A stretch of DNA of 64,000 nt from Psilocybe cubensis. Its lineage: Eukaryota. The DNA is taken from assembly GCA_017499595.2 (NCBI GenBank), contig CM039000.1, forward strand, positions 2,108,001-2,172,000. Reading direction: 5' to 3'. This document shows positions 1 to 64,000 of this stretch, in pieces. The number at the start of each line of letters is the position of its first letter. Positions within the stretch are counted from its first letter, which is position 1. The translations under genes and the position numbers were made by a program. The notes beneath the pieces were generated by a model. It saw only the letters and a list, made by a program, of their open reading frames with translations, did no database searches and had not been told where the DNA came from.

Positions 1-1688
1 ACTGCGATTGTTCCTATGCCCGTTACTGCTGTTGACACTGGGTGTCCAGATTACGTTGGAAGGCGTTGTGGGCCGTGAAGGAGGTCGATTTGTGACTGCT
101 GTCATCGGCTGATACGATGGGCCTGAGAGTGGCGATGCAGGTCTACGACGACCAAGAATAGATGAGTTCAACGGGCTATCAAATTCGACAGAATCACCGC
201 CTGATGCACGCTGACTATCGTCTGGCGTATACCGTCCATTTGTACTTCTTTGAAGAAATAGTGGGGCAGCTGCCACAGGTGTAATAGGTGTAGATCTCGC
301 TGTTACCGAGGATATTGATTCGCGCCTAACCTTACTTGAAGCACTATTAGATAGCGGGGATGATTCGGTATAGGGTGATTGCGCGCGAGGTGTAGTAGAA
401 TGCGAACGTTGCTCGTCAAAGTCAAAGTCTCGAGGTGTCATGGGCCTGGGCATGCCTGGGATGTAGCCGGGAACAGTTCGAGCGGGTATAGGTGACTGCC
501 TGCGTTCACTGAATTCAGAGTGTATAGTCTGGTCAATAGATATAGCCATTGCAGCTTCATATAGAGCACTGTTATTAGAAACCTGACTCTCCCGTTGCTG
601 CGAAAAATTTTGTAAAATGGCATTCCACAACTAAAAAATATGGGAGAAACACGAACCACTTCAGCTGTAGGCTGGTCCAAACTACTACGCGGGACGGGGA
701 CAGAACGGGGCAGCAAAATTTCATCTTCAACCTCGTCTTCAATCTCCTTGATGGCCTCCTCGAGCGCCATGGAGGCACGAAGTACAGACGGTCCTAGGGC
801 TTTTTGCAGACGATACTCAGCAACGGAAATCGGCGCATTGTCGCCAAATGGAGCCGGAGGGATGTGAGGGGCGCTATGAACAAGGCCATCCTCGTTTGGA
901 CTTGGACTGGACTGGACTGAAGAAGGAATACTGTTTTCAGGGGTGACAGGTCGTATGCTGGTGTTAGATGCTTCTCTTGCCGACGTTGACACCTCTGTAG
1001 GAGTTAATGAAAGGGCGCGAGTGCTATTAATTGAGGCCTTGGAGGAGGCGACGCTCTTCAAATAGTTGTAGTCTCGTAGGCGCCCTGAGCCGAAGAGGTT
1101 GTTGCTGTATCGTTTTGAACGTGAGTTAGGGGATGATGTAACGCTAGAAGATGTAGCTGTTGAACGTATTGATGTCCTTGTGACAGTCGTTGAGTCGTCA
1201 GTTTCAGCGACGTGCTCCTGGGAGGCGGCAGGCGAGGGTGTCTTCGTCGACCGCAATTTGCCCAAAGTCTCAAGCAACATATCCTCCTCTTCCTCAGTAA
1301 TTTGATTCTGTGCACCACGAGCTCGCTGGTTTGCTAGCCTAGTCCTGAGGTGTTCTAACGACACGGGATCGCCTGTGGACGAACGGAGGAGGGAGAATCG
1401 ACGAGATAGGCTGGTGTGTGTTGAAGCGAAAGAGCCAAGTGGAGTCGGTTAGTTTACGTTACAGCAGCAGGGCCGACACTCACTCAGGCAAGATAAGCGA
1501 CGTGCGAAAATCGTTGGCGGAAGGCAGCTCTGGAAGTATATTTTGCGCGTCCTTTTCGTGCGTGTGCTGGAGATCGGGGACTTGACTGCGTTTCGCGTCA
1601 GACCGCTTCCTGTAACGGACAGATGGCCTGAATGAGACGGACGGTGCGATGCGCGCCGAATGATACAGACTTACCGAAAACGATTCAT
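1..1688 (-). CDS. Uncharacterised Ser/Pro-rich protein, multi-exon, 3' end runs off the window start
   Basis: ATG at 1688 (MNRFR|GTAAGT). The spliced reading ...FRTSLILPD|LSRRFSLLRSSTGDPVSLEHLRTRL joins the 438-1364 ORF, with GT-AG introns. No recognisable domain. Confidence 0.7.
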
Positions 1689-2101
1689 AGTGTGATACTA
1701 CGGCCCTCGCCTTATACACGTTGAGACGGGGGTATGTACTTGTCAATAGCTGTTTACAAAAGACACACGAGGCAACGTGGTAAACACGAGTTTGGAGTCG
1801 GAGAAGATCAGAAAGAGACTTTGCAGGGATGAAGCGCGAAAAGGCGAAAAATTACAACAAAAATGAAGCAAGCATAAGAAAAAGTAAAAAAGGCCTGGGT
1901 AGAGTCCTGACGGTCAAGAAGGAAAGAATGAATGCCAGTAAAAGGCATGGACCTCAATACTTTCCGCGAATGGCATCAATTCCATCATCGGTTAAATGAC
2001 CCCACCAAACATACACAAATATCCACTTAGTTTAGTAAATCTTGCAGACTCGTAGTACAATGTTACAAAAGATAAAGTACAAGGCTTCACAATATCCAAC
2101 T

Positions 2102-3053
2102 TTAGCTCGCATATCTGCCATCGTGCTTAGAATCAGATATCTGAACCGGTGGACAAATCACCTACTTCTTTGTCCACTCCTTGGCGATGGACAGAAACTT
2201 GCCCTTATCGTTCTTGAGTTGCTAGTAAATCGCCAAATCAGCATCGATGCTCTGTTGAGCCCGAGCGACATACCGCAGCAATTTCAAGCTCATAGGGATC
2301 ATCGGGACTGGGGTTGTTGACCTTCTCCTGGATGATAGCAAGCACTGCCAAATATTGAGGTCCTGCTTCGCGAACAACAGAAGCACACCCACCCGTGGAC
2401 AGAGTAACAGCCGGCTTCCACTGTACGTCCGGAAAGTTATGAGCTACCAGAGAAACCTCCGTATACATAAGTAAAAATGCGCACCTCGTCTCTAAGGATA
2501 GGAACACAGATAGAACCCTCTTCATTGATGCCTGGGTGGTAGATCTTAGTTGTAAAGGTCACCTACAGCAAAGCAACCAAGCCAGTTAGTGAGGAACGCG
2601 TTCCAAGATTCCGAGGTGGAGGTGCACACAGTAGGCGCTTTGAATGGGTAATTGGGCGGCAGGGAAAGTTTGAAATTGAAAGTCCCGTTCTTGTACGGTG
2701 AATCTGACTATAATGAAAGGTGAGTTACACTGTATCTAAGCGGAAGGAAAGGAGACACACTTCAGCCTTGATGGAGCATTTCCACTCAAAAAGATTATCC
2801 TCCTGCGGCTCAACGCTGATCCCCTATGCAGAAGAAGGCCAGTAGTCAGATATATGCTCCCAGCGGTACTAAGACAACAATACAGCAATAGGATTGGACG
2901 TGATGTCGGCGAGTTCCTGATATGAAAGAAGTCAGCGCGTGCGGGTTATCAGACACATTGGGGTGCGATCACCCTTTGAATTCGTCTAGATAGAGCGACT
3001 GAGTGCTGATGACTACAGGTGGGGGGCTAGACGACGTACCTAAGAGCAGTCAT
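2102..3053 (-). CDS. Ubiquitin-conjugating enzyme E2 (Ubc4/UBE2D-like), many short exons
   Basis: Spliced translation MTALRRIQRELADIT...DNLFEWKCSIK...SPYKNGTF...[39 protein letters not shown]...AKEWTKKYAS* matches the UBC fold with its active-site Cys. Confidence 0.93.
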
Positions 3054-3188
3054 GGAATAGGCGCGTGGGTGGTAGTATGTGTGTAAGAGTGTCAGGCCTC
3101 GGAGCTCAGGCCTCAGCCATAATCGGAGACGCCTAATTAGGAAGGGGCCATTATTGAGAGTCGTGACTCTCTCTCAGCACCGCTCTCA

Positions 3189-5435
3189 ATGCAAGCTGAA
3201 ATCGAAGGCTCCTCACCGCCGCCCCAGGAACTCTCAGAACTCCCTGCAGTATCCAACGGTCACCTCTTACTTCCAGCTACCTCCACGCCTATCACTGCTC
3301 CGTCGCGCTCGAACAAACGGAAACGTACAACCCAGGCCGCTGCTTCCTCACCTGCACCTTCAGACAATGCGGGCAACAACCCAAACAACACAGAGTCAGT
3401 TTATCATGTCTAAACCCATTGGAAATCTAATTAGCCCTTCCGCAGTCTTCTCGCTACTTCGCGCGCAGATCTCTCCTCCAGACCAATCCTCACAATTTCG
3501 CGAGGTCCAACATTCATTCCGGCTCCTGAGGGTTCGGAATGGTTCAAAACAGAAATGATTGGCGTGAATCGAGTAGGATATCGGTATATTCCTGCCGGAA
3601 TCAACCCCCCAGGACATGCGGCACCGTGTCGAACCATCGAAAGCAACCCCACTTGCTTTCGCATAAGCTGGGAGGACCGAAGCCCTTTTCTCCGTGTCTC
3701 AAAGGATGGACTAAAAATTGCAGGAAGCAAAGGTTTCCGCAGTGCACGGTGTAACGCGCCAATTCGTGAAGGGAAATGGTATATGGAGGTAAAGATTCTG
3801 CACGGCGGAGGAGAACATACTTCTGAGGACTCGAGGCGCGAAGGAGGGCATGTACGACTTGGTTGGGGAAGACGAGAGGCTCCTCTCAATGCACCCGTTG
3901 GTCTCGACGGATATAGCTATGGCTATCGCGACAAAACGGGCGAGAAGGTCACCCTGTCGCGTCCCCGTACCTACGGGCGTCCATTTGGTACGGGTGACGT
4001 TATTGGAATGTATATCTCACTTCCTCCGCGCAGGCAACCCAATAAAAAGGACCCTTATGACCCAGCTCATTTAAAGCGTGAACGTATTCCCATAGATCTC
4101 AAAGGCCAAGAAGTCTTCGAGATCTTGGAGTATCCTCAGTCGAAGGAAATGATTGCCCTCATGGATTATTCAGGTAAAACCGTAAGTTCTGCATCGGTGC
4201 CTTCAACGAACAAAAAACCGTCAAATGGGAAACCAGCCGAACGGGGGCCCGCCGTTGCCAATCACAAACCTGCTGCTCCAGCATTGCGTCCCTTGCCAAC
4301 ACTGCCGAATTCTCGAATCGCATTCTTCGTCAATGGCGAATCACAAGGCATTGCCTTCCAGGATCTTTATGATTACCTACCTCTTCGTCAAACGGATACA
4401 ACTAAAGCCAGCTCACGAAAACGTCAAAGGGAGGGTGTAAAGGAACACAGAGAAAATCCTTTTGACGACGGGACACTTGGTTATTTCCCGTTTATTTCAC
4501 TTTTCAATGATGCTAGTGTGCAACTCAATCCTGGTCCTGATTTTGAATTTCCACCTCCACCGGATATCGATAACTTCCTGGATGGCAAAATCTCGAATGA
4601 TTCTGATGTAACGGCTACAGTTGACGCCCCCCTCAGTGTAACACCCCCAAATAATGGTGCTTTGGACCACGAAGTACCAGCGATGACAACTTCTTTCACT
4701 CCTTCATTGGAAACAATCCAATCAATAGAGGATTTACCTCCTAAGCAGGAGGAAAATGAAGCAAATCCACAAGCAATAAACTCTGATGCTCGAATGTCAT
4801 CTCCCGTTGTACAGCCCCCATCCCCTAAAAGCTCAACAGCAATGATAGAACGCACCTGGCGACCAGCGTGCGAACGCTATCCAGAGTTTATGCAAGAAGA
4901 ATGGGCATTTGACGCTCGCGAGGATGAAGAAGCCAAAATTGAACTTGCTAAAATTGCTGCTGCCGAGAAATTGGAAGAGGATAAGCGGAAGCAGCGAGAG
5001 CGCAAAAGACTACAGGCGGAAGCAAAACGGAAGGCCAAGAAGGCTGAAGCACAACAAGCAGCAGAGGCTTTGGCCGAAGAGGAGAGGGAGAGGGAGAGGG
5101 AAAGAGAAAGAGAAAGAGAACTTCAGCGCGAGAGAGAGCGGGAGAGGGAGAGGTACGGCTCATTGCCAATACCTACTGGCCTTATTGGGCCTGGAATGCA
5201 AGGCAGCCATCATCCCAGCCCCAGTCCATTGCGACATTTCACTGCATATGAACCAGAGGGCTCGGCTGAGTACGAAAATTCCCCCGCTCCGACATTTGCA
5301 TCCTACGGCGACCTTCAAGGCGCCCAAAGCGGGTACACATCCGAAAATCATGACCATGAAGCCCCCGATGATATGGAAATCGACCAGGACATCGAAGCGC
5401 TCATTCCATCTTCACGATCGAGAACTCCTGCTTGA
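3189..5435 (+). CDS. ASH2: COMPASS/Set1C subunit Ash2/Bre2-like SPRY-domain protein
   Basis: SPRY motifs KGFRSARCN..IREGKWYMEVKI, HVRLGWGRREAPLNAPVGLDGYSYGYRD, FGTGDVIG, YFPFISLF...LNPGPDF. One intron (~3395-3445) joins the 3189 exon to the 3555 ORF in frame. Confidence 0.9.
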
Positions 5436-8400
5436 TATAAGGGTGCTTCTCTGCAATGCGTTTTTGTACTTTTTTCTTCAGCAGCGTTGCAACCACGCTA
5501 CCCGTGACGACAATATTACAGTTGTACTTAATTATCAAGGAGTAATGATTATTGATTTTTTATCTGTTAGGGCCATGAAATCCACACGTTGCAAAACGTT
5601 GCACGAACCATGATTTAAATCATAATCGTCTTAGAGCAATCTCTATTTATGCTTGTCTTGGCAATGCGCCACACTCTTCGACGGATCACTGTCCAACTCT
5701 GTCGAAATGTTCGTTTACCCAATATCGGGATATTCCTCAGTACGGCGAAGGCCCGAAGTTTTCCCTCTTTTTCTTGCTTCAAACCCAACAAGAAAACTTA
5801 TGAAATCCAGTGGAAATGGTTTTGATACGGAATGTTGCGGATAGCAATCGATGAACAATTATCGCCTGCAGGTATCAGTAGTGTCAGCCTTCCGCAAGCA
5901 GCAAGCGTTCGCATTGACTTCCTCCAATTCCAAACTTGATCGTCACCGCTTCCACACGCACCCTGATTCTATTCTAAGCCACCCAACCTTAGAGTGCTCG
6001 TATCCTCGTGTTTGGTGTGTTTTCACCCCACATACCTTCGGCATGTTTGCGCAATCGAAGTGCGTTTCGAAGTGTCCAGGTTACAATGAGTAGAGCGGCA
6101 AGTCGCCAGATGCTGGGGACTGTATATTTTTTTTACTGCGACTTGAAAATATTCGTGTCCCAACTTCTTACCCGACAATCCGCGCGAATGAAAATGCGCT
6201 TTTTATGCCTCTAGCCATCTACCTACAACTGGTCTGCCCTTCCAGTCAAGAAATTTAAAGGTACAGTCCAAATGTGGTTTATTCAAGGATCGATGGATAC
6301 CCTTTCGGGAATATGGGATCGACTTCTTCCCCTTGCTTGACGATCCAAAATAGAAACTTGTGGACGCTCCCGCAGAAAAATACTCGAGCTATCCAAGGAT
6401 AGTCATGACCATGGTTAAGATGGCGTATGCTCGGAAAAACCTATGAGATCGACAACGGATACATCTCTGAGCCACGGAAATCGGGGTGATTTCTCTTTTC
6501 AGGGTGTCTCAGAAGGAATTGGGTTAAAGCTATCGCGGAGACGCTCTGCATTAGGACTGTTCAAGGGCTGAAGCTTCTCCACTGTCTGATCATGGCCAGG
6601 TGCATGATAACGGTATCGCCACCAGTACCATTGCGACACACGCCAATCACAGAGAGAACGTTGCATCTCATTTCAGCAAGTAATGGAGAACTTGCCTTCT
6701 CATACCCGGTGGGGGTGGTTATACTATCAACGCTAGATGCACGTCAGGAACGGGGCTGCCTTGTGCTCGGTTAATTTCCCTAATCTCCCTGTATATAATC
6801 GACATCGAACTTGCGTTGATTTTATATCTGCAAACTATTGGCCACTCGAATTACAGTCCCTTATCTATATACACTCAATTTGGCAGTAAGATAGCAGACC
6901 TTGCCTCCGGTTGGAAGGCTGAATTGTTGCGATGGTAAGTTATGTGGATAGGAGATGAGGTTTTTAATCCAACTGTCATCTCCTGAGCCACAGCAATGCA
7001 GGCTTTGTATTAATGTCAAGGTTTATTTGACTGAAATGGCTGATAACGTTTATTTTCTTTACATGTGGACTCACAAATCGGATGTATGCTGTCAGTAATA
7101 GGGGGATCGACAACGTGTCTAAAAATAGACGCCCGTATCTTAAAAGCTTAATTTGGTCACCCGACGCTCGAGGTTGTGTATCGACTCCGCCCTCACATTT
7201 TGGTACACTTTAAACATACGAGAAAATATCACATGTTAAGTGCATTTGTTGGTGATTGATTCCTGAGCCATAAAGGCTCAAATAGTCCAGGCAGGAGCAC
7301 GTTCTTCAATATTGAAGACGGCGTCGTTTTATGATGCCAGTTAATCTGACTAGCATAGCATTTCGCAGCAGCAAAGTCTGGAAATGAGCCGAGGGAAAAT
7401 TTTCAGCGCTCCAGGTCTCATTCACGCTACTTGAAAAGTACAAGACGACCGCGCTCCCAGTTACATTTCTCTCATGTGTTTCTCTCGTGGATTCGGAAAT
7501 GACTTGACATTGGAGAGAAGCTAGGCTCATGTTACTCTCCTCCGTTTAGACACAGTTGCTTATGGAATTTTATCCAGTGCAAGTTAATTCATCGCCTGCA
7601 CCTCACTGAGCTCCGTAAGTGCTCGGCACTGTCCCGTCAAGATTCGTTCGTGTGTGAACCCGGGCTACTACAGGTCATCAGAAGACAAAAAAGAAAGCTA
7701 TTAGTATCAGCTATGAAAAAAAAAATATACACGCGAAATTGACTCGGGGCACTGGAGAGACTGCGCAAACTGCACCGCTAGTCTCTTGTGTTTGGCAGAC
7801 CAAACTTAGAAGACCAAGTTCCCCCAAAACAGCGCTTTAATCTAACTCAATAGTATGAAGGTTCCGACAAAGTGAAGAATGACATGAGAGGTTCCCAGGT
7901 GAAATTAATTACATGCCTCTGCACAGATTATGTCTAAAATTCTTTTAGAACAGAGTAGTCGAGTGCCAATTTATTGCCCTTTCTAAGTATACATGCCTTG
8001 AGATGATTCTGGTCGGACGACAATTAATTGACCTCGAGTTTTTGAATGGGCGCGAGAAGTTGCCAGTGAAGGATCAAGGAAAAGTGCAACCCCGAAGCTA
8101 ACCCGGACCAAGGAAAGATTTCTCATTGTATTCTCACATGTACCCTTCCTCGTGTTCGTCTGTCTGACCGAGAACTGAGTAAGAGATGACGAAAACTAAT
8201 CCGCGATGTGAAGTTTACTTAGCTCTGAACATCCCGTCGGTCACTTGAAAAACTTGCGCACGAGTCTGGTGATTTGAAAGAGACAAGTTTAACGTGGAAA
8301 TGAACAGGATCTAATAATTAATAGCTAGACATGAGATTGTAAGAAGAGTAAGTAATAGGTAGATTCATATCCTAGTAATCATGGCGTAATCATAATAGGT

Positions 8401-9895
8401 CCGTAAAGCAAACGAAATAAGAATATTTAACTACTTTTTGGCCATCGTAGAGCATATTGTTGATAGCCCGCAAGCGGACCAAGCGGATGTAGAAGATGAT
8501 TTATGAGACAATGGAAAAGGGCATAAAAGTTGACAAGTCGTAATTCATGAAGAGGAGATTGATTAGAGAAGATCGATAAGGTGAAAACACCAAGTCAGAA
8601 ATGAAAAATTGATGTGAACGGTTCGGAACTTGATAAAGGGTAAGCAACAAAACGTAACGGCCAAAGTGGACGAACAGTGGATACTCAGGATCTGTCCAGG
8701 GGAAAAAAGAACATGGAACGAGGACAGTTCGAAGAAGGAATTAGAAACAGAGTTGAAAACAAATGACCTATTCCGTTCGGAATAGCCACCCCCATGACCT
8801 ACAGTTCCCAAACGGCAAACTGAAAAGCGGCACCCTTTTAGACACCGAGAGCTCGGGAAGTTCGGCACGATGTAAAAAGGATTGGCTAAAATCGCCATAT
8901 CACCCTTTACATAGGAGATTAGAAGAGAAATGAACCTGTGTATGGCTTTCGGACATAAGAGCAGAGTAGACGATACAAGCATGTGGGTTGGAAGGTGAGA
9001 GCGGATGACCCGGGAAACTCGAGTCCTCCCCGCAGCCTCGAGGCATCAGTGTCACGGCTGACGAGTGACGGGGAATCGATAGACAGACAATGGGAAAACC
9101 CTGAGTGGTAAAAGGAAAACTCCCCAAAGTTCTTGAAATGTGGGGTATTCGATGCATGCCAAAGTGCATTACGCATACATAATACCCCACACTAAGGGTC
9201 TTCTAACGTCAGAAAAGGTTCGCGTGCGTAATTGCGTCGTGCGAGTTCCGTACGCGTGTCGGAGGTCCGATAGGATACCCAATCCAAAGAGAGGAAAGAC
9301 TAGACATTTTCGGAGACTGATAAACTGAAAATAAGAGACTTTTGGGCTCCGGGTCCAGCGCAATCCGAATTGAACAAGTCTGGACACTTTGATTAGAGAT
9401 CTAGACGGTTTGGATGATGTAGGGACGATTTTGGGAAAAGATAGCGGATGTCCGAGGTATGGGAAGAAGCAGGGCATTATGTCGGACCGATTAGATCGAA
9501 GCACTTTGATGACGCCGTCGAATCGTAATAGAGAAACGGTGTGTGCATGTCGTGGACCTAAAGGTCGTGGAGGGGCTGTGCTTTGAGCAGGGTGTCGCAT
9601 TGGCAATTAGCTTTGCGCAGTGCGCAGTGTGAATGGTGCCGGCGGATTGGGATGTTGTAAGAAGGCCCGTTGTAGAGTGTGAGAAGAATGATAGAGGACA
9701 TTAGCGCGTTGGGAGTAGACGGCAAATGTGTATCTACACCAGCTGGAATCTAGATATAGAGCATCATCGAAAACAGGGAAAATTGCCCGTGTATTACTTT
9801 ACTGAAAACAAGCAACTGAAGGCGGATATATAGAATAAATGGTATAACCAGTGGATCTGTATGATAGTGTGGATATGTGGACGTGGATGTGGATG

Positions 9896-9945
9896 AGATG
9901 ATGATGATGATGATGTGTGAAGAAAATGATGATGATGATGATGAT
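9896..9945. repeat. (GAT)n microsatellite, two runs, in the probable 3' UTR of the 10159-11112 gene
   Basis: gatgatgatgatg... runs seen directly. Confidence 0.85.
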
Positions 9946-10158
9946 GGAGCACTGGCCAGGGTAGTTGTGTATGGGTGTGTGTGTGAAAGGTATGTCGCGA
10001 AAGGGTGTAGAGTGGTGGATGTCGCATGTAAAAGAGTCATATAGACTCATAAATGGAGACGGAGCATCGAGCTCTGACTTGTAATGATGTACAGAGAAAT
10101 GAAAGCAAAAAGTGAAAGAAAATGACTCAATAAGAAAAAAAGGCAGGGAGAAGGCGTG

Positions 10159-11112
10159 TTAGAAGCTAGTGCTCCTTTTTCGTCGAGGAACCTTGCGCTG
10201 CTGGTGGTGCTGCTTGTTTCCACCGGTGAGCCCCATAAAGATTCGCTTTAGAAGTGGCGGCTGTTTGATTTGATATGCAGAGAATGGGTACTGTGGTACA
10301 TTCTGGGAGGGGGTCAGTAGGTGTGCACGGGTAGAGGGAGAGAAAGGACGGACATCGTATTCAACAGCCTTGACAGGAGAGCCTGCGGGATAGACGTAGG
10401 ATGGATTCTGGTAGTAGGGGGGCGTAGATGGATACTTTGCATCCTGGGGGTAGTAGTGGGGGGCTGTCTGTGACCGTGTTGGAGTAGGCATGGACTTGTA
10501 TGCAGCCGGTGCGGACCATGGAGGCTGCTGCGGGGGAAAGTATGAAGTTGGAGAGGGCACCTGGGTGGATGAGGAGCGAGAAGAATGGCGCGAGTCCCTG
10601 GGAGAGGCGACTCTGGGAGCGTATGGGTTCTGGGGGTAGGTGGTGGGGGGTGGATACTGGGCGACGGGTGAGGTATTGAGGGGGAGCGGGGGAGGCACTG
10701 TGTAGTTCCTGGTCGGCTCTGGACGAGCAGGCTGTGAATGGGAGGCTGATCTATGGCGCTTTGTCGCTGTGTGGGGACGAGAGGGCGAGTCTGAGTGGTA
10801 GTGCTGCTCCCTGTCCCTGTCGCGGCCGCGGTCTCTGTCCCGCTCGCGCTCGCGACCACGATCACGATCCCTGTCCGAGTCCCTTGTGCGACGACGATCC
10901 CTGTCATCGCTAGAGGCGTGCCTGCGATGGGTTGTTGGGTGGTCGTCGGAGTTGTCGTGGAGCTTGAGGGCGCGGACGGCGGGGGTGGCCGGGGTGAAGG
11001 GGTTGCGGAGAGAGGGGGCGAGGAGATTTGTCTTGTCAACCCAGCGGGCTATCTGCTGCTGCTTGCGGATGTGGGCCTCAAAGGCCTCTGGGGAAAAGTC
11101 GTATTCAGTCAT
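10159..11112 (-). CDS. Uncharacterised Pro/Arg-Asp-rich protein
   Basis: 317-aa ORF starting MTEYDFSPEAFEAHIRKQQQIARWV, with a probable in-frame intron ~10304-10354 (GTCCGT...CCCAG). Confidence 0.7.
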   Translation of the reverse strand: MTEYDFSPEAFEAHIRKQQQIARWVDKTNLLAPSLRNPFTPATPAVRALKLHDNSDDHPTTHRRHASSDDRDRRRTRDSDRDRDRGRERERDRDRGRDRDREQHYHSDSPSRPHTATKRHRSASHSQPARPEPTRNYTVPPPLPLNTSPVAQYPPPTTYPQNPYAPRVASPRDSRHSSRSSSTQVPSPTSYFPPQQPPWSAPAAYKSMPTPTRSQTAPHYYPQDAKYPSTPPYYQNPSYVYPAGSPVKAVEYDVRPFSPSTRAHLLTPSQNVPQYPFSAYQIKQPPLLKRIFMGLTGGNKQHHQQRKVPRRKRSTSF

Positions 11113-11243
11113 GGGCCGGTGCAGAAAGGGACAAGTCGCCCGCTTATATTATATCACTTACCTTCCCACAACGAGGACAAATACCCCAATCCGCCGTTCC
11201 AAATCGGGCTCCTTTTCTTCCCACGCTTCTCTCTCCTTCCGCC

Positions 11244-14200
11244 ATGGACAATCCAGGCTGGCACGCTCACCGTCGCGCCCAAAAGGTCCGTCCTCGTCCT
11301 TCTCCCCGTTCTGCCCACCCTTTTCTCACTTCAACTACAGGAGGACGACGCATACAACCGCGAGTATCGCCACTCCGCCTACCATCTCCCTGTCGAGGAT
11401 GTCGCCCCAATGGATGAGCGCTTTATTGGCGGCTTCAGTCGCGACCTTGCCCCTTCTCCCCGTCCACCCGCCCTGCCCCCCAAGGACTACCCCCATCCCG
11501 TCCCTCATGACGATGTACTTGCATATCCACAGCCGTCGCAGAGCACCATTTCAACTTCCCAGCTCGCCGGCATGAGCGCAGTCGAGAGGTCTCAGGTGCT
11601 CCGTGTTGCCAGAATGGAGCCCCATCTCCAGGTATGACCGCATATCCTGTTCTCTGGCCTGTTGTACTCATTGCCCTATCAGTTCATGTGTGGTCCCTTG
11701 CTAAAGTACGTCTGCTAGTTAAACTTTCTTCGTCCTATTTTTATGTTTCTTCCAGATACGATACTATAGATGAACACGGAATATGGCACGGCGCTGCCCT
11801 CATCGTCAGTCAGTATCACGCCGACACCTCTATTACCCGTTAATTTATCTATCTAATCATACATCGTTCAGCCGCCGACAGTGGTTCATTCTACGAGCCC
11901 CACTTTCCTATGCTCACATACTCATGGGATCCAGAAGCTCCAGTACCCTCCCATCAACGACAGGCTACTATGGACACCGTATCTCAAACAAGCAGCCAGC
12001 TCTCATCAGGTCTAAACGGCAATGGAAGTCCAATAGCTCCATCCCGGCCAAGTGGGCTTGGTCCGATCCACACCGCAACCTCTTACGAACTTGGTCCTCA
12101 CCCCGCCGACCCCCATTCTACCGTTTTGCCTAGTTCTCCCACTATGGGTACTTTTGGTTTCGGGAACCGACCCATTCCAAATACAACTCGATCTGCCAAT
12201 GGCTATGGTTATCGGGACGAAGATGGTCTCTCAAATAACCTCTGTTCCGAACGCGCATATGGCCAGGAACTCTGGGTATATGGTGGACAAGGAGGGTCCG
12301 TACACAGTCCCTTCTTTGACTGCTCTTGGCACTCATCTTCCCTCTCAGGACCTTCACTTTTTGGCGCTTTCTCATCAAGGTACCCTTGGCACAACACGAG
12401 ATGAAAATAACATATTCCATAAACAATGGCCAAAATATGGATTTTTGGGTCCCTGGTAGAATGCAGAATATGCGATGGGCAGCTCACTCCGTGCGTCCTT
12501 CACTTTGATCATCATCGTGCGGCCGTTCTCTCTCATCACCAACTACAACTATCAGTGCAACGGTTTCTCCGCAGGTGTTAATCCTGATGACTTTCGAGGT
12601 CCAGGGTTCAAATCTGGCTACGACCCTGTCTGGATGGATCTTCTCTCCAAGCATTCCGAAGCCCCATTCCATGCCCTTGTCGGCGGTGGCGACCAACTTT
12701 ACTGCGATGCGTATGCATCACATTCTTTTCCATTCCTTCTCCACATCAAACTAATGCGCCGTTCAGGCTTATGCGAGAGCCAGAAATGCAAGAGTGGGTA
12801 TCTATAAGCAAGCCCGAAGACAAGAAGAATTTTCCGCTTTCAGTCAATATGGAACTCGCCATTGACAGATTCTTCTTCAACCATTATTGCCAGGCATTCA
12901 GAACTGGTGCGTTTGCCCGTGCCAACAGCACAATGTATGTTTGGACAAGTTTGCACTTCATTATTTTGCCTGACCTTGTTCTGTGTATCAGTCCGATGGT
13001 GAATATGTGCGATGACCACGGTGAATCTTACTTTTAACATAAACTACCGTCGGATTGCTTATTTTCGTGATATATATAGATCTTGTCAGTCATTTTTTTA
13101 TAGCTGTTAGAATGCCCACATCTGATTCTCATGATGCAGATCGACGGATTTGGCAGCTGTAAGTTGTCTTAATTCTGGATATTTGAATTGTAGCCTCAAA
13201 AGTAACGCCTCAGATCCGGATGACCTTCAAAGAGCGCCTGTATTCCGACAGTGCGTTTGCAACAATACAATAGTAGTGCACCATTAATTTTTGATTTAAT
13301 CTTTCCCTTAGAATTGGAGCAAGAGGATATTTCTTCTTCCTTCTCTTCCAGTGTTTCATCAACAGTACGTTGTTCCCCATTTCCCAGACCACATTTTACA
13401 TAATTCATTCATTGTCTAGTTGACGTCGACGGACTACATGACGCACCCGGCAAGCACGTATATCAGTCAGTGATTATCGGCGAGCCAGGCCCGTATGTGC
13501 GCTTCCCATCACACTCATTCTTGCCACGGTTCGGACCCAAAGTGTATATGCTTCTCTTGGACTGTCGGTATGTGCGACCCTTCACTTCATATGTCAAGAC
13601 AGCATTGACGGTTTAATCATTTTATTCTTGCTCGGTTTCCATACTCACAGTGCCGAGCGTAAGAAGGACCAAGTTTGCTCGCCAGGAGAGTATCAACGTG
13701 TGTTTGACAGACTGAACAACCTACCGGGTGGTGTGGAACATGTCATTGTCCAACTCGGGATTCCTATAGCGTATCCGCGCATGGTATTCTTGGAGACCGC
13801 TTTGGAAAGCAAATTCAACCCACTAGTGGCGCTCGGCAGGAATGGGTCGATGGGCCTTAGTGGATTCGTCAACAAGTTCAACGCAGAGGCAGAACTTCTG
13901 GATGATCTGGTGCGCATATATTCAACAATGCTGTGTATAATACTTATTATTATTTTTCTAGAATGACCATTGGACTGCCAGAAGCCACAAGGTCAGTTCT
14001 TCTAGTTATTCGGACCTTTGTTCATTGTTCTCAACTTGCGCTAATTGTACAGAGAGAACGCAACTGGCTCATCGAACAACTACAAAACTTTGCTCTGGTT
14101 AAGCGCATCCGTGTGACCTTCATTTCAGGAGACGTCCATTGTGCCGCTGTCGGGGTTTTAAAGACGCTTAAACAGAAAAACAAACCGGAAGTGTCGCCGA

Positions 14201-14785
14201 AGGAGGATTTCAGGTATATGGTGAATATCGTAACTAGTACGTTATGTCCCTTTTTTTTCCTGCCTTTATCTCGCTTATAACGCCCGCGTTATCTTTATCT
14301 AGGCGCAATTGTTAACACACCTCCGTACGTTATGTCAGTTATCGTGGTTTATTAAATGCTCATGTTTTTTGTAGGCCGAACGGTGTGATAGCATTGGTAT
14401 CATCACTGGCAACAAAGGTGCACAAAACGCTGCATAGTATTGAAACTGACGAAATAATGGTATGATTTTGTAATAGCAATATGTAACTTTTTTTTTTTAC
14501 TGAGATGCTATTAAAAAGGTACCTATCTTTAAGAAAGAGCCTACAGGACAATCAAGAAAGCAAAAGTTCATCATGGGCCGACGAAACTGGTGTCGCGTGG
14601 ACTGGGATGAAAACTCTGGAGAACTGATCTTCGATATCCGCGTCGAAAGAGAAAAAGGCTACGGCATCACGACAGGGTACGGTTCCATTTTTATTGGTGC
14701 TCAACGCCCCGTATGCTTACCATTCCATTCCACTGTGTCCTTTCGTAATAGGTACCCTATGCATGTTCCTCCTCCTGGCTGGTAA
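11244..14785 (+). CDS. PhoD-like (alkaline phosphatase D family) metallophosphatase, many exons including micro-exons
   Basis: Spliced motifs FMCGPLL.YDT, CNGFSAG, PFHALVGGGDQLYCD, MCDDHDLIDGFGSYPD, LLLDCR, IPIAYPRM, LDDLNDHW, FISGDVHCAAVG. ATG 11244 (MDNPGWHAHRRAQK|EDDAY). Confidence 0.85.
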
Positions 14786-15428
14786 GCCGCCATAGTGATG
14801 CATTTACTCCATACCCCCCCGGATTGTATATACCTCTCGTGGAGCGGAAGCAACTTTTTCTTTTTGCTACGCGGGACCCACACCTGGATACCGTATGAGG
14901 GCGATTTTTTGTCATGCGTGGGTGAGCTCGACTATACGGGCCAAAGCGCGCCACCTTCCACGCATAATTTCGTGGGCTCGCTTAAAAAATCTCCATGGAT
15001 CGTTTTTTCTTCCTCTTCATGACCATGATTATCATCTTTTCCACTCACTCCAATCTCTTTACCCAGAAGAATCCAATCATCTTTGTTTGTTTACGCTTTG
15101 CATCTTTTTTCGAAAAATATATGATATACCCTTTATTGCATAGTTTTTGGGACTGGTAAAAAAGTCCCCTTAAGTTTTCTTGCATATATCACGATTTTTA
15201 ATTAGTTATGTTAATTTGAATATGACTCTTTTCGATAATTATCGCTGTTGCATTGCGCAAGATGGATACTAGGATTCATGCATTATAAAATGTACAAGAG
15301 GGTAATTATTACAGTTGAATCGTTACTATCGGTATGCAATGTCTGGTATACATCAGTAAAAGTCATCGTGTATTCATAAATCGTCAAGGATGGTGAAACT
15401 GTCCATTTGTTTTGGTTGCAAGTACGCG

Positions 15429-16893
15429 TTAAACCATCTGCTGAGCTGCAGGATGGGCATTGCCGAAACCACCAGAGGTGGGGCCAGTTGGAGCGGCATT
15501 AGCATGACCGAGGCGGTCGGTGTTGCCGTTATGATTTCCGAACCCTGCGCCCGCCTCGTTCTGGCCCAAGCCGCCTCGCCCGATGTGATTGCCAGTGGTT
15601 CCAGTCATGGCCGAGCCTGCTCCCAATCCACTGGCACCGATGCCGGGACCCCCCATGCCGGATGCCAGTACCGTAGCATCCCCAGGAGCGCCGACGGACT
15701 GCTCTCCGCCTCCATATCCCCAACCGCCCTCGCGGGTAAAGGGAAGGTCGTAAGAGGCAAATTCTTGCATCGGCTGGTAGGTGTAGTATGGGCCGCGTCC
15801 CGCGGTGGGTAGGAACGGGCGACGATGGAAAAGAGAGGTGGCCCGGGGAAGAAGGATGTGGTTGAAGCGGAAGTCGAAGATGGATGCGAACGTCTGGCGA
15901 AACGCGACGAGTGCTGTGCATGTCCCAATGATGGCTCCAGCGACGACGTCGTACCAGTTGTGGACTGTAGTAGAGCAATATGTCAGAAATAGACAACAGG
16001 CGACAAAATGGTGGATACGACTTACATTCATCAATAGTCAGAGCACCAGATATAAGGCAAGCTCCGAGAATCGGTGCGAAGAACAAAATCATTTTCCAGT
16101 AGGCTGGGTTGTGTGCACTCATGACCTTCAACTGGGCGTTGAAATATAGGGCAAGGTAGAAGAATCCTGCCCAAGCAGCGGTGGAATGACCAGACGGCAT
16201 CGACTCCAAAGCATCATTGATCTGCTTTTCGTCCCCCGTGCAGATTTTTCGGTCATACATGAGATTAGCGAAACCAACGCCTGAAGGTGCAGACCCCTGC
16301 TGAACATTCGGCTGACAAACGGCGTAAAAGTGGGGACGAAGACCACCAATCAACCATTTGATAAACACTTGGAATACAGCTGCAGTAATTAGACCTAGAT
16401 AGCGTATAAGTATGGCGTGTTTAGGCTGATTGAATACAGAAACTTACTTCTCAGAAGGCCTAGATTTGTTGTTAACCAGTCGTCCAGACTTCTTCTTCTG
16501 ATTTGGAATAACGTGAAGAAAACGAAAGGTATAATGAACGCCAGCAGAGCAGCCAACCATATAGGGACAATTTCCCTCCGTAATGGATAGGCAAACTGGG
16601 GGTAAACAACCTCCCCATCTTGGAAATACACTGGGAATGACCGACTAGGCGCAGGTTCTTCAACATCATGATTAGACTCTGAGAACTCGCCCAATATCTT
16701 GTACAATGTGCAACTTACTGGCGAAGTAGACACCGAGGCCAATAGCCCCCATGAGGGCCATTGTAATAATGTCAAGCCCATGAAGCCTCAACCATGCCCC
16801 AAATCGGAAAGGTGTACCTATAGCCCTTCCAGACTGCCGTTGACCGGCGAGCTTTTCTTGGCTGTGGTTGTTGTGTCTTCCAAAACGAGGCAT
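15429..16893 (-). CDS. PAP2-family lipid phosphate phosphatase (DPP1/LPP1-like)
   Basis: Catalytic motifs KWLIGGLRPHF, SMPSGHS, TIDE.HNWYDVVAG, plus transmembrane segments and spliced exons. Confidence 0.92.
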
Positions 16894-17128
16894 TGAGAGG
16901 CTATGCGTCGTTCGAGGTTCGCTAGTGTGATAATGCGTTGCAGTAAGTAATTCTAACAGTCAGTATGCACATTATATAGGAGTTTCATTTGGAGCTGGTT
17001 CGTCATTAATGTCAACGACCATTGACAACTCCCATTAAGTCCGAATCAAAGGTTGGAGGTAATAATGACGTCATTGGAGGTAGATTTTTGAACGCAGCGA
17101 AAGTAAAAAACACGATATTTATTAGTAT

Positions 17129-20100
17129 TCAATACTTTTCAGCAAGAACTAAAAGAACTTCAGTATACTGGAGGGTATGGATGCAATTAATTGACATACT
17201 CAATGCAGTTAACGACGTCCAACCAGTGAATGGGTGGCTACCAAAACAATCAAATTGGAGAATAGATATCATGATGTCAACACGTACCTTCTCTTGCCTT
17301 CCCCAGTGATGGCATCATACTGTTCCCATACGTACCCAGTTCTTTCGTATTCCTGCAAAAATAATGGTGAACATTCGAGAAAAATCACAATCCGTCGAAA
17401 CGTACCTTGACCACATTGTCTACCACATTTCTGCGCAGCTCTGTGTATATTTGCTTTGCTTTCTCTTGATATGGACCTTCTTGTGCGGCGTATGTCTGCA
17501 AGCATTTGAGTGAGATAAAAGTAAGGATATTTGGTTGATAGACTTACCTTGTAAAGCGCTCTCAAGGCGAGGTAATTCATCTGAATCCAAATGGGGCCTT
17601 TCCAGTAGTTTTCCCCTTGACCAAATTCAGGATGCGATGCAGACAAACTGCGGATTCCATAAGGCGACCATAGATGTTCTGGATCTCTTAGGATATCCAA
17701 AATAGCACCCAGATGTGAAGATGAAGGTGGGAGCTGTTCTAAAAGGAACGGGAACAGCGAAAGGTAGCCTTTGTGGCAAACGTGATAGGATTCATCTTTG
17801 ATTTCCAGATCAGAAAATTGAACGATCTCAAAACTATTGAAAATAAGCTACCTTCGTTATCAACGTTAACATCACAATACATTTTTTCTTCTTCATTCCA
17901 GTGCAAATCTGTCACAGTAAGCTATCAGCTTTTGAAGTTTCTGGTGTATGTATATGATCAGGTGTCACCTTCAATATTGTCCAGAATAGCTTGCTCATTC
18001 TTTGCAAACGTGATTTCGTCCTCTTTCTCCCCCACGAAAGACGCTATTTCTCTCATTGTACGTGAAAAGTAGGCCACCCATGAAATCAAATCGAGGTGTA
18101 ATTCTCCAGCGTGGGGAGGTCCTCGTGGATAATCGTCCATTCCACTGGTCAAGACATGAAGTTCTGAACGACCACGCCAGCGGTATGCCTCTGTCCTTGA
18201 ACGGGCTTTCCTAGAATACTGCTTGATTTGTCCCCGTTGCGTGCGCCTAAACCAATCGTAGTGTCTTTTCAATGGTTTATAAATGTCCTGTAAAAAGGCG
18301 CGGGCGAGCTCTGGGTTTTCGACAAGTTTGCTTTCCACTGCAGTGACTTTCGGGGGTCCTCCAAGGGGCACCTGTCCGGTACCCATGCCCAGATCAAGTC
18401 CTAGATCTCCGTCAATACCTTCATGGGCAACGGATGCCTTCTTGACACGCTCGATAAAAGCTACTACAGCCATTGCCAAGGTAGGTGGATTAGCATAATT
18501 AGGGACTTGCGTTTGGAATTCTTCAGGGACCTGGTTGGCTTTGTCAGTGTTCTGAATATATATGTCTCAGAGGGCGCTAACCTTACTGCGGGCCTCTTCG
18601 CCGAGAATCTGTTCACGGGCAACCCAACCATCGTCGTCAATAAGGCCAATCCAATCCTTAAGGATCTCGAGGCTAATGTACTGCAACATTAACAATGATA
18701 GTATAAATGCGTTATGTAACAAACCTGAAGTCATTATCCCATTGTCCAATATGCAGTAAATGGAAACCTTCGTCCCTAAAGAAAGATACCTGAGGTTACT
18801 TCAATTTCGTGAATAGGGTAACATACCAGTAAAATCCACGGGGGAAAAAGCTCCTACTAGGCGTTGCAGTCAATAATGCCTTTGGTTCTGTCAGTCTGGC
18901 ACCCTTTTCTGCTTCATCGACTACAGAATCTTCCTCGTCGTCCCACTCGTAGGAGAATTTGCGGTCTACAATGGAGGTACCATAGAAATATCCTACTCCG
19001 CCGACAAGATTAGACGTCACTGCCTTTGAAAATGATTCCAAAGATTCTTTCTTATCAGCAGGATAATCTATGGGATGAGGGAAAACTTCTCGGAATCGTC
19101 GACCATACGCTTCCACTAATGCGGGAATTCCCTGGTCCAATGTTGCAGCTTCAAATACCAATGTTAGGCTTGTTACGATATGAGTGAGATAACTTACTGG
19201 TCAACTTTTGCTTCAGGCTAGCGCTGTCGAAGAAAACGTCAAATTGAAATGGACCGTCGAAAAACTTTTGAATAGCAAATAGATTGCTATTGGTGTAAAC
19301 GTCGTCCGGAAGCTGCAACACAAACGATGGGTCCGGTGCTCCGACTGCTGGGTCTTGATACGGGGCTATAACTTCCCGAGCACGATCCAGAATCGCGCTT
19401 GCAATTATTCCTAGTTCGCCATTGGTACTTATTGGATGCAGGATGAAATTATGATAACATACGCTTAGCCTGCCACATGTCACCTTCTTTGACAGGGCGT
19501 CCTGCAAAATGGGTCTTTCCCAGTCTATGCTGAAAAATATTTGAATGAGGACCCAGGACAACAGCTCGGTTATTAGCACCTATATATATAATTATTGAAG
19601 AACAGACGCCTGCGCAGAAAAAGGTGCTCACTGTCAACAATACGAATGCTAAAATCGTCCAATTCCGGGGAGGATCCTGACAGCTTGATTTCTCCTGGTA
19701 TGCCCTGTGCGTTGATTTTAGTTAAGCCTGACGCAAAAATTTACAAGTGTGTACGTTTTCATCCTCTTCGGTTCGCATGTCCAATCCTCCAAGACCCTCC
19801 AGACCAAAATAGAATATAGGCGAAATTCGAGATATTTTAGCTGTACAACAAAATCTGAGTTATTTGGATGGCGCGTAGAGCCCAACCACGCACTTTTGTC
19901 GATAGGCTCGCCCTTGATACGCGCAGCCCAGCTGCCTCCGTGATCACCTCCTGCCACTTTCAAAAATTCAGTGGTTATTTGAACATTGTTGTAGCCGTCT
20001 TTGATGAGCTGAACTCCGCCTTCTCTGGTATCATACTCCGTCCAGGTATAACTGTCTAATTTATCCCCTTGATCACAAGAGTGCCGGATTTCTGAAATGA

Positions 20101-20327
20101 ACAGAATCAAGAAAATAAGGTGCAGTGGAATTCCAGAACTCACGTCCAACAGATTGGTAGTCCTGTGTTCCAAACCACATGAGACCAGTCATGAGAGACT
20201 GGGGTATCCTAGGCCTCAGGCCAAAATAAAGGTTGGGCCTGTATGCACCCCATAGAAGGGTATCGTTGGTTGGCCCGCAAAGTACTGTCCCCGCGAAGGG
20301 AAGAAGTAGAAGCAGAGAAATCTGCAT
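17129..20327 (-). CDS. CWH41: Mannosyl-oligosaccharide glucosidase I, glycoside hydrolase family 63
   Basis: Signal peptide, [83 protein letters not shown]. Confidence 0.95.
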
Positions 20328-21457
20328 TGCAGCAAGACTTCTCTGTCAAGTAGTACCTATCTTCGAACAGTGCACAATGTGCTGTTGTCGTCGTATTCAG
20401 CTTTCACCCAACCAAATGTTCACCCAACTAGACATCAGACTGTAGCGGCCCGTGCAACCGCTTCGCTCGACGTGGCGCGAGCTTGCGTCACGCGTAGCCA
20501 GAATGTACCTTGATGGGAGCGCCGATGCCGCAAGCTGCCGAGAGACAAGTTTGTTCAAGCATGAAAGCAGCCTCACCTCGCTTCGCTGACTATTTCGTTC
20601 AGATATCCTTTTATTCCTTGTAACATATAAATATTTGCGAATGGATACATCAAAGGATTCCAAATAATTTGTCCGACATTCAGCATTACTTTCACTTCTC
20701 GTAGTACAGGGATTATTTGGGCAATGGTTTACATTTCATGTATGTCCGCTCAGGATCTATAGGCAATGCGCAATAGAATCCTTGGTCCTGTGTTAAGAGT
20801 CAATAAGCTGTATAAACTGTCAAGTGTTTATGCGATTTACCTGCATAGCTTCAAACAAACGTTTAGCGTTCATTTGTAGCTGCAAAAATAGTGGATCATG
20901 TCAAGTTCAATGTCAATTGATCAAAACGTAAAACTTTGCAACAAACATCGGGACTTACTATTATACATTCATTATCTGCTCTTCCACTTTGTCGACAAAT
21001 TTCTGATATTGAGCTATTACGATCACTGTCGAAGGTATATTCTGTATTAGGGTCGTGCTGTGAAACTAAGTAAATATACGACATTGCACAATGTATTACG
21101 GAGTGTTATACCTTAATAAACGCGTTCAAGGCTTCTTTGGGTTGAGCACCCGACATGACGATGTTTGATATTTATGTTAAAGGGAAAACTCAAAGGAAAG
21201 GAGAGGTCAATGATAAGTGCAAGGCTAGCGTTGGAGAGCGGTCGATTATTTATATCTTACAAGTAGGACAATGACGTCATAGTATCATGCCCCTCTTTCT
21301 CGCGTTATATGGTTCATACAGATCCGTAAGCCAAAAAATATTGTACATGGTATGCAATGTTGAAATTGCAGATAAATAGTGGTAAGGATTACATATTTGT
21401 AGTCACCAATAATTGTGTCTGAATCACTGTTGAAAATGCAACTCTCCCTGATGGCGT

Positions 21458-23067
21458 TTACTTGCCACGGGCAGCATAATTTCCTCCCTTGAGGTTTGCA
21501 TCACTAGGTAAGAGAGCTCAGAATTGTATCCAGACAGTCTAGAGTAGCACGTACATAGTCAAACCAACCATTGCAGGTCCCAAATTTTCCGACACTTCGG
21601 CCAAAAGTTTAGCATTATTGAAGTGCGTAACCTGAGAAATAGTGAGATACATCGATTACTGAAACTGAGGAAACTTACTGCCTGCACAATTGCGCGTGCC
21701 CGCTTGGCGGGATCTCCGGACTGAGAAGTTTATTAGTGCTGGAAAAAAACACGGAATTTTGTCTACTTACATGGAAAATTCCAGACCCAACGAAAACTAA
21801 AGGCATAATCAGGAACGCTTCTAATGATTGTGATTGTTGATAAAACATACCCCCATCGCATCCCAGTTGCATCATGAGCGCTGCGTCAGCTAAATGGTCG
21901 TGTGAGTGAATTTCATGCAACTTGTTAGCAGGTTGATGGAAGAAATACCTGGAGTAGCAACGCCTCCGGCGGCGAAGTTCACAACAGGGAGACGTTTTAG
22001 TCGAGCGGTTTCCTTGAGAAGGTGGAAGGGCGCTTGAATCTCTTTTGCGAATACGTATAATTCTTCTTCGGTCATTACGCTTGCCTTTCTAATTTGATTC
22101 ATGACAGCACGTTGGTGGCGGACGGCCTCAACAACATTTCCGGTACCAGCTTCGCCTTTGGTGCGAATCATAGCTGCACCCTCGGAAATGCGGCGTAGGG
22201 CTTCACCAAGGTCTCGGGCACCGCACACGAAAGGAACTTTGAAACCGTGCTTGTTGATGTGGTACTCGTCATCCGCAGGTGTAAGGACTTCGGATTCATC
22301 AATATAATCAATGCCAATAGCTTGAAGGATCTGTGATTAATTTTGAGTCTTGAAGGATCATATCGGTGGCAATAAATTCTGACCTGAGCTTCAACGAAGT
22401 GTCCAATTCTAACTTTGGCCATTACGGGGATAGTGACTGCATCGACAATCTTCTTGATCATGTCCGGGTCACTCTGATGAAATCAGATAAGATAAATTTA
22501 GAGACAAAGTTGTGGGATGGCACACCATTCGCGCAACGCCGCCTGTGAAATCGAGAAATGAGTGTCCCAGTATTATGCCTGAGCGTATCAAGTAATTATC
22601 ATACCTTCGGCCCTGATGTCAGCTGGTACCCTTTCAAGCGCCATTACGGCACAAGCACCAGCCTCTTCGGCAATGCGAGCCTAGGTAAAGTGTTAAATCA
22701 TGTCTAAAGACAAGTTATAAAAGAGCTTGCCTGCTCAGCATTAATTACATCCATGATAACGCCTCCCTAAGAACAGATATCAATGGATCGATCGAAGCTG
22801 TGGTTTGGAGCACACATACTTTCAGCATCTGCGCCAAACCGGATTTGACCTGTCAAATAAATACATTAGACATCACATTAGGCGCCTCATTGGTGCGTAG
22901 ATTGGCTGATGTAGCCATACATTGAAGGTTCCGAGACTGTTTCCTCCTTCCCTACTAGCAGCGCTGGCGCGCGCAGGAGCAACGCTTGGAACAGCTGCGC
23001 TTCCGGCACCTTGAGGGATAGGAGGGGTTTGGACAGCGGGTGTTCCTTGACCAGGTGTGGTAGACAT
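21458..23067 (-). CDS. SNZ1: Pyridoxal 5'-phosphate synthase subunit Pdx1/Snz
   Basis: [87 protein letters not shown]. The 3' end is approximate. Confidence 0.95.
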
Positions 23068-24432
23068 GACTGCAGTGACTCGATTTTTGAAAATTGAGAG
23101 CCTTTATAGAGAACAAGTTTTTTTTTAAATTATACCAAGAGATCTTTGGAAGCAATATCTCTGGTTTGATAGCACGTTGTGTCCGTTGGACCGTAACGGA
23201 TCTCCGGGAAGCTAGCTTGTGACCTGTGGCCCATTCGCCATACTATAATCAGTGAAAATTACGTAATTCTTTTTTTCTGTGATCCCACAGCTGTCCTTCT
23301 CGCCACTGGTTGCCTTATCTTTGGGTACTTTGACCTACTCGACGTAAATTCACTTGAAGAGATCTCTGAGATTATGTTCTATTCAAATATTACCACTGTG
23401 TATTGGTCATTGGTGGCGTTTCTTTGCTTGGAACTGCTGAATAGCCTGACTCGGAATGACTCATCGCTACTGGTAATGGCATGGCCTCAACTTTCCCGAG
23501 ACACAAAAAAGGGTGGTACTCAAATGATGAGAAAATCTGTCATTCGAATGTATTTTCAAAACGACTAACTGAAAGCTTGTCTAACCCAGGGAAATGGACT
23601 GCATTCGATGCAGGTGTAAATGCCGCAATGACAGGTGAAGAATTTTCCTATGACCATAACTTAATTTTAAGAGCAGATTTATTCTCAAAAGTAGCCTACC
23701 CTTGTGGAATATGTGCTTATAATTGGGTGGGGAATGCTTTTATTCACAGATCATTTCGCTTATTCTGTGGAACATATATATATTATCAACTCACCTAATC
23801 TAATACACAGAATGTCGGGGAGTTGAGGTTCTCTTCCTGAATCATCTTGATATATTCTTCGCTGTTAATTTCCCGTCGACAACATAATCATCATGAGGTT
23901 GAGAGGTTCGGAGTTTTCGGACCATTGATCCAACACCCATTCACCGTCATGCGATTCCCCTCCAGTCTATGGCACCCCTGTTAGAGCAGATTGCCCCGAT
24001 GTGCTAATATATTATTAGCGAGGCAACGATTTTATTTTTTAAAGCACTGACCGACGGGCGCTAAATTTTTTGCCACTATTGCACCGAGTCGCAAAATTGC
24101 CCTGGCATATTGTGTACGATTTGAGGTTTCAGATCTCTTCAGTGATTGAAATTACCAGTGAATAGAACTACGAAATTCATACACTACAGTGATATGAAAG
24201 ACCAAATTCCTACCGGAGGCTGACTCCAGTACTTGGCCATTCAACACGGTCAAGTTGGGCTGCAGGTCACTTTAGAATTTTAACTACGCCTGCCAGCAAA
24301 TGTAAATTCACATAAGGGAACTCATAGTTCTCTTCCACAGGTTTACAGCGCTCTGCCACAATCGTCTATACAATTTCACAGAGCGCCCTGTAAACGACTC
24401 TCGGAGCTACGTCGGCGACAACTCTTTGGAGT

Positions 24433-25162
24433 ATGGGGTTCTTTTTCCGAGTTGTCAAATTCGCAGTTAAAGCTACCGCCCAGTTGGTCAGGGTAGGTGT
24501 TGTGAAAGCCCTTCTACCTAGGATTCCCCCACCCAACTGGGTTGCTTCAAAAGCCCCATCTGTGTCTACGACTCCACGTTCCATCGGAGTTAAACGCCCA
24601 TCAGGGTATAAGCGCCGGTCGTTTCTGTTAGTTCAAGGCACGTTTCTTTTACATCTTGAAAATACGGAGGCTGACTAACGACCGTAACTCAACAGACGAT
24701 GAAGTAGATAGCTTCTTTGATTCGAATTCAGAGGGCCCCAGTTTCTTTGAACAAATGGAATCGGAGGATTTCGACCAAGGAGACACGACACTTTGCTCAA
24801 TGGAGGATTCCTCAGTGATGGATTTCACTCCATTGTTCTCGGTATGTTCATTAAAAATATTTATACCTAAGTTAACATACACTAAACTGCTCAATCGTTT
24901 ACATAGCACGATTCTTCGGTGGACTTTGGCAAGGCAAACTTCAAAGCGGCATACCCTTCAAGCATTTTCGACTCATTTGATATGGATAAGGACCAATGCA
25001 CTCTACTCGTACAAGCCAGTGCACGTATCAGTGAGATTTTACGTGAAAATCGCCGACGGCTTGACTCGGGAGAAGATCTATGCATTTCGCGCAGTAAGTG
25101 CTATTCAGTAAATACTATATATGCCCTCTAATCCAAATCTCTTCAGGGGAAGCTCGTCGTAA
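24433..25162 (+). CDS. Possible small uncharacterised spliced gene (acidic, low complexity)
   Basis: ORF pieces (DDEVDSFFDS..., DFGKANFKAAYPSS...) are linked by GTATGT...TAG and GTAAGT...CAG introns. The start is unclear. Confidence 0.35.
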
Positions 25163-25471
25163 ACGTGCCCAAGAGATATCTGCCGCCCGAAAAACACGAC
25201 ACTGTCTACTTTGAATCCCTCTGATGACTATTTGGTAGACCATGTATCGCCGTCACATTGAATAGAGTTCACAAGCTTTGCCAGTCGTCTATCTTTACTG
25301 TGCACTTTTTGTGATCTTTGCCGTATTTTGCGACAGGACTTGTGTCCAAATCTAGGTTATATGATAGAAACCAACAACAGCTCATGTCATTGTAGTTGTA
25401 AGAGGAACAATGCAGTGAATTTCGGTGTAGTCAAGAGGATAAAAAATTAGTCAAAAAAGGGACAAAAAATG

Positions 25472-25567
25472 CGTCACCTGAGCGATTCGAACACTCGCGG
25501 TCAAAGACCAACCGCTATTCAGCTACTAGGTAGCAGGCGATCCCGTTAACCACTCCGGCAAAGTGAC
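25472..25567 (-). tRNA. tRNA-Ser(GCT) with a ~14-nt intron
   Basis: Minus strand GTCACTT-TGCCGGAGTGGTTAACGGG-ATCGC-CT-GCT-A-[cctagtagctgaat]-A-GCGGT-TGGTC-TTT-GACCG-C-GAGTG-TTCGAAT-CGCTC-AGGTGAC-G. Acceptor stem, A/B boxes, long variable arm and G discriminator are present, followed by a T6 Pol III terminator at 25464-25469. Confidence 0.95.
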
Positions 25568-25799
25568 TATACTGACGCCTTAATTTATTGCAATGCTAAC
25601 CGTTAGGCATTTAACCCCACTCCCTAAAATCTTGCTACGACGAATTCAATCGACGTTTCCCTTCTAGTAAACATAATTTAAAAGCAAGACTGGATTGCGA
25701 TGAGTACTATGCTACAAATTTAATAACATAATTTTGAGTAGAAGATTTTTGTTTTTGACTTTGATAAGGGGGCGGAAGAACGGATTTTCATGTACATAA

Positions 25800-27109
25800 T
25801 TATGCTTTCAGAGATTCTGAAGGTAGAGTAGGAGGCACGAGAGGCGGCTGGTTCAAGAATTCCCGAATGTAGTCCACGAGGCTATCGGTTTGTTCCTCTG
25901 TTATAGCGTTGTAGAGGGACACCCGGATGCCTCCCACCGAGCTGAATGATGAATTAATTAATTATGGGTTCAGTGAGCTTTGATGAATAGAGCGTACCGA
26001 TGCCCTTTGAGCCCTTTCATACCTTTGGCCTCCGCCCCGGCCAAGAAGCGCGCTTCTGCGCCTTCGCCGAGCACCTCGAAGACGACGTTCATCCAACTTC
26101 CACTTCCAGGTTTTACATGGCCTTTCAACAAGCCTTTTCCCTCTCCCTCCCTCAACACTTTATAAACCTTCTCCTGCTTCCTTTTGTTGACAGCCTCATA
26201 GTAAGCCACACCCCCGAGCTCCGCATTGCGCTTTAGCACAAGGCCGGTGACATAAACCGCAAACACCGGGGGCGTATTCGGCATGCTCTTCTGTTCCGCA
26301 AAGGTCTTGTACGCATACCCAATCGGCACCGGGATCGCACCCAGCTTCGCAGCGGCGTCCACATCGACAATACAGTCCTGTCTAACAATGACAATAGTCA
26401 ACCCCGCAGGCCCTAGGTTCTTCTGCGCGCCAGCATAGATGATAGCATGGTCCGCGAGCCTAGGGATAGGGCGCGACATGAACGAGGACGAATAGTCTCC
26501 TACGAGCGGGAGCAGGCTGTTCTTCGGCAGACGGTCGAACGGGAAACTCTCCGGCGCGCTCTCGTCATGCGAAAACTGCACGCCGCTGACTGTCTCGTTC
26601 TCGCAGTAATATATCAGCGCGGGGTCGCTGGAGAACGCGTACGTGTCGTGGGGCGGGATGCGGTCGAACGACTTGCCGTCGGCCGAGAGCGTGCGTGCGT
26701 CGACGGCGACGTTCACCGTCGCACCCCCCGCGAGGCGCCTCGCCTCCTTCGCCGCCGCGGCGCTCCAGGATCCAGTGAGGACGTAATCCAGCACGCGCGC
26801 TTCCTCTGGCAGATCGGGGTGCAGCAGGCGGTGGCGCGCGAGCATGTTGAGCACGACGGCGGAGAACTGGCCTGTGCCGCCGCCCTGCAAGAAGAGAATG
26901 GAGTGTGTAGGGGGAACGGAGAGCTGGTCGCGGATCTGGGCTTCGACGGTGCTGATGTACGCGCTGAATTCTTTGGAGCGGTGCGAGATCTCTGCGATGC
27001 CCATGCCTGTGCCCTCAAAGTTGAGCAGACCTTTGCCTGCCTCTTCCAGAATGGAGACTGGCAGCGCCGACGGGCCTGCGCCAAAGTTTATTACACGAGA
27101 GTCTGCCAT
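25800..27109 (-). CDS. SER1: Phosphoserine aminotransferase (PLP-dependent, class V)
   Basis: INFGAGPSALP, EISHRS, LFLQGGGTGQF, YYCENETVSGV, YAGAQKNLGPAG, NTPPVF, GLKGHR|SVGGIRVSLYNA. One intron near the 3' end. Confidence 0.96.
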
Positions 27110-28461
27110 GGCGGGGGTTGAGTCGATGAAAAAAAATGCGAATGTGAATGAGGTCAAGACCAAATTTATCTATAGGAGCTTTGGAGAGAGATGATGATGA
27201 CTCGATCTCATCTTATCAAATTCCGTCATCTTTGTAAATAATACGCAGCAAATAATTCCTCCAGCGAAACACTGCTGGAAATGCGTCCGTCGTCCCGAAC
27301 TTCCAGGTGGCAGACTACGCTTCCAAATCTTGGCCAATATATTGCCACATAATACTAGAAAGCTGGTCTGACAACAATCTGTTAGCCCCTATGGACCTTC
27401 ATTTGACGACGACTTGCCTGCCACAACCTGGGCCTCGAGTGGTATCAATGCATTGACATGGCGAGTACTACCTGCACGTTTCCCATCATCAATCGCAACA
27501 CCGGTCCTCGACACCGCACACTTTCATGAACCTCGTATGTGGGATAGATCCATCAACGTCATATGCCATCAATTGGGTATATTCAGGTTAAAGAACCATT
27601 AGACGTGTCCGTGAGAGGGAACATACACGTCGTACATCTTCCCAGACGAGACCCAACAGCAAGCACTCTGACACCGAGGCAGTGGCATTGTGCACAAGTT
27701 TCACATCTGTGATGTCCGGCCGTCCATCACTTGACTGCCAGCTCAGAAACCGGCAACAATCAGGGGGGCGACATCTGTACTGGTCACAGAAAACATTGCT
27801 CTATACTTGGGTAGGTGCCAGCACATAATAGCGACGAGGTAGCAATCTTGTTTGGGGAGGTTGTATTGTACATCGAGGTCCGAAATGAAAGAACTCTGTG
27901 CAAAGGGGCATCAAGCAAATGAAAGTATGTGTGCTACGAACAAAGGTTAAAGGACGATTGAAGCATTCGATGGCTATGTGATTGTCCATAATGGCAAAAA
28001 GCAGCGAAAAGGAGATTGCAAAGAGATAGCATCGACAACAATGGAAAGTTTAGATGAGAAAGCGAATAGATAAGTATGATTGACGATGCGAGTTGAACAA
28101 AGACGACAGATGTGGAAAGGAATATAACAACACACAAGTCAAGTAAATGTTAACGAAGATCAAAGGGAGTGTTTGTGATGCAGAGGGATACAGTATGATA
28201 CGAGGAAATAGGATTTGCAGCTATTATAGAGTCGAAGAGCATTGTTGAAGCTTTTGAGTGTGCAGTGATTTGTTGAAATATATTGTTGTATTGTATGGAC
28301 GTGCAGTGGATCGTAAGCAGATTTAAATAAGTGCGTCGCGAAAGCGTTGAATTGAGCTAGCTGATAATGGTGCAAGGGGGCGATAAAGCAGATTGTGATG
28401 GCAGCAATAGTTTATGGATGGCGATGTAAGCAGCGAAATTGAAAGGAGCAAGTTGATAAAA

Positions 28462-29107
28462 TCAAAAGTTGATGTGTGAGCTGGTGATACAAGGGCGGGG
28501 CTGTTCAGGACGGGAGTCATAAGAAACCGGCATAAGGTTATGAAAGAGAACTCTGGAAGGCATGAAACGAGATCTGGGTGTTGATACATTTGAGGGAGGG
28601 AATAGAGAGGTGTCGCGTAGAGGAAGAGGAGGAGATGGAGATAAATTTGAGATTGAGGCGATAGGACTGGATCTGAGAGAGGACTTTCGGCTGCGGACTG
28701 GCCCTAGACCAGAAGAGGATATATGTGAGTCTGGGATGATAGAGAGATCGGCAATATCCCAAGGATTGATGAGCTCCGGAGCCGCGTCGAGGGTGGATAT
28801 CCAGGGTAGATCGTCAAATGAGTGGGTTGGACGAGACTCTACGCGGGGGTTTACGCGGCGGCGGCGAACGGAGCGAGTTGTGGGCTTTGAGCGTCTACGC
28901 GAGGATGTCTGATAGATAACGCGTCAATAGGAGAAATTTATTGAAAAAAAGACGCGACTGACTGAGGTGGGTGGGGGACGCGCGAGACAGGAGTCGGCTA
29001 GGGGGATAGGAGACATAAGACGCTCAAAAGGCTAAAACACGGGAGATTAGCGCGCCATTTGGACAATAAAATGAAAAGAAAAGAAAGCTCACGACAGACT
29101 GGGGCAT
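28462..29107 (-). CDS. Uncharacterised Ser/Pro/Arg-rich protein, 3 exons, ~176 aa (not in the ORF track as such)
   Basis: Exons 29107-29093, 29031-28963 and 28908-28462 splice in frame: MPQSV|PFERLMSPIPL...PPTS|TSSRRRSK...GPVRSRKSSLRSSP...HINF*. A CT-rich leader lies upstream. Confidence 0.55.
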
Positions 29108-32100
29108 GTCGAGGGAAAACTGGGGGAGAATGGCTGGGAGGGAGGGGCAGGGGCAGCCTGGGCAGCAGGAGGAGTGCAGAGTGCAGAGAAGATTGGGAGA
29201 GAAAGGATAGATGTACAGAGACAGATAAGTTAAGTTATATTCGGAAGTAGAGGGAGGGGCAAGGCATAACGAGCAGACAATGGAGAGAGGAGTGAAGATA
29301 AAGAAAACTCGCAGATGACTCCCCACTAACCCACGACTGCTGACTAACCTTAAACCCCCTCCCGATCTCACTCTTCCCGATTTGGCATTCTGATCTCCCT
29401 GACAACTCGGCGCGTCCTCAACCCGCGTCACTCCCTCCTGTCTGCGTCCACGCCAGAAACGCGTCCTGCAGTCTCCCCAATCCATCCTTCTCTTTCCATA
29501 TCTGGATGTCTCCGGCACATCTGCCATTGTTCTCACTCTTACCCATGCTGTCTAACCCTCTATCGCCTGAAGAATCCACTTACAAGATCCGTCTTCACCA
29601 ATACTCTTCACGCCACCCAACAAGGGTTCACCCAACATGCATAACTAGTCCTACGCCGAATCACCGCTGCTCCTACTTGCTCTACCTGCCGCGCGGTGAT
29701 TATGCCGCCCCGCCTTTCACCGTCGTGCCGATAGCTTCCTTGTCCTGCACTTTTGCTAGTTTACAGCACTACACGACGTTCTGCCACACCACTGTCTTGC
29801 GTTTGCGCTATCTCTGGCCGCCTTACTATCCATTTGTCTAATAAACCAGGGTTCGCCTCGCTTATAGCCAGCGCCTCCTGATTTATACCATATCCGTCCA
29901 AATTGCTCTGTTCATTTTTTTGCAGCTCTACGAGCGATTCTCGTTTCATTCTAGAAATCAGTTCCATTCCGACATGAATGTATGATCACTCTTCACTTAA
30001 CAATTTTTTACAATTTGCCCGGGATCCCCATGGTCCCCAGTTCCTGGTTTGCGTTACTTGTATGCACGGCGAAGGCGCGTGCGTGTACGTACATCTACAC
30101 GCTTCATCTCGAACGCGACGCGACGCGGCGGGCGGCATCCGACTCCGCCTCACCTTGCCCGCTTACCTGACTCGTGCTCTGTTACTCATCTCTGCATTCC
30201 ATTGCCCGGCTTCATCCTTTTTCCCACCCGCCTAGATCTAGATGGTAGTCATCTACACTCTACAGTACAGGAATCCCTTCTCGACACAGAGACAATCGTG
30301 CATGTATACTTGATTTGGTTACCTCCCGCTCAAAACTGGCAATGGATGGTGCTCTCTCATGACTATCAGTTTCTACCCGGGATATATTCCCGAATGCCAT
30401 ATCACAGGTATAACATAGTCTCACGGACTGCCCAATGGATACGAGGCTATACTTGTCCTTCCCGTGCCGAGTATATTTCTGGTCCTCAATGTAGTCGCAG
30501 ATCCGTCGAGTCATTCCACCAAACTTGGTTCAGGATGCGGGATTCACCTGGAGCGTCTTTCTCCTTGAATAATATCTACCCATGTGAGGGTGTTACACTT
30601 TCCTGCGGTGGGGACTTTTCCAGGTCCCCAAGGAGCATGTAAAAGCTTATGTTGCCCTACGCCCAGGTATCCCACTACCAAACACCTTTTCTAGGCAATA
30701 AGCAGTGCAATAGACAAGCATTCTATATCTGTCAAGGCGGTACCACGGAAAACAATGGGGGGTCTACATGTACGAGATATGTGGGTCGTATGTTAACCTT
30801 AAGGTCGGGTTGGAACCTGTAAAGCCCTCGGAGTCGACCTGTAGTAAATTAGGAAAAACGCAGCCTTTTGACTCGGCGATACAGTGCCCCTTTGCCTATT
30901 ATGTCGTGTGTATTCCCTTTAGATCTTGTCTATGTAAAATGGTGGGCTACTGAGTCAGAATACTGGCGTGAGCTCTATTCTTGGCCCATTCTCACAGAGG
31001 AGGGTGGGATACATCACGCTATTGTTTCTTTGTGAATGAGACCTTACGGATTTATGTGAGTGATATGTGTGATTAGCACACAGTATAAGGTCTACAACCT
31101 ACAGCTAAGACCACCATACCCACTGAGCCAAGTCGACCACATGCATTGCCGACGGTGTGTGGTTACTTTCTAATAATAGACGCGCGCTAATTTATATCTT
31201 GTTATACACGCATCGCGTTTCACTCTTTTATTATGTAGACCGTTACTATGCTCAGAGTTAAGCATGGTTGATATCCTACGAATAGCTGTTAGCACGTATC
31301 ACTGTTTCTGCATTTCGAGTGCTTATCACGCCCAAGCCGGACGTTGGGCATTCAGCGATCAACGCGCTGATAGGTGGTGGCATTGCCAATCAGATCAAGG
31401 CAGCAAATAAGAGACCCACAGTGGAAACACTTTGGTGGTGAGTGAAGCTGAAGCCGATGAAAAGGCGCGGGTTATTTGTGGTTTCCTTGATATATAGTTG
31501 GAACATTTTGCATTTCGTGACTCGGTTTGGACACCATGTTCCCTGCCTCATTTGAAAATCCGGAGGTTTTGTAAAATTTTGATATGACATTCAAATTTTC
31601 CGGCAAGAATTTGGTACACACTACACCCAGGTTGTACTCAAATTCCTGATCTTGCATCGTATTACGTACTTATTTGCCGTGCACAATAGTAAGTTTATCT
31701 ACATACTACTAGAGTGTAGTTTCCTCTACTTCATACTTTCAACTCATGGAATTTATATATTGTTCTTTGAGTTGAGTACCAATAAGACTCAGGGCAATCA
31801 AAGACACAGATTCAATGTGGTTAGGCTGACAGTATGCTTGTAATTTAGAAACAAGAGGTACAAATGCACGTAAAGATGTTTTTTGTTTTGTCTCGAATAT
31901 TCAAGTATTCGTTTTTATTCCCACTGAAGCAAGGGTTTCTTGTACACAAGTAACAAATCTGATGTTTTTGAAAATCAGTTGTTTTATTACAGAATTTGAG
32001 GGTTATAGGGTAGGGTGAACTTTGGGAGAACATTTATTGAACGCAAGTTTCATTAATATATTAGGGAGAGTAATGTAAATATATCGATGTAAAATTTAAA

Positions 32101-32914
32101 TGACGGATAAGAGAGATGGTATGGTACAGTTGTTCAATTACTATTACTCGAAACTGGGCAAGAAAAGGGCTTTGTTAGATATGGGCTTTCGCAAGTGGTT
32201 ATCACCACAGATGCCGCATTGTGATTGATGCATTAAATGCACCAGATGTCAGGGAGAGTGTCTTGCAACGGTATTGCTCAGAAAAATTGATTCCAATTGA
32301 TTTCTCCGTCGAGACACTCCCAAATATTTGGGGCTGAGAGTAACGCACCACGAGCAGAAGTACTTTATACTGTGACACTAGCGTCATAATACACATTTAG
32401 GGTAATTCCACATCCGAGTCTTTCCACATGGTAACGTGTTTAACACTAAATTGAAAAGTTTTCTGAATTTTATGCTATTGCAGTGACTCTAACTCTTCCT
32501 GCCCATAATGTGATGGGGTCATATCCAAGTTTAAAGACGTTTATTCCAAGCCAATCACTGAAGCCAGTTAATTCTTCAATGTCGAGGCTCGATGCACATT
32601 GACATGTATTTTTGCCTAATGCAGTGAGTCTCGCTGCGCCCGCAACAAATCAGCCAACGAAGCAGATCATGGCTTCTTGATATTATCCAATCCCTTTAAA
32701 CCCCAGGGTACGATTGTAAGTCCGGACGCGTATTTGCGTGTTTCGGTGGTAACACGGTCACGTGATTAATTAAACGCGTCAATTATCATGTCAGAAGCTT
32801 GATAATGCAAAGTTTTACCGGGAGATTCTCCGAGAAGTCAAAAGTGGAATACAATCAATTGTGAAGGAAGACAATGAGGAAATGCATGGAACATACACTG
32901 CGGGCTCCGATACA

Positions 32915-33296
32915 TGTTTGATGTCAAACATCGTCAATCAAACACATATTATGTAAGAAGACGATGTTTGATGTCAAACATAAGTTGTGTTTGCTGACAA
33001 ACAAGCATCAAACATAAGTTATGTTTGATAGGCATGTGATATCAAACACAACGTATGTTTGACGCCTGTTTGTCAAAGAACACGGGCTTGACAGAAAATC
33101 TGTCAAGTTCGCTGTAAGATAACAAACGTACATTGTGTTTGATAAATAGTGTTTGATTCCAAATATAACTCCTGTTTGATAATTTGTGCATGAAATCATC
33201 CGTATATTCTGTATGTTATCGACCATAAACATCAAACATAAGTTGTGTAAGAAATCAAACATAATATCTGTTTGAAATCAAACAGATTGTCAAACA
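32915..33296. repeat. Subterminal repeat array: 17 exact copies of TGTTTGA/TCAAACA in both orientations, plus variants
   Basis: Counted directly: 8 TGTTTGA and 9 TCAAACA, often paired as palindromes such as TGTTTGATGTCAAACA. Confidence 0.92.
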
Positions 33297-33318
33297 GACA
33301 TCGACACGCTCATCGTGC

Positions 33319-33383
33319 CGCTCAGCGCGCGCCTCCTCGCGCGATCAGCGCGCGCTTGACGCGCGATCGGCGCGCGTTGAGCG
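33319..33383. repeat. GC/CpG-rich imperfect palindrome, 65 bp
   Basis: cgctcagcgcgcgcc...ggcgcgcgttgagcg with inner tcgcgcg/cgcgcga and tca-gcgcgcgc-ttga arms. Confidence 0.85.
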
Positions 33384-33922
33384 ACACGCCCAGCGATTTT
33401 ACGGCTATTTTGGCGTCTCGGTGATAAGCGACACACCTCACCAACGCTACTTAGGCGCTTGTGTATTCAGCGACGAGAACACGCTCTTCATTCAATAACG
33501 CTGTATCAGTGACGCATGTTTATTCAGCGAGAAAAAACGTATTTTCGAGTGAAATATATGTATTTTTGGGGCTCGGGTGTGTCCTACTACCATACACATA
33601 AATTGACAAATGCTACACAGTCAAAGCTGCTTTTCTCCCTTCTTATTTCTAGAACCTGAGTCTCTATTTCACTGTAGTAGCAATGTATATACTCACATCA
33701 ATGTATTTTATTCGTTTGCCATCGTTTGCCATTGCCTTCTATGAATTGATGTCTCTCAGAACAACTTTCTCGCAGTCTCTTATCACTCACCACACTCCCA
33801 CTCACTCACCACACTCACTCACACTCACTCACCACACTCACCACACTCGCTCTCACTCGCTCAAACACATTCATTCATCGTCCTCGCTCATCACGCCCTC
33901 TATCAACATCGATATTCGTACC

Positions 33923-34466
33923 ATGTCCACAATAGTCTCCAACATCTTTTCCACCATCGTTTCCTTCGTCAACGGCATCAAATACGGATTCGCGTCGGGA
34001 TGCGAGATCGTGGAGTGGTTATGCACGTACGGAGGGCCCGCCTTCGGGGCGATAGCTCGCTACATCAACAAAAATAGCGAAGCGCCAGTTGTTCTGCGAA
34101 ATCGTAGCGGTATGCCAGTGAGTATTTGTAGCTTTGAACAGCGTCTTACCGCTCCTTTCAGGAGGAAAGTTGATCAGCGACATGGAGGCTCAACACTCAC
34201 CAGCCAACGACGCCGATTTCGAGGAACTCATCCGCGTTCGCCAGGAGATTAAAACCCTGAAAAAAATTCTCGACAATCGAAGCGCACGTACTCGGCCTGG
34301 TACATCGGAAGCGCACGAAATTCAGCTCGACCGCTTCGAACTTGAGCGCAAGAAAGTTCTCAACGATATCGCGATCGAGGCCCAAATACGTGCCACCTAC
34401 CCTGCGCGAGCCCTGTATCTCGCAATGTGCGAGACATACGATGTCGCTCCTGTCCGCACCGACTAG
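33923..34466 (+). CDS. Small two-exon uncharacterised protein with a coiled-coil C-terminal half
   Basis: MSTIVSNIF...VLRNRS|GGKLISDMEAQ...APVRTD* with a GTATGC...TTTCAG intron. A CACT/CACA-rich leader lies at 33783-33865. Confidence 0.6.
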
Positions 34467-34809
34467 GCGCCCCGGCGGGTTTTTCTTGTTGTTATCTTTT
34501 CTTCATTTTCTTGTTGCTTTCTTGTTGCTTTCTTGTTGCTTTCGGTTTATCGCTATCGCTTCGTATTATTGTACATATATCCCTGAATTTTACCATTTGA
34601 TTCGCTATATTTGTATCATACTCATTGAAGACTCATAATCTCATTTCTGAATAATAAAACTCCTTAACATTCGCGGACATCTGTGGCCTATGTTATTTCA
34701 TGAAGCTTGAAACAACATTTTTTTTATTACCAAACAAGCGTCGTCAGCACCTTTAGAGGCAAATTAACGCGCGTTTGCCGTTTGGATACCTGCTGCACCG
34801 GCACCTGCT

Positions 34810-35163
34810 GACTCAGTCCTGCCCTTGTCCCTGCTGCAGCTGACTCTGACTCTGTACCATGCGTATCGACGAGCTGCGCGACTGCGACGGCGCCGTGTTT
34901 GTCTCGTACCCTTCGCCATCTGTGCGGTCCGCGTCCGTCTGCGGCTTCTGGTAGGTATCCTGCTCCTGCTCGAGATCCTCCTCTGTGAACTCTCCCAGTA
35001 CGGGTTCCGTGTCCAGGAAGGTATCCTATTGAAAAAAAAAAGACTGTCAATGTCAATAAAAACACGCACATAGAGAAAGAAGTAAAAAAAAGAAAAGGAA
35101 AAAAAAAAGAGATAAAACACGCACCATCACCAAAAACAAATTCTTCTTATCATGGAAACTCCA
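34810..35163 (-). pseudogene. Remnant of an AGC-type protein kinase gene with the catalytic core deleted
   Basis: WSFHDKKNLFLVM (kinase subdomain IV-V-like, 35163-35125), then a GTGCGT...AATAG intron, then DTFLDTEPVL... resembling an AGC C-terminal tail. Confidence 0.5.
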
Positions 35164-36220
35164 CTCACAGCGGTCCTAACAGAAATCACACCACGCATGT
35201 CGTCAACACAAGCAACTCAGCAAGAAAGAGACGTCAATCTTACAGATGTTCTCCGGGGGCCACTACAATGCCAAAGAATTGAGCGTCTGCGGATGGGGCG
35301 AGAATGGATGCAGGACAATGGGCTAGCTATGGAACGTTTGGTATCAGTTACGCATGCCAGGAAAGCGAGACGCATCAGGCTCCGATTTCGGGTGTATGCG
35401 GATGCGCAGGACTTCAGGGCATACGCAAACAGCAGAGCGGCGATGACGGGTTCCACACATCGGGCACTGATAGAAACAAACAGCGCCAGATTCAGCGTAG
35501 CCTCCTGGAACTGCAACGGAGGACTCGCGGCATCAATCCATACGCCAATGTATAGGGATCTCGTACTATCTAATGATGTTACCTTCTTCCAGGAAACACA
35601 CATGGCGCCAGGGCAAGAGGATATTCTGGATCTACCTCGCGGTTTTCATCCAGTGGCACGATCGCGACCATGGCGGCACCCCCTAGGCGGCGTCACTGTA
35701 ATTATACGGGACACTGTAAAATATAGAATATGCGACGAGATCATGCACCCAGATATACTGGTCCTTGAGCTCCCATCCCTAATCCTAATCTGCTCGTATC
35801 TTGTGCCAGAGAACTCCAGATGGGAATCTTGGACGCATGTGGACCCTAAGACATGGCTGGGGGAGGCTATCGAATATTTGTGTCTTGCGATCCAAGGCAT
35901 ACATGATTATAGGCGACCTGAACGCGCGTATAGGCCTGCAACAAGCAGCGGGATCGCACTTAGTACGAGTGTCTCCAGATAATACCTGCATTGCTAGAGG
36001 GAATCGCCTACTGGAAATCATGGGGCAGAATTCTCTGCATGTCGTGAATGGGACACCAATCGACCGAACGCCGTTCCCACAGTGGACCTCCAGTCAGGCC
36101 AACGGAGGCCGCTCTGTCATTGACTACATCATCGTCTCGGAAGACGCGCTCCTGTCGTTGGAAGCCATGGATGGGTTGGAGGAAGAGTGGATGACCATGC
36201 AGGGATACATGTGGAGATGA
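35164..36220 (+). mobile_element. Non-LTR retrotransposon (LINE) 5' fragment with a frameshifted APE endonuclease domain
   Basis: VASWNCNGG, DVTFFQETHM, GGVTVII, ICSYLVP, then after a frameshift near 35880 IIGDLNARIG, RGNRLL, VVNGT, RSVIDYIIVS. Confidence 0.88.
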
Positions 36221-37054
36221 GATCTTCTCTCACTCTTGGGCTGATCGTCTCAATAACGCCGCTCACGCGTTCATAAACCGCGAACACGATCGCCTGCCCG
36301 GGTGCCACGCGCAGCACGCGGGGGTGATGCCCTTGTAGAATGACCGCACGCCCTCCATCTTCCACATATCTGCCGCGATCGCGAATATGCGCTGGAAGGA
36401 GGATTGGCCTGGAGTTGCTTTGGCTTTTTGTAGACCTGATATAATTGATTTGAGTAAGAGAGGCTAAGAAAGTGTAGTTAAAAAGGGACGTACGAGTTTT
36501 GATAGTGTCTATTGGTGCATTTGAGAACGGACCCATAGCTCCAGAGATAAGACCAATCATCATGTGTTGGTAGGATGGTAGCTCGACCAAGTCTGGCTGG
36601 TACTTATGCGCGAGCTTCTTGATTTCTTGGTACGCGGTGAAGTTGGCACCTAAGGTGGACACACAAGCCTTAAGAAAGGCGTTCTTCGGCTATTCACGAA
36701 TGAAGACGTACCCTGATTCGTAGCTTGTCTCAGTGGCGTCAAAGAGACACCACGATACAATGTCGAGATTCCTTCCTCACGAATGATGGTGTACACAGCA
36801 TGACCAGCATTACGGTACCGAGGCGCTTCAAGAGGATCGGCCAATGAATGTTGTTGAGCTTGCAGAGGAATCTTCACCACTTCCATGGGCGTCACGATGG
36901 CAACAGCTTCCGTCACTCCAGCCCCAAGACCGGCTATACGCAAGTAATTAAAAGATGACATCAGCTCAACACCTTCGCGGCAAGAGAAAAGAATTACATA
37001 CCAATGAAGATATTCCCAATACTCGTCTTCCCTGTTTGCTTATCGGCAAGCCGA
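36218..37054 (-). pseudogene. SFC1: Captured 5'-truncated mitochondrial succinate/fumarate carrier (SFC1-like) with introns retained
   Basis: GLGAGVTEAVAIVTPMEVVKI, ADPLEAPRYRNA, LYRGVSLT.LRQATNQG, GPFSNAPIDTIKTR, RVAPGQAIVF. It lacks the N-terminal third, has R>P and A>P changes in conserved motifs, and has a 1-nt deletion in GITPRV near 36322. Confidence 0.85.
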
Positions 37055-37339
37055 CGATGGTACATCTCCTCTCAACTTTTTAATAACCCTTGCAGTATGT
37101 TTTTCTCTGTCTATTATTTGGCAATACAATTAACACACGATAGACTTCGACGATGCCAGCGGGAACATCTGTGTCTATATCCTCCCCAAGTGGGATGATC
37201 AATCTTGACAAGGTACGGGGAATTCAGGCTCCAAGAAATGCTGAGGAAACGACACGACCCAGACATCGAGGAATGGTATGCCATTGACTACGAAAGTCTT
37301 GCAAATTACCCGCCTTAACTCAAGCATAGGTTTGGACGT

Positions 37340-37850
37340 CTTCGGCTGAAGGGCCCATGGGCTCATCCTATGCAGCGAGGTTGCACTGGTGGAACGCGCG
37401 CACCTGGTCAAGGGCATGCACCGACGACAGTGTGCAGAACTCCACGGTTGTGGAAGACCACAAAGTCATCTTCGCGCCAGTCGTGTGGATACACCAGCTG
37501 CTCCAAAATTCAGCTTCGAACAAAAAAGCGCAGACAATATGCGAACTTACAGAAGGAGCGATCGCAGGTCATTGCTACGACTCCTGGAACAGGTGCAGAT
37601 CAAGTGTCTGCGACGAATACTGGGTTTGGGTCCGAGGTCGATAACGGCAGTTCTTTATTCTGAAACAGGAGTACTTCCCATTAAATATAGGCGGTTAATC
37701 CTAGTACTACGTTACGACATCCCTCCCCGGAGAGCGATAGTTAGGATGGTTGAGAGACCTAGTCCGGGCACTGGATCTACTTCCCTGCCCGGCGCAAGTA
37801 ACAGCAAGAGAACTGTGGGAATCGGAGGGCACTGCGAAGGTGATCAACGC
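37340..37850 (+). mobile_element. LINE 3' fragment (region C-terminal to RT), degenerate
   Basis: LLEQVQIKCLRRILGLGPRSITAVLYSETGVLPIKYRRLILVLRY and WLRDLVRALDLLP resemble the post-RT region of fungal LINEs. No RT core is present. Confidence 0.7.
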
Positions 37851-38399
37851 ATCTACGCCCGCTCCTCCCGATCCGATCCCGATCCTCCCGCTCCAGCATC
37901 CGCAACCGCAACAGCATCCGCATCAGTGTCCGTATACACACTAATCACATTCTCTGCCTACACATATACACATTTCTTAATCAGATAAAATCAAACTCCC
38001 ACAACGAAAGAGAAGTGACGTACCATCTTCATCTTCATCCCCACCTTCCCCTTCATCCGTCGAATTCGAATGCGAAACGGGAAACACCAGAAACAGAGCT
38101 CAAAGCAGGCGATGGCGCTCTCTCCCCTGCACCTCCTTGTTCGGAACCCTCACCCGAACCCTCAACGACCCAACTACGACTCACAGACCCGTTGTCCGAT
38201 ACAAACGACGACGATATCTCCTGCGTGTCGTGCGAGATGGAAATAGACTCTGACTCTGTCCCTGAAAGCGAAAGGTACGGCGAGTGCAAAGAAACAGGCG
38301 AACGGGTACAACGACGCGGAATGCAACGACGCGGCGCGCGGCACGAACACGGGTGCGGGCGGCGAGAGTGTGAACGGTGCGGGCGCTGGTGTGGGTGAT

Positions 38400-39500
38400 G
38401 GTGAGCAGGTGCGTGAAGCGTTTGATGAGGCTGGGGCTGAGCCTGAGCCTGTTGTGGAGGCGTTTGACGAGGCTGGGGCGGAGGTGGAGTGGAAGGGTAC
38501 GGTGCAAGTGGGTACACACTCCTCTTATTCGCCGGTGCTTGTGCTGGTGTATTCCCATTCCCAATCCCCAACACCTGCTGCTCCCTATTCCCTTTACCCA
38601 CCCGCGACCGTGCCTGCAACTCCCGCTTCACCGCATCCACATCCATCGCGCGCAGCACCTGCTCCGAGAGCGTCGGGAGCAGCGCGAGGAGGATGTTGCG
38701 ATGTCTTCGTGTGTTTGGGTGAATTGAGTGCGGAGGCTTGTAGGTTGTAGTAAGTTAAATAAGTGTAGGGGAAGGGAGGGAAAAGAGGAAAAGGGGTGTT
38801 AGTTGTGTTTAGAAAATTAGAGATAAGAATGGGAATAGAATAGGATAAAAAAGAATGGGATACAATAAAAGCAAAGAAAATAAAAGTAAAAGCAAAAGCC
38901 CATCCGACGGTTCTTCTATCCATCCTGCTATCCGTCCTGAACCATCTATCCACCCGTATCAATCAACCCGTACATGCATGCATCGGCCAAAACGATCTAT
39001 GCGAAGATGAAGACGAAGGCGAAGGATACACCCTCGAACAAACAACAACATGAACAAGAACCAGAACCGTGCTCGTTCAAAGTACCTCTGCAAGATGGAT
39101 GGAATAGAGAACCTCCGAAACTGGAATCTGTCCATTCCACCGAAATCTATCCAAATAAACCCACAAAAAAAACAATCCAAAAAACATACTCTCTAAAAAC
39201 CACACTCCAAAAACAAAAAACCCCAAAAACCAGAAAAGAAAGAAAGAAAGAAATAAAAAAATAAAATAAAAAAACACTCACACATCCCTCGCCTGTTCCT
39301 CGGCGTCCATCTTCTGCCTCACCTCATCAAGCCGCACGCGCATGAACCCGCGCGCGTCCTATAGGCCGCCGATGATGGTGGTCGTTTTGAGTGCATTATT
39401 CAACTTTGCCAGATGTTGCTGACGTTGCGAGCTAACATTCTCCACCTCCATTTCATCCTCTTCGATAATACCGCCGGCCACACGACCATGAGCGTCCTCG
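38400..39500 (-). pseudogene. Captured fragment of an unidentified host gene with introns, a stop and a frameshift
   Basis: GGL*DARGFMRVRLDEVRQKMDAEEQARD|T-rich intron(s)|LRTQFTQTHEDI/RNILLALLPTLSEQVLRAMDVDAVKRELQARSRV. Confidence 0.45.
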
Positions 39501-39549
39501 CCTTCCGGGTGATCAATAGTCCTCTTTCTCTCTGTCTGTCGAGATGACC

Positions 39550-40292
39550 CCATCCCTATCAAGCGCGTCAGTGGACAACGCAGTCGACGCTAGATTCGTC
39601 ATGGACGGCGCGGCAGACCACCCATTCACATCCCCTCCAATACTCCCACTAACACTCCAACTAAGCGTCATCGCACCAAACGAGCCAAACGGATCCGGGC
39701 CCTACTTGGCAGGAGCCATCACAAGCGGTGTATTCCCCCCTTTCTTCCCGATCCCAATGCCCATACTCATCCCCATCCCCTTGCCACCCCCAGGCGACGC
39801 CAGCCGCGAAAGCGTGTTCAAAAACGTCGACTTTCGTTTCTTCTCCTTCCCCTTCTTCTGCTGCGCGAGGGGCAGACCGGCGGGGTCGATGGGCAGCGAT
39901 GGGATTTTGAGGCCCGGGTGCGTACTGCGCAGTTTCACGTCGAGTTCGATGAGCTCCGCGGCGGTGCGTATGAGCGTGAGGTTGTGTGTGGGTGCTGGTG
40001 TGTGCAGTGTCGTGTTTGTTATCACAGGTGATGGTGGTCGGTGCATGGGAGTAGGTGCGCGGCGGCCGTGGTGGTGGTGGTAGAGATAGAAAGATCGGCG
40101 CGGGTGGTGGTGGTGGTGGTGGTGGTGGTGGTGGTGGTGGTGGTGGTGGTGGTGAGAGTCGACGAGCGGGGGTTGGATTCGACGATGTCGGCAGCGTGGA
40201 TAGCGACGCGGACGATGCAGCGGATGAAGACGACGACGATGACGTCGGTGTGGGCGGGACGAAGTGAATGGTTAAAGTAGACGCAGACATCA
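39550..40292 (-). pseudogene. Captured N-terminal fragment of a host gene, possibly the PX-like N-terminus of the same AGC kinase
   Basis: HRPPSP...LTLIRTAAELIELDVKL...IPSLPIDP...KKRKSTFLNTLSRLASP, with broken frames. Family identity is from memory only. Confidence 0.4.
40103..40153. repeat. (GGT)17 microsatellite
   Basis: Seen directly. Confidence 0.95.
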
Positions 40293-40759
40293 TACAGTGG
40301 GGAAAACCAAAAGCGCCACGATGAGATGATGAGATGATGGGAGTGTACAGGTTCGTGTCTAGTGCTTTCATTTCGTCTTGATTTCGTGTTTGGGTTTGGG
40401 TTTATAAGTCGGAATTCGAGTTTGTCTGGTGGGTGTTGTGTAAGATATGCTATGCTATGGTGTGATATGTGGTGTGTAACAGTGTAAGATGTTCAGAGCG
40501 TACTGCAAGTCGGTGTGAGGTAAGATGAGCTGAGGCGCTAGTGTCAGCGTCGGTGTAGGCGTAGGGTGTAACCGTAGAACACAAACTGGGTTGGCAAACC
40601 AAAAGCCAATGTGAAGGTCGATAGTCGATAAACGGTGTTGGTGTAGGTGTAAGTGGGCAGTGGGTATACCACGCCATTCTCCCCGCTTCAGATCGAAAGG
40701 CAAAGTCAAACAAAGAGTCAACAGTCGAATCGAAAACCCGCAAAAAGGGGTTGGTGGTG

Positions 40760-41775
40760 GTGGTAGCACCCCACTGCACAACTTTGCCTGGTCTTCCTCG
40801 TCGTCTTCGTCGTCTTTTTCTTCTTCGAAATGAGGCCGTCGGAGAGGATGTGGACGTCGATGTCTACGCCCGTTTCCATGCCCATGTCCCTCATTGTCGA
40901 CTTCATCGTCTTCATGGAAATCGTCCTCATCATCCTCTGTATCGTCCGATTCGCTGGGACTTACTAACCCAGGCTCGTCCCCGTCCTGCGCCACTGTAAC
41001 ATGTTGGTTGAATTTTTTCTTCCTCGCTTGCTCTAATTCAAATTGTACATCCTCCTGGTCCGTTTCTCCCTGGTTTTCATCGCGTACCGTATGATGTGGG
41101 TTGAAGCTTTTGGCATTCATCTTTTTCTTCCTATCCCTAAGAGCGGCTATTTGGGCGTCTGCTCGCCATCTGTTGGGGTCCACGGCGATGTTTGTGTCCA
41201 GATTCTGACGCATTGCCTCCATACGTAGAGCCTCGATCTGACGCTCATTGAAAGCGGCGCGTTCCCTCCACGCTCAAGGTTCAGGCTGGCAGGGTCGAGC
41301 GGCGCAAAATGGCGGACGAGCCTGGGTTGATGTTGCAGTTGTGGTTGCGGTGGAGGCGCGTGAACGGGGGGCAGATCGGGGAGCTCTTCCTCTTCGAATA
41401 CGCCCAGGCGAGCATTCTGCGACATCCATTCACGGAGGAGGAAGACGGCAACGAAGATGAGTACAATGAGCGATGCGATGATCAGGCCGGTGAATATGTC
41501 TGCCGAGGGCGCTAACCATGCCGGATGTGAAGAAACCTTGGAGAAAAAATGCTGTTGGATGGCGGCCCAGGGGCTTCGTAGCGAATTCTATCGATAGAGG
41601 AAGCTATCAGAAGTGGATATTAGATTGAGATCCCGGATGAGTACGTACGCGGATTCTCCCATGGAAAAGACGTCCACACTGTTATGCATGGCAATATTCC
41701 TAGCCAGATTGTAGCAACAGCTATAATACGAACAACAGGGAGAAAAATAATTGTTGTAAAAGCCGCCGAATTACC
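40760..41775 (-). pseudogene. DOA10: Captured internal fragment of the ERAD E3 ligase Doa10/SSM4 (MARCH6-like)
   Basis: IRRLLQQLFFSLLFVL*/VATIWLGILPCITVWT/FSMGES...SADIFTGLIIASLIVLIFVAVFLLREWMSQNARLGVFEEEE. No RING-CH domain, several frameshifts. Confidence 0.75.
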
Positions 41776-41855
41776 CGTCTAACGTCACTGTCCGCAGTCC
41801 CTAAGCCTAAGTCGTAAGTAAGAGGGAAAGGATACAAAAAATACCCTCGAAAAAT

Positions 41856-42058
41856 CTCGCATGCCCGAGGCATGGTGTTCATGGTATCATCTGGAATACA
41901 ACTTCCAGATCGCAGTTTGATGTAAGCCAATTGGACAGGAATGCTGCTTAAGCCGTCCGTTCGAGTAGTATTTGGCCAGATCACTGAGGAGACCATACGC
42001 CAACCTCACTAGAGAATCAGAGCGTTCCTCGTCGAAGGCAGCGGTGAACAAGCTCCAA
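41856..42058 (-). pseudogene. KAP95: Captured C-terminal fragment of importin beta-1 (Kap95)
   Basis: Across frameshifts it reads LELVHRCL/DEERSDSLVRLAYGLLSDLAKYYSNGRLKQ/AFLSNWLTS/LRSGSCIPDDTMNTMPRACE, matching the last HEAT repeats (GLLGDLA...TMRWARE). Confidence 0.7.
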
Positions 42059-42260
42059 CTTAAGTAGTCGAGCACGCCAAAGATGTCGCTGAGCGTCCTA
42101 GTGAACTGCGTCGTGATGGGCACGACTTTTGCCTGGCGAGGTGACGCACATGGACGACAATGCTCTCGTCTTTTCTGTGCCGCTCCGCCGCGAAACGGAG
42201 GTGAAACAGTTGTAGAAGTAGCCTAAGTGAAGTGGCAGCCAACCAGAGATGTCAGTAGGA

Positions 42261-43536
42261 ATCGTTAGTGTTCGGGATAGGAGATGGGCTATACTATGTA
42301 AGTTACTACAGAAAATTAGGTAGACAGAACGAAACATACCTGTGTAGAACAAGAGGAAGGAAATGGTGAAACGAACGACTTGAGTGAGAATCGTGTGCGT
42401 CTAATCGCATGGTTAGCAAACGGCGGGTACACTGGAGTTGCGACTTACCAGACATGCTTCGAAACTTTTGCGATGTCTTGTTCGCTGACCTGTATCTGCG
42501 CTGAATGACTGACCCAATATACAACACTGTGCAGAAAATTGTGTTACTTACGGCGAGCGTAGAGATCTCATACGTGCTTAACATCTGTGTTGGCACTTCG
42601 ATTACACCTCACGCACAATATCATTCGGTCCCCATTTCGCTCCCTGTAGTAGTATTTGTATTATTTACATGGTACACTACGCTAGACTGCCTACATGGAT
42701 AGCAGCGCTACTCGGTCTATATGTGCTACTTCACCCGCTAGATGAGCATGGTTGGAACAGAAGAAGAAGAAAGCGTGAGAATATGGCCAGCACGCCAACA
42801 AGTACCGCAGAAGTTCGATGCCGCTCATGCCGTCGCCAAATTGGTGATGCGCGTGATTGGTGGCACGGCATCAGCGGCATCAAACTTCTGTCCTGTATCA
42901 TGGCGATTTTGTGACGGTGTGACGCCTTTCCACCTCTCTCTCAACACTCACTCCTATGAAGCACGTCGTACGTAGAGATGGTTCGCATACGAGCTTACTG
43001 TAGTAGTAGCACTTTAGTGTAGACTCTAATACCATAAACTTAGCTAGCTGCGTACTCTAGTAATACAATTTTAGTTCAAGTGACATAGACCCGGCTTGGA
43101 AGGGCAGAGGAAATAGTCGGGTGAGCGACACAGAACGAGGAGGAACTACAATTCATTTGGATAGTGAATTACGCAGAAACATAGGTGCGAATCGTATTTT
43201 TATTACTATCAGGCAGGAAACACAAGCCAAGAACACCTTCTACAGCACACCCGCCGCCTCTTCGCCTGCCAGACCCGTATTCGAGCGTCACAAACATAGG
43301 TGAGGAATCATCTTTGCTATCAGTGCAGGAAACATATTCTACAGCACATGTGCCGCCTCATTGCTTTACAGACCTCACTTATTCAACGACGCACCCACCT
43401 ACATTCAAGAATTGAACGTTGAATGCTGCCATAACTTTATGTTTTGTACGACGCTGCCTACTGTAAGCACCCGATCTGCGAGGTACCCTCTTTGCAGGTT
43501 GCCGTTTTAATTTGGATTTCACGATATCGGGACTTG
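42261..43536 (-). repeat. Module R copy 1, left arm of the 1276-bp near-identical inverted repeat
   Basis: Reverse complement of 59814-61089 (coordinates sum to 103350, mirrored ORFs are identical). I spotted only two mismatches, at ~42267 and ~43474. Weaker similarity continues to ~43586. Confidence 0.97.
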
Positions 43537-44169
43537 TGTAGGATGTGCACATGGCTTCCGTCGACTCTCCTGCTAATGCAACTATATGCAAGTCTATTCT
43601 CATCTGACACGAGTAACGTAAATATCTCATTTACCCCCCCCCCCCCCCCCGTTGCTCTATTGAACCCCACAATTGGGATGACAGCCAGCGCTTTCACATG
43701 TTATTTACAACATCCTGATTTAATCAGGGGCTGCTAGAATTTTCGCTCATTCCGCACCTCGACTCGAGCCATATTTTTGAGAAGTAAGTTCAACCTTACA
43801 CGCGTGTAGGCAACGCTCGTGTCCTTTCTGCCTCCGTACTAGTCTCTTGTTTGGTAAAGACCAATTTTTCCATTGCTCCTCTTGCGTGTTATCATTCTGT
43901 CCTCGTTTCATAGGGACTACATCTAGTATGTAGACTACATGTTCGACGCCGCTCATGCCGTCGCTTGATTGGTGATTGCGCCAGCATCACATGTCGCCCA
44001 ATTATCTTATCTTATCGCTGTCAGAATAGACAAAACAGCAAGAGATCCCTTAAGACTGCCGGCGCAGCGCGATGGCAGGCGCAGAGCGAGACCTGTACTC
44101 GGATAATCCAAGGTGGCTTTACAATACGGATTGGTTTAACGGGCAGCCTATGATCAGATCAGAGTGGTG

Positions 44170-45570
44170 AAAGTGTCAAAATGAGTGAAGGCGTTAACAG
44201 CCGTGATTCATACGAGTTCTGAGAACACACCCCCGAGATTGTGTGGTTCAGCAAAGAAACAAAAAGATGATTGAGATATCTGGATATGAAGAGCTGTTTG
44301 AATTGCACCAATGCTAACGGAAGGCCACAACATATGTGCTTGTGGGACTCGATGAGAGCCATGAGCAATTCACATAAGATAAACACAGTCCGGCTCGATA
44401 TGGTGCAATCCAATTAAAACAGCACCTGCAAAGGGGGTACCTCCTAGACAGAATGCTTATCGTAAGAAGCATCGCAGAAAAAAATATGGCAGCGTTCTGT
44501 GAGTGTGGCGTCGTTTATTAAGTGACGTCTGTCAGGCGACGAGGCGGCGCATATAGAATATGTTTTCCATACTAGTGATAGCAAGATGATTCTCACCTAT
44601 GTTTCTGTGTAATTATGTGACCTCGAATGAAGGACTGGTGGGAGAAGAGGCGGCGCGTATGCTAGAACATGTTTTTGGTTTATCTTCTCTGTACTGATAG
44701 CAAAAGATGATTCTCACCTATGCTTTTGCATAATTCACCAGCACATGAATTGTCATGTTCACCGGTCTTTGAATTAAAGTTATTATGGTGTTAAAATCTA
44801 CGTTAAAGTATCCCTACCGCTAAGCTAAATATTTGAATCGAATTTACATTCGACCCGCCGCATTGGAGAGTGGGGGTTGTCAGAGAGGAAGAAAGGCGTC
44901 ACACCGTCACAAAATCGCCCTGATACAGCACAGAAGTTCGATGCCGCTCAAGCCGTCGCAACATTGGTGATGTGCGTGATTGGTGGCACGGCATGAGCGG
45001 CATCGAACTTCTGCGGTACATGTTGGAGAGCTGGACATATTCCCACGGTTTTCCCTTCTTTCCTGCGCACCATCCTGGCCACGACGTTCGGCGGGGCTGG
45101 TGAACCTGAACCTGTCAAAGCAGCACGTTGAGATTGAGTAGCGTAGCAATTTATGTACATGGACTAGCGTAGTGTGCAATGTATATAGTACTAGATCAGA
45201 GGAAATATTCTGCTACGAGATGAGGACGGTGACGCGTCAGAGGCATGGGGATCATATAGACTCTACCACCCGGTGCGATGTCTAGCGTACGCCCTGGTTT
45301 TGTAGGAGGTATGATGCTGCACATTTGGTCAGTTATCCACACAGATCCACCTTTAGTGAACAGAACATCTCTTGGTTGGTGAGTCGCAACTCCAGTCTAC
45401 CCTTCAATAGCAAAGCACACTGACTGCTTGCGGACCGTCCCGACCGTCCCAAGGAAAATTACAGACTGCTTGCTGAGCGTCCCTGGAAAAACTACACTCA
45501 CTTATTTCTTACCGAAGGTGCTCGTTGCACCGTCTGCTTCGTCTTGCTTCACTTAGGTATATTCGGTACA
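44170..45570 (+). repeat. Module R copy 2, diverged; inverted relative to copy 1 and direct relative to copy 3
   Basis: Collinear blocks shared with copy 3: acctgcaaag.gggtacctc, gatagcaa.gatgatt.ctcacctatg (twice), aaaggcgtcacaccgtcacaaaatcgcc, the 83-nt hairpin and gt.agtcgcaactccagt. Confidence 0.85.
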
Positions 45571-45767
45571 CTCTACATGCAATTTCTTACAACTATAAAC
45601 TTAGATTGAGTGCGTCGCAGCAAAGGAGGCCACAGGGCAGCTCTTAGCACCCACAAGACAGCTCACCTCCTTCCTTATGTTTTTACTCCAAGGTAAGCGT
45701 TCATCTCATAGCCGTTTATTAGCTGAAATTTATTGTTTCCGTAACAGTACTGCCTAATCCCTACTGT

Positions 45768-46647
45768 CTATTCTGCATCATTGACTCCTGCGATGTTGGC
45801 AAGGGCAGCTCGAACCCGAGCGCTTTCCCTCCTCCCCTCGACACGACGATGTGCCTCCGCCCTATATTTCAGCTTCAACTTCAACACGCTATGAACTGGC
45901 CAACATTTATCGTAATCCCTGAGAACCGGCCAACGCCTAGTTGCCTACCACGTGTGTCAGCCTTGCTTTTGAGTAGTAAAACAAACTGGTAATTACCTCT
46001 TGACATATTGCTTCAATTTTTTCCTTTTTCTGAGATCTGTAGCTTTTACTCATATCCAGCGACCTCCTTGCTTCTCGGGTGATGTATCCCTACGGACAAA
46101 ATCAAGGCATCAGTCAAGTATGGTGAGCCACTATTGATTTACATACCACCATATCTCCTATATCTTCCTCAGACCAGTGGAAGTCGTCCCTCAGGACTGT
46201 CTGGATATTAAACCCACCACTTCCCCGACGGCCAGGTTCTCCCTTTGGCTTCTTATACATTTCGCCTCCTGGGACCGGCGAAGTCACGCGAGGATGAGAA
46301 GGCCCCGCCACTTGGAGGATCATAGCGGGATCAATGGGTTGCCCAGGATCGACCTGCACATGAGTTGCTGGTGTTGCAATTGAAGGCCCGATTGGAGGGA
46401 CAGGTACGGTGTCCTGGCCTGAAGGTCCCTCTGCCTGTATGAGCTCTTCAGGCCCTGGAGCTGCGACGGATGATGGCTGTGGCGCGGCTCCACGCGGAAT
46501 GGCGTGTCGCTGTAGCAGCTCTGGAGTCCATTGGATACGAGGGGTAATCTTAGGTAGAGGTTCTTGACTGGGTAAGAGGAATTCGATCCGGGGAGTGATG
46601 AGGGGGAGATGACGAATGTATTCGTGTGAAGGATGCGAGGATGACAT
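45768..46647 (-). CDS. Uncharacterised protein, 3 exons, with a KPKGEPGR.GSGGFN / CWPV motif family
   Basis: MSSSHPSHEY...KKPKGEPGRRGSGGFNIQ...W...|GYITREARRSLDMSKSYRSQ...AICQE|ATRRWPVLRDYDKCWPVHSVLKLKLKY...* splices in frame. I recall this motif from repetitive agaric hypothetical proteins. Confidence 0.75.
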
Positions 46648-47231
46648 GGTATATGTCGAGGAAAGATTGTGCGTTTTTCTTTTCATTCACTATTTGTAGT
46701 TTCGTATTCGTCGCTCAATCATCCCCTTTGTTTATTCTATGTAACGTCTCGCTCTTCCGCAGACACTCATCCTCAGTGTGCACGTCAAATCTCAGTGCAC
46801 GTCAAATACGCACCAATTGTTTCGCAAAGTCGCTCTGCTAGTGTCAAAGATTGTTTGATCGATATCTTCTCACCGTAGGGGTAACCATTGATCGCTACCT
46901 ATCATTCTTTCATCAATATCTATTTCAGGGAGGGCTCAAGAAAGCATCATTTGTCTCTACAATGAGTGAAAACCCCAATGACAATATTATCAGACATTGA
47001 GCCTTAGTTATACAAAATGAGCCTTAGTTCCAATATGAATACGGTTTGGCAAAAACGTGACAAAAAGGCGACACGACTCAAAGGGAGATGTTATCTTTGA
47101 CGAGTTATCTGTGACTCGTCAATGGCCAGTGCCAAGGGTGTCACAATGACTTCCGGCGGCGCTGGCGGTAAAGTACTTAAAGAGCAGGAGTTATCACCAG
47201 TCGTAAACGATTCAAACCATCAGCACCCGCC

Positions 47232-49061
47232 ATGGCAAGTGTAAGCTTTGCATCCTGTAGTTGTCGCCCGCTGACATGTTCGATAGGAGAATTTCGCAAT
47301 ATTCAGAACATATAAGTTGCCATCCATTCTGCCTATCAACACTTTATTGTTCTCAGAGGACGCTAGACTCTTAATATCTGGCGGTGAGTCTTTTCCTATC
47401 GTCAGTGTTAGGTAATCTTTAATAAGAACAATATCATACTTAGGAGATGACGAGACGGTATATGTCTTGGACACAAAAACGGGGGAATGCATTCAAACTC
47501 TTGAGGATGACAACTGGGGACAAATCACCACAGTTGTCTGGGGACAACAGGAGTTACCCAACAGAGAAAACGGCGTTGTGTTATGCATTGGCACGGGGAG
47601 AGGGTGTTTGGCGTTGGTTGCGCTAGACTATGATGCCACCGAAGTACTTCTCTTTCTCGTTTCAACTTCCTGTGTCCTTACATTCTGTATATCATTCCTT
47701 AGCCATTCCCAGTAGGCGCGAACACATCTCCTGTATTTGCGTTCAATGACTCTGTCGAGAAAATGGCTTTCGACAAGCTCAACAATCGATTAGCCGTCAC
47801 AAGTCACTCCGGTGAGATCAAGGTTTTTGCAGTAAACAACAGTAAGTACTCTTGTCAATCGCCCTAGCACTCAAACCACACGAATATGGTACTCCTAGCT
47901 TCCTTGAGGTTATTGTGGGCCGATAATATTGGCAAAGTGATCACCAGCGGCCTATTCTTTTTTGGGGGGTCGAATCAAAGCCTCTTGACCATCGGGTTGG
48001 AGACATCGGAAATGTGCGTTGATGTTTCTGTTTCCTTGCAATATATTCACGAATTTCTACCACAGGAAGTGCCTCGATGCTTCAAAGAGAGGTCCGCCAT
48101 TATGGACGAAACATTTGATTGGTGGGATGTACGTGCTACTTTATGGAAACCCTCCATTATTTTGATAAATTTTTGAATATTTGACAGTGGAAGCGCGTCT
48201 CTGTCCAGCGATGAAACGTTGCTTCTTGTAGACAACCTTGCTACCGGTAACTTCGACGTCTATCAGATCGCCGACAACTCCCCTCTTCGTTCCCTGCCAA
48301 TAGGCTCGACCCGTCGATTTTCCAAGCAATGCGCCTTCTTTGAAGGTTCGAAAATAGCAGTTTGCGGCAGTGACACCAATAAAGTTTTCATTGTGGATGT
48401 CGCAAACAACTATGTTGTTCAGACACTGACAACATGTCGAGGTTCGACTTTTCGCTTACCCCCGCATTTCAGTTTATTAATTTGTGGACTTAGGTACTTA
48501 CATGACACAAACGGTCTGTGTTACTCCATCGTCATCGCGCAACGTCTTTGTCGCCGCCGCATGTCGTGGCTATGTATATATCTGGGAAAAATCAACTCCT
48601 CAAGTCCAGGTAAATGTTCGCGCAGATGACCCTCCCCCTTCGAGGTACCGTCGCGTTGGATCCGCTATTTTGCCTTACCTGGGATTTGCTGTCGCTGGTA
48701 CTGTCGGCCATTGGTTACCACACGCCTGGAAGGTGAGCAGCTTACAATCCTTTTGGCATTTGACAAACTAATGATATTCAAGTTGGGCCAAGACATAATC
48801 ATGAAGACTGCTGATTATCTCATCCAGAATGGCGCAGATAGGACGATGGAACTTCCAAGAGAAGCTGTTGACAAAATCTTCGAGATGGCGGCAGCGGCCT
48901 CGAGGGCTTTGGATATGTCGTCGGCACTGGTGTCGTCGAGGACTCTCGACATGGCTGCTATTGCTACAACAACATACACGGCTGCTACTGCGACTGCTAC
49001 GATGACATCCCCTTCTGCTACCTCTCTTTTTGACATGGCAGCAGCAGCGGCTGGCCATTAG
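47232..49061 (+). CDS. WD40-repeat protein with a C-terminal hydrophobic segment, multi-exon
   Basis: INTLLFSEDARLLISGGDDETVYVLDTKTGECIQTL, DSVEKMAFD...LAVTSHSGEIKVF, IAVCGSDTNKVFIVDV, GYVYIWEK, all joined by GT-AG introns. Confidence 0.8.
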
Positions 49062-49209
49062 AATCTGCATCTGCGTATCCTTCTAATTTGAAACGTGCCC
49101 TAGATTTCTTTTGTACATTTATGATATCGGATAATGACATTTTGCTGAGTAACCTGACTACATGCATCGAAGCTATGATCTACACAGTTTTCCATTATGT
49201 TCTCAGTGG

Positions 49210-52200
49210 TCAAAGAATTTGCCTATCTACAGGTCGGAGTCGGGATAAAGATACACATACAGCGACGTCTCTATCTTCCCATGGGATGATACATTTGGCA
49301 AAGTGTCCTTCTACAGCTGAAAAAGGAAGGACTTCGAGGATATCTTGGACGTCGGTTCCCCATAGTTTGGCACGAAAATGAACCCACGGGATATAAGGAT
49401 CGTATTTGACCCCCGCTTCTTGGTATCGATTAACCACAAACCATATATCATCCCTAAGTACTTTTTTAGGAAACTTGAGGACATTCTTGATACGGTAGGG
49501 CACATTTGACGCATTGAGGACCCCGCTATTGCCTTCATGTACGTCCCAAGATGTATAAGATATCCGACCAACGCGATAACGGTTTGTATACATTGCCCGC
49601 GCGGGCACGGTTGTCACACCATACCGTAAAAATGCCCGAGTAATGTCCATCTTTAACACCACCGCACGTCGATCATCGTATGGGATGGCTTCTTCTTGAA
49701 GATCTTCTTCGCTTTCCTCGTCGTCTGTCTCAGTGTCATCGTCGGCCTCAGCATTTGCGACATCGATTGTCTCTGCTTCTCCTGCGAGTATGTACCGTCC
49801 TTGGGGCATCACCAACTTGCGAAAGATCGGCCAACAGTCCCGAATAGCTTGTGGACATCCTGGTCTTTGAAAAATTGCCATAAGTTTGGACCTTCTGTGC
49901 CAGGAAGTCGCAATTGTTTCCTCGTACTCGCCTACTATAGATCAGTAACCATGAAAGAGCAGGCAACAGGTAAAGCAAATTACCTTGCTTGTAATTTGTG
50001 GGAATTCTTTGCAGCATCCCAATCATACGTTCGAAGGGAAACGTCCACCAACCATGAACAGGCCCATATTCGATGATAAACTCCCTCATATGCATAGCCA
50101 TATGATGATTAGGAACACACTGGTAGCTTGGAAACAGCCTTGAAAGCTCGGAACGGTATTGTACCATCAAATTCAGGTATTCATTGGCCATAGCTGGTGA
50201 TGCGACCCGGGAAGTGATGACAGATATGGCCTCAAAAAGAAGCATCGTGAGGCGCAAAAGTTCTCGACGTGTTTGGGCAGGTTTCGAATGGTCAATTCCC
50301 GACCATATTCGGATGAGGGTAACTGGGATGTAAAGTGCTGCCGCAATGCGCCATTGGTCTGATTTGAGTTTTCCACTCTTTGCGGACATCGACCAGGGTA
50401 ACGACGAGACCCATGACGGTTTTACCATAGCTGCAATGTCTCGTCGGATGGATTTCATGTCTTCTGCTGTAAGTATCTTTCCCTGCTTGCCATCCACTTC
50501 TGAAGTAGCCTGGCTTGACTGTGACTGGCCGAAATTTTTAGTTGTTAGAAGAATTGAAAAATTTAACAACGTACGGATCTTTCTTTACGCTATTCACCGC
50601 GTATTAAACTATCAGATTGATGTTGAGGTAACGACGATGCAGACGTACCCATTGAACAAGCATTTGGGCCAGATCTTCTTTCTTGACTCGCATCATACCA
50701 TTTAACGTGTCCCGGCCACGATTGGTGATGGTAGAGGGTATACACCCCAGATGTTTACCAACAAAAACAAGGGCTTCTGCTGCGGTCTTCTTTGCCAACT
50801 CGTTTGCTACGTCGGCATCTTCGATTGGAAGAGGCTCTGCCAACCATTTTCTGATGATGCGTATTCCTTTTTGACCAGACTCTGAGGTTGGCAAAGGATT
50901 ACTTTCATTGCCCTCAATGTTTTGTAATATAACGCTATCGCTCGATATAGGTGTTTGTTGTTTCTTCTTCTGCTTGGGTAAATCAGAACCGTCACCGAGA
51001 ATGTGCTGAAAATGCTCTTTGATGAGTCCAAGAAAAAGGTTATGCATCGGGTCTACAACAAGGCTCATGGTTGGCCGATAATAGGGCAATCGATGAAATT
51101 CTGACGTGCGCAATCCGGATTTGTCGAAAAGGCTTGCAGCGGCCTTTTCGGAGGGGGCTGCCTGGTATTTCCAGGCACCATCTCGACATTCGTCATCGGT
51201 GCGCCATGTCCATTTTTCATAATCGAAGTTGTTGAATGTATGCACAGTTTTACTACACCAGCACATCGAACAGAAATATTCCTGATTGTATGAAGAAAAT
51301 CCACCAGCCTTCCGTGCTGCAGGAAGATCGGCGATGATTGCAAGAAGAGCACAAAGAATAATGCGCCCCATAGCGTAAAGAGCGGTGCGCGTAAAAAAAA
51401 CACCCACCCAAAACAGCAGGAAAGTGTCAACAATAGGGCGGAAGTATGGGTTTGCTGCTTCTAGACTGGGTTCATTGGGACCCGGAATAATACCCGCGAG
51501 AAAGATGTTTTCAGGTTGATATCGAGTAGTTATGGGAAGGTTGAGGCATGTTAATGCGATAACTCCAATTGAAATCTTCTTTCCAGCCGTAAGATTACGC
51601 AAAGGATTAAAGAAATCAAAGCCGAGTGAAAATAGATAACGTCCAGTAGTTTCATTTCCGGATACACCGAAAAATTTCTTATCGCATCCCTTGAAGTTAC
51701 GGATGCTGGAAGACTGAAAAATATCGTCCATGCGCCCATTTTCTTGAACAGGTTCGAACGTTTTCTTCCAAGCACCGTCCATTGCTTCCTCGTATCCTCG
51801 ACGCGATAACATGCCACCAAGCCAGTCCTGGAAATCGAATGATAGGAAGGGTTTGATGGGTACATTAATGGTCTTATTGCTGTATCTCTTTGGCCGGACA
51901 AGAAGTTCCCCACAACGATTACCGAACTTCCGGGCATTGCATCGTTCGCGATAGGTAGAAATATCGTCCTCTAGGGTTGGCTTGTAGATTTCATTGCACT
52001 TTGGACAAGCGGCATACACGATGAACTTCGAATCAATGTCAAAACGCTTGATTGCCGCTCGAACGTCTAGAGGAAACGAACGAAGAACTTGCTCGAGCCA
52101 ACGAGGAAGGATTTTGTCGACAAAGATAGCCTCTCCCGTTCTTTGAGCGATATATTCGCACATGGAAAAGACAAAATAGCATCCACGTCGAGGAAACCTC

Positions 52201-53043
52201 AATATAGCGTAGCAAGAAACAACCATAAGGTTGATCATCTGCATCGCGTCAATTATCCATGGGGGTAGCCAAGGCATACTGTATGCATAGGGAAGGAAGG
52301 GAAGGAAGTGGTGCCCTAGGGTCGATAGTTGATAAATAGTTCATCGAATACAAAGTGAAAAATAAACATGCTCGCTCACTTGAATCGTATAAATTAGGTA
52401 CGCTATCCTGAATAGAAACTCGCTGGCGAGATCTCTTCGTTTGCCTCTCCTTCCATGTTGCCTCTACACGGTCTACATCTTCATTAAGTCGCTCGATATT
52501 TTGGTGTGCATCATGTCGCAAAGATTTGATCGAGGCTTCCTTGCGCAAAGGACCGGATTTCGTAAAGTCTAAATCTCTCGATGCGTTGGAATTAAGAGCT
52601 CGTACTTCATGGCAAAGTTGAATTGCCTTATCAATTTCCCCATTGCTGAAATATTTCTCTCCTGAGATGTCAATGGTGTTGATTTGTTGGGCACGAAGTC
52701 TGGTATTGTCTAGAATATCTGCAATCAGAGCCACGATTTTTTTCTTCTGTTCGTGCTTGTACTGCACTTCCTTTTCCTTGATCGTCTCGGTGTCCGGGTC
52801 CTGAACAGATAAAAGTTGCATTGCTTTCTCCAAGGTGGTTTCGACCTTCTCCATGGCCCTTTGCTGCTCAAGGATCGCCCGTGATTCAAGATTCCTCTTC
52901 ATCTGACCCACGCTTTCCTCGTGTTGGTGCTTTTTATATGTAGATGGCGACAATTGAACACCTGGCTGTCCTGTGACAGGATCGCGTTTCGCGCCGCACC
53001 CATGCACAGTGCACAGGCAAAACTTGGCTTTCCAAACCGGCAT
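49210..53043 (-). CDS. CACTA/CMC-EnSpm (Tnp2/Transposase_21-like) DDE transposase, about 4 exons, apparently intact
   Basis: YAACPKC, GFDFFNP (D), GIIPGPNEPS, RPIVD, IADLPAARKAGGF (D), FCSMC (CxxC), VDPMHNLFLG, KLKSDQW, PNHHMAMH, YGPVHGWWTFPFERMIG (E). The four ORF pieces splice in frame. Confidence 0.93.
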
Positions 53044-53571
53044 AGGTCTGTCGAATCAACCAGAATATCGATATCGATGTGGTAACGGTTAAGCAATGAT
53101 AAGAGAAATTTTACCACATGAGAAATTATTATGCGATCACGCAGCTGCAGCTGCAGCGGAGGCAATGACCCGGAGGAACTCGATAAGGTGATGTCGCCGA
53201 AACGCCGAGGCATAACAAAGGGACTGAGCGATGAAAGACTAGCGTTTTCTTTTAAAGCGCTTGTTCAGGAACTTTCTTCATTACCCTCACCCAAACACCC
53301 AGCACAACTGAGTCTAGTCGTCCAACTAAACTATGTCTCAACCTTCCAGGAGTCGTAGTAACAGCAAATCATCCGTAACAGGGGCTACCCCAATATATAC
53401 CGCGATGCTTTCCCGCGAACACTATATAAAGGCTGTTAGCGCGAGATCAAGAAAGAACGCAGGGGTAAGTTGTCTAAGGATTGATTGAGGCGCATTTTTC
53501 AATGATACATTACCTTCTGTTAGAAGTCTGCTTCGAGGCAACGCCGGTCTCCTGAAGCAGGGGACGCTAGC

Positions 53572-54892
53572 ATGGTGGCAGGGCCATCGAGATTCCAGGA
53601 AGTTGATGATGACGACATGGACCAATCCTTTGAATCCAATTCAACTGCGTTAGTCACCAACACCTTGACGTCCAACAAAACCCAGGCTGCGGTGCGCTTG
53701 AGTATAATGATTTATGTATTTCAATCTGACAGTACATACTTTCACCAGGGGAGTATTCAAAGGGCCTACACGGCCCCAATGGTCTCGTCCTTTGCCGAGA
53801 ACCGTGAGGTTTCCACCGAAGGTCCATCGACAGAGATTGCGAATGTGTCGGTGGATGCTGGGAGAGACAATCTTATGACCAGACGTCCTCCTATACAGGT
53901 GGCCAACGTGAATGCTATATTAGCCATACTCCCAGGCCGGAATGAATTGTTTCCCGCCGTTCAACATAACCGATCTATTGCCAATGGATCGTATGCAGCA
54001 TCCACCAATGTCCAGAATGATCGAGGCATAACCAATCAACAAAGCGGAGTGGATGCTGGGATAGACCAAGTGATCATTAGTCAAGTACGCCACGATCATA
54101 CGCCGTCGACTTTAGCACTAATCAACTACTTTCGATGAACAGGATGAATATGACAGGCTGAAGTCCACTTCAAATGCTGCAAGGTTGAGAAGTGATGATA
54201 TAATAGCGACCGTAAGAATAATGAAATGATTCATAAGGAGGCGACTTACATCTGCATCCATTTTCCAGGTTAGAGAAGTTCAAGCCGACAGGGAGCGCAT
54301 TGCCGCCCTTGAGCGAGGTCTAACCGAGCAGGGAGAGACGTTTAAATGGGTTAGTTTGGTTTCTTCCCTCACATAACCTTATGACGTTTATCCGAGACCG
54401 TCACACTTTTTAAACAATTATATTATAGGAAATTGACAAAGCGAGCAAGATGTATACTGAGCTCTTGAAGGAGAAGGTGGCCCAGGAAAACCTGTACCTT
54501 GAAACGAAGAGGGTAAATTTACAATATGACCGATATCGATAATGTTAATGACAAATTTAAATAGGAAAATGACAGGTTGAAGGAGCTGGAAGAGACAGTA
54601 CTTGGATTCGCAAAATGCACAATTTGCTATGAATTTATGGAGCAAATTTGCGTGTAAGCCTTTTCGAGAACTGTGTTTACAGATCAAAGTGACCTCAGAA
54701 CATTATCACAGCTTTGCTTGTGGTCATGTTTGCTGCAACGATTGCAGGACAAAGCTCGAGTTATTTGACACACTGAGGTGCTGCTTTGTATGCCGCACAT
54801 TTGTTCCAGATGAACAACCCCTCTCGCGTTACCATCCCCTCAGCCAGATTCTGTCCAATGTAAAGGATAAGGCTAATGCAGAGGGTGTTTAG
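53572..54892 (+). CDS. RING-finger (C3HC4) protein with a coiled coil, multi-exon
   Basis: Spliced C-terminus DSQKCTICYEFMEQ...FACGHVCCNDC...CCFVCR, preceded by ENDRLKELEET and RERIAALERGL. Confidence 0.8.
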
Positions 54893-55036
54893 AGTAATCC
54901 TACTCCCTCTGCACGCTGCAGCTTCTGTTCGAGGTGATCATATAAGTATATAGCAAATGAAGAATGTCATGTTTCATACCAGAATTTATATTATCTTCAC
55001 AAGACGAGGTGATGGTAGAGAAATACCAAAAACAGG

Positions 55037-58000
55037 TCACAGTATCTTTTTCTTGTACTGGTCTTTTAACTGAGTCATAACATTGGAGTTGAGGTCTCTG
55101 TCTTTCTTGGACTCGGGAACTGAACACAGGAAATCCGTGCTGAGTATAAATCGCTCGCCAGTTAAAACGTCTACACGATCTTTAGATCGGGTGACTACAG
55201 CGACCAAGACAGTTGGATTATCCGAGGTGCCTTCATGATGAATGCGACGAACGAATTTCCCGCAATGTTCCCCCTTGATAACCACTAGAGGCCCATTGTC
55301 ATGTATTCGATTTGCATACTTCGGAGTGACCCAAGCGGGGTCCACCATAGTCCATGAACTGTACTTTTTGCACCTGAGTACGAGGTTGTTTGCATCCCAA
55401 ACCGTTGAGGCGACTAATGTTTTATTGCTGAACTGTCCGCCGTTGACTACCACATTCAGGCTGATGTCCACCAGTTTGGGGTTTAAGAGAACATGTTCGC
55501 ACACAGAAGAGGAAGTCGTATGACAGTTTGTTTCAGATGAGGAGGAAACAGATGTAGAGACGTCTGATAACGCAAGACTTGTTGGCGAATGAGCAGTTGG
55601 GTCAGGTGTCCTTGAGGAGGGGTCCCAAGCTGGAGTGATAGATTGCGGTGTACCGATGGGTGTCCTTGAGGAAGGATCCCAGGCTGGAGTTGCAGTGGGT
55701 TCTGAGTACATCGGTGTGCCGCTCGCTGACGCAATCGTTTGCGGTACGCCAGGGAGAACGCGGACGTGCTTCATGGAAGACTTAGGTATAGGACGGAAAA
55801 ATTTTGGCCCAGGATCAAGGAAAAGAACGAGCTCATTGAACGTCCTTGCGTACAAGTTAGACAGAGGGTACATGCAATGACAACACACTTACGAAAGTTC
55901 GACGACATCGTCATAGTCCACAACGATTGTTTGGAACGGTGCAAAGGGATTAAAACGGGTGAGTTGAATAACGAGCTGCAGTCCGGCGTTGTCTGTATGA
56001 TGAAGGACGTCTTTGATTCGTCCAGTCTCACCCTTGCGTGGGTGAAGATGCTTCTGTATAATGACCTCTAAACCAGTCCATGGGTGTCTTAAAAACTTGG
56101 TGTGGACTGGGTCTGACTCCGACAATAATGTCACATCGACAAGAGGTAGGGGCTCAGTAAATGAAGTGTCCAAGAGATTGACGTGTACCGCAAAATGCTG
56201 TTGAAAGGTATAGCCACGTTAAGAGAAAAACCGGTGAATATGTCAAGCTGCAAATTTACTCACTTCCACAATCTCAACCTTGTTATCATCTCCTACCCCA
56301 GAATTAAACTGGTTAGATGCTGCTGTTGTACTGACCACAGCGCCCTGGTTGTACGACTCCTGAGCTGCTGTTGGTTTTCCTACTCCTGTGACACACGAAC
56401 TCCCTCCCGGCATCGACATTTCTTCTTCATCTAACGTTGCTGCTGATTCATCCAAAGTTAGAGCGATATCCGAATGCACCATTATACCCCCTGGCATCAT
56501 TTGCGCTTCTACCGCCGTCCCCAGATCTGTCTCCGCCGAACCTTTTCTCAGATCATCGTTCCCTGTCGGCACGGGATATTGTTCTTTTCCGTTGGTGGGC
56601 GTCGAAGATGTTTCAGCATTTGTTTCCACAATGGAAATGCGACCATGCACCGAACTTTTCGTTATTAGTGCATGGTCTCCATGGATTCCAACGACCCAAC
56701 CTCTGTGATCGAAATAGGGGCCGCTCACAACTCGAACGAATTGCCCGATTTTTGGTGACTTGAGAATGTCTAGCCATGTTCCCCTAACACTGTAGCGGAT
56801 TTCACGTTCACCTTCGATTGTTGATTGTTCTGCTTCAACGTCGTATGTGTCCAGCTTTTTCAGCACTGCAGGTTCCCACTTTGCAGACCGATTCGCAACG
56901 TCGGGTGTACGAAAAAGAACCTCCTCTTCCAGTCCTAAGCACCATTCCCGAGGACGTGGCATACGCGCTCGCATTATGTCGGGATGATTGGTGCTCCTAA
57001 ACATGGAGAAGTGGGAATACGGAATATCCATGACGGAATTTGCGATGGAGGTATAGTCGAAATCCTTTTCCAACAGTCCATGGTCAAACTTGAGAAGTCC
57101 AAGCGTGTATGATCCATCCGCATTGCGAATAATGGGAGTAGAAATGAGTTTGCGGGCTTCTTCAGGGTCGAAAAGTTTTGCTGGGGGTACTAGTACCGAT
57201 GACTTTCTCTTTTGTGACTTTGCAGATTGCGAATTTAGCCGAGGAATGAGAAGAACCTGAGCGCCCCAGGAAAAAGTCGCTGAAATCAGTCCAACGTCTC
57301 CTTTGTATATGCCTTTCTTAACCAAAACCCAGGTCCCAACCTCAAAATCCTTCTTGACATCCCTCATCGTAAGAAGTTCGTGCTGATGGTTCCGATCCAC
57401 TATTTCGCGCTTGACTCCAAGGTGGTTACGAAGGATTCCGGGCGTGGACAAGAGCAGATTCACGAGGGCTGGATCCATGATACCTTCAACGTAGATACTT
57501 CCGCGTATAGAGCCGCGAGTAAATGCGGAACGAATATGGTGGATCTCCCTTGCGGTCTGGAGAAGGGATAGGACAGCTGCATCCTCAGAGCCGATCTGCA
57601 AAAGTTGATAGAAAAATAATCAAGGGATAGGTATTCAGACTTACCCGACATCCAACCCTCCAGAGAGGATAGTCATTCTCAAGCGGAAGACGCGCAATCT
57701 TCTCCTGGAGCATGGTTATCCTATCTTCCTCCTCCAAACGTATAACCGGACGTGGTTGACGAGGGCCCTTTGCTTGAGCCTCCAGGCGAGCCAGTAGTTG
57801 GTTAAATGAATCCTCCTCGCTGTCATCTTCTGGCCTATGGAACGCCATAGAGCCTATGTGATCTTTCCCGTCCACTTCCGCTCCGTCGTTAATGAAGGCA
57901 TCTGTAAAGACAGTCAAATCAAGTCTATCGCAACATTCTGAACAGCTCGCCTTCAAGGTCCCGTTCTGCAGACGTAAGCTGCTCATCGTCAGAAAGCTCT

Positions 58001-58123
58001 CCATCATCAGCTACCTGTGCCTCCGTGTCCAGAAATTGGCGGACGTTCCTCATAACCTAGGGAGAAAAAATCATGAGTATCAAGATGCTTTGAACAGAAA
58101 TCAAGCAAGCCTACCCGCTTCAT
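55037..58123 (-). CDS. Spt5/NusG-like transcription elongation factor paralogue (acidic N-terminus, NGN, multiple KOW, CTR-like repeats), about 6 exons, ~930 aa
   Basis: RQFLDTEAQVADD...FIND; LWRVGCR|IGSED...IRSAFTRGSIRGSIYVEG; GTWVLVKKGIYKGDVG..LLIPRL..PPAKLFD; KIGQFVRVVSGPY; HPRKGETGRIKDV; TPAWDPSSRTP twice; VVIKGEHCGKFV. The exons splice in frame. Confidence 0.88.
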
Positions 58124-58329
58124 CCTTTGGACTGTGTCGTTCGATGGAAATGAACAAATTTAATTAGATGATCAGTTACCACTCTGACTTAGGAATCGGA
58201 ATCTATATGACGTTGGTGTGCTCAGTAAGTTTTTTTCATCTTCATTACGATGGTGATCTCATTTTCATTTTCCAACTATCCAAATCTATCACTGAACTAC
58301 GTGTAATAGTACATATTCTCGTTCCGGTT

Positions 58330-58520
58330 CAACGCCAATGCAGAATCCGTGGCGTATCTTACCTGGAATGACAGCCCCTGAGCAACGAGGAGACAAAACG
58401 GTATGGTGGAGAGAAGAAGAAAAAGAGCGTGGGAATGGGTGGGGGGCTGTAGAAATGGCGCAGAAGTTCGATGCCGCAAATGCCGAAACATATCACGTGT
58501 TAATGTTCCTCGGGCATCCC
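58330..58520 (-). repeat. Module R copy 4, a short diverged fragment upstream of the Spt5-like gene
   Basis: atggtggagagaagaagaaaaagagcgtgggaat...cgcagaagttcgatgccgc matches 42748-42825. Confidence 0.7.
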
Positions 58521-59379
58521 GGGTGTGGATGAGGGTTCAAAACATTGAGAGCTGAGCGTCGTGCTGAAACTTATCAATGCGGAAGCGCTCATGTGAACAC
58601 TTAAGCTCGTATCCTGTTAAAAATGCATGGTGAAACCTATTGTAGGGAACCTAGACGATGGAGCGACACGAAGTAGTCGGCTCGTCCTGAATGAAAAATT
58701 CATAGAAAATGGACATAATAAATTATTGACATGACCGTTGAGACAACTCATCCAGAATAAAATTTAGGGGCAGAACCAAGGGGCACACCGTTAGTTCCAT
58801 CAAAAACCAAGGCACAAGTTATGTATGGCGTACCCAGGTCTATGCTACCGCGAAACTAAGTATTTCGTTGCTTGCATATTCAAAAGTACGTACTACAGTT
58901 TACAAACAGTGGGAAATCAGCTACTCTACAAGAGTCTCAGGTGTTTGTATTTCCGAAGGAAAATAAGCACATTCAAATAATCTTGTAGTGAGCGGCGACC
59001 TTAGCATTTTGTGAGCCCAATAATTCGAGTATCAACGGTAGATATATTTGCGTGGAAAACGGTAAAAACAGACGAGGCCGTACTTCCAAGGACCCGCAGA
59101 AATAAGTTAAGGAGAACATCCTGGTTCATTGATCCAATCATGTAGATAGGGTCACCATGACACTGTAATAGAAGAAGCGCGGTTGTAAAAATACAGGGCC
59201 AAGTCCTCAATAACGAATATGTGAAACATACAAATTAGGCACCTCGTCGTCGAAGTCGACAGATTTGCGGGCCACGTTGCGGTGTCTACCACAACCTTTG
59301 CGATAATAAACATGGATAAGCTCGTACAGTTAGTGAGCAATGCAGAGCGGTGATGAAGCTCTACACATAATATGTCACT

Positions 59380-59709
59380 GAACATCTCGTGTTCGGGAGA
59401 GTAAATTCGGCTTACAGTACGTGTAAAACAATACCTCACGGCGATTCGAGTTCGAGGGTGAAGTGGGCGCTGGGCAATGGCCGTGTTAGATTGTTGAACG
59501 AGATTTTAAACCACCCACTGGCAGGACAAAATGGGGTTGGAAAGTCACCGAAGATTATTATATCAAGTAGAGCTTGGGTTAATAAATTTAGTATATCAAT
59601 TGCAGATATTGATGAAGCGACATACTTCATAGATTGAAGAGAATTATTAGACGGGAACATCTCGCGTGTTCGAGAGAGTAAATTTGGCTTACAGTACGTG
59701 TAAAACAAT
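59380..59709. repeat. Direct repeat of ~54 bp (59380-59432 and 59655-59709)
   Basis: gaacatctcg(cg)tgttcg(g/a)gagagtaaatt(c/t)ggcttacagtacgtgtaaaacaat occurs twice. Confidence 0.92.
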
Positions 59710-59813
59710 TGAGACTGGTGCCGCTCGAATACCTGATAGAAAAAAGACGGAGCCAATCTATAGTTGCATAAGCAGGAGACTCGACGGGAGCCATGTGCAA
59801 ATCCTGTATATTC

Positions 59814-61089
59814 CAAGTCCCGATATCGTGAAATCCAAATTAAAACGGCAACCTGCAAAGAGGGTACCTCGCAGACCGGGTGCTTACAGTAGGCAGCGTC
59901 GTACAAAACATAAAGTTATGGCAGCATTCAACGTTCAATTCTTGAATGTAGGTGGGTGCGTCGTTGAATAAGTGAGGTCTGTAAAGCAATGAGGCGGCAC
60001 ATGTGCTGTAGAATATGTTTCCTGCACTGATAGCAAAGATGATTCCTCACCTATGTTTGTGACGCTCGAATACGGGTCTGGCAGGCGAAGAGGCGGCGGG
60101 TGTGCTGTAGAAGGTGTTCTTGGCTTGTGTTTCCTGCCTGATAGTAATAAAAATACGATTCGCACCTATGTTTCTGCGTAATTCACTATCCAAATGAATT
60201 GTAGTTCCTCCTCGTTCTGTGTCGCTCACCCGACTATTTCCTCTGCCCTTCCAAGCCGGGTCTATGTCACTTGAACTAAAATTGTATTACTAGAGTACGC
60301 AGCTAGCTAAGTTTATGGTATTAGAGTCTACACTAAAGTGCTACTACTACAGTAAGCTCGTATGCGAACCATCTCTACGTACGACGTGCTTCATAGGAGT
60401 GAGTGTTGAGAGAGAGGTGGAAAGGCGTCACACCGTCACAAAATCGCCATGATACAGGACAGAAGTTTGATGCCGCTGATGCCGTGCCACCAATCACGCG
60501 CATCACCAATTTGGCGACGGCATGAGCGGCATCGAACTTCTGCGGTACTTGTTGGCGTGCTGGCCATATTCTCACGCTTTCTTCTTCTTCTGTTCCAACC
60601 ATGCTCATCTAGCGGGTGAAGTAGCACATATAGACCGAGTAGCGCTGCTATCCATGTAGGCAGTCTAGCGTAGTGTACCATGTAAATAATACAAATACTA
60701 CTACAGGGAGCGAAATGGGGACCGAATGATATTGTGCGTGAGGTGTAATCGAAGTGCCAACACAGATGTTAAGCACGTATGAGATCTCTACGCTCGCCGT
60801 AAGTAACACAATTTTCTGCACAGTGTTGTATATTGGGTCAGTCATTCAGCGCAGATACAGGTCAGCGAACAAGACATCGCAAAAGTTTCGAAGCATGTCT
60901 GGTAAGTCGCAACTCCAGTGTACCCGCCGTTTGCTAACCATGCGATTAGACGCACACGATTCTCACTCAAGTCGTTCGTTTCACCATTTCCTTCCTCTTG
61001 TTCTACACAGGTATGTTTCGTTCTGTCTACCTAATTTTCTGTAGTAACTTACATAGTATAGCCCATCTCCTATCCCGAACACCAACGAT
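59814..61089 (+). repeat. Module R copy 3, right arm of the 1276-bp inverted repeat
   Basis: Reverse complement of 42261-43536. Confidence 0.97.
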
Positions 61090-61129
61090 CCGCACTATGC
61101 GCTATTAAGCAAACAAGATCCCGGACTTG

Positions 61130-61604
61130 TCATCGTTCGGATACCGGTGTTCCTTCCAACTCAACTCCACAACCCCTTTCGCACGGATAGGGCCCTCTGG
61201 ATGGGAATAGGTTATCAGAATTGCATTGCATGATGTGTAGAGCGCGTATACGCAGACGTATGACTGGGTAAGTCTGTTTACGTCGCATGTCCCATGGCAT
61301 TCGCTGATATACCTGACAGACCCTGATTCCCATATCCTCCATGCACATTGCGCAGGTGGATGACATTCGCATCCTTCTCTCTGTGCAGAACGAGCATCGC
61401 TGAGAGTGCACGATAAAATACCAATCAAGTAAGTAGCAGGTTCACTTACCTTGACGCTTCCACTGATTTGCCACATCCAAACTTTGGCTAGCAAGTCGTC
61501 GAACCTGGATGGCCAGCGAGGGGTCCATCGTCGCCCGACACGAACGCATGTACTTCAGTCGTGGAGACGTGTAGGCTCGAGCGGGAAACTGGGGCAACAT
61601 TAAT
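61130..61604 (-). CDS. Possible small spliced hypothetical gene
   Basis: MLPQFPARAY...QWKRQ|AMLVLHREKDAN...|VIRLRIRAL...SER* using GTAAGT...CTCAG and GTATAT...CCCAG introns. No homology recognised. Confidence 0.3.
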
Positions 61605-61884
61605 GTACGTGGCTGAACGAAGACGGCTGCGCACAGTACTCACTCCTCACACAGAGTTGCAACGCCCGTCCTTTGCTGTGTCCTCTCCATTCCATCGGTT
61701 GCATCAACGTTTTAGGGCAAACCATGACATATACAGAAGGTCATCATTTCGCGAGAGTACGTTTTTCGTCTTCTGTCTCTCTTTCTTAAGCACCAGGTTT
61801 TGATCTACAACTTCTCCTTAGCACGCTATACTTACGCCCGAGATACTAGCCATCATCCGCAAGGGCGGGCCCTCCGCAGAATGG

Positions 61885-61980
61885 ACATCTGGAGGGTGAA
61901 GTACCACATACAGACCGAAAAAGCGCAGCAATAGTCTACTGTAGCGTACAACGTAAACAACAGTACTACGGGGGACTTTT
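61885..61980 (+). repeat. Module R copy 5, a short diverged fragment
   Basis: catctggagggtgaagtaccacatacagaccga resembles catctagcgggtgaagtagcacatatagaccga at 60606. Confidence 0.65.
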
Positions 61981-62105
61981 CTGCTATGAAATGACGACCG
62001 AATGCTATCGTGCAAGTGTGACCAAAGATAACACGAAGTCTACTAACGCAGACAGTCTTTGTGCACCGCTGGTCTGTGGATTCGTTGTCGGTGCTTTCAT
62101 GCAGG

Positions 62106-62671
62106 CTAATGCTTTACAAAAAACAGGTTTTTCGGGATTTTGAATGGCCTGGTTTGATTCACTGATTGAATGAAACTAGGGGTTGTTAGTGTCGTCAAAC
62201 TTCATATTGGCATCCGGCCTCACCTTTTGGTCGCAAAATCAGCTAAAATTCTGTCGCGCCCCCCGAGGTTTACCAATTCTTGGTGTTTTCCTTTCTTAAA
62301 GACGACAATATCACCCTTCCAATTGCGCACTCTCCATCTCCGAATGCTTCTGTTAGGGGGGAGCCTGCAATGGTTCTTGACAAAGACATGAAACTGCGCA
62401 ATCTTCCCTCTATTCGAAATTGAAACAATAGCATCGTGGATGTATGGCTGCAGGCGTTTCCCTCCCATGACCAGGTCGAGACGGGGGCTTCTGCCGCTTG
62501 TGTTCTGAAGGGTGTGTATCGCTTTGTTCACGGGTCTTTCTGCGTGCGCGCCATAGTAGCGCGCTCTTAATGATAGCGAGGTGTCCTGGAATCCTTAAGA
62601 AGAACGTCAAGTATCCTCGCGAAATTGCTCACCCTAGTCCGTGGGATATATTTAGCAAGTGCAGAAACCAT
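62106..62671 (-). CDS. Small basic uncharacterised protein, 3 exons (QPYIHD / GDIVV / VNLGGRD motifs)
   Basis: MVSALAKYIPRTR|DTSLSLRARYYG...QPYIHDAIV...FHVFVKNHCRLPPN...KGDIVVFKKG...VNLGGRDRILADFATK|SFIQ...KH* splices in frame. Confidence 0.75.
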
Positions 62672-63007
62672 AGTTTGGCGGGACTGAATGACGGTAGAGG
62701 GTGAATGTGGGTGTATAGGGTTGAAAGAGAGGTTGAAGGTACAGGACCAGTGAGTTTTAACATAATCATTCACGACGCCTTTGATACAAAGAAGTTGTTT
62801 GGCCCAGGTTTCCATCAAAAGCACTCGAATGGGCATGCGCTCGCTTCCTTCAATCCGCGCCGGTTCGGCGCGGCGCATTTAACAAAGGAAGATACGGTGT
62901 GTTCACTTGCTCGTCCTTTGACAAAGAACCTGGCATGGCTTATACTTGATCGTCAGTATTTCCATCTTGTAAGAGCGCCACTCCCAATCATCACACCAGA
63001 TCCAAGC

Positions 63008-64000
63008 ATGGACGACGCTTCGATGGAAAATCTCTCTCTGCCGGGAGCCTTCAACAGCTCCCCTACAGAGCAAATGGATATCACCTCCAGCGACGACGTC
63101 ACCCGCAATCATCCAGGACCGTCCCAGACTCCCCAATCCCCTACAGAGCAAATGGATATCACCTCCAGCGACGACGACGCCCGCAATCATCCAGGACCGT
63201 CCCAGACTCCCCAATTACAGTCCCAGATTCTCAAACCACAAGAATCGGGCAAGCGAAAAAGGAGTGATCATGAAGAGATATCGTCGAGAAAGTTAATTGC
63301 AGTCGAGCCTGAGTATCTTCAAGAACTCGAGTTCGCGGTAACTCACTTCAATTGCCGTCTCAAATTTTAACTCAACATACCGTTGTATTCAAGGTTGATG
63401 AGTTGACTAAGAAGCTCAAATCGAAGGATAAAGAAATAAAGCGCCTTCAGAGCATAGAGCCGAGCGTCAACGATTTGAAAGATGCTGAAATTCGACACCT
63501 TCGCGTTGTAGAGCAAAAGGTTGAGACTTTGATTATTGGAAAGATATATGTACTAATAGTAATGTATCATCCAGATATCCAAAGAGAAATCGGCGTCTGA
63601 TGGGGCATATAAGACCTTACAATCCCAATTCGAAGACTATAAACGAGTACGTTTCCCAGGCTTCATGTTATCGTACCTGCGTTTAAGCATCGAACAGGAC
63701 GTGGATCGCCAACATAAAGAAGCATCCCGTGCTAAAGAGCACGAAATGTCTGAGGTATGTAGTCTACCAAAAATCAGAAGCATCAGCCTCTCATTGCTAG
63801 CTGTTTTCAAGCTGGAAGCAAAGTTCAAACAACAAATCGAAGAACTCCAAATTCATCATGACCGTACGGTGGAGGAATTAAACAAAAAGGTTGAATCCCA
63901 GTCTCTTCAGATTTCATCTCTGGTGGAAGACAGTCTTGAAGAATCAGAAACTGCGAAAATATTGCTAAATGAACCCGATGGAGAGGGGTCCAATATCTTG
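63008..64000 (+). CDS. Coiled-coil protein, multi-exon, runs off the window end
   Basis: MDDASMENL...GKRKR (NLS-like)...ELEFA|VDELTKKLKSKDKEIKRLQ..., with GT-AG introns. Confidence 0.65.
63059..63215 (+). repeat. In-frame 78-bp tandem duplication
   Basis: SPTEQMDITSSDD..RNHPGPSQTPQ is encoded twice with only a few substitutions. Confidence 0.95.

Follow-up and report, generated by a model that had tools for sequence, protein, structure and literature searches.

We found that the right-hand part of a 64-kb stretch of Psilocybe cubensis DNA (hereafter the window; coordinates are counted from its first base) is best explained, with a probability of roughly 70%, as one copy of a very large CACTA/EnSpm-type DNA transposon, which the data support over at least 28 kb and which most likely runs past the window end. 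A first-pass annotation of this DNA had proposed one giant multi-gene element with a lifestyle comparable to that of Starships. The first half of that proposal is supported by an end at 32896 with many flanks, a multi-copy interior, a dispersed Spt5-like gene, the same type of end in relatives, and gene homologues up to 64 kb. The Starship-like half, in which useful host genes would be carried, gained no support, the cargo being partly debris and partly genes of the transposon family.

The left terminus begins with CACTGCGGGCTCCGATA, which occurs once in the window (32896-32912, plus strand) and probably opens an inverted terminal repeat of about 80 bp (32896..32976, plus strand). Read depth falls from 1136 at 32934 to 482 at 32979, and 320 reads depart behind 32976 into one other sequence with an agreement of 0.93; a "type-2" end sequence present in the reads has no match in the window. 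As the first-pass annotation had it, the CACTG is followed at once by 17 exact TCAAACA/TGTTTGA heptamers (32915..33296), the short subterminal repeats in both orientations that are typical of CACTA/EnSpm elements and that are presumed to be transposase binding sites. Over both strands, the whole window holds 27 exact TCAAACA sites including these 17, compared to a mean of 12.3 and a maximum of 19 in whole-window shuffles. Reads or contigs of all four runs compared join many different flanks at 32896. Since the loose ends before this base (597 reads with an agreement of 0.41 in X11, four contigs in X3) agree poorly with one another (0.41-0.64), they represent many flanks, and the consensus flanks end in TAT (X3, X5, and X11) or ATA, with ATA being the flank in the window itself. 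Position 32896 is the true end of a mobile element. Runs X5, X6, and X10, which cover about half of 32000-34000, were considered as carriers of an empty site, but X5 and X10 contain the element without the left flank (31500-32895). On the right-hand side, a reverse-complement terminus was found nowhere in the window with up to three mismatches allowed, in agreement with the earlier expectation that the right end lies beyond it, and short-word alignment of the terminal 400 bp with the rest of the window returned only chance matches of at most 16 nt. With the window stopping short of the other end, neither a target-site duplication nor an empty site came to light.

We compared 31500-51499 with runs X3, X5, X10, and X11, and read depth therefore covers the element up to 51.5 kb. 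In all four runs, the whole of 32896-51499 is multi-copy and the left flank single-copy. Relative to this flank, 33.5-42.2 kb is present in about 10 copies and 43.5-51.5 kb in about five. For X11, raw-read depth was 28-31 in the left flank, 250-388 per bin over 33.5-42.2 kb, 496-605 in the arm of an internal inverted repeat, and 143-192 over 43.5-51.5 kb; the corresponding X3 contig depths were 19.9, 138-212, 294-336, and 84-112. The copies of 32896-51.5 kb are almost identical to one another. An X3 unitig of 10,988 nt (depth 88.8) spans 44990-51499 and continues for about 4.5 kb with three letters differing, and another over 41300-42297 (depth 163.8) connects the leftmost segment to the left arm of the inverted repeat. 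The junction at 61.1 kb is likewise multi-copy, and support for 51.5-64 kb comes from this junction, from protein copy counts, and from homologues in relatives. The family is not uniform: its parts fall into two classes by number of copies, about 10 or about 5, and one variant departs at 42944 into sequence with no match in the window. Deletion variants were also found, joining 35374 to 38145 in 13 X11 reads and 35164 to 39417 in X10.

The Tnp2-type transposase named by the first-pass annotation is borne out by Pfam and homologue alignment, which place a CACTA-type DDE transposase gene at 49237..53019 on the minus strand. Its ORF 50604-52340 (minus strand) matches PF02992 at 34.9 bits (cut-off, 28.6), the sole transposase match among the ORFs scanned, and four open exons, from 53019 to 49237, cover residues 83-1361 of a 1364-aa homologue. 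D242, D338, C357, C360, D430, and H433 are invariant in an alignment of nine sequences, with the CxxC (C357/C360) following the second D (D338) as is characteristic of the DDE enzymes of CACTA/EnSpm elements. Judged from its sequence, the gene is open and conserved.

A metagenome scan with the transposase alignment yielded 79 related loci with 548,503 bases in all, in which CACTGCTGGC occurs seven times compared to about one expected. Five of these occurrences are right ends (...CAGTG) lying 1.86-2.25 kb past the transposase match (L021, L024, L040, L043, and L058), so that terminus and transposase occur together in 5 of the 79 loci, oriented to each other as they are in the window. The flanks of the ends in relatives read ata, ata, tat, agt, and tca. 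L045 carries CACTGCTGGCTCCGA, in which 14 of the first 15 bases of the window terminus are matched, and L041 contains a 430-bp miniature element with inverted ends matching at 37 of 40 positions, heptamer repeats, and the flanks TTA and GTA. The subterminal clusters of relatives use other, lineage-specific heptamers, such as GAAACAC in L041 and TGCAGAA in L021. The looser pattern CACTGCNGG was not enriched in the related loci (10 matches versus about 17 expected), and a generic search of them for CAC...GTG inverted pairs returned mostly interior parts of longer inverted repeats.

Several further genes accompany the transposase. A WD40-like (beta-propeller-like) gene at 47416..49061 (plus strand), for which Pfam gave sub-threshold WD40-type hints only, has homologues in 14 of the 79 loci, and orf62220 (62220..62878, minus strand) has them in six. 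Homologues of orf46114 (45819..46686, minus strand) were found in L012, L047, and L001, and this gene also resembles the C-terminus of a transposase homologue, residues 1049-1237 of P0004 matching there. From 63008 to 64000 (plus strand), the exon map places the first exons of a 1578-aa coiled-coil gene (P0152) that runs off the window; in 5 of the 79 loci, a homologue of the 250 C-terminal residues of its product lies 1-2.5 kb upstream of the transposase. Given that relatives share the type of end and carry homologues of the coiled-coil gene, orf62220, and the WD40-like gene, the comparative evidence places terminus, transposase, and the genes up to 64 kb in one family. Beside the transposase, the first-pass annotation counted at least six intact-looking spliced genes; the gene models confirmed here are the transposase, the Spt5-like gene, whose three exons encode a product identical to an annotated protein of 948 aa, and the start of the coiled-coil gene.

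The Spt5-like gene (55040..58056, minus strand) matches annotated P0019 at 100% identity and encodes an NGN domain (Spt5-NGN, 24.7 bits; cut-off, 22.4) followed by a KOW domain (31.8 bits; cut-off, 22.3), the arrangement of the Spt5/NusG family. The proteins that match the window at 100% are those of P. cubensis. Its protein cluster has 10 members, five NCBI proteins and five UniRef entries; the five near-identical copies lie on five contigs (3.05-4.68 Mb) of one assembly, which agrees with the depth estimate of about five copies. The protein is 38-40% identical to its P. cyanescens relative and about 31% identical to one from Panaeolus, and such low identity between close species suggests that it is not the conserved host Spt5. 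In P. cyanescens, residues 13-117 of P0021 are 50% identical to orf62220 and the remainder of the protein is Spt5-like, so the linkage of these two genes is also present there. Bacterial mobile elements carry NusG paralogues. A speculative and, as a whole, doubtful extension of our reading is that P. cubensis harbours an active, spreading CACTA transposon of more than 30 kb with its own Spt5/NusG-type elongation factor, kept since before the split from P. cyanescens and acting specifically on the element, either by driving RNA polymerase II through long transcription units or by countering silencing. If true, this would be a eukaryotic counterpart of the bacterial case. Among the papers listed by a full-text literature search, none described a transposon-borne Spt5 relative, and the gene therefore offers a testable link from transposons to transcription elongation or silencing.

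The first 9.4 kb of the element (segment A, 32896..42253; about 8-10 copies by depth) is a mosaic of diverged gene fragments and low-complexity ORFs, and none of its ORFs tested has a homologue in any of the 79 related loci. Endonuclease/exonuclease/phosphatase-like sequence in two frames (35116..36220, plus strand) scores below the cut-offs (PF03372, 23.1 and 21 bits; PF14529, 24.4 bits) and is possibly derived from a LINE endonuclease. Of ten guessed start-to-stop ORFs that were looked up, only 35152-35979 is on record as an annotated protein, where it has no position. A fragment of a succinate/fumarate-type mitochondrial carrier (36127..37065, minus strand) retains two Mito_carr stretches versus three in a whole carrier, corresponds to annotated P0032 (262 aa), and is 51-63% identical to carrier orthologues of the other species compared. 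The Peroxin-3 fragment at 38053..38754 (minus strand), which is followed by low-complexity sequence, matches PF04882 at 29.7 bits over profile positions 63-142 of 458 only. ORF 37350-37988 was considered, on the basis of a motif, as the C-terminal part of a LINE reverse transcriptase but gained no support, as Pfam found nothing and Atlas scores were at most 0.85. The first-pass annotation was thus right that there is no intact housekeeping gene here, with PEX3, carrier, and endonuclease all being fragments. Its description of captured cargo is correct for these diverged pieces but overstated, much of the content being family-core genes or diverged fragments.

Between segment A and the genes to its right lies the left arm (42254..43586, plus strand) of a long, non-coding internal inverted repeat, whose right arm (59759..61096, minus strand) is identical to it over 1283 nt and 99.0% identical over 1331 nt; a third, diverged copy (44346..45417, minus strand) has about 70-75% identity. 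No reading frame is conserved between the copies, and we therefore rejected the arms as protein-coding. Among the loose ends listed, which are the best-supported ones beside 336 further rows, those at 42261 and 43536 reproduce the right arm's own flanks (agreement, 0.99); rarer arm flanks may exist. We also considered whether the arms bound a separate transposon with the transposase inside it, and rejected this since the outer-edge loose ends listed give only the window's two flanks (0.99). With short reads and arms about 99% identical, the read data cannot resolve the A-arms-B linkage in every copy.

This structure raises the question of whether the region moves as a unit. The terminus lies about 2 kb from the main transposase exon in five relatives versus 17.7 kb in the window, and the copy in the window may for this reason be composite, with members of the family nested in one another. 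Taken further, the CACTA end with its 9.4-kb mosaic, a transposase block bounded by inverted repeats, and further genes could have been adjoined by nested insertion and then multiplied by segmental duplication or ectopic recombination, without transposition of the whole. The two copy-number classes and the variant diverging at 42944 would fit this, as would the spacing and the absence of a right end from the window. Against it, the left boundary of the multi-copy DNA matches the CACTG terminus to the single base and has many flanks, the arms' listed loose ends lead only to the window's two flanks, the Spt5-like copies sit on five different large contigs, and near-identical copies fit a recent burst. 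We consider this scenario unlikely.

Less probable still is that the window copy is shortened or rearranged, such that its multi-copy part stops somewhere from about 61.2 to 63.0 kb, with the right end lost and the coiled-coil gene a neighbour. The coiled-coil protein's 90% cluster has one member compared to 10 for the Spt5-like protein, so this gene could be single-copy; X3 and X10 unitigs end 62 and 51 nt past the arm, and no terminus lies within 61.1-64.0 kb. However, homologues of orf62220 and of the coiled-coil C-terminal domain stand beside the transposase in 6 and 5 of the 79 loci, P. cyanescens shares the linkage of orf62220 to the Spt5-like gene, and unitig breaks are just as common inside segment A. 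The coiled-coil protein is moreover absent from the NCBI annotation, which makes cluster size a poor gauge of its copy number. An assembly artefact, in which repeats were mis-joined at the near-identical arms of about 1.3 kb (99% over 1331 nt, enough to mislead assemblers), is very improbable, since all four arm junctions are present in independent runs exactly as in the window, the order of transposase, WD40-like gene, and orf46114 is the same in L001, and that of orf62220 and then the Spt5-like gene is the same in the P. cyanescens gene model.

For the single large transposon that we favour, a plausible mechanism starts with binding of the DDE transposase to TCAAACA repeats close to each end. 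The enzyme would then cleave at the CACTG termini and insert the element into AT-rich three-base targets (the flanks read ATA or TAT), with copy number rising through repair or replication timing. Read on the transposase strand, the proposed order is coiled-coil gene, orf62220, right arm, Spt5-like gene, transposase, WD40-like gene, orf46114, left arm, the 9.4-kb mosaic of old captured fragments, subterminal repeats, and terminus. About half of the roughly 10 copies carry the transposase block, and the rest share both flanking parts and differ in the middle, a pattern expected where a family has autonomous members and derivatives of them. As a guess, the Spt5-like protein may aid RNA polymerase II through the long element or counter silencing.

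Transposons moved by a DDE cut-and-paste enzyme are generally regarded as confined to a few kb and one or two genes, and plant CACTA elements capture host gene fragments. Like plant En/Spm, the Psilocybe element has a CACTA/G terminus, subterminal repeats in two orientations, a Tnp2-family DDE transposase (PF02992), and more than one gene. Unlike it, the element is fungal, measures at least 28-31 kb, probably has a terminal repeat of about 80 bp, and contains long internal inverted repeats, and its companions (WD40-like, orf62220, coiled-coil, and Spt5-like) differ from TnpA. CNIRT6 of the basidiomycete Cryptococcus neoformans, a member of the CACTA-Mirage-Chapaev group with "CACTG" at its ends and one large transposase gene, has been shown to move (PMC12810828); the gene annotation described there measures about 6.9 kb, multi-gene cargo is not mentioned in that account, and by that description the Psilocybe element is several times larger. 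En/Spm families of Chondrus crispus, from another kingdom, are described as enlarged to 16-20 kb, having 4-5 ORFs instead of 1-2 (PMC6431247), compared to which the Psilocybe element is larger and has about 9 kb of gene fragments. The agaricomycete Plavaka A/B and fungal EnSpm elements belong to the same broad transposase clade as the Psilocybe element, and some have an extra TET/JBP gene (Kojima 2025, PMC12730594), a family without a match in the 52 ORFs that we scanned. Plavaka ends are described as TGT..ACA or CATCA..TGATG, unlike the Psilocybe terminus CACTGCGGG, and the CACTG end fits the EnSpm type as set out there (CAC..GTG, 3-bp duplication). Starships and KDZ elements are likewise large fungal mobile elements with genes beyond the moving enzyme; the enzyme is a tyrosine recombinase in Starships and, with duplications of 8 bp, a KDZ transposase in KDZ elements (PMC12810828). 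No recombinase family that could represent a Starship "captain" was found among 42 ORFs scanned in 33.6-64 kb, and in place of a KDZ transposase with a CxC domain, only PF02992 was matched among the ORFs scanned.

A CACTA-type element of more than 28 kb, represented by about 5-10 copies that are almost identical and lie on different chromosomes, would bear on how far a DDE enzyme can be stretched, and its WD40-like, orf62220, and coiled-coil companions would define a multi-gene fungal CACTA lineage. Since P. cubensis strains are widely sequenced, excision and insertion polymorphism is directly testable. As regards annotation, the ten entries named "Transcription elongation factor SPT5" and the pieces of carrier and peroxin are most sensibly interpreted as genes and debris of the transposon, not as genes of the host.

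On the evidence available, the central idea of the first-pass annotation, that the DNA beginning at 32896 belongs to a very large, multi-gene, multi-copy element of the CACTA/EnSpm type, holds. The terminus CACTGCGGGCTCCGATA at 32896 occurs only once in the whole window, and the CACTG end with 17 subterminal heptamers that had been described there is present, as 17 of the window's 27 exact TCAAACA/TGTTTGA sites lie in both orientations within ~400 bases after 32896 (whole-window shuffles gave a mean of 12.3 and a maximum of 19). Ordinary host genes (SPRY, PAP2, glycosyl hydrolase 63, and class-V aminotransferase) lie to the left. All or part of the stretch was found in at least 10 public runs, and we compared depth and loose ends over 31500-51499 in four of them (X3, X5, X10, and X11). 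Left-side sequences reaching 32896 differed widely in X11 (597 reads, agreement 0.41), and contigs with foreign left sequence were found at 32896 in X3 (n = 4) and X5 (n = 1) and at 32893 in X10 (n = 3), with the consensus of the alternative flanks ending in TAT or ATA. So many different flanks at 32896 mark it as the end of a transposon that has inserted in many places. In published work, fungal EnSpm elements are described with a 3-bp duplication and ends of the type CAC..GTG, Plavaka ends being different (PMC12730594), and CNIRT6 with 'CACTG' ends (PMC12810828).

The start of multi-copy DNA coincides exactly with CACTG. Measured as raw reads summed over both directions, X11 depth was 28-31 in the left flank, 1136 at position 32934 in the terminus, 482 at 32979, 250-388 per bin across 33.5-42.2 kb, 605 and 496 in the bins at 42.2-43.5 kb that cover a long internal inverted repeat (the left arm), and 143-192 across 43.5-51.5 kb; the X3 values, which are contig depths, were 19.9 in the left flank and 138-212, 294-336, and 84-112 in the last three intervals. 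Copies are nearly identical, as in a 10,988-nt unitig of X3 (depth 88.8) that spans 44990-51499 and ~4.5 kb further with three differing letters. The 90% cluster of the element's Spt5-like protein holds 10 members, namely five NCBI proteins on five contigs (3.05-4.68 Mb) and five UniRef entries that are mutually 99.6-99.9% identical. A count of five dispersed copies in an assembly fits the depth measured over 43.5-51.5 kb. X3 and X11 contain the single-copy left flank (31500-32895), which is essentially missing in X5 and X10 (mean word depth 1.2-3.0); strains differ in the DNA adjoining this insertion as well. Since X5 and X10 contain the element without this flank, they yield no empty site. 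In X11 reads, changes of G>A or C>T cluster at 32963-33053 and 36655-36736 in a minority of copies (~10%), and C>T or G>A accounts for 107 of this run's 178 variant places, a pattern suggesting that cytosine deamination or a RIP-like process acted on some copies.

Sequence searches found no inverted partner of the 32896 end anywhere in the 64-kb window. In X11, 320 reads track the terminus to 32976 and then continue into one other sequence (agreement 0.93), which itself bears TGTTTGA-type motifs, and the first 60-80 bases of the terminus have about twice the depth of the window-type subterminal region. We read this alternative sequence as probable right ends of the same family, with a putative terminal inverted repeat of ~80 bp common to both ends. 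The sequence beyond 32976 was not found in the 64-kb window, and the right end of this copy therefore lies past 64000 or is missing.

The inner structure includes two inverted arms, at 42254-43586 and 59759-61096, which share 99.0% identity over 1331 nt; a third copy of the arm sequence, at 44346-45417, is ~70-75% identical, and none of the three has coding capacity. At both the outer and the inner edge of the left arm, the loose ends with good support carry the sequence that flanks the right arm (agreement 0.99), and therefore, among the matches listed, an arm always lies between segment A (32896-42253) and the sequence from 61097. From depths and loose-end counts, we infer ~10 junctions of segment A with an arm, ~10-11 of an arm with 61.1 kb, ~5 with 43.5 kb, and ~11 with 59.8 kb, and ~5 copies would branch off at 42944 into sequence absent from the window. 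By this arithmetic, the simplest reading is a family of ~10 elements having both outer parts in common, about half with the window's transposase block and the remainder with another middle. A near-palindromic module of 83 nt occurs in every copy of the arm sequence (42808-42890, 44931-45013, and 60460-60542), with partial copies elsewhere in the element at 43941 and 58466. Two metagenome loci carrying transposase relatives, L012 and L047, have nearly the same inverted-repeat layout as each other, in which the relative is surrounded by several long inverted repeats nested in one another (one pair being 1290-1590 and 17696-18005). Judging from these layouts, long internal inverted repeats may be a family trait.

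The transposase is encoded on the minus strand, with a core ORF at 50604-52340 that matches PF02992 and four open exons from 53019 to 49237 that cover residues 83-1361 of a 1364-aa homologue. D242, D338, C357, C360, D430, and H433 are invariant in nine aligned transposases, and the nearest named relatives are from Gymnopilus, Termitomyces, and Galerina (38-50% identity). Given these relatives and the minus-strand ORF at 56243-57619, which matches a protein of Psilocybe cubensis at 100% identity, the source had been correctly recognized as a mushroom-forming fungus. The product of the Spt5-like gene (55040-58056, minus strand) is identical to an annotated protein of 948 aa in which Spt5-NGN and KOW domains both score above Pfam cut-offs; it shares 73% identity with another P. 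cubensis protein, 38-40% with one from P. cyanescens, and ~31% with one from Panaeolus, and such divergence between close species suggests a protein distinct from the conserved host Spt5. The transposase block and the region beyond it also contain a WD40-like gene (47.4-49.1 kb), orf46114, a weak RING-like ORF, orf62220, and, from 63008, the start of a gene for a 1578-aa coiled-coil protein that is the only member of its cluster. The first exon of the coiled-coil gene (63059-63215) carries a perfect-frame tandem duplication of 78 nt (97% identity) that repeats a TEQMDITSSDD motif. A second stretch resembling a transposase C-terminus (residues 1049-1237 of the homologue P0004) lies at 45819-46686, 3 kb from the intact transposase gene; homologues of this stretch itself occur in three related loci.

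Scanning metagenome contigs with the transposase alignment gave 79 loci totaling 548,503 bases. Homologues of the WD40-like gene were found in 14, of orf62220 in six, and of orf46114 in three, and the last 250 residues of the coiled-coil protein have homologues in five, each 1-2.5 kb upstream of the transposase. Neither the NGN/KOW gene nor the segment A ORFs tested had homologues in any of the 79, many of which are short, so that absence means little. One locus, L001, has the gene order of the window: transposase, WD40-like gene on the opposite strand, and orf46114. In P. cyanescens, an orf62220-like start (50% identity) and an Spt5-like body form a single annotated protein; a second species thus has orf62220 and the Spt5-like gene side by side and in this order. 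The sequence CACTGCTGGC occurs seven times in the related loci (~1 expected by our own arithmetic), and five of the seven are right ends that follow the transposase match at a distance of 1.86-2.25 kb, oriented relative to it as in the window and flanked by ata, ata, tat, agt, and tca. Among the relatives, L045 carries CACTGCTGGCTCCGA, which agrees with the window's terminus at 14 of its first 15 bases, L021 has TGCAGAA repeats inside its end, and L041 (57-483) has a 430-bp miniature CACTG element with inverted ends matching at 37 of 40 positions and GAAACAC repeats. The end type, whose heptamers are lineage-specific, is therefore a feature of the window's transposase lineage. The miniature element adjoins, and possibly lies within, a truncated relative of the transposase gene.

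Published sizes are ~9-11 kb for KDZ elements (PMC12810828) and 16-20 kb with four to five ORFs for algal En/Spm (PMC6431247). A proposed likeness to Starships extends to size only, with no sign of host benefit. Among the papers listed by our literature search (main text only), none described a giant CACTA element in Psilocybe or a transposon-borne Spt5 relative.

In segment A, recognizable genes occur only as pieces: a Peroxin-3 piece (profile positions 63-142 of 458), two of the three repeats of a mitochondrial carrier, and endonuclease-like sequence in two frames, below cut-off. Since the carrier piece is only 51-63% identical to the compared carriers of other species, it is old debris carried along and not a fresh copy of a host gene. 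The suggested "cargo" needs correcting: part of it is made up of genes at the core of a CACTA lineage that has several genes, and what remains is for the most part old gene debris. Some copies have deletions inside segment A, joining 35374 to 38145 (X11, 13 reads) or 35164 to 39417 (X10, one contig). Low-complexity ORFs of segment A contain a perfect (GGT)17 microsatellite at 40103-40154, where X3 reads show apparent breaks.

Follow-up and report, generated by a model that had tools for sequence, protein, structure and literature searches.

How did pieces of at least nine ordinary, unrelated host genes come to lie side by side in Psilocybe cubensis? They form a patchwork between 34.9 and 42.1 kb of the window (the whole 64-kb stretch of DNA that was analysed), in which the pieces are truncated and frameshifted. 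Most documented cases of cut-and-paste transposons that capture and shuffle gene fragments come from plants. A first, sequence-only reading of this locus described a Pack-type mosaic of co-oriented fragments of importin-beta, DOA10, an AGC kinase (two pieces), an unknown gene and SFC1, captured as DNA. These broken pieces are all present, close to where that reading had placed them and on the minus strand. The analysis presented here makes it likely that the mosaic rides as passenger DNA within an internal, dispensable part of a CACTA/EnSpm-like element, where it was captured and then multiplied.

The piece assigned to importin-beta (41944–42096, minus strand) would derive from near the C-terminus of the protein. 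It matches the Pfam profile TPR_IMB1 at positions 338–373 of 388 (E 5.1e-5, under the curated cut-off) and residues 798–832 of 882 of PDB 4xri/4xrk (E 0.052); both matches are sub-threshold and weak, but they point to one family and to one region of it, which tentatively suggests the assignment. An exon of the public gene model P0001 (42096–42004) covers the piece, which is internal to its gene and joins a mid-gene piece of DOA10. The latter (40797–41774, minus strand) was delimited by tblastn with its P. cubensis parent, P0003, as 5 aligned blocks that fall in three reading frames and are interrupted by in-frame stops. It corresponds to residues 10–282 and 657–716 of the 1702-residue parent model, with 82/95 identical residues in the best block and 66–86% protein identity, and it has at least three frameshifts, stops and no RING-CH. 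The intact DOA10 gene (P0003, 1702 aa) lies on a contig of 3,522,523 bases, and the model of the present locus, P0001, on a contig of 4,186,456 bases.

The "unknown gene" of the earlier reading (38380–38691, minus strand) is peroxin-3: the piece matches the Pfam profile Peroxin-3 at positions 63–142 of 458 (E 4.9e-7, 29.7 bits for a cut-off of 27.6), and no PDB sequence matches it. Intact parents had been expected elsewhere in the genome. DOA10 has one on another contig, and parental alleles of SFC1 are seen in the genomic reads, but a search for the peroxin-3 parent did not find it.

The two separate protein-kinase pieces of the earlier reading were both recovered through Pkinase relatives (phmmer, Pfam and tblastn). 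The first (39723–40016, minus strand) corresponds, according to phmmer and Pfam, to the N-terminal, PX-like part of a large protein that combines PX and kinase domains: it has 49 phmmer relatives, of which 15 were scanned with Pfam, 12 of these having Pkinase and 2 also PX, and the region common to the relatives maps to 40097–39672 (tblastn). The second (34880–35163, minus strand, tblastn) is the start of the kinase domain, followed by an apparent intron and a degenerate exon. Its segment 35163–35116 is matched in tblastn by 7 of 50 kinase relatives over 14–16 residues at 87–93% identity, and it probably extends to the left of 35116; a 146-nt RNA contig aligns to 34880–35025 with 13 differences. 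The short kinase motif presumably has an NDR/Rim15-like look, and no Pkinase_C match is listed among the kinase relatives scanned with Pfam. Fragments of four other genes sit between the two kinase pieces.

The SFC1 (succinate/fumarate carrier) fragment occupies 36223–37052 on the minus strand and spans approximately residues 100–314 of 319 (tblastn of P0178). Three of its ORFs match Mito_carr, and named succinate/fumarate carriers are found among its 1032 matches. It retains three introns (36436–36493, 36650–36711 and 36934–37001), which have GT..AG ends on the minus strand. A 2144-nt RNA contig matches the exons at 577/591 bases (97.6%, 14 differences) with the three introns exactly removed, as the claim of intron retention predicts, and continues into sequence that is absent from the window. 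One base, at 36319, is present in this parental RNA contig and missing from the piece, and is likewise absent in 341 of 356 genomic reads, which shows that the lesions are real. At the sites that distinguish SFC1 from its copy, the letter of the RNA is found in 3–11% of genomic reads, as expected from one parent beside about ten copies.

Three shorter pieces follow SFC1 one after the other and come from genes that are expressed. Gene A (37052–37214, plus strand) has its own 49-nt intron (37095–37143): a 2390-nt RNA contig matches 37144–37214 and 43 nt to the left of 37094, skipping a plus-strand GT..AG intron. Gene B (37210–37309) is matched by an 1899-nt RNA contig with 2 differences in 100 nt; it has no Pfam match, and its sole long open frame argues for the plus strand. 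Gene C, which like A and B was not on the earlier list, is a TauD/TfdA-type dioxygenase (37306–37509, minus strand): a 3337-nt RNA contig matches 37306–37497, and the Pfam profile TauD matches 37509–37411 at positions 227–253 of 267 (27.4 bits, E 3.9e-6). Each of these pieces, 71–192 nt in length, is taken from mid-transcript, and the transcripts (1899–3337 nt) are all different.

The introns kept in SFC1 (three) and in gene A (one) indicate that the template was DNA and not mature mRNA, which upholds the proposed DNA-level capture. A processed retrocopy or a retroelement transduction was also considered, and rejected on account of the same introns and of the lack of poly(A) at the block edges. 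Microhomology had been suggested as a property to inspect at the junctions; the SFC1/A, A/B and B/C junctions have overlaps of 1, 5 and 4 bases, respectively.

Besides the short pieces of genes A and B, the plus strand carries part of a non-LTR retroelement, a frameshifted endonuclease (EEP) fragment (35116–36217), also missing from the earlier list. It matches Exo_endo_phos (E 7.1e-5, profile positions 1–86) and Exo_endo_phos_2 (E 2.8e-5) in ORFs of different frames, both below the cut-off. A plus-strand ORF at 37350–37985 resembles, by eye, the tail of a non-LTR ORF, a likeness that searches did not confirm. The statement that all the pieces are co-oriented fails when plus-strand pieces are added: counting every piece, the minus strand holds six of the eight independent host genes (two-sided binomial p ~0.29), so that their orientation does not go beyond chance.

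The mosaic lies in a larger element whose left terminus (32896–33300, plus strand) was recognised from its sequence, from the reads that run off it and from read depth. It starts with CACTG, and the termini of the CACTA/EnSpm superfamily are described as 5'-CAC(TA/TG)...GTG-3' in the part of PMC12730594 that deals with them. Motifs of the ATGTTTGA type occur in both orientations at 32914–33285, and the 18-nt palindromic form of this subterminal motif has 5 matches for 0.2 expected, so that the end carries the short subterminal repeat array of CACTA/EnSpm elements. At 32895/32896, 753 genomic reads (156+597) run off into varied sequence (agreement 0.45/0.41) and the depth rises from ~30 to ~445. 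The varied outside flanks prove that this is an end of the element.

The mosaic starts 1.9 kb to the right of this terminus, and a predicted transposase gene of the Tnp2 type (50607–53055, minus strand) lies further inside: the ORF 50607–52340 matches Transposase_21 in Pfam (E 1.2e-8, 34.9 bits for a cut-off of 28.6), and the upstream ORF 52252–53055 was assigned to the same putative gene by eye. The module R1 (42254–43536), found by repeat search, is the 1283-nt left arm of a perfect internal inverted repeat whose partner, at 59814–61096, is 100% complementary; reads cover it about twice as deeply as the mosaic. Outside the partner arm, 206 reads show one and the same flank (agreement 0.99), and the sequences that flank both arms, including the mosaic/R1 boundary, are constant among reads (agreement 0.99). 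The arms are therefore internal and are not the ends of the element. No second terminus brackets the mosaic in the window, and a search of these 64 kb for the 18-nt terminus in inverted form, with up to 3 mismatches allowed, found none. The carrier is most likely a young, giant (>31 kb), multi-copy CACTA/EnSpm-like element that runs from 32896 to beyond the window, so that its right end and the 3-bp target-site duplication typical of the superfamily would lie outside it; that it is a single element is suggested by depth and constant junctions rather than by two matched ends.

The summed read depth is 28–38 in the flank (29601–32268) and 241–369 across 33603–42273, which places the mosaic at ~8–11x the single-copy flank. 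Public gene models tell of the same recurrence. The 90% cluster of P0001 brings together models under five locus tags, whose contigs measure 4.19, 4.15, 3.13 and 4.68 Mb, and a model of the kinase piece adjoins the P0001-type model at four of these five loci. A second annotation has six entries for the DOA10-piece model, each at most 1 residue in 373 from P0245, and near-identical chimeric models are found at no fewer than six numbered loci on several contigs. The depth and the same pair of neighbouring models at four loci imply that the mosaic was relocated and amplified as a unit, and, with the varied left flanks, they bear out the placing of the mosaic in a CACTA-type carrier. The copies are not all alike: the depth at 43608–49600 is ~5x that of the flank, compared to ~10x over the mosaic, which shows that copies differ in structure, and some of those that bear the mosaic may be deletion derivatives.

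A scenario can be proposed on this basis. DNA copies of the host-gene pieces, complete with their introns, and of the retroelement fragment would have entered the element, most likely during the repair of a break, either the gap left by excision or a break of another origin, in which the machinery would have switched templates or joined ends at 1–5 bases of microhomology; this mechanism is suggested by the sequence of three junctions. Capture would have occurred in at least two episodes, the older layer consisting of importin-beta, DOA10, the PX-kinase and peroxin-3, and the younger one of SFC1 and genes A, B and C (TauD), which differ from their parents by ~2–4% in nucleotide sequence. The two layers, and probably their order, are deduced from this 2–4% distance of the younger pieces to RNA contigs, from the 66–86% protein identity of DOA10, and from 13 reads in which 35374 is joined to 38145, which implies that the younger block (35375–38144) is missing from one copy or more. 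The finished mosaic would then have been multiplied by transposition to about ten copies. Microhomology, target duplication and poly(A) were all looked for at 35374/38145 and not found, and this joint could be a later deletion rather than the ancestral state. Being truncated and frameshifted, the pieces probably encode nothing; their visible effect is that annotation pipelines call chimeric ORFs as genes.

The best surviving alternative, although improbable, is the one inferred in the earlier reading: the mosaic would have a functional by-product, either one chimeric RNA or small RNAs with an effect on the parent genes. Model P0001 is indeed predicted from R1 through importin-beta and DOA10 (exons 42584–42552, 42508–42140, 42096–42004 and 41710–41150), model P0258, at another locus, joins the DOA10 and kinase pieces, and ten near-identical copies that are 2–4% away from essential genes would be a plausible source of small RNAs. 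However, the chimeric gene models were predicted by computer, and none of the reading frames is intact.

A further possibility, to which we give rather little credence, is that the mosaic is the cargo of a distinct, non-autonomous Pack-CACTA with two ends of its own, which either lies within or next to the autonomous element or exists as short derivatives moved in trans. Gene-fragment mosaics are a hallmark of Pack-TYPE elements (PMC6379663, in its general description). The excess of the mosaic and the left end over the interior 43608–49600 (about twofold, ~10x and ~5x the flank) also means that about half of the copies may be internally deleted, and possibly transposase-less, with the mosaic kept. 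Against this, the window contains no inverted 18-nt terminus, the mosaic/R1 boundary does not vary among reads and the window copy is contiguous with the Transposase_21 ORF.

It is very unlikely that the younger block was instead mediated by RNA, a non-LTR reverse transcriptase having switched templates onto SFC1 and the short pieces before insertion into the transposon. The SFC1-A-B-TauD patchwork directly follows the endonuclease fragment 35116–36217, an ORF to the right of the patchwork has, by eye, the look of a retroelement tail, and a minority copy lacks exactly 35375–38144; yet a mature mRNA template is incompatible with the four introns kept, neither poly(A) nor target duplication marks 35374/38145, and no search supports the supposed tail. 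That the pieces are the remains of duplicated neighbouring genes is hardly credible: most of the larger ones share a strand and DOA10 is the only parent with a fixed genomic position, but 71–192 nt pieces of three transcripts abut in mixed orientation with 1–5 base overlaps, an internal importin-beta piece joins a mid-gene DOA10 piece, four other genes' fragments split the kinase pieces, and the block, present in about ten copies, lies behind a transposon terminus on several contigs.

The preferred reading, capture by a CACTA/EnSpm-like element, is Pack-type in manner, but the window copy is not a strict Pack element. In the sense of Catoni et al., a Pack-TYPE element is non-autonomous by definition (as worded in PMC6379663 and PMC8903248). 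The fragments do come from host genes located elsewhere (DOA10 on another contig; SFC1, A, B and TauD on separate RNA contigs), but the repeated unit includes the Transposase_21 ORF (50607–52340) with constant internal junctions. The Pack-type claim thus stands as to gene-fragment capture on a CACTA-like carrier and is not upheld, for this copy, as to the lack of a transposase.

Like the Arabidopsis Pack-CACTA/Pack-TYPE elements, as outlined in PMC6379663 and PMC8903248, the mosaic consists of merged host-gene fragments copied as DNA to many sites by a CACTA-family carrier; those elements are short and non-autonomous, whereas the P. cubensis mosaic measures 7 kb in a >31-kb unit with transposase and helper genes. 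It also differs from plant Pack-CACTA in its basidiomycete host and in the retroelement fragment that it contains. Pack-MULEs of rice and other plants similarly enclose and amplify gene fragments in a cut-and-paste transposon and form chimeric ORFs (Jiang et al. 2004, cited in PMC6431247), but belong to the Mutator superfamily, usually measure 1–2 kb and are non-autonomous in the account of PMC6431247. Helitrons of Pleurotus ostreatus and other fungi share a mushroom-forming host and the multiplication of host fragments by a DNA transposon (Castanera et al. 2014, cited in PMC6431247), but, as the latter source sketches them, capture by rolling-circle read-through and have no terminal CACTG or Tnp2. 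The fungal EnSpm, Plavaka and KDZ elements that carry TET/JBP are Agaricomycete CMC-type transposons with 5'-CAC..GTG-3' ends and host-derived sequence; their cargo, in the relevant part of PMC12730594, is an intact, whole and presumably useful TET/JBP gene, unlike the broken fragments found here. The carrier finally resembles an oversized CACTA element with extra ORFs (2013 study), for which the lines of PMC6431247 that cite it mention no host-fragment mosaic. In the literature searched, Helitron and whole-gene cargo are described in fungi and CACTA-type fragment mosaics are not.

The P. cubensis mosaic is thus a new fungal case of a known type of event, Pack-like fragment capture. A bolder view, for now an unlikely one, is that the interior of the element is a still-growing capture bay in an element that still transposes, with repeated uptake of host DNA (an older layer diverged by 14% or more in protein, a younger one by 2–4% in DNA), and that about half of the copies are transposase-less, true Pack-CACTAs, the first in fungi. 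In this view the element, whose pieces of DOA10, SFC1, importin-beta and peroxin-3 exist in ten near-identical and antisense-capable copies, would also be a source of small RNAs or chimeric transcripts that reach these essential genes.

The locus offers a clean fungal example, with identifiable parents, exact intron-retaining copies, base-resolved junctions and two layers of differing age, and the youth of the carrier (copies at most 1 residue in 373 apart) makes it fit for studying how capture happens. Public P. cubensis annotations list at least six numbered "hypothetical protein" genes that are chimeric artefacts of the mosaic (three more are named). Variant calling and estimates of expression for DOA10, SFC1 and the other parents are likewise open to contamination by reads that stem from the ten copies.

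The stretch carries ordinary genes from 1 to ~28 kb (SPRY, PhoD-like, PAP2, glycoside hydrolase 63, SNZ and class-V aminotransferase), and proteins encoded by it are 98–99% identical to Psilocybe cubensis entries. At about 34.9–42.1 kb, broken host-gene pieces form a mosaic inside a giant CACTA/EnSpm-like element. The importin-beta, DOA10, kinase (two pieces) and SFC1 fragments proposed by the sequence-only reading were all recovered, using Pfam, tblastn, phmmer and RNA contigs. The pieces that it named do lie on the minus strand, its unknown gene being peroxin-3, and so does an additional TauD piece, but a retroelement endonuclease and a host-gene piece called gene A are on the plus strand.

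In a Pfam scan of 34.8–42.3 kb, 8 of the 115 stop-to-stop ORFs of at least 45 residues gave a match. Three minus-strand ORFs (36132–37039) match Mito_carr, and another (38056–38754, minus) matches Peroxin-3 above the curated cut-off; the importin-beta C-terminal repeat domain (41890–42222, minus) and a non-LTR retroelement endonuclease domain, in two plus-strand ORFs in two frames (35116–36217), are below cut-off. The importin-beta piece also weakly matches residues 798–832 of the 882 of a solved importin-beta, and a 33-residue minus-strand ORF (37509–37411) matches the TauD family with 27.4 bits. A New_glue match at 40025–40492 was dismissed as a low-complexity artefact of a Thr/Pro/His run. 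The peroxin-3 ORF has no sequence match in the PDB, and its parent was not found among proteins of 409–2000 residues, which is a weak negative. ORFs 37350–37985 and 33653–34249, both plus, received no family from Pfam or the protein atlas, so that the description of the former as a retroelement tail is only an impression. To the left of the mosaic, and inside the left end, lie two overlapping plus-strand ORFs (199 and 114 residues, 33653–34463), either element core or further cargo; neither has a family that Pfam or the atlas recognises.

The SFC1 piece can be compared with its parent. Genomic reads (X15) and probable RNA contigs (X17), both under the same species label, were aligned to 29601–49600. 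A 2144-nt RNA contig aligns to 36223–36433, 36492–36647 and 36710–36933, then beyond 37002, skipping 58, 62 and 68 bases; after a 2-base alignment shift, the skipped stretches are minus-strand introns (GTACGT..AG, GTACGT..AG and GTATGT..AG). This contig is the mRNA of an intact SFC1, the parent: 14 of its 591 aligned bases differ, it has an additional G at 36319, the exact point where the frame of the window's SFC1 breaks, and for the most part it has no match in the window. The window's SFC1 is a DNA copy, 97.6% identical, intron-bearing, 5'-truncated and frameshifted. The G at 36319 is missing from 341 of 356 genomic reads, and RNA-type letters occur at the other SFC1 sites in 3–11% of them. 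The lesions are thus real, rather than sequencing errors, and a single-copy parent exists beside many copies of the mosaic. The true P. cubensis SFC1 does not appear in the 120 proteins listed from 1032 matches, and P0126, a candidate for the parent, is itself a gene model drawn on the mosaic. At 36170, 7 additional bases are present in 273 of 326 genomic reads and in contigs of two other runs; within the family, the window's copy represents a minority variant.

Next to SFC1, a 450-base run consists of three more genes patched together in mixed orientation, each 2–4% diverged from its own transcript. A 2390-nt RNA contig matches gene A at 37052–37094 and 37144–37214, across a plus-strand GTATGT..AG intron; a 1899-nt contig matches only 37210–37309 (gene B), and a 3337-nt contig only 37306–37497 (the TauD piece). 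Each of these contigs shares just a short internal stretch with the window, and genes A and B have no match in Pfam. The consecutive pieces (SFC1, A, B, TauD) overlap by 1, 5 and 4 bases. Capture at the DNA level, deduced earlier from retained introns, is borne out by the three introns of SFC1 and the one of gene A, all skipped by the RNA contigs.

The ORF at 41150–41587 matched the intact P. cubensis DOA10 on another contig (P0003, 1702 aa), as well as numerous DOA10/MARCH6 proteins of Agaricales. In tblastn with P0003, the fragment extends from 41774 to 40797 in three frames with internal stops, and spans residues 10–282 and 657–716, the best block having 82 of 95 residues identical. It shows 66–86% protein identity to the parent and several frameshifts; ~375 residues (283–656) are missing from the captured copy. 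P0003 itself lacks the RING-variant Pfam domain listed for most orthologues; in this public model, part of the N-terminus may be missing or an intron may have been kept.

The ORF at 39705–40271 has 49 relatives in phmmer. Among the 15 scanned, 12 have a protein-kinase domain, located far downstream of where the match lies, and 2 have PX as well; the piece thus represents the N-terminal region of a large PX-kinase. At a distance of 4.5 kb, another piece, of 14–16 residues (35163–35116), derives from the beginning of the kinase domain and is matched by 7 of 50 relatives; it explains why the sequence-only reading had two kinase pieces and where it placed the left limit of the mosaic.

The carrier element starts with CACTG at 32896; after this comes an array in which ATGTTTGA-type motifs occur in either orientation. 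Summed genomic depth is 28–38 left of 32896 and 445 in the first bin that lies wholly within the element; it is 241–369 across 33603–42273, 654 over R1's outer half and 139–184 at 43608–49600. At 32895/32896, 156 and 597 reads exit the element into mutually discordant sequences (agreement 0.45 and 0.41), the signature of many insertion sites. A second copy of the 18-nt terminus was not found within the 64-kb window, so the element is longer than 31 kb; farther inside lie an ORF with Transposase_21 and one with a KOW motif (56246–57619, minus, 458 residues, E 1.2e-7). At 32955–32976, 109 and 320 genomic reads share the first 60–80 bases of the element, then continue into one other sequence (agreement 0.87–0.93): a second subfamily uses the same terminus, hence the 14-fold depth at the tip versus 10-fold farther in.

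R1, a perfect (100%) 1283-nt inverted repeat (42254–43536 and 59814–61096), is internal, because reads exiting it at 42261 and 43536 share one alternative sequence (agreement 0.99), which is the flank of the other arm. Positions 42254 and 61096 were rejected as element ends: the outer flanks of both are constant among reads, and no target duplication was found. The outer half of R1 has a higher depth than the inner half (654 versus 429), so the arms must be truncated in some copies. Occurrences of a near-perfect palindrome of 83 nt lie in or near the arms (42808–42890, 43941–43976, 44931–45013 and 60460–60542).

The copies are also visible in public annotations. P0001 (JR316_0003488), the gene model at the mosaic, begins inside R1 and splices across the importin-beta and DOA10 pieces; its 90% cluster includes JR316_0005418, 0011931, 0010152 and 0000025, with contigs of 4.15, 3.13 and 4.68 Mb. 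Further copies of the kinase-piece model JR316_0003487 are 0005417, 0011930 and 0010153, each numbered next to a model of the P0001 cluster, and additionally 0005426. In a second annotation, a 373-residue DOA10-piece model has six entries, each at most one residue from P0245, and an SFC1-piece model has three. The chimeric "hypothetical proteins" at 40458–42584 and 39516–40046 (JR316_0003488, JR316_0003487, A0A8H8CH31 and A0A8H8CES8-type entries) are most likely artefacts of annotation that recur with each copy. Short, low-depth contigs of two runs under other organism labels (X10 and X11) match parts of the mosaic and element (34851–48916), with 0–2 differences in most of the pieces listed; a close relative, contamination and transfer are candidate readings.

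Ten X17 contigs match the region, none at 99% identity or above (0/5/5), and 8 fit only in part, as expected of parental transcripts. No transcript of the mosaic itself was therefore seen in this one probable RNA run, whose assembled contigs cannot show absence; an apparent RNA joint (38048–39760) was dismissed, as it rests on 21 low-complexity letters. Decay by repeat-induced point mutation or methylation was rejected: CpG observed/expected is 1.0 in the mosaic versus 0.94 in flanking genes, so there is no depletion. The differences between copies (X15, 29601–49600) are transition-biased (C>T at 45 and G>A at 46 of the 159 places), which contrasts with the CpG value of the window's copy. As far as the evidence goes, the mosaic is a passive passenger.

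The retained introns exclude mature mRNA as template. The tiny internal pieces, the 1–5-base overlaps and the mixed orientation fit a process in which the pieces would have been joined either by microhomology-mediated end joining or by repair synthesis that switched templates. Gap repair is the route commonly proposed for plant Pack-type capture. Catoni et al. propose another route, in which the DNA between neighbouring elements is captured after incomplete excision (PMC6379663). Such a route would be expected to give larger contiguous pieces than the 71–192-nt scraps seen here.

The DOA10 piece is far more diverged than the SFC1/A/B/TauD block, and 13 reads join 35374 straight to 38145, which means that the endonuclease–SFC1–patchwork block is missing from one copy or more. 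Together these point to two layers of capture, DOA10 belonging to an older and SFC1, A, B and TauD to a younger one. The joint, at which microhomology was not found, may also be a secondary deletion. The last capture would have preceded amplification, because the copies are nearly identical.

Functionally, this is the Pack phenomenon, since host fragments were merged and spread by a CACTA-type transposon. Pack-TYPE elements are non-autonomous, however, and the P. cubensis element, at least in the window copy, fails that feature, having a Transposase_21 ORF in the same copy; the depth of the mosaic, about twice that of the interior, hints that deleted derivatives exist. Published passages describe Helitron capture in Pleurotus (PMC6431247) and fungal EnSpm/Plavaka/KDZ elements with whole-gene TET/JBP cargo (PMC12730594). 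Among the matches listed, the Pack-CACTA literature concerns plants or cites plant work. The open-access main texts searched gave no description of a host-fragment mosaic in a fungal CACTA, in agreement with the initial impression that such mosaics are not well described for basidiomycete CACTAs. The mosaic is genuine and well resolved, and exemplifies a known phenomenon in a host group that is new.

Follow-up and report, generated by a model that had tools for sequence, protein, structure and literature searches.

Results

The 64-kb stretch of DNA analysed here (the window) contains a gene for an EnSpm/CACTA-type transposase, a gene for an Spt5-like protein and several full or partial copies of a hairpin-bearing module (Table 1). 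Names among the matches of the protein search indicate Psilocybe cubensis as the probable source. Besides Transposase_21, the transposase gene gave weak Pfam matches to DUF4218 and Plavaka. The Spt5-like protein has 38 homologues at 27–44% identity, the named ones being from Agaricales, and to judge from its sequence the paralogue is apparently intact; its ATG (58056–58054) stands three bases after a strong splice acceptor, ...CTCCCTAG. No paper tying Spt5 to fungal transposases or to Psilocybe was found in a literature search, and a Pfam search of 36 ORFs of the island gave no DNA-binding domain that could be assigned to the hairpin arms described below.

Table 1. Features of the hairpin-bearing island, in positions of the window
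Feature	Position	Strand	Description
Module L	42261..43586	–	Putative promoter/leader cassette reading leftward; hairpin 42808–42890
Truncated copy	43926..43981	+	One arm and half loop (one CCAAT box); adjoins structural breakpoint 43865/43866
Module M	44346..45570	+	Older paralogue of the cassette; hairpin 44931–45013, loop inverted relative to flanks
EnSpm/CACTA-type transposase gene	49210..53264	–	Transposase_21, 34.9 bits (cut-off 28.6)
Spt5-like gene	55037..58056	–	NGN, KOW1, KOW, CTR-like TPAWDPSSRTP repeats; Pfam, tblastn exon map
Copy S	58385..58486	–	Near arm and CT-rich tract only; ~400 nt upstream of the Spt5-like ATG; nhmmer E 1e-19
Module R	59759..61089	+	Core 60397–60605; hairpin 60460–60542
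Module R, upstream ~100-nt tandem units	59976–60183		
Module R, predicted leader introns	60902–60949 and about 61011–61056		
Conserved core	60397..60605	+	GGCGTCACACCGTCAC block, palindrome with two CCAAT boxes, ATTCYCACG motif, CT-rich tract

Modules L and R form one near-identical inverted pair (1331 nt, 99.0% identity, with a single mismatch over 42268–43536) and are therefore not independent; from this near-identity we infer a recent inverted duplication or gene conversion. Module M shares 70–75% identity with them (BLAST). This reduces the full copies to two that are independent (L/R and M), beside two partial ones, so that the conservation statistics given below describe a single pair. 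Loose read ends were found on either side of the breakpoint next to the truncated copy (runs X13 and X11), and reads from another isolate contain an extra copy that retains the sequence beginning at 60406, corresponding to the start of the core, and diverges upstream of this position (loose ends 42944/60406).

The original prediction had placed 83-nt hairpins at 42808–42890, 44931–45013 and 60460–60542, with degenerate half copies at about 43941 and 58461; the hairpins were confirmed, and both half copies, the second at 58466, were recovered among the matches to the arm core. This core, GTTCGATGCCGCTCATGCCG, has eight matches on the two strands of the window at up to three mismatches, against none expected from 100 shuffles, and all eight are confined to 42.8–60.5 kb. 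Folded as single strands, the full hairpin copies reach −28 to −36 kcal/mol (z −5.2 to −8.3), and the half copies fold no better than shuffles (z −0.76 for that at 43941 and +1.67 for that at 58466). Having one arm only, copy S is unable to form the hairpin, and the half copies would have originated from breaks within the palindrome. A profile search of the 64 kb with the conserved core matched L, M, R and S, gave a weak match at 43941 and found no other copy; in the host-gene part, at 1–37 kb, no match had an E value below 0.1.

In L/R and in M a frame of 43 codons runs across the hairpin on the opposite strand; it was rejected as coding sequence, since it is absent from S and chance would account for its survival. 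A degenerate single-arm pattern gave 120 loci in metagenomes, which were set aside as chance bacterial matches (mean 66% G+C; paired form in 0 of 120; one match apiece among the 80 of the 120 loci listed), and the two-arm pattern had 0 matches in viral contigs.

Comparison of R with M showed 179 of 209 core positions to be identical (86%), as against 595 of 1209 (49%) for the remainder of the module (Fisher p = 1e-24). Inside the core, the hairpin (77/83, with the loop flipped) is modestly above the flanks (102/126, p = 0.025), and the unpaired flanks are 87% and 75% identical. In the earlier impression the arms stood out from the rest of the module; the conservation extends beyond them across the whole 209-nt core. 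The pyrimidine-rich tract expected after the hairpin is present and starts about 30 nt beyond it.

The near arm, on the gene side, is identical between the copies at 26 of 26 positions, all three arm differences being located in the far arm; none of the 26 arm pairs is changed on both sides and three are changed on one side, only two distinct sequences being compared. CCG/CGG triplets lie 6 nt apart in every arm, and the invariance of the CCG triplet over six distinct arms is weak evidence (chance about 0.12, by our own estimate). Each full copy carries two CCAAT boxes in the loop (window density 2.3 per kb), with the strand of the boxes reversed in M: the M and R loops are 32% identical when read directly and 90% when flipped. 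The loop inversion and the half copies are together a clean natural example of palindrome instability.

Across the copies the order is constant, with the arm followed by the CT tract and then by splice donors. The first predicted intron of the R leader, proposed as GTAAGT...GCTAAC...TTAG, has these signals, and its end was corrected from 60948, which was one base short, to 60949. The M/R homology spans two predicted introns and ends at, or within a few bases of, the second predicted 3′ splice site. The core precedes four transcription-unit-like regions, the fourth being the Spt5-like gene, and the three regions compared, those downstream of L, M and R, have no protein similarity to one another. 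The frame opened by the ATG of the R leader (60896) meets a stop after 37 codons, and on the left side of L about 1.1 kb separates the hairpin from the start of an annotated-like protein. Several non-coding spliced exons had been proposed ahead of the Spt5-like ATG; what the analysis shows is one strong 3′ splice site, which ends three bases ahead of the ATG at 58056, and the rest is splice-signal prediction.

In a presumed-RNA run (X15) a single 84-nt piece with 11 mismatches was found; it falls at 41945–42028, belongs to a paralogue and not to the modules, and is uninformative on expression.

Discussion

Our preferred explanation, to which we would give an even chance of being correct, is a duplicated cassette of promoter and 5′ leader in which the hairpin forms the palindromic upstream element and would act as double-stranded DNA. 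This cassette, of about 200 nt, would have been copied within an EnSpm/CACTA-type transposon island to positions ahead of several transcription units that are unrelated to one another. In fungal promoters transcription usually starts at or after CT-rich tracts; were it to begin there in the cassette, the palindrome would be upstream of the RNA, and, since the hairpin lies upstream of the CT-rich tract, it is probably untranscribed. Transcription factors would bind the arms and the CCAAT boxes, candidates by analogy being the CCAAT-binding complex and a CGG-reading factor of the zinc-cluster type, and the leader introns would be spliced.

The sequence constraint on the near arm, the lack of compensatory change between the two distinct sequences and the invertible CCAAT loop fit a double-stranded promoter element; because CCAAT boxes function in either orientation, tolerance of the loop flip is consistent with it. 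The near arm and CT tract that S retains upstream of the Spt5-like ATG are also counted for a promoter. The portable promoter/leader of the original prediction fits the copies, their orientation, the unrelated downstream regions and the end of homology at a splice site, all of this being evidence from sequence. As in fungal Pol II promoters in general, two ACCAAT(C/T) boxes are followed by a CT-rich tract and then by an intron-bearing leader; unlike in those promoters, 26-bp inverted arms surround the boxes here, and neighbouring genes that are unrelated reuse the entire unit. Against a promoter it must be said that near-perfect arms of 26 bp far exceed the length that a transcription-factor site needs, that the genes downstream of M and R are putative only, and that the long L/R inverted repeat around the transposase also fits transposon ends.

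It is possible, though unlikely, that the 26-nt motif is instead a subterminal repeat of a CACTA-type element, bound by an element-encoded accessory protein in the TnpA role; transposition and the element's promoters would both be under the control of this protein, which could be the Spt5 paralogue or the product of another ORF. The Transposase_21 gene does lie between L and R, which form a long inverted pair around it, and copies of the motif stand in direct and inverted orientation near this tnp2-type transposase (eight arm matches, both strands), with further tandem sub-repeats upstream. The subterminal repeats of En/Spm are bound by TNPA, which acts as both a positive and a negative regulator of its own element, and the accessory proteins vary among CACTA families (PMC2613891). 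The likeness to the system described there consists of a tnp2-type transposase nearby, a short motif repeated in both orientations, repeats that coincide with the promoter and a second element protein as candidate regulator (PMC2613891). The locus differs from En/Spm in that its 26-nt motif forms the two arms of a single long palindrome, the cassettes of L and R point outward, M and S are located well inside the interval, and neither CACTA termini nor target duplications were found. CACTA/EnSpm termini are given as 5′-CAC..GTG-3′ with flanking 3-bp target duplications (PMC12730594). Scans for terminal inverted repeats from CATCA, TGT, CACTA and CAC gave no match outside the L/R pair, and 3-bp target duplications were likewise not found. 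Two candidate pairs of ends were rejected: CACTA/TAGTG at 42675/60675 has the flanks GTA/TAC and M/R homology runs across the motif, and the 13-nt TTCATCAATATCT pair at 46909/59604 is no better than expected by chance (E 1.6). The Spt5 paralogue is in addition disfavoured as the arm binder because, to our knowledge, sequence-specific binding of double-stranded DNA is not known for NGN-KOW proteins.

We regard as improbable a palindrome without function of its own, that is, a duplication by-product in which intramolecular conversion maintains the likeness of the arms. In its favour, the identity of L with R points to conversion or duplication in the very recent past, recombination between the arms is evident from the loop flip, and only two full copies are independent. 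However, arm conversion within a copy fails to explain 86% core identity across copies that are otherwise 49% identical, and likewise the conserved unpaired flanks and the near arm kept in S.

Small is also the probability of an independent foldback or MITE-type element, or of a hairpin small-RNA precursor, that sits in promoters by chance. The 83-nt unit with its 26-bp terminal inverted arms has the shape of a MITE, and in Rfam a miRNA-precursor-like match on M was sub-threshold (25.8 bits, E 0.32; gathering score 89), with no match at gathering score. The original prediction had itself raised an independent MITE with target-site duplications, but the hairpin has no such duplication (its flanks read GGA/CGG and GCA/CGG, and the copies are homologous to one another to the left and to the right of it), no solitary copy without cassette flanks occurs in the 64-kb window, and the half copies break inside the unit. 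Raw-read depth in one isolate, at 85% likeness, was 97 at 45005, in the M hairpin, against about 160 in the surrounding bins, so that no genome-wide excess is seen at this hairpin, the only one checked.

The original prediction further took the hairpin for a protein-loading site, possibly for the Spt5 paralogue, which would then autoregulate. On this reading the hairpin would form in the non-template strand or in RNA and load the paralogue onto the polymerase. In the bacterial RfaH/ops system a NusG paralogue is loaded at a non-template-strand hairpin, ops being short, located in the transcribed leader and read as single-stranded DNA. The present locus is like it in that a NusG/Spt5-family paralogue and a repeated cis element able to form a hairpin occur together in a setting that resembles a mobile element; the cassette co-occurs with the apparently intact paralogue, and the predicted single-strand folds of the full copies are strong. 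Loading at the hairpin is nevertheless extremely unlikely, as the paralogue's own copy, S, is without hairpin, the element lies upstream of the CT-rich tract and probably of the start site, the two distinct sequences show no covariation and a far arm freer to change than the near arm, the loop inverts while the unit is retained, and a 26-bp stem in the leader RNA would impede ribosome scanning. Binding of the arms, as double-stranded DNA, by a protein of the element would be compatible with all of these points.

If the cassette is a working promoter, a transposon-rich island would put unrelated genes under one control element through the copying of a core of about 200 nt. A giant fungal EnSpm/CACTA-type element that gives its genes, the Spt5 paralogue included, a shared palindromic operator-promoter read by an element-encoded factor would go further; such a private regulon is quite improbable, but if true it would give TnpA-type self-regulation a parallel in eukaryotes, one in which an NGN-KOW protein takes the accessory slot. 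The Spt5 paralogue beside a CACTA-type transposase is a more unusual item than the cassette, which provides a concrete cis element for asking whether this paralogue acts locally.

Results and Discussion

The three 83-nt hairpins of the original prediction were confirmed in the sequence, and each of them sits inside a module of about 1.3 kb (modules L, R and M). The 20-nt core of the arms was matched eight times in the window at three or fewer mismatches, where none is expected by chance, and the partial copies that had been predicted were among these matches as single arms at 43941 and 58466. Single-strand folding of the full copies was strong (z −5.2 to −8.3), whereas the two partial copies gave no strong single-strand fold. 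The inverted pair L/R showed 99.0% identity over 1331 nt, with one mismatch only across 42268–43536 and a more diverged inner 50 nt (six mismatches and a 5-nt indel). This near-identity speaks for duplication or conversion in the very recent past; L and R were therefore counted as one copy, which leaves only two independent full copies (L/R and M) within the window.

Positions of the modules, hairpin copies and genes
Feature	Position	Strand	Remarks
Module L	42261–43586	−	Inverted partner of R
Module M	44346–45570	+	Same orientation as R; older paralogue
Module R	59759–61089	+	Inverted partner of L
83-nt hairpin	42808–42890		In L
83-nt hairpin	44931–45013		In M
83-nt hairpin	60460–60542		In R
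EnSpm/CACTA-type transposase gene	49210–53264	−	Transposase_21, weak DUF4218 and Plavaka matches
Spt5-like gene	55037–58056	−	NGN, KOW1, KOW, CTR-like TPAWDPSSRTP repeats
Partial copy S	58385–58486	−	Upstream of Spt5-like gene

The identity between R and M was 56% far upstream, 87% in the 63 nt before the hairpin, 88.5% in the far arm, 100% (26/26) in the near arm (the one on the side of the gene and CT-rich tract), 75% in the 63 nt after the hairpin and 41% in the leader. Conservation is thus not confined to the arms: it covers a core of some 200 nt (60397–60605 in R), with 179 of 209 positions identical against 595 of 1209 in the remainder (p 1e-24). The far arm accounts for all three arm differences between R and M, with no compensatory change among them. 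The arms read CCG-N6-CCG (CGG-N6-CGG on the opposite strand), the triplets being constant in all arms and the spacer variable; this invariance is weak evidence, because its chance is about 0.12 by our own estimate. The loop of every full copy contains two CCAAT boxes, which lie on the opposite strand in M. Compared with its flanks, the 31-nt loop (44957–44987 in M, 60486–60516 in R) has the reverse orientation in M, and its identity of 90% when reverse-complemented versus 32% when read directly indicates inversion in one lineage, which, judged from the sequence, is a natural flip through recombination between the arms.

Upstream of the core, two tandem units of about 100–120 nt (59976–60183 in R, 44530–44740 in M), kept in both modules, contain the motifs GAGGCGGCG...TGCTGTAGAA and GATGATTC.CACCTATGTTT; these sub-repeats could be enhancer-like. 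Between S and R, a 48-nt stretch occurs twice in direct orientation (59385–59432 and 59662–59709), with 94% identity and a spacing of 277 nt.

Across the 64 kb, a profile built from the near arm and the downstream core matched only L, M, R, S and, weakly, 43941; the host part of the window gave no hit below E 0.1. No protein-level similarity was found among the regions that follow L, M and R. In this respect the sequence fits the portable promoter/leader that was predicted. The M/R homology spans two predicted leader introns and ends at the second acceptor, the L/R identity extending 33 bases further before divergence. The ATG of the R leader (60896) is absent from M, so the leader exons look non-coding. 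About 400 nt upstream of the Spt5-like ATG, copy S comprises a near arm (58486–58459), a ATTCCCACG motif and a CT-rich tract, with a GTAAGA donor following; it lacks the far arm and the CCAAT loop and therefore cannot form the hairpin. The palindrome fits a part of a promoter/leader cassette working as double-stranded DNA. In favour of this reading are the CCAAT boxes, the orientation-tolerant loop, the constraint on the sequence of one arm, the CT-rich tract together with the splice signals, and the functional-looking, hairpin-less copy S.

The main rival explanation takes the arms as CACTA-style subterminal repeats bound by an accessory protein, on the model of En/Spm, where, as set out in PMC2613891, TNPA binds subterminal repeats and regulates its own element. 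The transposase gene (Transposase_21 match of 34.9 bits, cut-off 28.6) is located between L and R. However, neither element termini nor target duplications were found in scans of the window; the features to be expected at the ends of fungal EnSpm and Plavaka elements were taken from PMC12730594. The promoter cassette and the subterminal repeats are compatible, not mutually exclusive, readings.

Recognisable host genes stop near 37 kb. To the left of L, an ORF shows 100% identity to a protein attributed by its source to Psilocybe cubensis. Just outside L, an ORF fragment (41887–42222, − strand) has a weak importin-beta C-terminal TPR match (E 5e-5) and looks like a captured or duplicated host-gene fragment; a contig from a presumed-RNA run matches 41945–42028 with 11 mismatches. 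An ORF between the transposase and Spt5-like genes (54581–54892, + strand) has cysteines in a RING-like arrangement (zf-RING_5, E 0.037), and a + strand ORF downstream of R contains a 78-nt tandem duplication (63059–63214, 97% identical).

Copy number was taken from the raw DNA reads of one sequencing run (X13) of another isolate, with depth in 667-nt bins. Depth was about 160× in the interior, 270–330× in L and R and 162× in M. Together with the depth, intermediate-frequency variants within L and R, a minority joint 42392|59458 (15 reads) that would remove 42393–59457, and loose ends at 42944/60406, 43865/43866, 59467 and 61111 indicate that this genome contains additional, rearranged units of the L/R type. 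In one of these the sequence is retained from 60406, where the conserved core starts. A contig from a second run (X11) and X13 reads showed other sequence adjoining 43865/43866, 59467 and the 42392|59458 joint; these junctions may represent structural polymorphism, or else the transposon-rich island may have further copies that are rearranged. A MITE is improbable, as the X13 depth of 97 at 45005, within the M hairpin and lower than its neighbours, gives no sign of a high-copy dispersed repeat there, although at the bin size used a small excess at other places would escape notice; a small-RNA precursor and a palindrome without function likewise have low odds.

The least supported reading is the RfaH/ops-like one of the original prediction, in which the hairpin loads the Spt5 paralogue and brings about autoregulation, since the copy at the Spt5-like gene itself forms no hairpin. 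A limited literature search found no papers connecting Spt5 with fungal transposases. The Spt5-like gene is apparently intact, lies between L and R and adjoins the transposase gene. Its N-terminus was placed at about 58044 by tblastn with homologues, and the ATG (58056–58054) is three bases past ...TTTTTTCTCCCTAG; one predicted intron near 57950 has an apparent GC start instead of GT. The 38 homologues of the protein show 27–44% identity, the named ones being from Agaricales, with 39–44% in Flammula, Psilocybe and Pholiota, which suggests that this Spt5-like family is fast-evolving in the Agaricales.

Follow-up and report, generated by a model that had tools for sequence, protein, structure and literature searches.

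The window analysed here is a 64,000-nucleotide stretch of Psilocybe cubensis DNA that contains a gene core (43587..59758). The core includes WD40-like gene exons (47416..48768, forward strand), an EnSpm/CACTA transposase (49213..53055, reverse strand), a RING-like exon (54581..54889, forward strand) and an Spt5-like gene with NGN, KOW and CTD-like parts (55040..58056, reverse strand), the last identified with Pfam and UniRef. The gene labels given by an earlier sequence-only reading held for the transposase (Transposase_21, E=1.2e-8) and the Spt5-like gene (KOW, E=1.2e-7) in Pfam, whereas RING (zf-RING_5, E=0.037) and WD40 (E=0.027-0.038) gave only weak matches under the cut-offs. When we searched UniRef with a 458-aa query from the Spt5-like gene, it matched a 948-aa P. 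cubensis entry, labelled SPT5, at 100% identity over the query. The transposase consists of four open exon frames and also matches DUF4218 weakly. It shows the motifs GFDFF, IADLPA, CSMC, NHHMAMH and PFER, which are partly common to agaric homologues, as well as the C(2)C and H(3-4)H motifs of a Tnp2-type DDE transposase of the EnSpm/CACTA class, and our assignment of catalytic residues from these motifs is putative.

The core is bracketed by two inverted copies of a non-coding module, R. Positions 42261-43536 and the reverse complement of 59814-61089, each 1276 bp, differ only at 42267 and 43474, exactly as the sequence-only reading had noticed, and the match extends to 43586/59759, giving 1331 columns at 99.0% identity with an additional 5-bp gap and eight substitutions. 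The left copy (42261..43586, forward strand) is composed of r, the first 684 bp, and q, the remaining 642 bp, and the internal copy lies at 59759..61089 on the reverse strand. The left terminal repeat described below ends, on its inner side, with this left copy. The outer junctions, GTAGGA/ATCG and CGAT/CCGCAC, carry neither CACTA/G nor a target duplication, in agreement with the same reading. That reading took the other R copies to be strongly diverged, which applies within the window only, where the paralogue R' (about 44346..45417, reverse strand) is 64-77% identical to R, but not outside it, where a third copy at 99% and a 684-bp half copy are found 9-13 kb past the right edge; the R complement is therefore three full copies and one half copy. 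A coding role for R was rejected: no conserved frame was found among the paralogues in an alignment judged by eye, and the one frame tested that overlaps the inner end of R had no Pfam match. On the right side, segment D (295 bp, 59464..59758, forward strand) is repeated before the terminal R copy, r together with the 740-bp U (60406..61829, reverse strand) forms one arm of a 1424-bp inverted repeat bounding segment B, and B itself (from 61830 to 64000 and beyond the window, forward strand) contains a coiled-coil gene with 672-bp tandem units.

The R pair belongs to the interior of a larger EnSpm/CACTA transposon and does not form the ends of a nested 18.8-kb unit. This transposon is 50.6 kb long and has five copies in the genome, on C3 (the window copy), C4, C1, C11 and C9, with family sizes of 49-61 kb. 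Its true ends are located at 32896 and 19.5 kb past the right edge of the window. All five copies have CACTG..CAGTG termini, of the 5'-CAC..GTG-3' form of EnSpm/CACTA, and they are flanked by five different target duplications with the 3-bp length of that class (ATA, AAC, GAA, TCA and TAT); in the window copy, ATA lies at 32893..32895 on the forward strand and recurs right of the far end at C3:2191515. Subterminal repeats in both orientations are a criterion of EnSpm/CACTA elements, and the first 450 bp (32896..33345, forward strand) contain 17 TCAAAC/GTTTGA motifs in both orientations, a density of 37.8 per kb compared with 0.4-0.7 per kb inside the element. Based on the five different 3-bp duplications, we conclude from the sequence that the element transposes via its CACTG..CAGTG ends and not via R. 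A Plavaka identity was rejected, since the ends are not TGT..ACA or CATCA..TGATG and the Plavaka Pfam match (E=0.03) was under the cut-off.

The layout of the element is A-r-q-core-D-q'-r'-U-B-U'-r-C-D-q'-r'-A', where primes denote inverted segments and R corresponds to r plus q. The terminal inverted repeats are 10.0-10.7 kb long, 10.7 kb in the window copy, and their outer arm A (9365 bp, 32896..42260, forward strand) is a mosaic of captured host-gene fragments, including mitochondrial carrier, Peroxin-3 and AP-endonuclease-like pieces among others, that match other genomic loci at 67-97% identity. The transposase frames are free of stops in all five copies, and the four young copies are only 7-13 substitutions apart over 13.4 kb of core (0.05-0.10%), which together show recent movement of the element only.

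We then compared the R haplotypes among the copies, and the results favoured the proposal that the internal repeats had been homogenised by conversion. First, the left and internal R differ at two positions in the window copy but at 13, 11 and 10 positions in the C4, C1 and C11 copies, respectively; the two-mismatch identity is thus peculiar to the window copy, and the larger distance in three sisters supports conversion. Second, a block of seven differences (43193..43237, forward strand) appears as a converted tract: the window's left R has the internal type there, whereas each of the four sister copies has the left type in its left R. In C9 and C1 only the left R has the left type, in C4 and C11 the terminal R has it as well, and in C3 neither does, indicating that the left and terminal R have been made alike, with changes in both directions, in the three young copies in which both of them complete the arms, while the internal R was unchanged. 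Both haplotype types are present in independent reads. Third, all three arm A substitutions common to exactly two of the eight arms pair the arms of one element, for which the chance is 1/7 each and about 0.003 for three, and all 47 variable sites of the core are private to one copy. This within-copy statistic is weakened to three of four (about 0.01) by a substitution in r, at 42574, that is common to the left arm of C4 and the terminal arm of C11, that is, to arms of different elements. Two further substitutions are common to both C3 arms and one C11 arm. The shared substitution sites are all CpG transitions, at which recurrence is possible. Finally, about 21 arm substitutions remain private to a single arm, indicating that conversion is occasional and not constant. 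The donor of the window tract was most likely the terminal copy, with the internal copy as the alternative, and the sequence is compatible with either.

The suggestion that the core is invertible fared less well. The geometry permits a flip, but the core has the same orientation in all five copies. Flips were observed in the neighbouring segments that are bounded by R-derived repeats, in two of five copies for B (C4 and C9) and in one of five for C. Since a 238-bp indel co-segregates with the B flip (C4 and C9 versus C1, C3 and C11), the latter possibly reflects a single event, and all isomers need only two inversion events. These isomers were seen between copies. Because the same half of R would face the core after a flip, a core flip would be no regulatory switch.

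The C9 copy bears on the origin of the long terminal repeat. Its core differs from the other copies by 0.23-0.25%, its terminal repeat is only 1.8 kb long at 84.6% identity, and its left arm is unlike its right. Since this older copy has an unlike left arm, the 10.7-kb repeat probably arose when the right arm overwrote the left through R. Alternatively, C9 could be a chimera that formed later, in which case it would not represent the ancestral state.

Based on these observations, we consider it probable that R is an internal non-coding module of a 49-61-kb EnSpm/CACTA family that has been reshaped by homology-dependent repair between R-containing repeats. This explanation starts from the ends, copies, isomers and mosaic haplotypes that we observed. 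Such repair would overwrite one repeat copy with another, and the left R of the window would have received an internal-type haplotype in this way, most likely with the terminal copy as donor across the 10.7-kb arms. This would explain why the left R is only two bases from the internal R. Occasional crossover resolution would flip the segment between two inverted copies, as in B and C, and the core could flip by the same route. Once, recently, the right arm would have been copied over an older, unlike left arm, producing the 10.7-kb terminal repeat, a direction of replacement that we infer. Our guess for the repair pathway is template switching during gap repair after excision, and R is probably repeated because it acts as a two-way promoter.

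In plastid and herpesvirus genomes with inversion isomers and in palindrome arms, conversion keeps large inverted repeats alike and the segments between them flip; the P. cubensis unit differs in being a chromosomal cut-and-paste transposon whose isomers are seen between copies. The fungal EnSpm elements described by Kojima (2025, PMC12730594) share the CAC..GTG termini, 3-bp target duplications, extra genes and a transposase with C(2)C and H(3-4)H motifs, and the EnSpm-1_PGr consensus is about 24 kb. In contrast, the P. cubensis element has a size of 49-61 kb, 10.0-10.7-kb terminal repeats, a 1.3-kb module that occurs three and a half times in its interior, and internal inversions between copies, and such features were not found in the accessible part of that account. 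Galileo of Drosophila mojavensis (PMC3573991) resembles it in having chimeric copies and long terminal repeats that lengthen by taking in sequence from further inside; repair-driven lengthening, with one end repaired on the other, has been proposed there. Galileo belongs to the P superfamily, however, and its repeats reach 1.26 kb and are longest in non-autonomous copies, whereas in the P. cubensis element 10.7-kb repeats occur alongside a transposase that is intact and four insertions that are recent. The medaka element Teratorn (PMC5601938, PMC6431247) is also a giant DDE element in which long inverted repeats enclose a unique region, and its subtypes differ by an internal inversion, but it is a piggyBac fused to a herpesvirus, and the repeats in its interior duplicate the 18-bp terminal repeat used by the transposase. 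R as an internal terminal repeat of the Teratorn type was rejected, the first 505 bp of the element having no match at any R position. Pack-MULEs (PMC6431247) likewise capture host genes, as in the arm A mosaic, but here the element is autonomous and the captured fragments lie within its duplicated terminal repeat.

No comparable element was found in a search of the openly accessible literature. The EnSpm/CACTA class itself is known, and what is new is the copy-specific R identity, the segment flips, the origin of the terminal repeat and the palindrome. One genome displays steps by which a cut-and-paste transposon can pass from unlike ends to 10-kb mirror ends and keep its mobility: one copy is older and asymmetric, four are young and symmetric, and the copies carry conversion tracts of their own and differ as inversion isomers. 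In the available account of Galileo, the case for such repeat growth was made mostly from short non-autonomous copies; it becomes testable in P. cubensis strains. Annotation tools are likely to cut such elements wrongly, taking inner repeats for ends.

The palindrome in question, on which R is centred, is element-specific and imperfect and spans 85 bp of R (42807..42891, no strand assigned), with two half-sites flanking a 31-bp spacer and a pyrimidine-rich tract outward of each. From its sequence, it is a candidate two-way promoter core. A single R-type half-site (58460..58477, forward strand) precedes the Spt5-like reading frame by about 400 bp and is kept at the same place in a relative on C8. 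The half-site resembles the subterminal motif only in a 7-mer, GTTYGAT, and R and the half-site motif were not found at two other transposase loci, on C12 and C6. The CCG-N6-CCG spacing of the half-site is reportedly the Hap1 geometry of Zn2Cys6 binding. A Zn2Cys6 protein as the binder was rejected, with no pattern match in the unspliced six frames of the element and the C8 relative. Rfam gave one match on 41700-45700, to a miRNA model with a score of 25.8 bits where the cut-off is 89, and this match is due to the hairpin only.

It is possible but doubtful that R acts as an element-specific two-way promoter and recombination hub, where a self-encoded factor would bind the palindrome, drive the genes and localise arm re-copying and flips. 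If so, giant CACTA elements in this lineage would pass from one isomer to the next, as herpesvirus or plastid genomes do, and would grow as captured host DNA is built into mirror arms of increasing length, with the 188-kb C8 structure as the upper extreme. Another reading, in which a site-specific recombinase or nuclease acts at the palindrome to programme isomerisation, core included, is improbable. The 18-bp half-site is nearly confined to the element family (65 of 68 genome matches fall inside six elements, against one match for the reversed control), the spacer is inverted between R and R', and the hairpin, at -28.4 kcal/mol against a window mean of -7.2 (s.d. 3.7), is among the strongest outside the element ends. 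Three homology boundaries (the r/C junction, the left identity edge in the left module of C9 and the inner end of the 99% arms of C8) also fall within about 100 bp of the palindrome, but such clustering is expected anyway because the palindrome is the best-conserved part of the paralogues. Moreover, a lone half-site precedes the Spt5-like gene, and the five copies show only two flips and none of the core. No recombinase was found by Pfam in the 45 ORF stretches scanned out of 129 of at least 85 aa, a scan that covers recognisable unspliced enzymes, and the six tyrosine-recombinase matches in the genome are all outside the six elements.

Returning to repair between repeats, we consider it quite improbable that the repeats are instead young one-off duplications that look alike through recency, with no later exchange. 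The few substitutions separating the young cores mean that recent duplicates would indeed look alike, but the mosaic haplotypes require at least three exchanges, and the sister counts together with the older C9 pattern indicate that the two-mismatch state is derived.

That the R pair and core form an autonomous nested unit, an 18.8-kb transposon whose terminal repeats would be the 1.3-kb pair, one of the options raised by the sequence-only reading, is highly improbable, even though an intact transposase does sit between the pair. The ends of R show no target duplication or conserved terminus, and the CAC..GTG ends and 3-bp duplications of this transposase family stand 9.4 kb further out. The comparison of flanks that had been proposed as a check showed identical flanks beside R in all copies, the C8 homologue runs seamlessly across the outer edge at 42261, and R was never met outside larger structures, all of its matches (at least 51) lying within the five copies or the related C8 structure.

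The least probable reading, that one arm is a misassembly or collapsed consensus, could draw on the 99% likeness of repeats in a multi-copy element assessed with short reads (151 bases, a length that does not span R and cannot show core flips), but it is very unlikely given that five contigs show the same layout and every one of them has variants of its own. In two sets of raw reads from a separate study, the depth in repeat bins was about 1.5-2x that of the core, and reads depart from the reference at 59467, 60406 and 61829, the branch points of the second D, r and U. Two read joints were also seen at low count and left out of the evidence, 60524 to 42873 (four reads in each raw run) and 60089 to 44541 (four reads in one run), and these possibly come from paralogues or library fold-backs.

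The two 1276-bp stretches at window 42261-43536 and 59814-61089 are reverse complements with mismatches confined to 42267 and 43474, and the match goes on, with one 5-bp gap, to 43586/59759; we define R as the 1326-bp unit containing this repeat. A further copy, R', at about 44346-45417, has diverged. As noticed in the sequence-only reading, the outer junctions of the pair carry neither CACTA/G nor a target duplication. The proposal that R bounds a nested 18.8-kb element proved wrong, since CACTG..CAGTG ends and 3-bp duplications bound a larger element of 50,620 bp, from window 32896 to G000:C3:2191515. When the genome was searched with R, all 51 matches listed, a lower-bound count, fell within this copy, the copies on contigs C1, C4, C9 and C11, and a related structure on C8. 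Alignment of the copy regions placed the other copies at C4:3848554-3898719, C1:107413-156670, C11:2664375-2715878 and C9:2324918-2386118. All five start with CACTG, end with CAGTG and are flanked by 3-bp duplications, each a different triplet, and 17 subterminal motifs lie within the first 450 bp of the element. The transposase matches Transposase_21, has homologues in agarics and retains four exon frames without a stop in every copy, and the Spt5-like frame is identical to a P. cubensis protein. By every feature testable the element is a member of EnSpm/CACTA, including those given for fungal EnSpm in PMC12730594. The largest printed sizes found were 16-20 kb (PMC6431247), besides a 24-kb consensus (PMC12730594); nothing comparable was found in the literature searched, with subscription journals and Repbase outside its scope.

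Short elements of about 720 bp have the same ends; about ten of them (0.7-0.9 kb, on C2, C5, C6, C8, C9 and C11) match the ends at 76-81% and are probably non-autonomous derivatives. A related 38.9-kb element (G000:C6:3225475-3264414) ends in 1.67-kb terminal repeats, carries a transposase with 52% identity and shows Spt5-like traces; the R module was not found in it.

The order in the window copy is A, r, q, core, D, q', r', U, B, U', r, C, D, q', r', A', where A is the outer arm (9365 bp), r (684 bp) and q (642 bp) form R, D (295 bp), U (740 bp), B and C are further segments, and a prime marks the inverted strand. A 10,691-bp terminal repeat, 99.8% identical to the right arm, has the left R at its inner end, and the arm at 59814-61089 is an internal R copy. 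Since the C8 homologue is continuous across 42261 into A, the edge at 42261 is a rearrangement junction. Raw short reads from another study (two runs, read to about 26% and 29%, for which core flips are out of reach) showed loose ends at 59467, 60406 and 61829, as the layout predicts. Summed depth in these runs was about 120-185 in core bins versus 210-310 in repeat bins, and core depth relative to the letters read points to some four copies per genome in that material too.

Segment B codes for a long coiled-coil protein (window 62705-64000 and L001:1-4732, L001 being the sequence past the right edge) built on 672-bp tandem units, and their varying number explains most of the length differences among copies. 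Two minus-strand frames, in the core (window 46117-46686) and in segment C (L001:7162-7491), have the peptide LPLITPRIEF in common, hinting that the core start and segment C derive from an old duplication. In the C9 copy, the internal R contains three tandem copies of a 351-bp unit (G000:C9:2347019-2349048), and the terminal R holds a 15.7-kb insertion (approximately G000:C9:2361207-2376875) with terminal inverted repeats of about 320 bp (CACAT..ATGTG) and an apparent 7-bp target duplication.

The suggestion that R copies undergo conversion was right. Over the 1276-bp span, the left R is separated from the internal one by 2 differences in C3, versus 13 in C4, 11 in C1 and 10 in C11. A block of seven changes at 43193-43237 accounts for the larger part, and both of its types are present in the raw reads. 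The left type is found in the left copy only in C9 and C1, in left and terminal copies in C4 and C11, and in neither in C3, while the internal R is never changed there in any copy. These patterns are most simply read as exchange that went both ways between the two long arms, with none in C1, where q was flipped out of the right arm; the left R of C3 may instead have been converted from the internal rather than the terminal copy. In arm A, three substitutions are common to exactly two of eight arms, each time both arms of one element (34370 and 40011 in C4, 37148 in C1; chance about 0.003), and two further ones are common to both C3 arms and the C11 left arm. Against exchange within elements, a substitution in r is common to C4 and C11; CpG transitions, which are able to recur, make up 18 of the 26 arm alleles; and 21 alleles occur in a single arm. 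The core has 47 variable sites in 13.4 kb, each of them confined to one copy. Judged from these patterns, exchange between the repeats is real but occasional.

CpG transitions make up over half of the differences between copies, and C>T or G>A changes account for about three quarters of the positions that vary in the raw reads of both runs (window 41900-61899), a pattern that points to the element being methylated.

The C9 copy differs from the others in its ends. It is flanked by a matching TAT duplication, but similarity between its ends extends over only 1.8 kb, at 84.6%; inward on the left follow about 2.9 kb unlike A and then a module whose left half is a diverged paralogue and whose right half is R. 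Its core shows just 30-34 differences from the young copies in 13,400 sites, and a genome search found no other copy of this left end. We infer that the C9 form is the earlier one and that a copy of the right arm later replaced the left, via a switch somewhere in 42802-43192; the symmetric form would then have inserted at least four times. It is possible that C9 is a later chimera. Replacement of the left arm would resemble Galileo, for which repair of one end on the other is proposed in PMC3573991. Ordinary homologous repair underlies these processes; what is unusual is the scale, together with the visible series of states.

Orientation was scored with probes that placed all five copies. The core, which had been supposed invertible, has the same orientation in all of them, whereas its neighbours do invert: the C4 and C9 copies have segment B, bounded by 1424-bp inverted repeats of r and U, in flipped orientation, and C1 has segment C with D and q, bounded by 684-bp r copies, flipped. 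At 43865, C4 and C9 keep 238 and 407 bp absent from the other three copies, the longest form being that of C9, and this retention in the same copies indicates that the B flip may be a single event. At least two inversions, none of the core, are needed among the five copies. Teratorn has the long-repeat layout in common with this element, but according to PMC5601938 its internal repeats are true terminal repeats, while R is none.

No long reading frame or noteworthy Rfam match was found in R. Its best-conserved part is an 85-bp palindrome, whose 18-bp half-site, with two or fewer mismatches allowed, has 68 genome matches; the five copies and the C8 structure contain 65 of these (reversed control, 1). 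A lone half-site lies about 400 bp upstream of the Spt5-like frame in the window copy and on C8. The palindrome arms show, by eye, no compensating changes, and together with the lone half-site this favours a binding site for protein over a folded RNA. All nine half-sites examined, which are related by descent and so not independent, have a tract rich in pyrimidines 20-70 bases further on (0.64-0.84, against an element mean of 0.5); CT-rich tracts are presented in PMC6591348 as general promoter elements of ascomycetes, little tested in basidiomycetes. Whether R acts as a two-way promoter seems to us evenly balanced. If it does, the core sees the same half of R from both sides, as does B, so that flips would leave expression unchanged. 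The half-site core GTTYGAT (window 42873-42890) resembles the subterminal motif TGTTTGAT (32915-33296), and one protein could bind both, seven bases being weak evidence. A site-specific mechanism at the palindrome is improbable as the driver of rearrangement: three homology boundaries lie near palindromes and the spacer is inverted in R', but scans of 45 ORF stretches of the element, among 129 that reach 85 aa, and of 44 among 80 long ORFs on C8 turned up no recombinase, and all six PF00589 matches genome-wide lie outside these elements.

The single-copy 188-kb structure on C8 (G000:C8:2637779-2825697; pieces L045-L064), with CACTT..AAGTG ends and TCA on either side, is a candidate very large CACTA relative. 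Its arms match at 99.2-99.6% over the outer 21 kb or so and at 88-91% further in. It holds three R homologues (84%) and two more distant ones, an Spt5-like homologue (79%), a Tnp2 transposase, nested Plavaka and KDZ/TET pieces and captured ABC-transporter fragments, and it has its own internal inverted repeats of 0.8-1.0 kb.

What the first reader, a model, noticed from the sequence alone, without database searches (positions are those of the whole stretch)
44931..45013. Hairpin loop occurs in flip and flop orientations
Seen: copies at 44931 and 60460 have same-orientation flanks (aaaggcgtcacaccgtcacaaaatcgcc before, cggtac.tgttgg after), but their 31-nt loops are reverse complements (cgcaacattggtgatgtgcgtgattggtggc versus gccaccaatcacgcgcatcaccaatttggcg). 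Established: flip/flop isomers arise from recombination between hairpin arms or from hairpin resolution, as at parvovirus and poxvirus termini. Inference: the hairpin extrudes and is processed at the DNA level, either as a micro-inversion hotspot, an invertible switch, or a resolution site.
Basis: seen in the sequence. Interest (0 to 1): 0.72.

Follow-up and report, generated by a model that had tools for sequence, protein, structure and literature searches.

The report
Fixed loop inversion in giant transposon
The flipped hairpin loop is real but looks like one old, fixed micro-inversion inside a promoter-like cassette repeated five times in a 50-kb fungal transposon; what differs in orientation between recent copies is the kilobase segments between those cassettes.

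Summary
Observation confirmed: the 31-nt loops at 44957 and 60486 are reverse complements (28 of 31) between same-orientation flanks. The switch or resolution-site reading is not supported. The hairpin lies in a 50.6-kb EnSpm/CACTA transposon (10.7-kb terminal repeats, 3-bp target duplications; five near-identical copies, five hairpins each). Of 30 two-armed copies scored, 5 are flipped, all at the orthologous site B: one inversion, best explained by a template switch or ectopic conversion through the 26-bp arms. Each arm heads a conserved unit (17-nt motif, then a CACGC-pyrimidine tract 44-47 nt on) that also stands alone or in back-to-back pairs before genes of related elements, so the hairpin is probably a divergent promoter pair (inferred; no RNA data). 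The 0.7-1.4-kb repeats around the hairpins do recombine: three segment arrangements occur among five copies. Raw reads show no joint at B, but 4 reads in each of two runs switch strand at hairpin A. They show one junction only, so a fold-back artefact, a rare flip or a second flipped copy remain open. The scan had noted this element's Spt5-like gene on this window, and nothing like the hairpin on other DNA.

The parts
44931..44956 (+). Site B, left arm (26 bp); read on the minus strand it is one copy of the conserved arm motif
44957..44987 (.). Site B loop, inverted relative to the flanks ('flip'); same state in all 5 element copies and in a contig of another study's run
44988..45013 (+). Site B, right arm; nearly invariant across all lineages of the cassette
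44880..44901 (-).
45043..45070 (+). Second motif of the rightward unit (CACG plus pyrimidine tract), candidate start-site region
42808..42890 (-). Site A hairpin ('flop'), in the inner end of the left terminal repeat; the rare strand-switch joint in raw reads maps here (42817/42882)
60460..60542 (+). Site C hairpin ('flop')
59464..61829 (+). Repeat module around C; 1283 bp are a 100% inverted copy of 42254-43536; 1424 bp and about 1.6 kb are shared with modules D and E past the window
60902..60949 (+). Candidate 48-nt intron (GT donor, branch-like motif, AG) downstream of the C right arm; the donor is kept in diverged copies
   Evidence: read from the sequence; no RNA support
58461..58486 (-). 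Single arm with its second motif, about 450 nt upstream of the Spt5-like reading frames; an orthologous single arm lies on contig C8
43936..43961 (-). Degenerate single arm with part of the loop; lacks the second motif
32896..43586 (+). Left terminal inverted repeat (10.7 kb, 99.8% identical to the right one), beginning CACTG; 3-bp target duplication at 32893-32895; carries host-gene and retroelement fragments
49751..52340 (-). EnSpm/CACTA-type transposase reading frames (Transposase_21, E 1.2e-8; CxxC, MH, H(3)H and FPFER visible in the translations)
55040..58010 (-). Spt5-like gene (KOW, E 1.2e-7; weak KOW1_SPT5)
61830..64000 (.). Start of the C-D segment (to extended position 69384), inverted in 2 of 5 element copies

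Best explanation
The hairpin is two back-to-back copies of a promoter-like unit of a giant EnSpm/CACTA transposon: a 17-nt upstream motif, an AT-leaning stretch, and a CACGC-pyrimidine tract about 46 nt on. Because the two upstream motifs face away from each other they form a 26-bp inverted repeat. Once, on the branch that separates site B from the other sites, the 31-nt spacer was inverted by a two-jump event through the arms: a polymerase template switch, or gene conversion from an oppositely oriented sister cassette. It was tolerated because each unit is left intact, and was then copied by transposition. Shown: orientation counts, element structure, segment isomers, motif conservation and spacing. 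Inferred: promoter function, the template-switch or conversion mechanism, and homologous recombination as the cause of the segment inversions.
For: All 5 flipped loops of 30 are at B and identical. The 5 elements differ by 4-30 private substitutions in about 15.8 kb, so the five B sites are one event. B's left arm equals the right arm at positions 9 and 19, where C and the close C8 copies differ; a reciprocal crossover would keep those mismatches, whereas arm homogenisation with spacer inversion is the described product of intermolecular template switching (PMC8604942, passages). The arm motif occurs alone (58461; C8:2741437, C8:2667617) and in pairs with poorly matched arms (9 pairs on C8; one pair in 5 copies of a second family), so the motif outlasts the perfect stem. 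In the second family one pair lies between two head-to-head genes and another about 530 nt before the Spt5-like gene. The second motif sits 44-47 nt on in 14 aligned arms. 3 of 9 new site types found with the first motif alone met a strict second-motif test that 0.05% of random positions meet.
Against: No transcript evidence for any unit. The second-motif test was defined after looking at the sites; 6 of 9 new site types failed it, and the sites may share descent. No site was found upstream of 10 more distant Spt5-like genes, in 70 kb around a related transposase on C12, or between the two head-to-head genes of this element whose homologues flank a site in the second family. Arm position 9 is a CpG and 2 of 5 C9 sites carry the same change on the other arm, so the arm-correction signal is weak. 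The flank distances do not root the cassette tree, so which orientation is ancestral is not shown. The five copies are very young, which gives little time to see a second flip. The strand-switch joint at A (4 reads in each of 2 runs) may be a second flip.
Confidence: 0.62

Rival explanations
1. Micro-inversion and rearrangement hotspot: the hairpin forms on single-stranded DNA during replication, flips or folds back repeatedly at a low rate, and seeds the module exchanges.
For: Joint 42817/42882 on opposite strands in both raw-read runs, within the 9 letters between the two arm mismatches. Both junctions between C-type and diverged flanks fall in or within about 45-55 nt of the hairpin: the C9 left arm and the D upstream flank. 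Stem energy is -27 to -35 kcal/mol. B's loop is closer to C's (28/31) than the outer flanks are (69-77%; P 0.007-0.03 at 70-75%, 0.11 at 80%).
Against: Only one of the two junctions a flip needs is listed. Chimeric reads at inverted repeats and palindromes are a described library artefact (PMC10908179, abstract). The core is also the most conserved stretch, so ordinary crossovers would resolve there. No flip in 4, 5 and 9 copies of three other paired sites.
Confidence: 0.2
2. Programmed invertible switch or site-specific recombination site: an element-encoded enzyme acts on the arms, flipping the loop and the segments between sites.
For: Arms with an asymmetric spacer resemble recombinase sites in layout (recalled). 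Three segment arrangements among five very young copies.
Against: No recombinase family in 32 ORFs (not every exon was scanned). Loop state is fixed per site. The inversions lie between 684-1424-bp near-identical repeats, so breakpoints cannot be placed at the arms and homologous recombination suffices. Single arms persist before genes.
Confidence: 0.08
3. Hairpin-telomere resolution site, as at parvovirus or poxvirus ends.
For: Only the flip/flop pattern itself.
Against: The sites are internal, five per element; the element ends are CACTG termini with 3-bp target duplications; orientations are 5 to 25 and site-specific, not equimolar; no Rep or resolvase family seen.
Confidence: 0.02
4. The stem-loop acts as structured RNA or as part of a small coding exon.
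For: Strong stem; a frame is open across A and B on one strand.
Against: No Rfam match at E up to 1 in 59400-61900. The ATG of that frame is missing in three diverged copies. Single arms and weak stems are kept, and the loop tolerates inversion and a 10-nt deletion.
Confidence: 0.08

Closest known systems
Spacer inversion between short inverted repeats by polymerase template switching (yeast cases in PMC8604942, passages read)
   Same: Inverted spacer between arms longer than 9 bp, with one arm apparently corrected to the other.
   Different: The spacer is 31 nt against 2-5 nt in those coding cases; conversion from a sister cassette is an equally good route here.
EnSpm/CACTA DNA transposons, fungal lineage of the CMCT clade (PMC12730594, passages read)
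   Same: CAC...GTG termini, 3-bp target duplications, Transposase_21 with C(2)C and H(3)H motifs.
   Different: About 50 kb with 10.7-kb terminal repeats, five internal cassettes and segment isomers; the review passage read gives 16-20 kb as enlarged En/Spm (PMC6431247).
Teratorn of medaka (PMC6431247, passage read)
   Same: Giant transposon with long inverted repeats around a unique region; subtypes differ by an internal inversion.
   Different: Teratorn is piggyBac plus herpesvirus genes with internal TIRs; here the internal sites do not resemble the termini and no viral family was seen in the ORFs scanned.
Parvovirus and poxvirus flip/flop termini (recalled)
   Same: A loop found in two reverse-complement forms.
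   Different: Internal, site-fixed, not equimolar, no resolving enzyme seen.
Bacterial invertible switches and shufflons (recalled)
   Same: Segments between inverted sites occur in alternative orientations.
   Different: The repeats are long and near-identical, no recombinase was seen, and mixed orientation at one locus is not shown.

Membership tests
EnSpm/CACTA transposon (host element) | CAC...GTG terminal inverted repeats | tested here: met
   CACTG...CAGTG in 5 of 5 copies
EnSpm/CACTA transposon (host element) | 3-bp target site duplication | tested here: met
   ATA, GAA, AAC, TCA, TAT in 5 of 5
EnSpm/CACTA transposon (host element) | Transposase_21 domain with C(2)C and H(3-4)H motifs | tested here: met
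   PF02992 at 34.9 bits, cut-off 28.6; motifs read in the translations
Template-switch spacer inversion | Spacer exactly inverted between arms, flanks colinear | tested here: met
   28 of 31; flanks on the same strand
Template-switch spacer inversion | Arm mismatches of the ancestral form removed | tested here: inconclusive
   B matches at arm positions 9 and 19; position 9 is a CpG, position 19 also matches in the distant C8 copies, tree unrooted
Parvovirus/poxvirus flip-flop terminus | Hairpin at the end of a linear replicon | tested here: not met
   Internal sites in a chromosomal element
Parvovirus/poxvirus flip-flop terminus | Both isomers about equimolar at the same site | tested here: not met
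   Fixed per site in 30 copies; no joint at B, under 1% of depth at A
Recombinase-driven invertible switch | Dedicated tyrosine or serine recombinase | tested here: inconclusive
   None among 32 ORFs scanned with Pfam; short exons were not scanned and a trans-acting gene is not excluded
Recombinase-driven invertible switch | Both orientations of a segment at one locus in a culture | not testable with these tools
   The 151-nt reads cannot span 684-1424-bp repeats
Divergent (bidirectional) Pol II promoter | Transcript starts on both strands | not testable with these tools
Divergent (bidirectional) Pol II promoter | Position between or before gene starts | tested here: inconclusive
   Met for a pair and two further sites in related elements and for the 58461 arm; not met at the head-to-head gene pair of this element

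The most novel reading that the evidence does not exclude
These giant mushroom transposons run their own transcription programme: the cassette is the loading site for an element-encoded factor such as the Spt5 paralogue (by analogy with RfaH and ops, recalled), driving long divergent transcripts through captured host-gene fragments. The same palindrome serves as a preferred exchange point that flips segments and swaps arms, giving herpesvirus-like isomers and new transposition-competent hybrids such as the C9 copy.
Probability: 0.12. Interest if true: 0.82.

Novelty: new variant of a known kind. Interest (0 to 1): 0.42.

Why it matters
The flip alone is an ordinary micro-inversion. What it points to is less ordinary: a recently active 50-kb EnSpm family with 10.7-kb terminal repeats, built from segments joined at one conserved cassette. 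Inversions, allele conversions and an arm swap separate copies that differ by only a handful of substitutions. If the cassette is the element's promoter, it gives a defined, testable cis-element for a transposon that carries an Spt5 paralogue, and a route by which large fungal transposons reshuffle and transcribe captured host fragments.

Tried and rejected
Rfam scan of 59400-61900 at E up to 1: no match. Metagenome pattern scan for the two arms: 1 match, in GC-rich coding-like DNA with no flank similarity, judged chance. Sequencing-run search: no RNA holder listed; the presumed RNA run X17 laid nothing; neither bears on expression. Coding reading of the hairpin rejected (ATG not kept). A looser paired pattern gave 11 places against 42 for its control: 4 belong to the second family, 6 that I read lacked the rest of the unit, and 1 (C4:3916912) was not read. 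Two CCAAT boxes in the loop are kept in B and C but one is changed in the close C8 copies and both are absent in the distant ones; not significant, left as a lead. The CGG-N6-CGG spacing in the arm recalls Zn2Cys6 factor sites (recalled, untested). Atlas searches for a candidate binding protein: one ORF resembles basidiomycete clusters with DUF8263 on 19-25% of members, the other gave nothing at 0.9 or above. Look-ups of earlier findings by sequence and by words returned nothing. Literature searches with no paper holding the terms: transposon + Spt5 + Agaricomycetes; 4 of CACTA, transposon, inverted repeats, isomers, internal inversion; Psilocybe + transposable element + EnSpm. The listings showed no title on this element. 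The library lacks most subscription papers, and the supplements of PMC12730594 (Repbase entries) were not read, so the family may already be catalogued.

Full report
Observation. Two 83-nt hairpins with 26-bp arms and 31-nt loops lie at 44931-45013 (site B) and 60460-60542 (site C). B's loop matches the reverse complement of C's at 28 of 31 positions and the same strand at 10 of 31. The flanks are colinear: 38/40 and 32/40 next to the arms, 77% and 69% further out. The four strands fold with z-scores of -6.4 to -11.5.

Context. The genome is 46.6 Mb in 21 contigs; I take it as a basidiomycete from gene style and an Atlas hit. An earlier AI note names it Psilocybe, which I did not check. The hairpins lie in a 50,620-bp element running from window 32896 to extended position 83515. 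It has CACTG termini, 10.7-kb terminal inverted repeats that are 99.8% identical, a Transposase_21 gene and an Spt5-like KOW gene. Five copies (contigs C1, C3, C4, C9, C11) each carry a different 3-bp target duplication. These termini, duplications and transposase motifs define EnSpm in PMC12730594 (passages read). The 15.8-kb cores differ by 4, 5, 6, 9 and 30 private substitutions, with none shared between copies, so the copies are very young. Nine public runs of three studies hold at least half the words of the B region; the best may be the source sample.

Loop orientation across copies. Each element has five two-armed sites (A, B, C, D, E) and two single arms. Of these 25 sites, 20 are 'flop' and 5 'flip'; all flips are at B and identical. 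Five more two-armed relatives on C8 (three at about 84% flank identity, two at about 69% with a shortened loop) align in the 'flop' state. The total is 5 of 30, explained by one inversion. The cassette tree is not rooted, so 'flip' being derived is the simpler but unproven reading. Paired sites of related families show no flips: 4 of 4, 5 of 5 and 9 of 9 in one state; these are also young copies. A contig of run X9, from another study, spans B's left flank, loop and right arm without a difference.

Raw reads. Two Illumina runs under the same species label laid 7182 and 6007 reads on 42300-45600. No joint is listed at B, at a depth of about 114 and 83; with the three-read threshold this bounds flipping at B only to a few percent. 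At A, which collects reads of all C-type sites (depth about 690 and 500), 4 reads in each run switch strand at 42817/42882, in the 9 letters between the two arm mismatches. This is one junction of a flip, and equally the junction of a fold-back or of a circle cut out between two sites; the second junction of a flip is not listed. Other structural differences in the same table give 21-69 reads, so 4 is low, but a flipped copy in one nucleus of those samples is not excluded. Chimeric reads at inverted repeats are a described library artefact (PMC10908179, abstract only). I leave this open.

How the flip arose. Intermolecular template switching homogenises arms and inverts spacers (PMC8604942, passages). 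C and the close C8 copies have left-arm mismatches at positions 9 and 19; B has neither, and its right arm is unchanged. A reciprocal crossover would move the mismatches, not remove them, so a two-jump event fits. The signal is weak: position 9 is a CpG, 2 of 5 C9 sites show the same change on the other arm, and position 19 also matches in the distant copies. Because the arms are palindromic, an oppositely oriented cassette such as A reads as a 93% direct repeat of B, so conversion from a sister site gives the same product. B's loop being closer to C's than the outer flanks are (P 0.007-0.03 at 70-75% identity, 0.11 at 80%) leans slightly that way, or towards constraint on the loop.

What the hairpin is. 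Read outward, both arms begin the same unit: the motif GCGGCATCRAACTTCTG, an AT-leaning stretch that reads TATAAAA at one related site, and 44-47 nt on a CACGC-like word and a pyrimidine tract. The 17-nt pattern has 63 exact matches in the genome, all in these elements or the C8 cluster; with one mismatch there are 70, against 5 for the control. In 5 of 7 hand-picked contexts the second motif passed a test that 0.05% of random positions pass; the test was set after looking. A matrix of the first motif alone found 9 new site types, 3 of which passed (two of them related to each other), 2 came near and 4 failed. Host flanks gave 0 two-motif sites in 53,200 bases. The unit stands alone about 450 nt before the Spt5-like frames, with a splice donor kept in a diverged copy. 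In a second CACTG family (39 kb, 1.7-kb terminal repeats) one pair sits between two head-to-head genes and another before the Spt5-like gene. A third set on C8 has 9 pairs in both orientations with poorly matched arms. Against this: no site upstream of 10 more distant Spt5-like genes, none in 70 kb on C12, and none between this element's own head-to-head pair. No RNA evidence was available. A divergent promoter pair is therefore the best inference, not a result.

What does change orientation. A, C, D and E lie in near-identical repeats of 684-1626 bp. The C-D segment is inverted in C4 and C9, the D-E segment in C1, and C3 and C11 share the third arrangement; the core between A and C has one orientation in 5 of 5. 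Two alleles of an upstream stretch are spread unevenly over orthologous modules, which points to conversion: A has one allele in C3 and the other in four copies, and E differs among copies. In C9 the left arm is a shorter, diverged arm joined at the hairpin's right arm, yet the copy has an intact target duplication. D's upstream flank turns to a B-like sequence just past the second motif. Ordinary homologous recombination explains all of this; the breakpoints of the inversions cannot be placed inside repeats this similar, and I could not check the assembly against long reads. No recombinase family appeared in 32 ORFs.

Comparison and verdict. The loop flip works like a template-switch micro-inversion and is not a viral-type terminus or a shown switch. 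The host is a member of EnSpm/CACTA, unusual in size and layout: the review passage I read lists 16-20 kb as enlarged for this family and describes long inverted repeats with an internal inversion for Teratorn (PMC6431247, passages). Searches found no paper with the terms; the library is partial and Repbase supplements were not read. Labels such as WD40-like, Zn2Cys6 sites, CCAAT boxes and RfaH/ops are recalled or read by eye and come from no call. Interest 0.42; new variant of a known kind.

Noticed in passing
window 33653-42222 (left terminal repeat): The terminal repeat carries fragments with hits to mitochondrial carrier, importin-beta-like TPR (below cut-off), Peroxin-3 and endonuclease families; those three host-like fragments point outward, in the sense of site A's rightward unit.
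   Followed up: partly
window 32910-33274: Subterminal array of 20-nt near-palindromic repeats next to the CACTG end, unrelated to the hairpin arms.
   Followed up: no
window 33308-33400: Another GC-rich imperfect hairpin (about 26-bp arms, 35-nt loop) near each element end.
   Followed up: no
window 63563 to extended 66802 (L031): A 1080-aa coiled-coil-like frame with tandem repeats whose copy number differs among the five elements.
   Followed up: partly
G000:C9:2361206-2376873: A 15.7-kb element with 320-bp terminal repeats is inserted about 150 bp past hairpin E; a 99.9% identical copy lies on C8. Its frames look Kyakuja/Dileera-like by eye.
   Followed up: partly
window 43865/43866: C4 and C9 carry 238-bp and 407-bp insertions with the same start; loose ends at this place appear in all three DNA runs laid.
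   Followed up: partly
window 42300-45600: Read variants are dominated by C>T and G>A (44-47 places each), as from one heavily deaminated copy; an 82-bp deletion at 42409-42492 shows in 38 and 21 reads; depth dips over hairpin B.
   Followed up: no
G000:C8:2620001-2850000: Nested cluster of related elements holding most of the diverged cassettes and broken Spt5-like and transposase frames.
   Followed up: partly
G000:C8:2718194: A perfect 26-bp-arm hairpin with a 9-nt loop and a different sequence, inside the 15.7-kb element.
   Followed up: no
G000:C12:1849755-1881462: A related transposase region with internal direct and inverted repeats (291-3161 bp) but no cassette of this type.
   Followed up: partly
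genome-wide: 27 matches to the transposase and 26 to the Spt5-like protein, in several identity tiers with near-identical members.
   Followed up: partly

Follow-up and report, generated by a model that had tools for sequence, protein, structure and literature searches.

The Spt5-like gene at positions 55037–58123 (minus strand; Spt5L) of the window, the whole 64,000-nt stretch of Psilocybe cubensis DNA analyzed here, lies about 2 kb from a transposase gene. This raises the question of whether it is the SPT5 of the fungus, a host paralogue, a captured copy without function, or a working gene of a mobile element. To our knowledge, no transcription factor other than Spt5/NusG is conserved across all of life. 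The few known paralogues (RfaH, plant SPT5L, and ciliate Spt5m) have each exposed a special transcription or silencing pathway. We consider it likely that Spt5L is a transposon-linked Spt5 paralogue in P. cubensis, a statement about its identity that leaves mechanism aside.

RESULTS

Structure of the Spt5L gene and its product

Spt5L was delimited using reading frames, splice sites, a database protein, Pfam, PDB sequences, AlphaFold/Foldseek, and hhalign. It is intact and intron-bearing, with 5–6 exons and a product of 938–948 aa. From the annotated ATG at 58123 (a second in-frame ATG is at 58053), the first block runs to 57951 and is followed by blocks at 57901–57645, 57595–56263, 56197–55893, and 55844–55037, the last closing with the stop codon at 55037–55039; introns are 48–65 nt. 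The frame has no stop or frameshift if a 49-nt GC-AG intron lies at the first junction, which we infer because paralogues read ERDLE-DAFINDG without an insert; public gene models splice this junction another way. Database protein P0001 (948 aa) is 100% identical to Spt5L across the 458-aa main exon. A preliminary description of this DNA had reported an unbroken, spliced, Spt5-like frame of ~930 aa, and the intact gene with its landmarks bears this out. Public records call the Spt5L proteins "Transcription elongation factor SPT5." Read set X12 yielded a single 207-nt contig (55883–56089) that extends a few bases into an Spt5L intron and is uninformative on expression, and a run presumed to be RNA from P. 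cubensis (X15) gave no matches.

The product opens with an acidic start (FLDTEAQV), after which come an NGN domain, a KOW1-linker, and KOW2/3. A disordered segment of acidic/Ser-Thr character separates these from a further KOW, and beyond that lie two TPAWDPSSRTP repeats and a tandem KOW-like C-terminal domain followed by a terminal helix. In Pfam searches with full-length P0001, NGN (PF03439) scored 24.7 bits (cut-off 22.4) and KOW (PF00467) 31.8 bits (cut-off 22.3); these models were above cut-off in four and three, respectively, of the four Spt5L family proteins tested. Pfam models for Spt5_N, KOW2–5, and CTD were absent or under cut-off on Spt5L, with KOW5_SPT5 and CTD among those under it, KOW1_SPT5 reached 17.5 bits (cut-off 22), and the C-terminal repeat model PF12815 reached 16.6 bits (cut-off 25.4). 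Spt5_N had no Pfam match on P0001 and scored 18 bits on family protein P0003 (cut-off 24.2). The HMMER check proposed in the preliminary description thus recovered NGN and KOW, and not Spt5_N. The FLDxEA motif and 31 D+E within the first 120 residues of Spt5L align to fungal Spt5 chain 8qsz_Y.

Sequence and structure comparisons point to the same family. In a phmmer search of the PDB with P0001, 10 sequences reached E ≤ 0.01, and each was either an Spt5 or the Spt5-like plant protein RDM3. The top match, 8qsz_Y (E = 1.4e-17), is collinear over residues 9–444 plus the repeats, and HMMER aligned the two TPAWDPSSRTP units to TPAWNSGS repeats of this chain. Plant RDM3/KTF1 chain 8hyj_W matched at E = 2.2e-11 over NGN–KOW1, with fungal Spt5 chains scoring better. 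Alignment of the Spt5L family to canonical Spt5 using hhalign gave a probability of 100 (E = 1.6e-42) over 398 columns at 25% identity. In the AlphaFold model, 553 of 948 residues have pLDDT ≥ 70, and each of the best 24 Foldseek matches in the PDB (E = 2e-19 to 2e-12) is an Spt5 chain from a Pol II complex. TM scores were 0.80 to the KOW1-linker structure 4ytk, 0.70 between the NGN domain and human NGN (3h7h_B), and 0.64 between the C-terminal beta domain and human KOW6-7 (5ohq). Spt5L retains the conserved core motifs of its NGN and KOW1 domains. P0023, tried as a candidate fungal canonical Spt5, was rejected, being closest to human SPT5.

Spt5L shares its domain order with canonical Spt5 (the DSIF large subunit; fungal chains 8qsz_Y and 7wbv_W), through the TPAW-type repeats and the C-terminal KOW pair. 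It differs in its low identity (25–28%), multiple copies, a long disordered insert (residues 451–572), sub-domain Pfam models that stay under cut-off, and linkage to a transposase. Canonical Spt5 also has a long repeat array, whereas the Spt5L family has one or two units; among 12 other family members, seven have one TPAW-type unit and five have none. Plant KTF1 carries a GW/WG (AGO-hook) repeat platform. This platform is absent from Spt5L, since only two incidental GW/WG dipeptides occur in 948 aa, each within a folded domain. The agreement of Pfam, PDB sequences, hhalign, and Foldseek supports the identification of Spt5L as a full-architecture, highly diverged Spt5 paralogue, with its landmarks in the native order as initially described.

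Copies of Spt5L in P. cubensis

NCBI records contain five near-identical Spt5L copies in P. cubensis, on five contigs of 3.05–4.68 Mb. The 10 entries of the 90% identity cluster reduce to five distinct sequences, as each is entered twice. With N-terminal model differences set aside, the five copies differ at six amino-acid positions, too few for selection among copies to be judged. The species also encodes a paralogue at 74% identity and a second subfamily, in which identical proteins occupy two loci each. At least 11 Spt5L-type proteins, belonging to two subfamilies, are present in P. cubensis alone. Being multi-copy, Spt5L is not behaving as a single-copy housekeeping SPT5. The earlier proposal of a paralogue agrees with the five copies, the 74% paralogue, and the second subfamily. 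In the ESM Atlas, one Basidiomycota cluster with 92–95% canonical domain content stands beside two poorly annotated ones, which serves as a lead only.

A repeated unit shared with a transposase gene

Reads from another strain (X13) were used to delimit the repeated stretch, and 26,326 of 10,806,199 match the 20 kb at 44000–63999, covering it throughout. Summed depth is 133–188 over 44000–59340 and 115–146 over 62009–63999, or ~4–5 times a single-copy depth of ~35 that was computed (1631.7 Mb read over an assumed genome of ~46 Mb) with no control stretch measured. Positions 44000–63999 are therefore the minimum extent of the repeat; its left end lies between ~41.6 and 44.0 kb and its right end beyond the window, and ordinary host genes reach up to ~38.8 kb. 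X13 variants over the stretch sit at 10%–40% of reads. In a third strain (X7), one 10,275-nt contig spans 44992–55261, from the transposase into the 3′ end of Spt5L, with four other letters and five gaps relative to the window. These data support placing Spt5L within a repeat at least 20 kb long whose copy number equals that of an intact Tnp2 transposase.

The transposase gene (49237–53055, minus strand) was identified by Pfam, relatives, and collinearity as EnSpm/CACTA-Plavaka-type Tnp2. It is on the same strand as Spt5L and starts ~2.0 kb downstream of the Spt5L stop. PF02992 scored 34.9 bits (cut-off 28.6), with weak DUF4218 and Plavaka matches. The gene is apparently intact, with three to four uninterrupted blocks, and its product is 40%–49% identical to DUF4218/Tnp2 proteins of other Agaricomycetes; residues 1–915 of the 924 in P0186 are collinear with it over 52226–49237. 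A search of 3168 candidates of 488–2000 aa returned 10 proteins at E ≤ 1e-5, none of them from P. cubensis or with a locus tag adjoining a member of the Spt5L family. None of nine long Spt5L family proteins has a transposase domain.

A Tnp2-type DDE transposase and dispersed near-identical copies are both characteristic of EnSpm/CACTA-Plavaka elements, and both were observed here. Termini of such elements are given in the main text of PMC12730594 as CAC..GTG, TGT..ACA, or CATCA..TGATG, with 2–3 bp target-site duplications. Neither terminal inverted repeats nor a target-site duplication emerged when 41.3–42.3 kb was compared with 61–64 kb, and the short inverted matches were just the A/C repeat described below and one 10-mer; the right end is probably beyond the window. 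The description of Spt5L as transposon-borne is thus upheld as far as the shared repeat of at least 20 kb and the intact transposase ~2 kb away are concerned, and not by element ends in these intervals.

Substitutions of C>T or G>A account for 142 of 204 variant places in X13 reads. Neither CpG depletion nor CpG-focused mutation was seen (observed/expected 0.85–1.03 over 40–64 kb; 3 of 13 listed transitions in CpG), so the excess is attributed to ordinary transition bias.

Repeats and a conserved small frame within the unit

Repeat searches and depth identified a higher-copy repeat (C, 59467–61829) between Spt5L and a small upstream frame. Its depth in X13 reads is 333–550 against ~160 in the surrounding sequence (~3×), it contains an 83-nt palindrome, and loose ends occur at 59467, 59814, 60406, 60537, 61089, and 61829. 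Repeat C is probably a nested insertion. Repeat A (42254–43586, plus strand) duplicates a portion of C in inverted orientation, with 1283 nt 100% identical and ~1330 nt 99% identical, and repeat B (44346–45060) is a third, diverged copy (~72%). A 20-nt motif occurs eight times (0 expected), only in 42.8–45.0 and 58.5–60.5 kb. The perfect 1283-nt A/C pair was considered as the terminal repeats of the element and rejected, because C belongs to a higher-copy repeat and both the small frame and the 4–5× depth extend past A/C.

The small frame (sORF, 62223–62671, minus strand) was recognized by tblastn to relatives. Exon 1 (62671–62633) and exon 2 (62585–62223) are separated by a 47-nt intron, possibly with a third exon from 62175, and the product of ~135 aa has no Pfam match and belongs to no known family. 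Matches by tblastn were to P0174 (59%), P0175 (52%), and the N-termini of P0173 (60%) and P0003 (50%). In three lineages the sORF is upstream of Spt5L, on its strand, or is fused to it in gene models, and the accession numbers of P0174 come straight after those of a subfamily-2 Spt5L protein, P0171. The structure model of the sORF product has a mean pLDDT of only 45.1. Atlas matches were to Basidiomycota clusters without names, a lead only.

The Spt5L family in Agaricales

A profile search with the Spt5L family returned 2337, 1267, and 280 clusters at E ≤ 1e-3, 1e-10, and 1e-30, respectively. Names were available for 19 of 20 family representatives looked up. A check of 11 species, accounting for the majority of these names, placed every one in Agaricales; members occur across both suborders. 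The family tree has several Spt5L lineages per genome and broadly tracks Agaricales taxonomy (Psilocybe, Pholiota/Flammula, Panaeolus, marasmioid, and physalacrioid groups), a pattern that would fit both vertically inherited transposon lineages and a host gene family. Among the best 150 matches, 113 fall short of 450 aa, a length distribution that decayed or broken copies would be expected to give, and several members are on contigs of just 3–20 kb.

Strongly conserved blocks are retained among species at 31%–42% identity, along with many invariant residues and the architecture. Reads of the 74% paralogue have 11 synonymous and 6 non-synonymous codon changes over 240 nt, the sole comparable stretch and one chosen by read similarity. 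Spt5L therefore shows signs of purifying selection, and the Agaricales-wide conservation and these codon changes favor the earlier view that it is maintained by selection. The family appears to be mushroom-wide, large, and undescribed so far; no link between Spt5 and fungal transposons was found in the openly accessible main texts and abstracts covered.

DISCUSSION

Several explanations were weighed for Spt5L. It is extremely improbable that it is a divergent canonical SPT5 of the fungus, even though public records give it that name and no other P. cubensis SPT5 was retrieved: this one species has at least 11 of these proteins, which fall into two subfamilies, their identity to canonical Spt5 is just 25–28%, the Spt5_N, KOW2–5, and CTD models of Pfam are absent or under cut-offs, and the repeats are down to two units. 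The separate Basidiomycota cluster in the Atlas, with its 92–95% canonical domain content, also speaks against this, as a lead only. Conservation bears instead on whether Spt5L is a Pack-type passenger, i.e., a captured host SPT5 copy that is functionless and open only through recent amplification. Architecture and invariant residues are kept at 31–42% identity in both suborders, and a neutral passenger could not last so long. Changes relative to the 74% paralogue are mostly synonymous (11 vs 6 codons), and the sORF–Spt5L pair is kept in three lineages. A passenger is very unlikely on these grounds, although five copies too alike for selection to show, and read sets from which no RNA support for Spt5L was obtained, would suit it.

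We also regard as unlikely a host gene family in which Agaricales keep Spt5 paralogues for their own use (e.g., transposon silencing, as in the case of plant SPT5L/KTF1), with segmental duplication in repeat-rich DNA and an incidental transposase. The five copies, each on its own Mb-scale contig, are distinguished by only six amino-acid positions, at least 20 kb including the intact transposase is at uniform depth, and the 280 clusters at E ≤ 1e-30 include many fragments, with several members on 3–20 kb contigs. These observations outweigh a tree that roughly tracks taxonomy, the lack of recognizable element ends in the intervals compared, and the absence of a fused transposase domain from all nine long family proteins. 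The match of P0001 to plant RDM3/KTF1 (8hyj_W, E = 2.2e-11) could suggest a KTF1-like use, but fungal Spt5 chains outscore RDM3 and two GW/WG dipeptides do not make an AGO-hook platform.

A transposon-linked paralogue, the reading we prefer, would make Spt5L an accessory gene of a large P. cubensis DNA transposon of at least 20 kb, with about five copies, recently amplified, and driven by its Tnp2 (EnSpm/CACTA-Plavaka type) transposase. The gene would belong to an old, fast-evolving, multi-copy Agaricales family of Spt5 paralogues. NGN and the KOW1-linker, through which Spt5 is seated on the clamp of Pol II, are retained, so Spt5L would replace the host factor on polymerases at work on the element, with host Spt4 as its probable partner. 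With the C-terminal repeat platform apparently reduced to one or two units, a polymerase loaded with Spt5L would evade platform-dependent controls (pausing, termination, and perhaps silencing-factor recruitment) and could continue to the end of a long unit whose genes all point the same way (sORF > Spt5L > transposase). This mechanism, in which Spt5L would replace host Spt5 on the Pol II of the element and escape host controls, is offered tentatively and by analogy. Doubtful as yet is the fuller proposal of a eukaryotic DNA transposon that supplies an elongation factor of its own for Pol II, with Spt5L, perhaps together with the sORF protein, displacing host Spt5, resisting termination or transcription-coupled silencing, reading through a unit of >20 kb, and persisting and diversifying over a long time in Agaricales.

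LoaP and the plasmid-borne ActX/TraB are, like RfaH, specialized bacterial NusG paralogues. Plant SPT5L/KTF1 (RDM3) and ciliate Spt5m are lineage-specific Spt5 paralogues tied to transposon biology, as Spt5L would be; they are host genes in silencing or DNA elimination, whereas Spt5L lies within a repeated, transposase-bearing unit. The coiled coil of the clamp is the binding site of NGN, and RfaH keeps NusG out and boosts foreign genes (PMC3382729). RfaH-type proteins are paralogues of a universal factor that serve foreign or long units and compete with the housekeeping factor, a likeness to the proposed role of Spt5L that is one of analogy and not of membership. They are two-domain proteins whose recruitment depends on a DNA or RNA signal, whereas Spt5L is a 940-aa eukaryotic protein with a putative function. 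A further parallel is offered by the TET/JBP genes of fungal DNA transposons (Kyakuja, Zisupton, Plavaka, and EnSpm), which are thought to counter methylation silencing (PMC12730594). These dioxygenases resemble Spt5L as chromatin or transcription factors on Agaricomycetes DNA transposons with a proposed anti-silencing role, and differ from it in protein and activity; the main text of PMC12730594 has no occurrences of Spt5, KOW, or "elongation factor."

If true, a family of Spt5 paralogues on or tied to mushroom DNA transposons would be a new route for mobile DNA to manipulate Pol II. Spt5L would then join the TET/JBP enzymes that transposons of these fungi carry and would be a eukaryotic, transposon-borne counterpart of RfaH. 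The family supplies natural, diverged NGN, KOW, and repeat modules for dissecting the functions of the parts of Spt5. "Transcription elongation factor SPT5" labels on these proteins can mislead orthology and copy-number analyses.

Gene structure and homology of Spt5L

The Spt5-like gene (Spt5L) on the minus strand at 55037-58123 is a real gene. Its four long stop-to-stop frames lie at 57585-58010, 56243-57619, 55889-56218, and 55037-55888, with an ATG at 58123 and a second, in-frame ATG at 58053. Reading of the sequence ends the first exon at 57951 and places the others at 57901-57645, 57595-56263, 56197-55893, and 55844-55037 (minus strand). Introns are 48-65 nt long, bounded by GT and AG and with branch sites that resemble CTAAC, except at the first junction (57902-57950), where an open frame requires a 49-nt GC-AG intron. 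We infer such an intron because paralogues read ERDLE-DAFINDG without an insert; public gene models in two annotation sets splice this junction two other ways, and the residues there differ. A 948-aa Psilocybe cubensis database protein, P0001, is 100% identical to Spt5L across the main exon (458 aa). The two TPAW repeat units at 55605-55690 are a 54-nt tandem duplication, and nine reads from another P. cubensis strain (X13) skip 61 nt there, which fits the paralogue with one TPAW unit.

In Pfam searches, the full-length protein exceeded the cut-offs of NGN (24.7 against 22.4 bits) and KOW (31.8 against 22.3 bits). KOW1_SPT5 (17.5) and KOW5_SPT5 (16.4) scored under their cut-offs, as did the Spt5 CTD repeat model against the last-exon frame (16.6 bits, cut-off 25.4). 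A phmmer search of all PDB sequences yielded 10 matches at E<=0.01, every one Spt5 or plant RDM3. The best, chain 8qsz_Y (E 1.4e-17), is collinear with Spt5L from the FLDxEA motif through NGN and KOW1-linker to KOW2, and its TPAWNSGS repeats align with the two TPAWDPSSRTP units of Spt5L. Profiles of 44 Spt5L family members and 8 canonical Spt5 proteins matched with a probability of 100 (E 1.6e-42) and 25% identity over 398 aligned columns. An AlphaFold model constructed from the 44-member family alignment has a mean pLDDT of 69.8; residues 125-447, 575-700, and 800-947 are confident, and 1-121 (in part), 451-572, and 703-793 are disordered. Foldseek returned 46 PDB matches to this model at E<=0.001, the top 24 being Spt5 chains within Pol II elongation complexes, with TM values of 0.80 for KOW1-linker (4ytk), 0.70 for NGN (3h7h_B), and 0.64 for KOW6-7 (5ohq). 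Judged by sequence and predicted structure, Spt5L is homologous to Spt5 and keeps its complete order of domains. The preliminary description of an uninterrupted spliced frame with that order is borne out.

Distribution in Agaricales and copy number in P. cubensis

We searched 1.84 billion representatives with a six-member profile and recovered 2337 family clusters at E<=1e-3, 1267 at E<=1e-10, and 280 at E<=1e-30. Of the best 150 matches, 113 fall short of 450 aa and 33 reach at least 600 aa. Pfam found some Spt5 domain in six of nine long family proteins and none in three; a full canonical Spt5 set or a transposase domain occurred in 0 of the nine. Named representatives made up 19 of the 20 looked up. 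The family occurs in Psilocybe, Pholiota, Panaeolus, Cyclocybe, Armillaria, Lentinula, Collybiopsis, Stygiomarasmius, Hymenopellis, Marasmius, and Dendrothele, with additional matches in Psilocybe cyanescens and Flammula. The 11 Spt5L-bearing species whose taxonomy was checked all belong to Agaricales (suborders Agaricineae and Marasmiineae). A quick maximum-likelihood tree of 782 columns, with 40 family sequences and 4 canonical Spt5 sequences from outside the fungi, has clades that roughly match taxonomy and several lineages per genome (at least three in Panaeolus, two in P. cubensis). The second P. cubensis subfamily is nearer to P. cyanescens than to the window subfamily.

The cluster of P0001 at 90% has 10 members, which alignment resolved into five distinct sequences, each in two annotation sets. 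N-terminal model differences aside, the five copies differ at six positions, and NCBI records place them on five separate contigs of 3.05-4.68 Mb. P. cubensis also has a 74% paralogue (P0002) and the second subfamily (P0024, P0171, and P0173), whose identical proteins come from two loci each. The window copy is the variant with K at position 61. All 125 X13 reads at 57866 carry a codon for E, and therefore the window copy, or its K variant, is absent in X13, which may reflect an insertion or copy polymorphism.

Linkage to a transposase within a repeated stretch

A Tnp2 transposase gene (PF02992, 34.9 bits against 28.6) lies 2 kb downstream of Spt5L on the same strand. The gene also has weak matches to DUF4218 and Plavaka and is collinear with full-length relatives in other Agaricales; residues 1-915 of 924 in one database protein (P0186) match 52226-49237 over three unbroken blocks. 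Between the transposase and Spt5L, the spacer holds open frames at 54581-54892 and 53524-54138 (plus strand, opposite both genes), one of which has a RING-finger-like match below cut-off (E 0.037).

A tblastn search of the window with all fetched proteins identified one more homologous region, at 62118-62588 (minus), matching two small P. cubensis proteins, P0174 (59%) and P0175 (52%). The gene there (sORF, 62223-62671, minus) is intact, encodes ~135 aa, and has a 47-nt intron. Its homologues occur upstream of Spt5L or, in gene models, fused to it: P0174 accession numbers come right after a subfamily-2 Spt5L protein, and the domain is joined to the Spt5L N-terminus in P0173 (60%) and P. cyanescens P0003 (50%). 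Pfam gave no match and no known domain for sORF, and its predicted structure was of low confidence (mean pLDDT 45.1); its nearest ESM Atlas entries, three Basidiomycota clusters of 70-128 members, are a lead only. The sORF, Spt5L, and transposase share one orientation.

Read depth over 44000-63999 was calculated from X13 raw DNA reads (1631.7 Mb read), of which 26,326 of 10,806,199 matched. Summed depth was 133-188 in all bins of 44000-59340 and 115-146 across 62009-63999. Expected single-copy depth is ~35, a calculated baseline from P. cubensis contig sets totalling 41-47 Mb, and the stretch is therefore present ~4-5 times by this baseline, in agreement with the five annotated Spt5L proteins. 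Variants at 10%, 17%, 25%, and 40% of X13 reads also fit several copies. In a third strain (X7), a single 10,275-nt contig spans 44992-55261 and so covers the transposase, the spacer, and the start of the overlap with the Spt5L 3' end. Within the repeated stretch, a 221-aa open frame at 62705-63370 (plus, no Pfam match) has two 78-nt tandem units, 97% identical, that encode SPTEQMDITSSDD..RNHPGPSQTPQ.

Depth rises to 333-550 at 59.3-61.3 kb, over one of three copies of a repeat (42254-43586, 44346-45060, and 59467-61829; roughly 1.3-2.4 kb). Two copies are inverted, 99-100% identical, and 16.3 kb apart. Each has an 83-nt palindrome made from a 20-nt motif with 8 occurrences in the window (0 expected). 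Depth points to roughly 15 copies of this repeat in the genome, and it is possibly a non-autonomous element; the copy at 59467-61829 looks like a nested insertion between sORF and Spt5L. The perfect inverted pair 42254-43536 / 59814-61096 was considered as element termini and rejected as part of this repeat. Element ends were not found in a comparison of 41.3-42.3 kb with 61-64 kb, and the right end probably lies past the edge of the window. Ordinary host genes (SPRY, PAP2, GH63, class-V aminotransferase, and peroxin-3) occupy the left 41 kb, and a (GGT)n microsatellite of ~60 nt at 40097-40157 sits in a glycine-rich open frame in this neighbouring region.

Selection and alternative origins

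Spt5L encodes a complete Spt5-like protein, exists in several copies, is physically linked to a transposase, and is conserved. Invariant blocks run along the whole protein between species that are 31-42% identical. Reads of the 74% paralogue at 56991-57230 differ from the window gene at 18 bases in 17 codons, with 11 synonymous and six non-synonymous changes, the six giving P0002 residues; this is a small sample, biased toward reads similar enough to align. Both patterns point to purifying selection; the five young copies have too few differences to carry any such signal. Capture as a passenger without function, set beside this conservation, appears improbable. With the transposase and Spt5L together in the repeated stretch, we also consider a host paralogue family multiplied via segmental duplication unlikely, if less so than a passenger. 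The idea that Spt5L is the canonical SPT5 can be practically dismissed; Spt5L is not a single-copy housekeeping gene. A canonical SPT5 is presumably present in P. cubensis as well, because Spt5 is universal. Word-based protein searches turned up no canonical Spt5 beyond those of plants and one animal-like protein. In the ESM Atlas, a canonical Basidiomycota Spt5 cluster is separate from two poorly annotated Basidiomycota clusters, as a lead only to a separate canonical gene.

Proposed role

Conservation in Spt5L is strongest in NGN and KOW1-linker. Spt5 is placed on the clamp coiled coil, across the DNA channel, by its NGN (PMC3382729), so Spt5L probably docks on Pol II in the same place. The TPAW repeat platform is reduced, with two units in the window protein, one in 7 of 12 other members compared, and none in the other 5, so host regulation acting via the platform would be weakened. 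We therefore favour a role for Spt5L as a substitute for host Spt5 on polymerases that transcribe the element. Such polymerases might pass through the long co-directional unit or evade transcription-coupled silencing. We offer this role tentatively, by analogy, as somewhat short of probable; Spt5L might just as well act as a dominant negative or in targeting. No link between Spt5 and a fungal transposon was found in the main text of the openly accessible papers covered. The proposed replacement resembles RfaH, which excludes the housekeeping factor NusG and enhances foreign operons (PMC3382729). Transposon-borne TET/JBP genes in the same fungi are a parallel (PMC12730594). Among known systems, Spt5L comes nearest to specialised members of the Spt5/NusG family and to the accessory chromatin genes that fungal DNA transposons carry.
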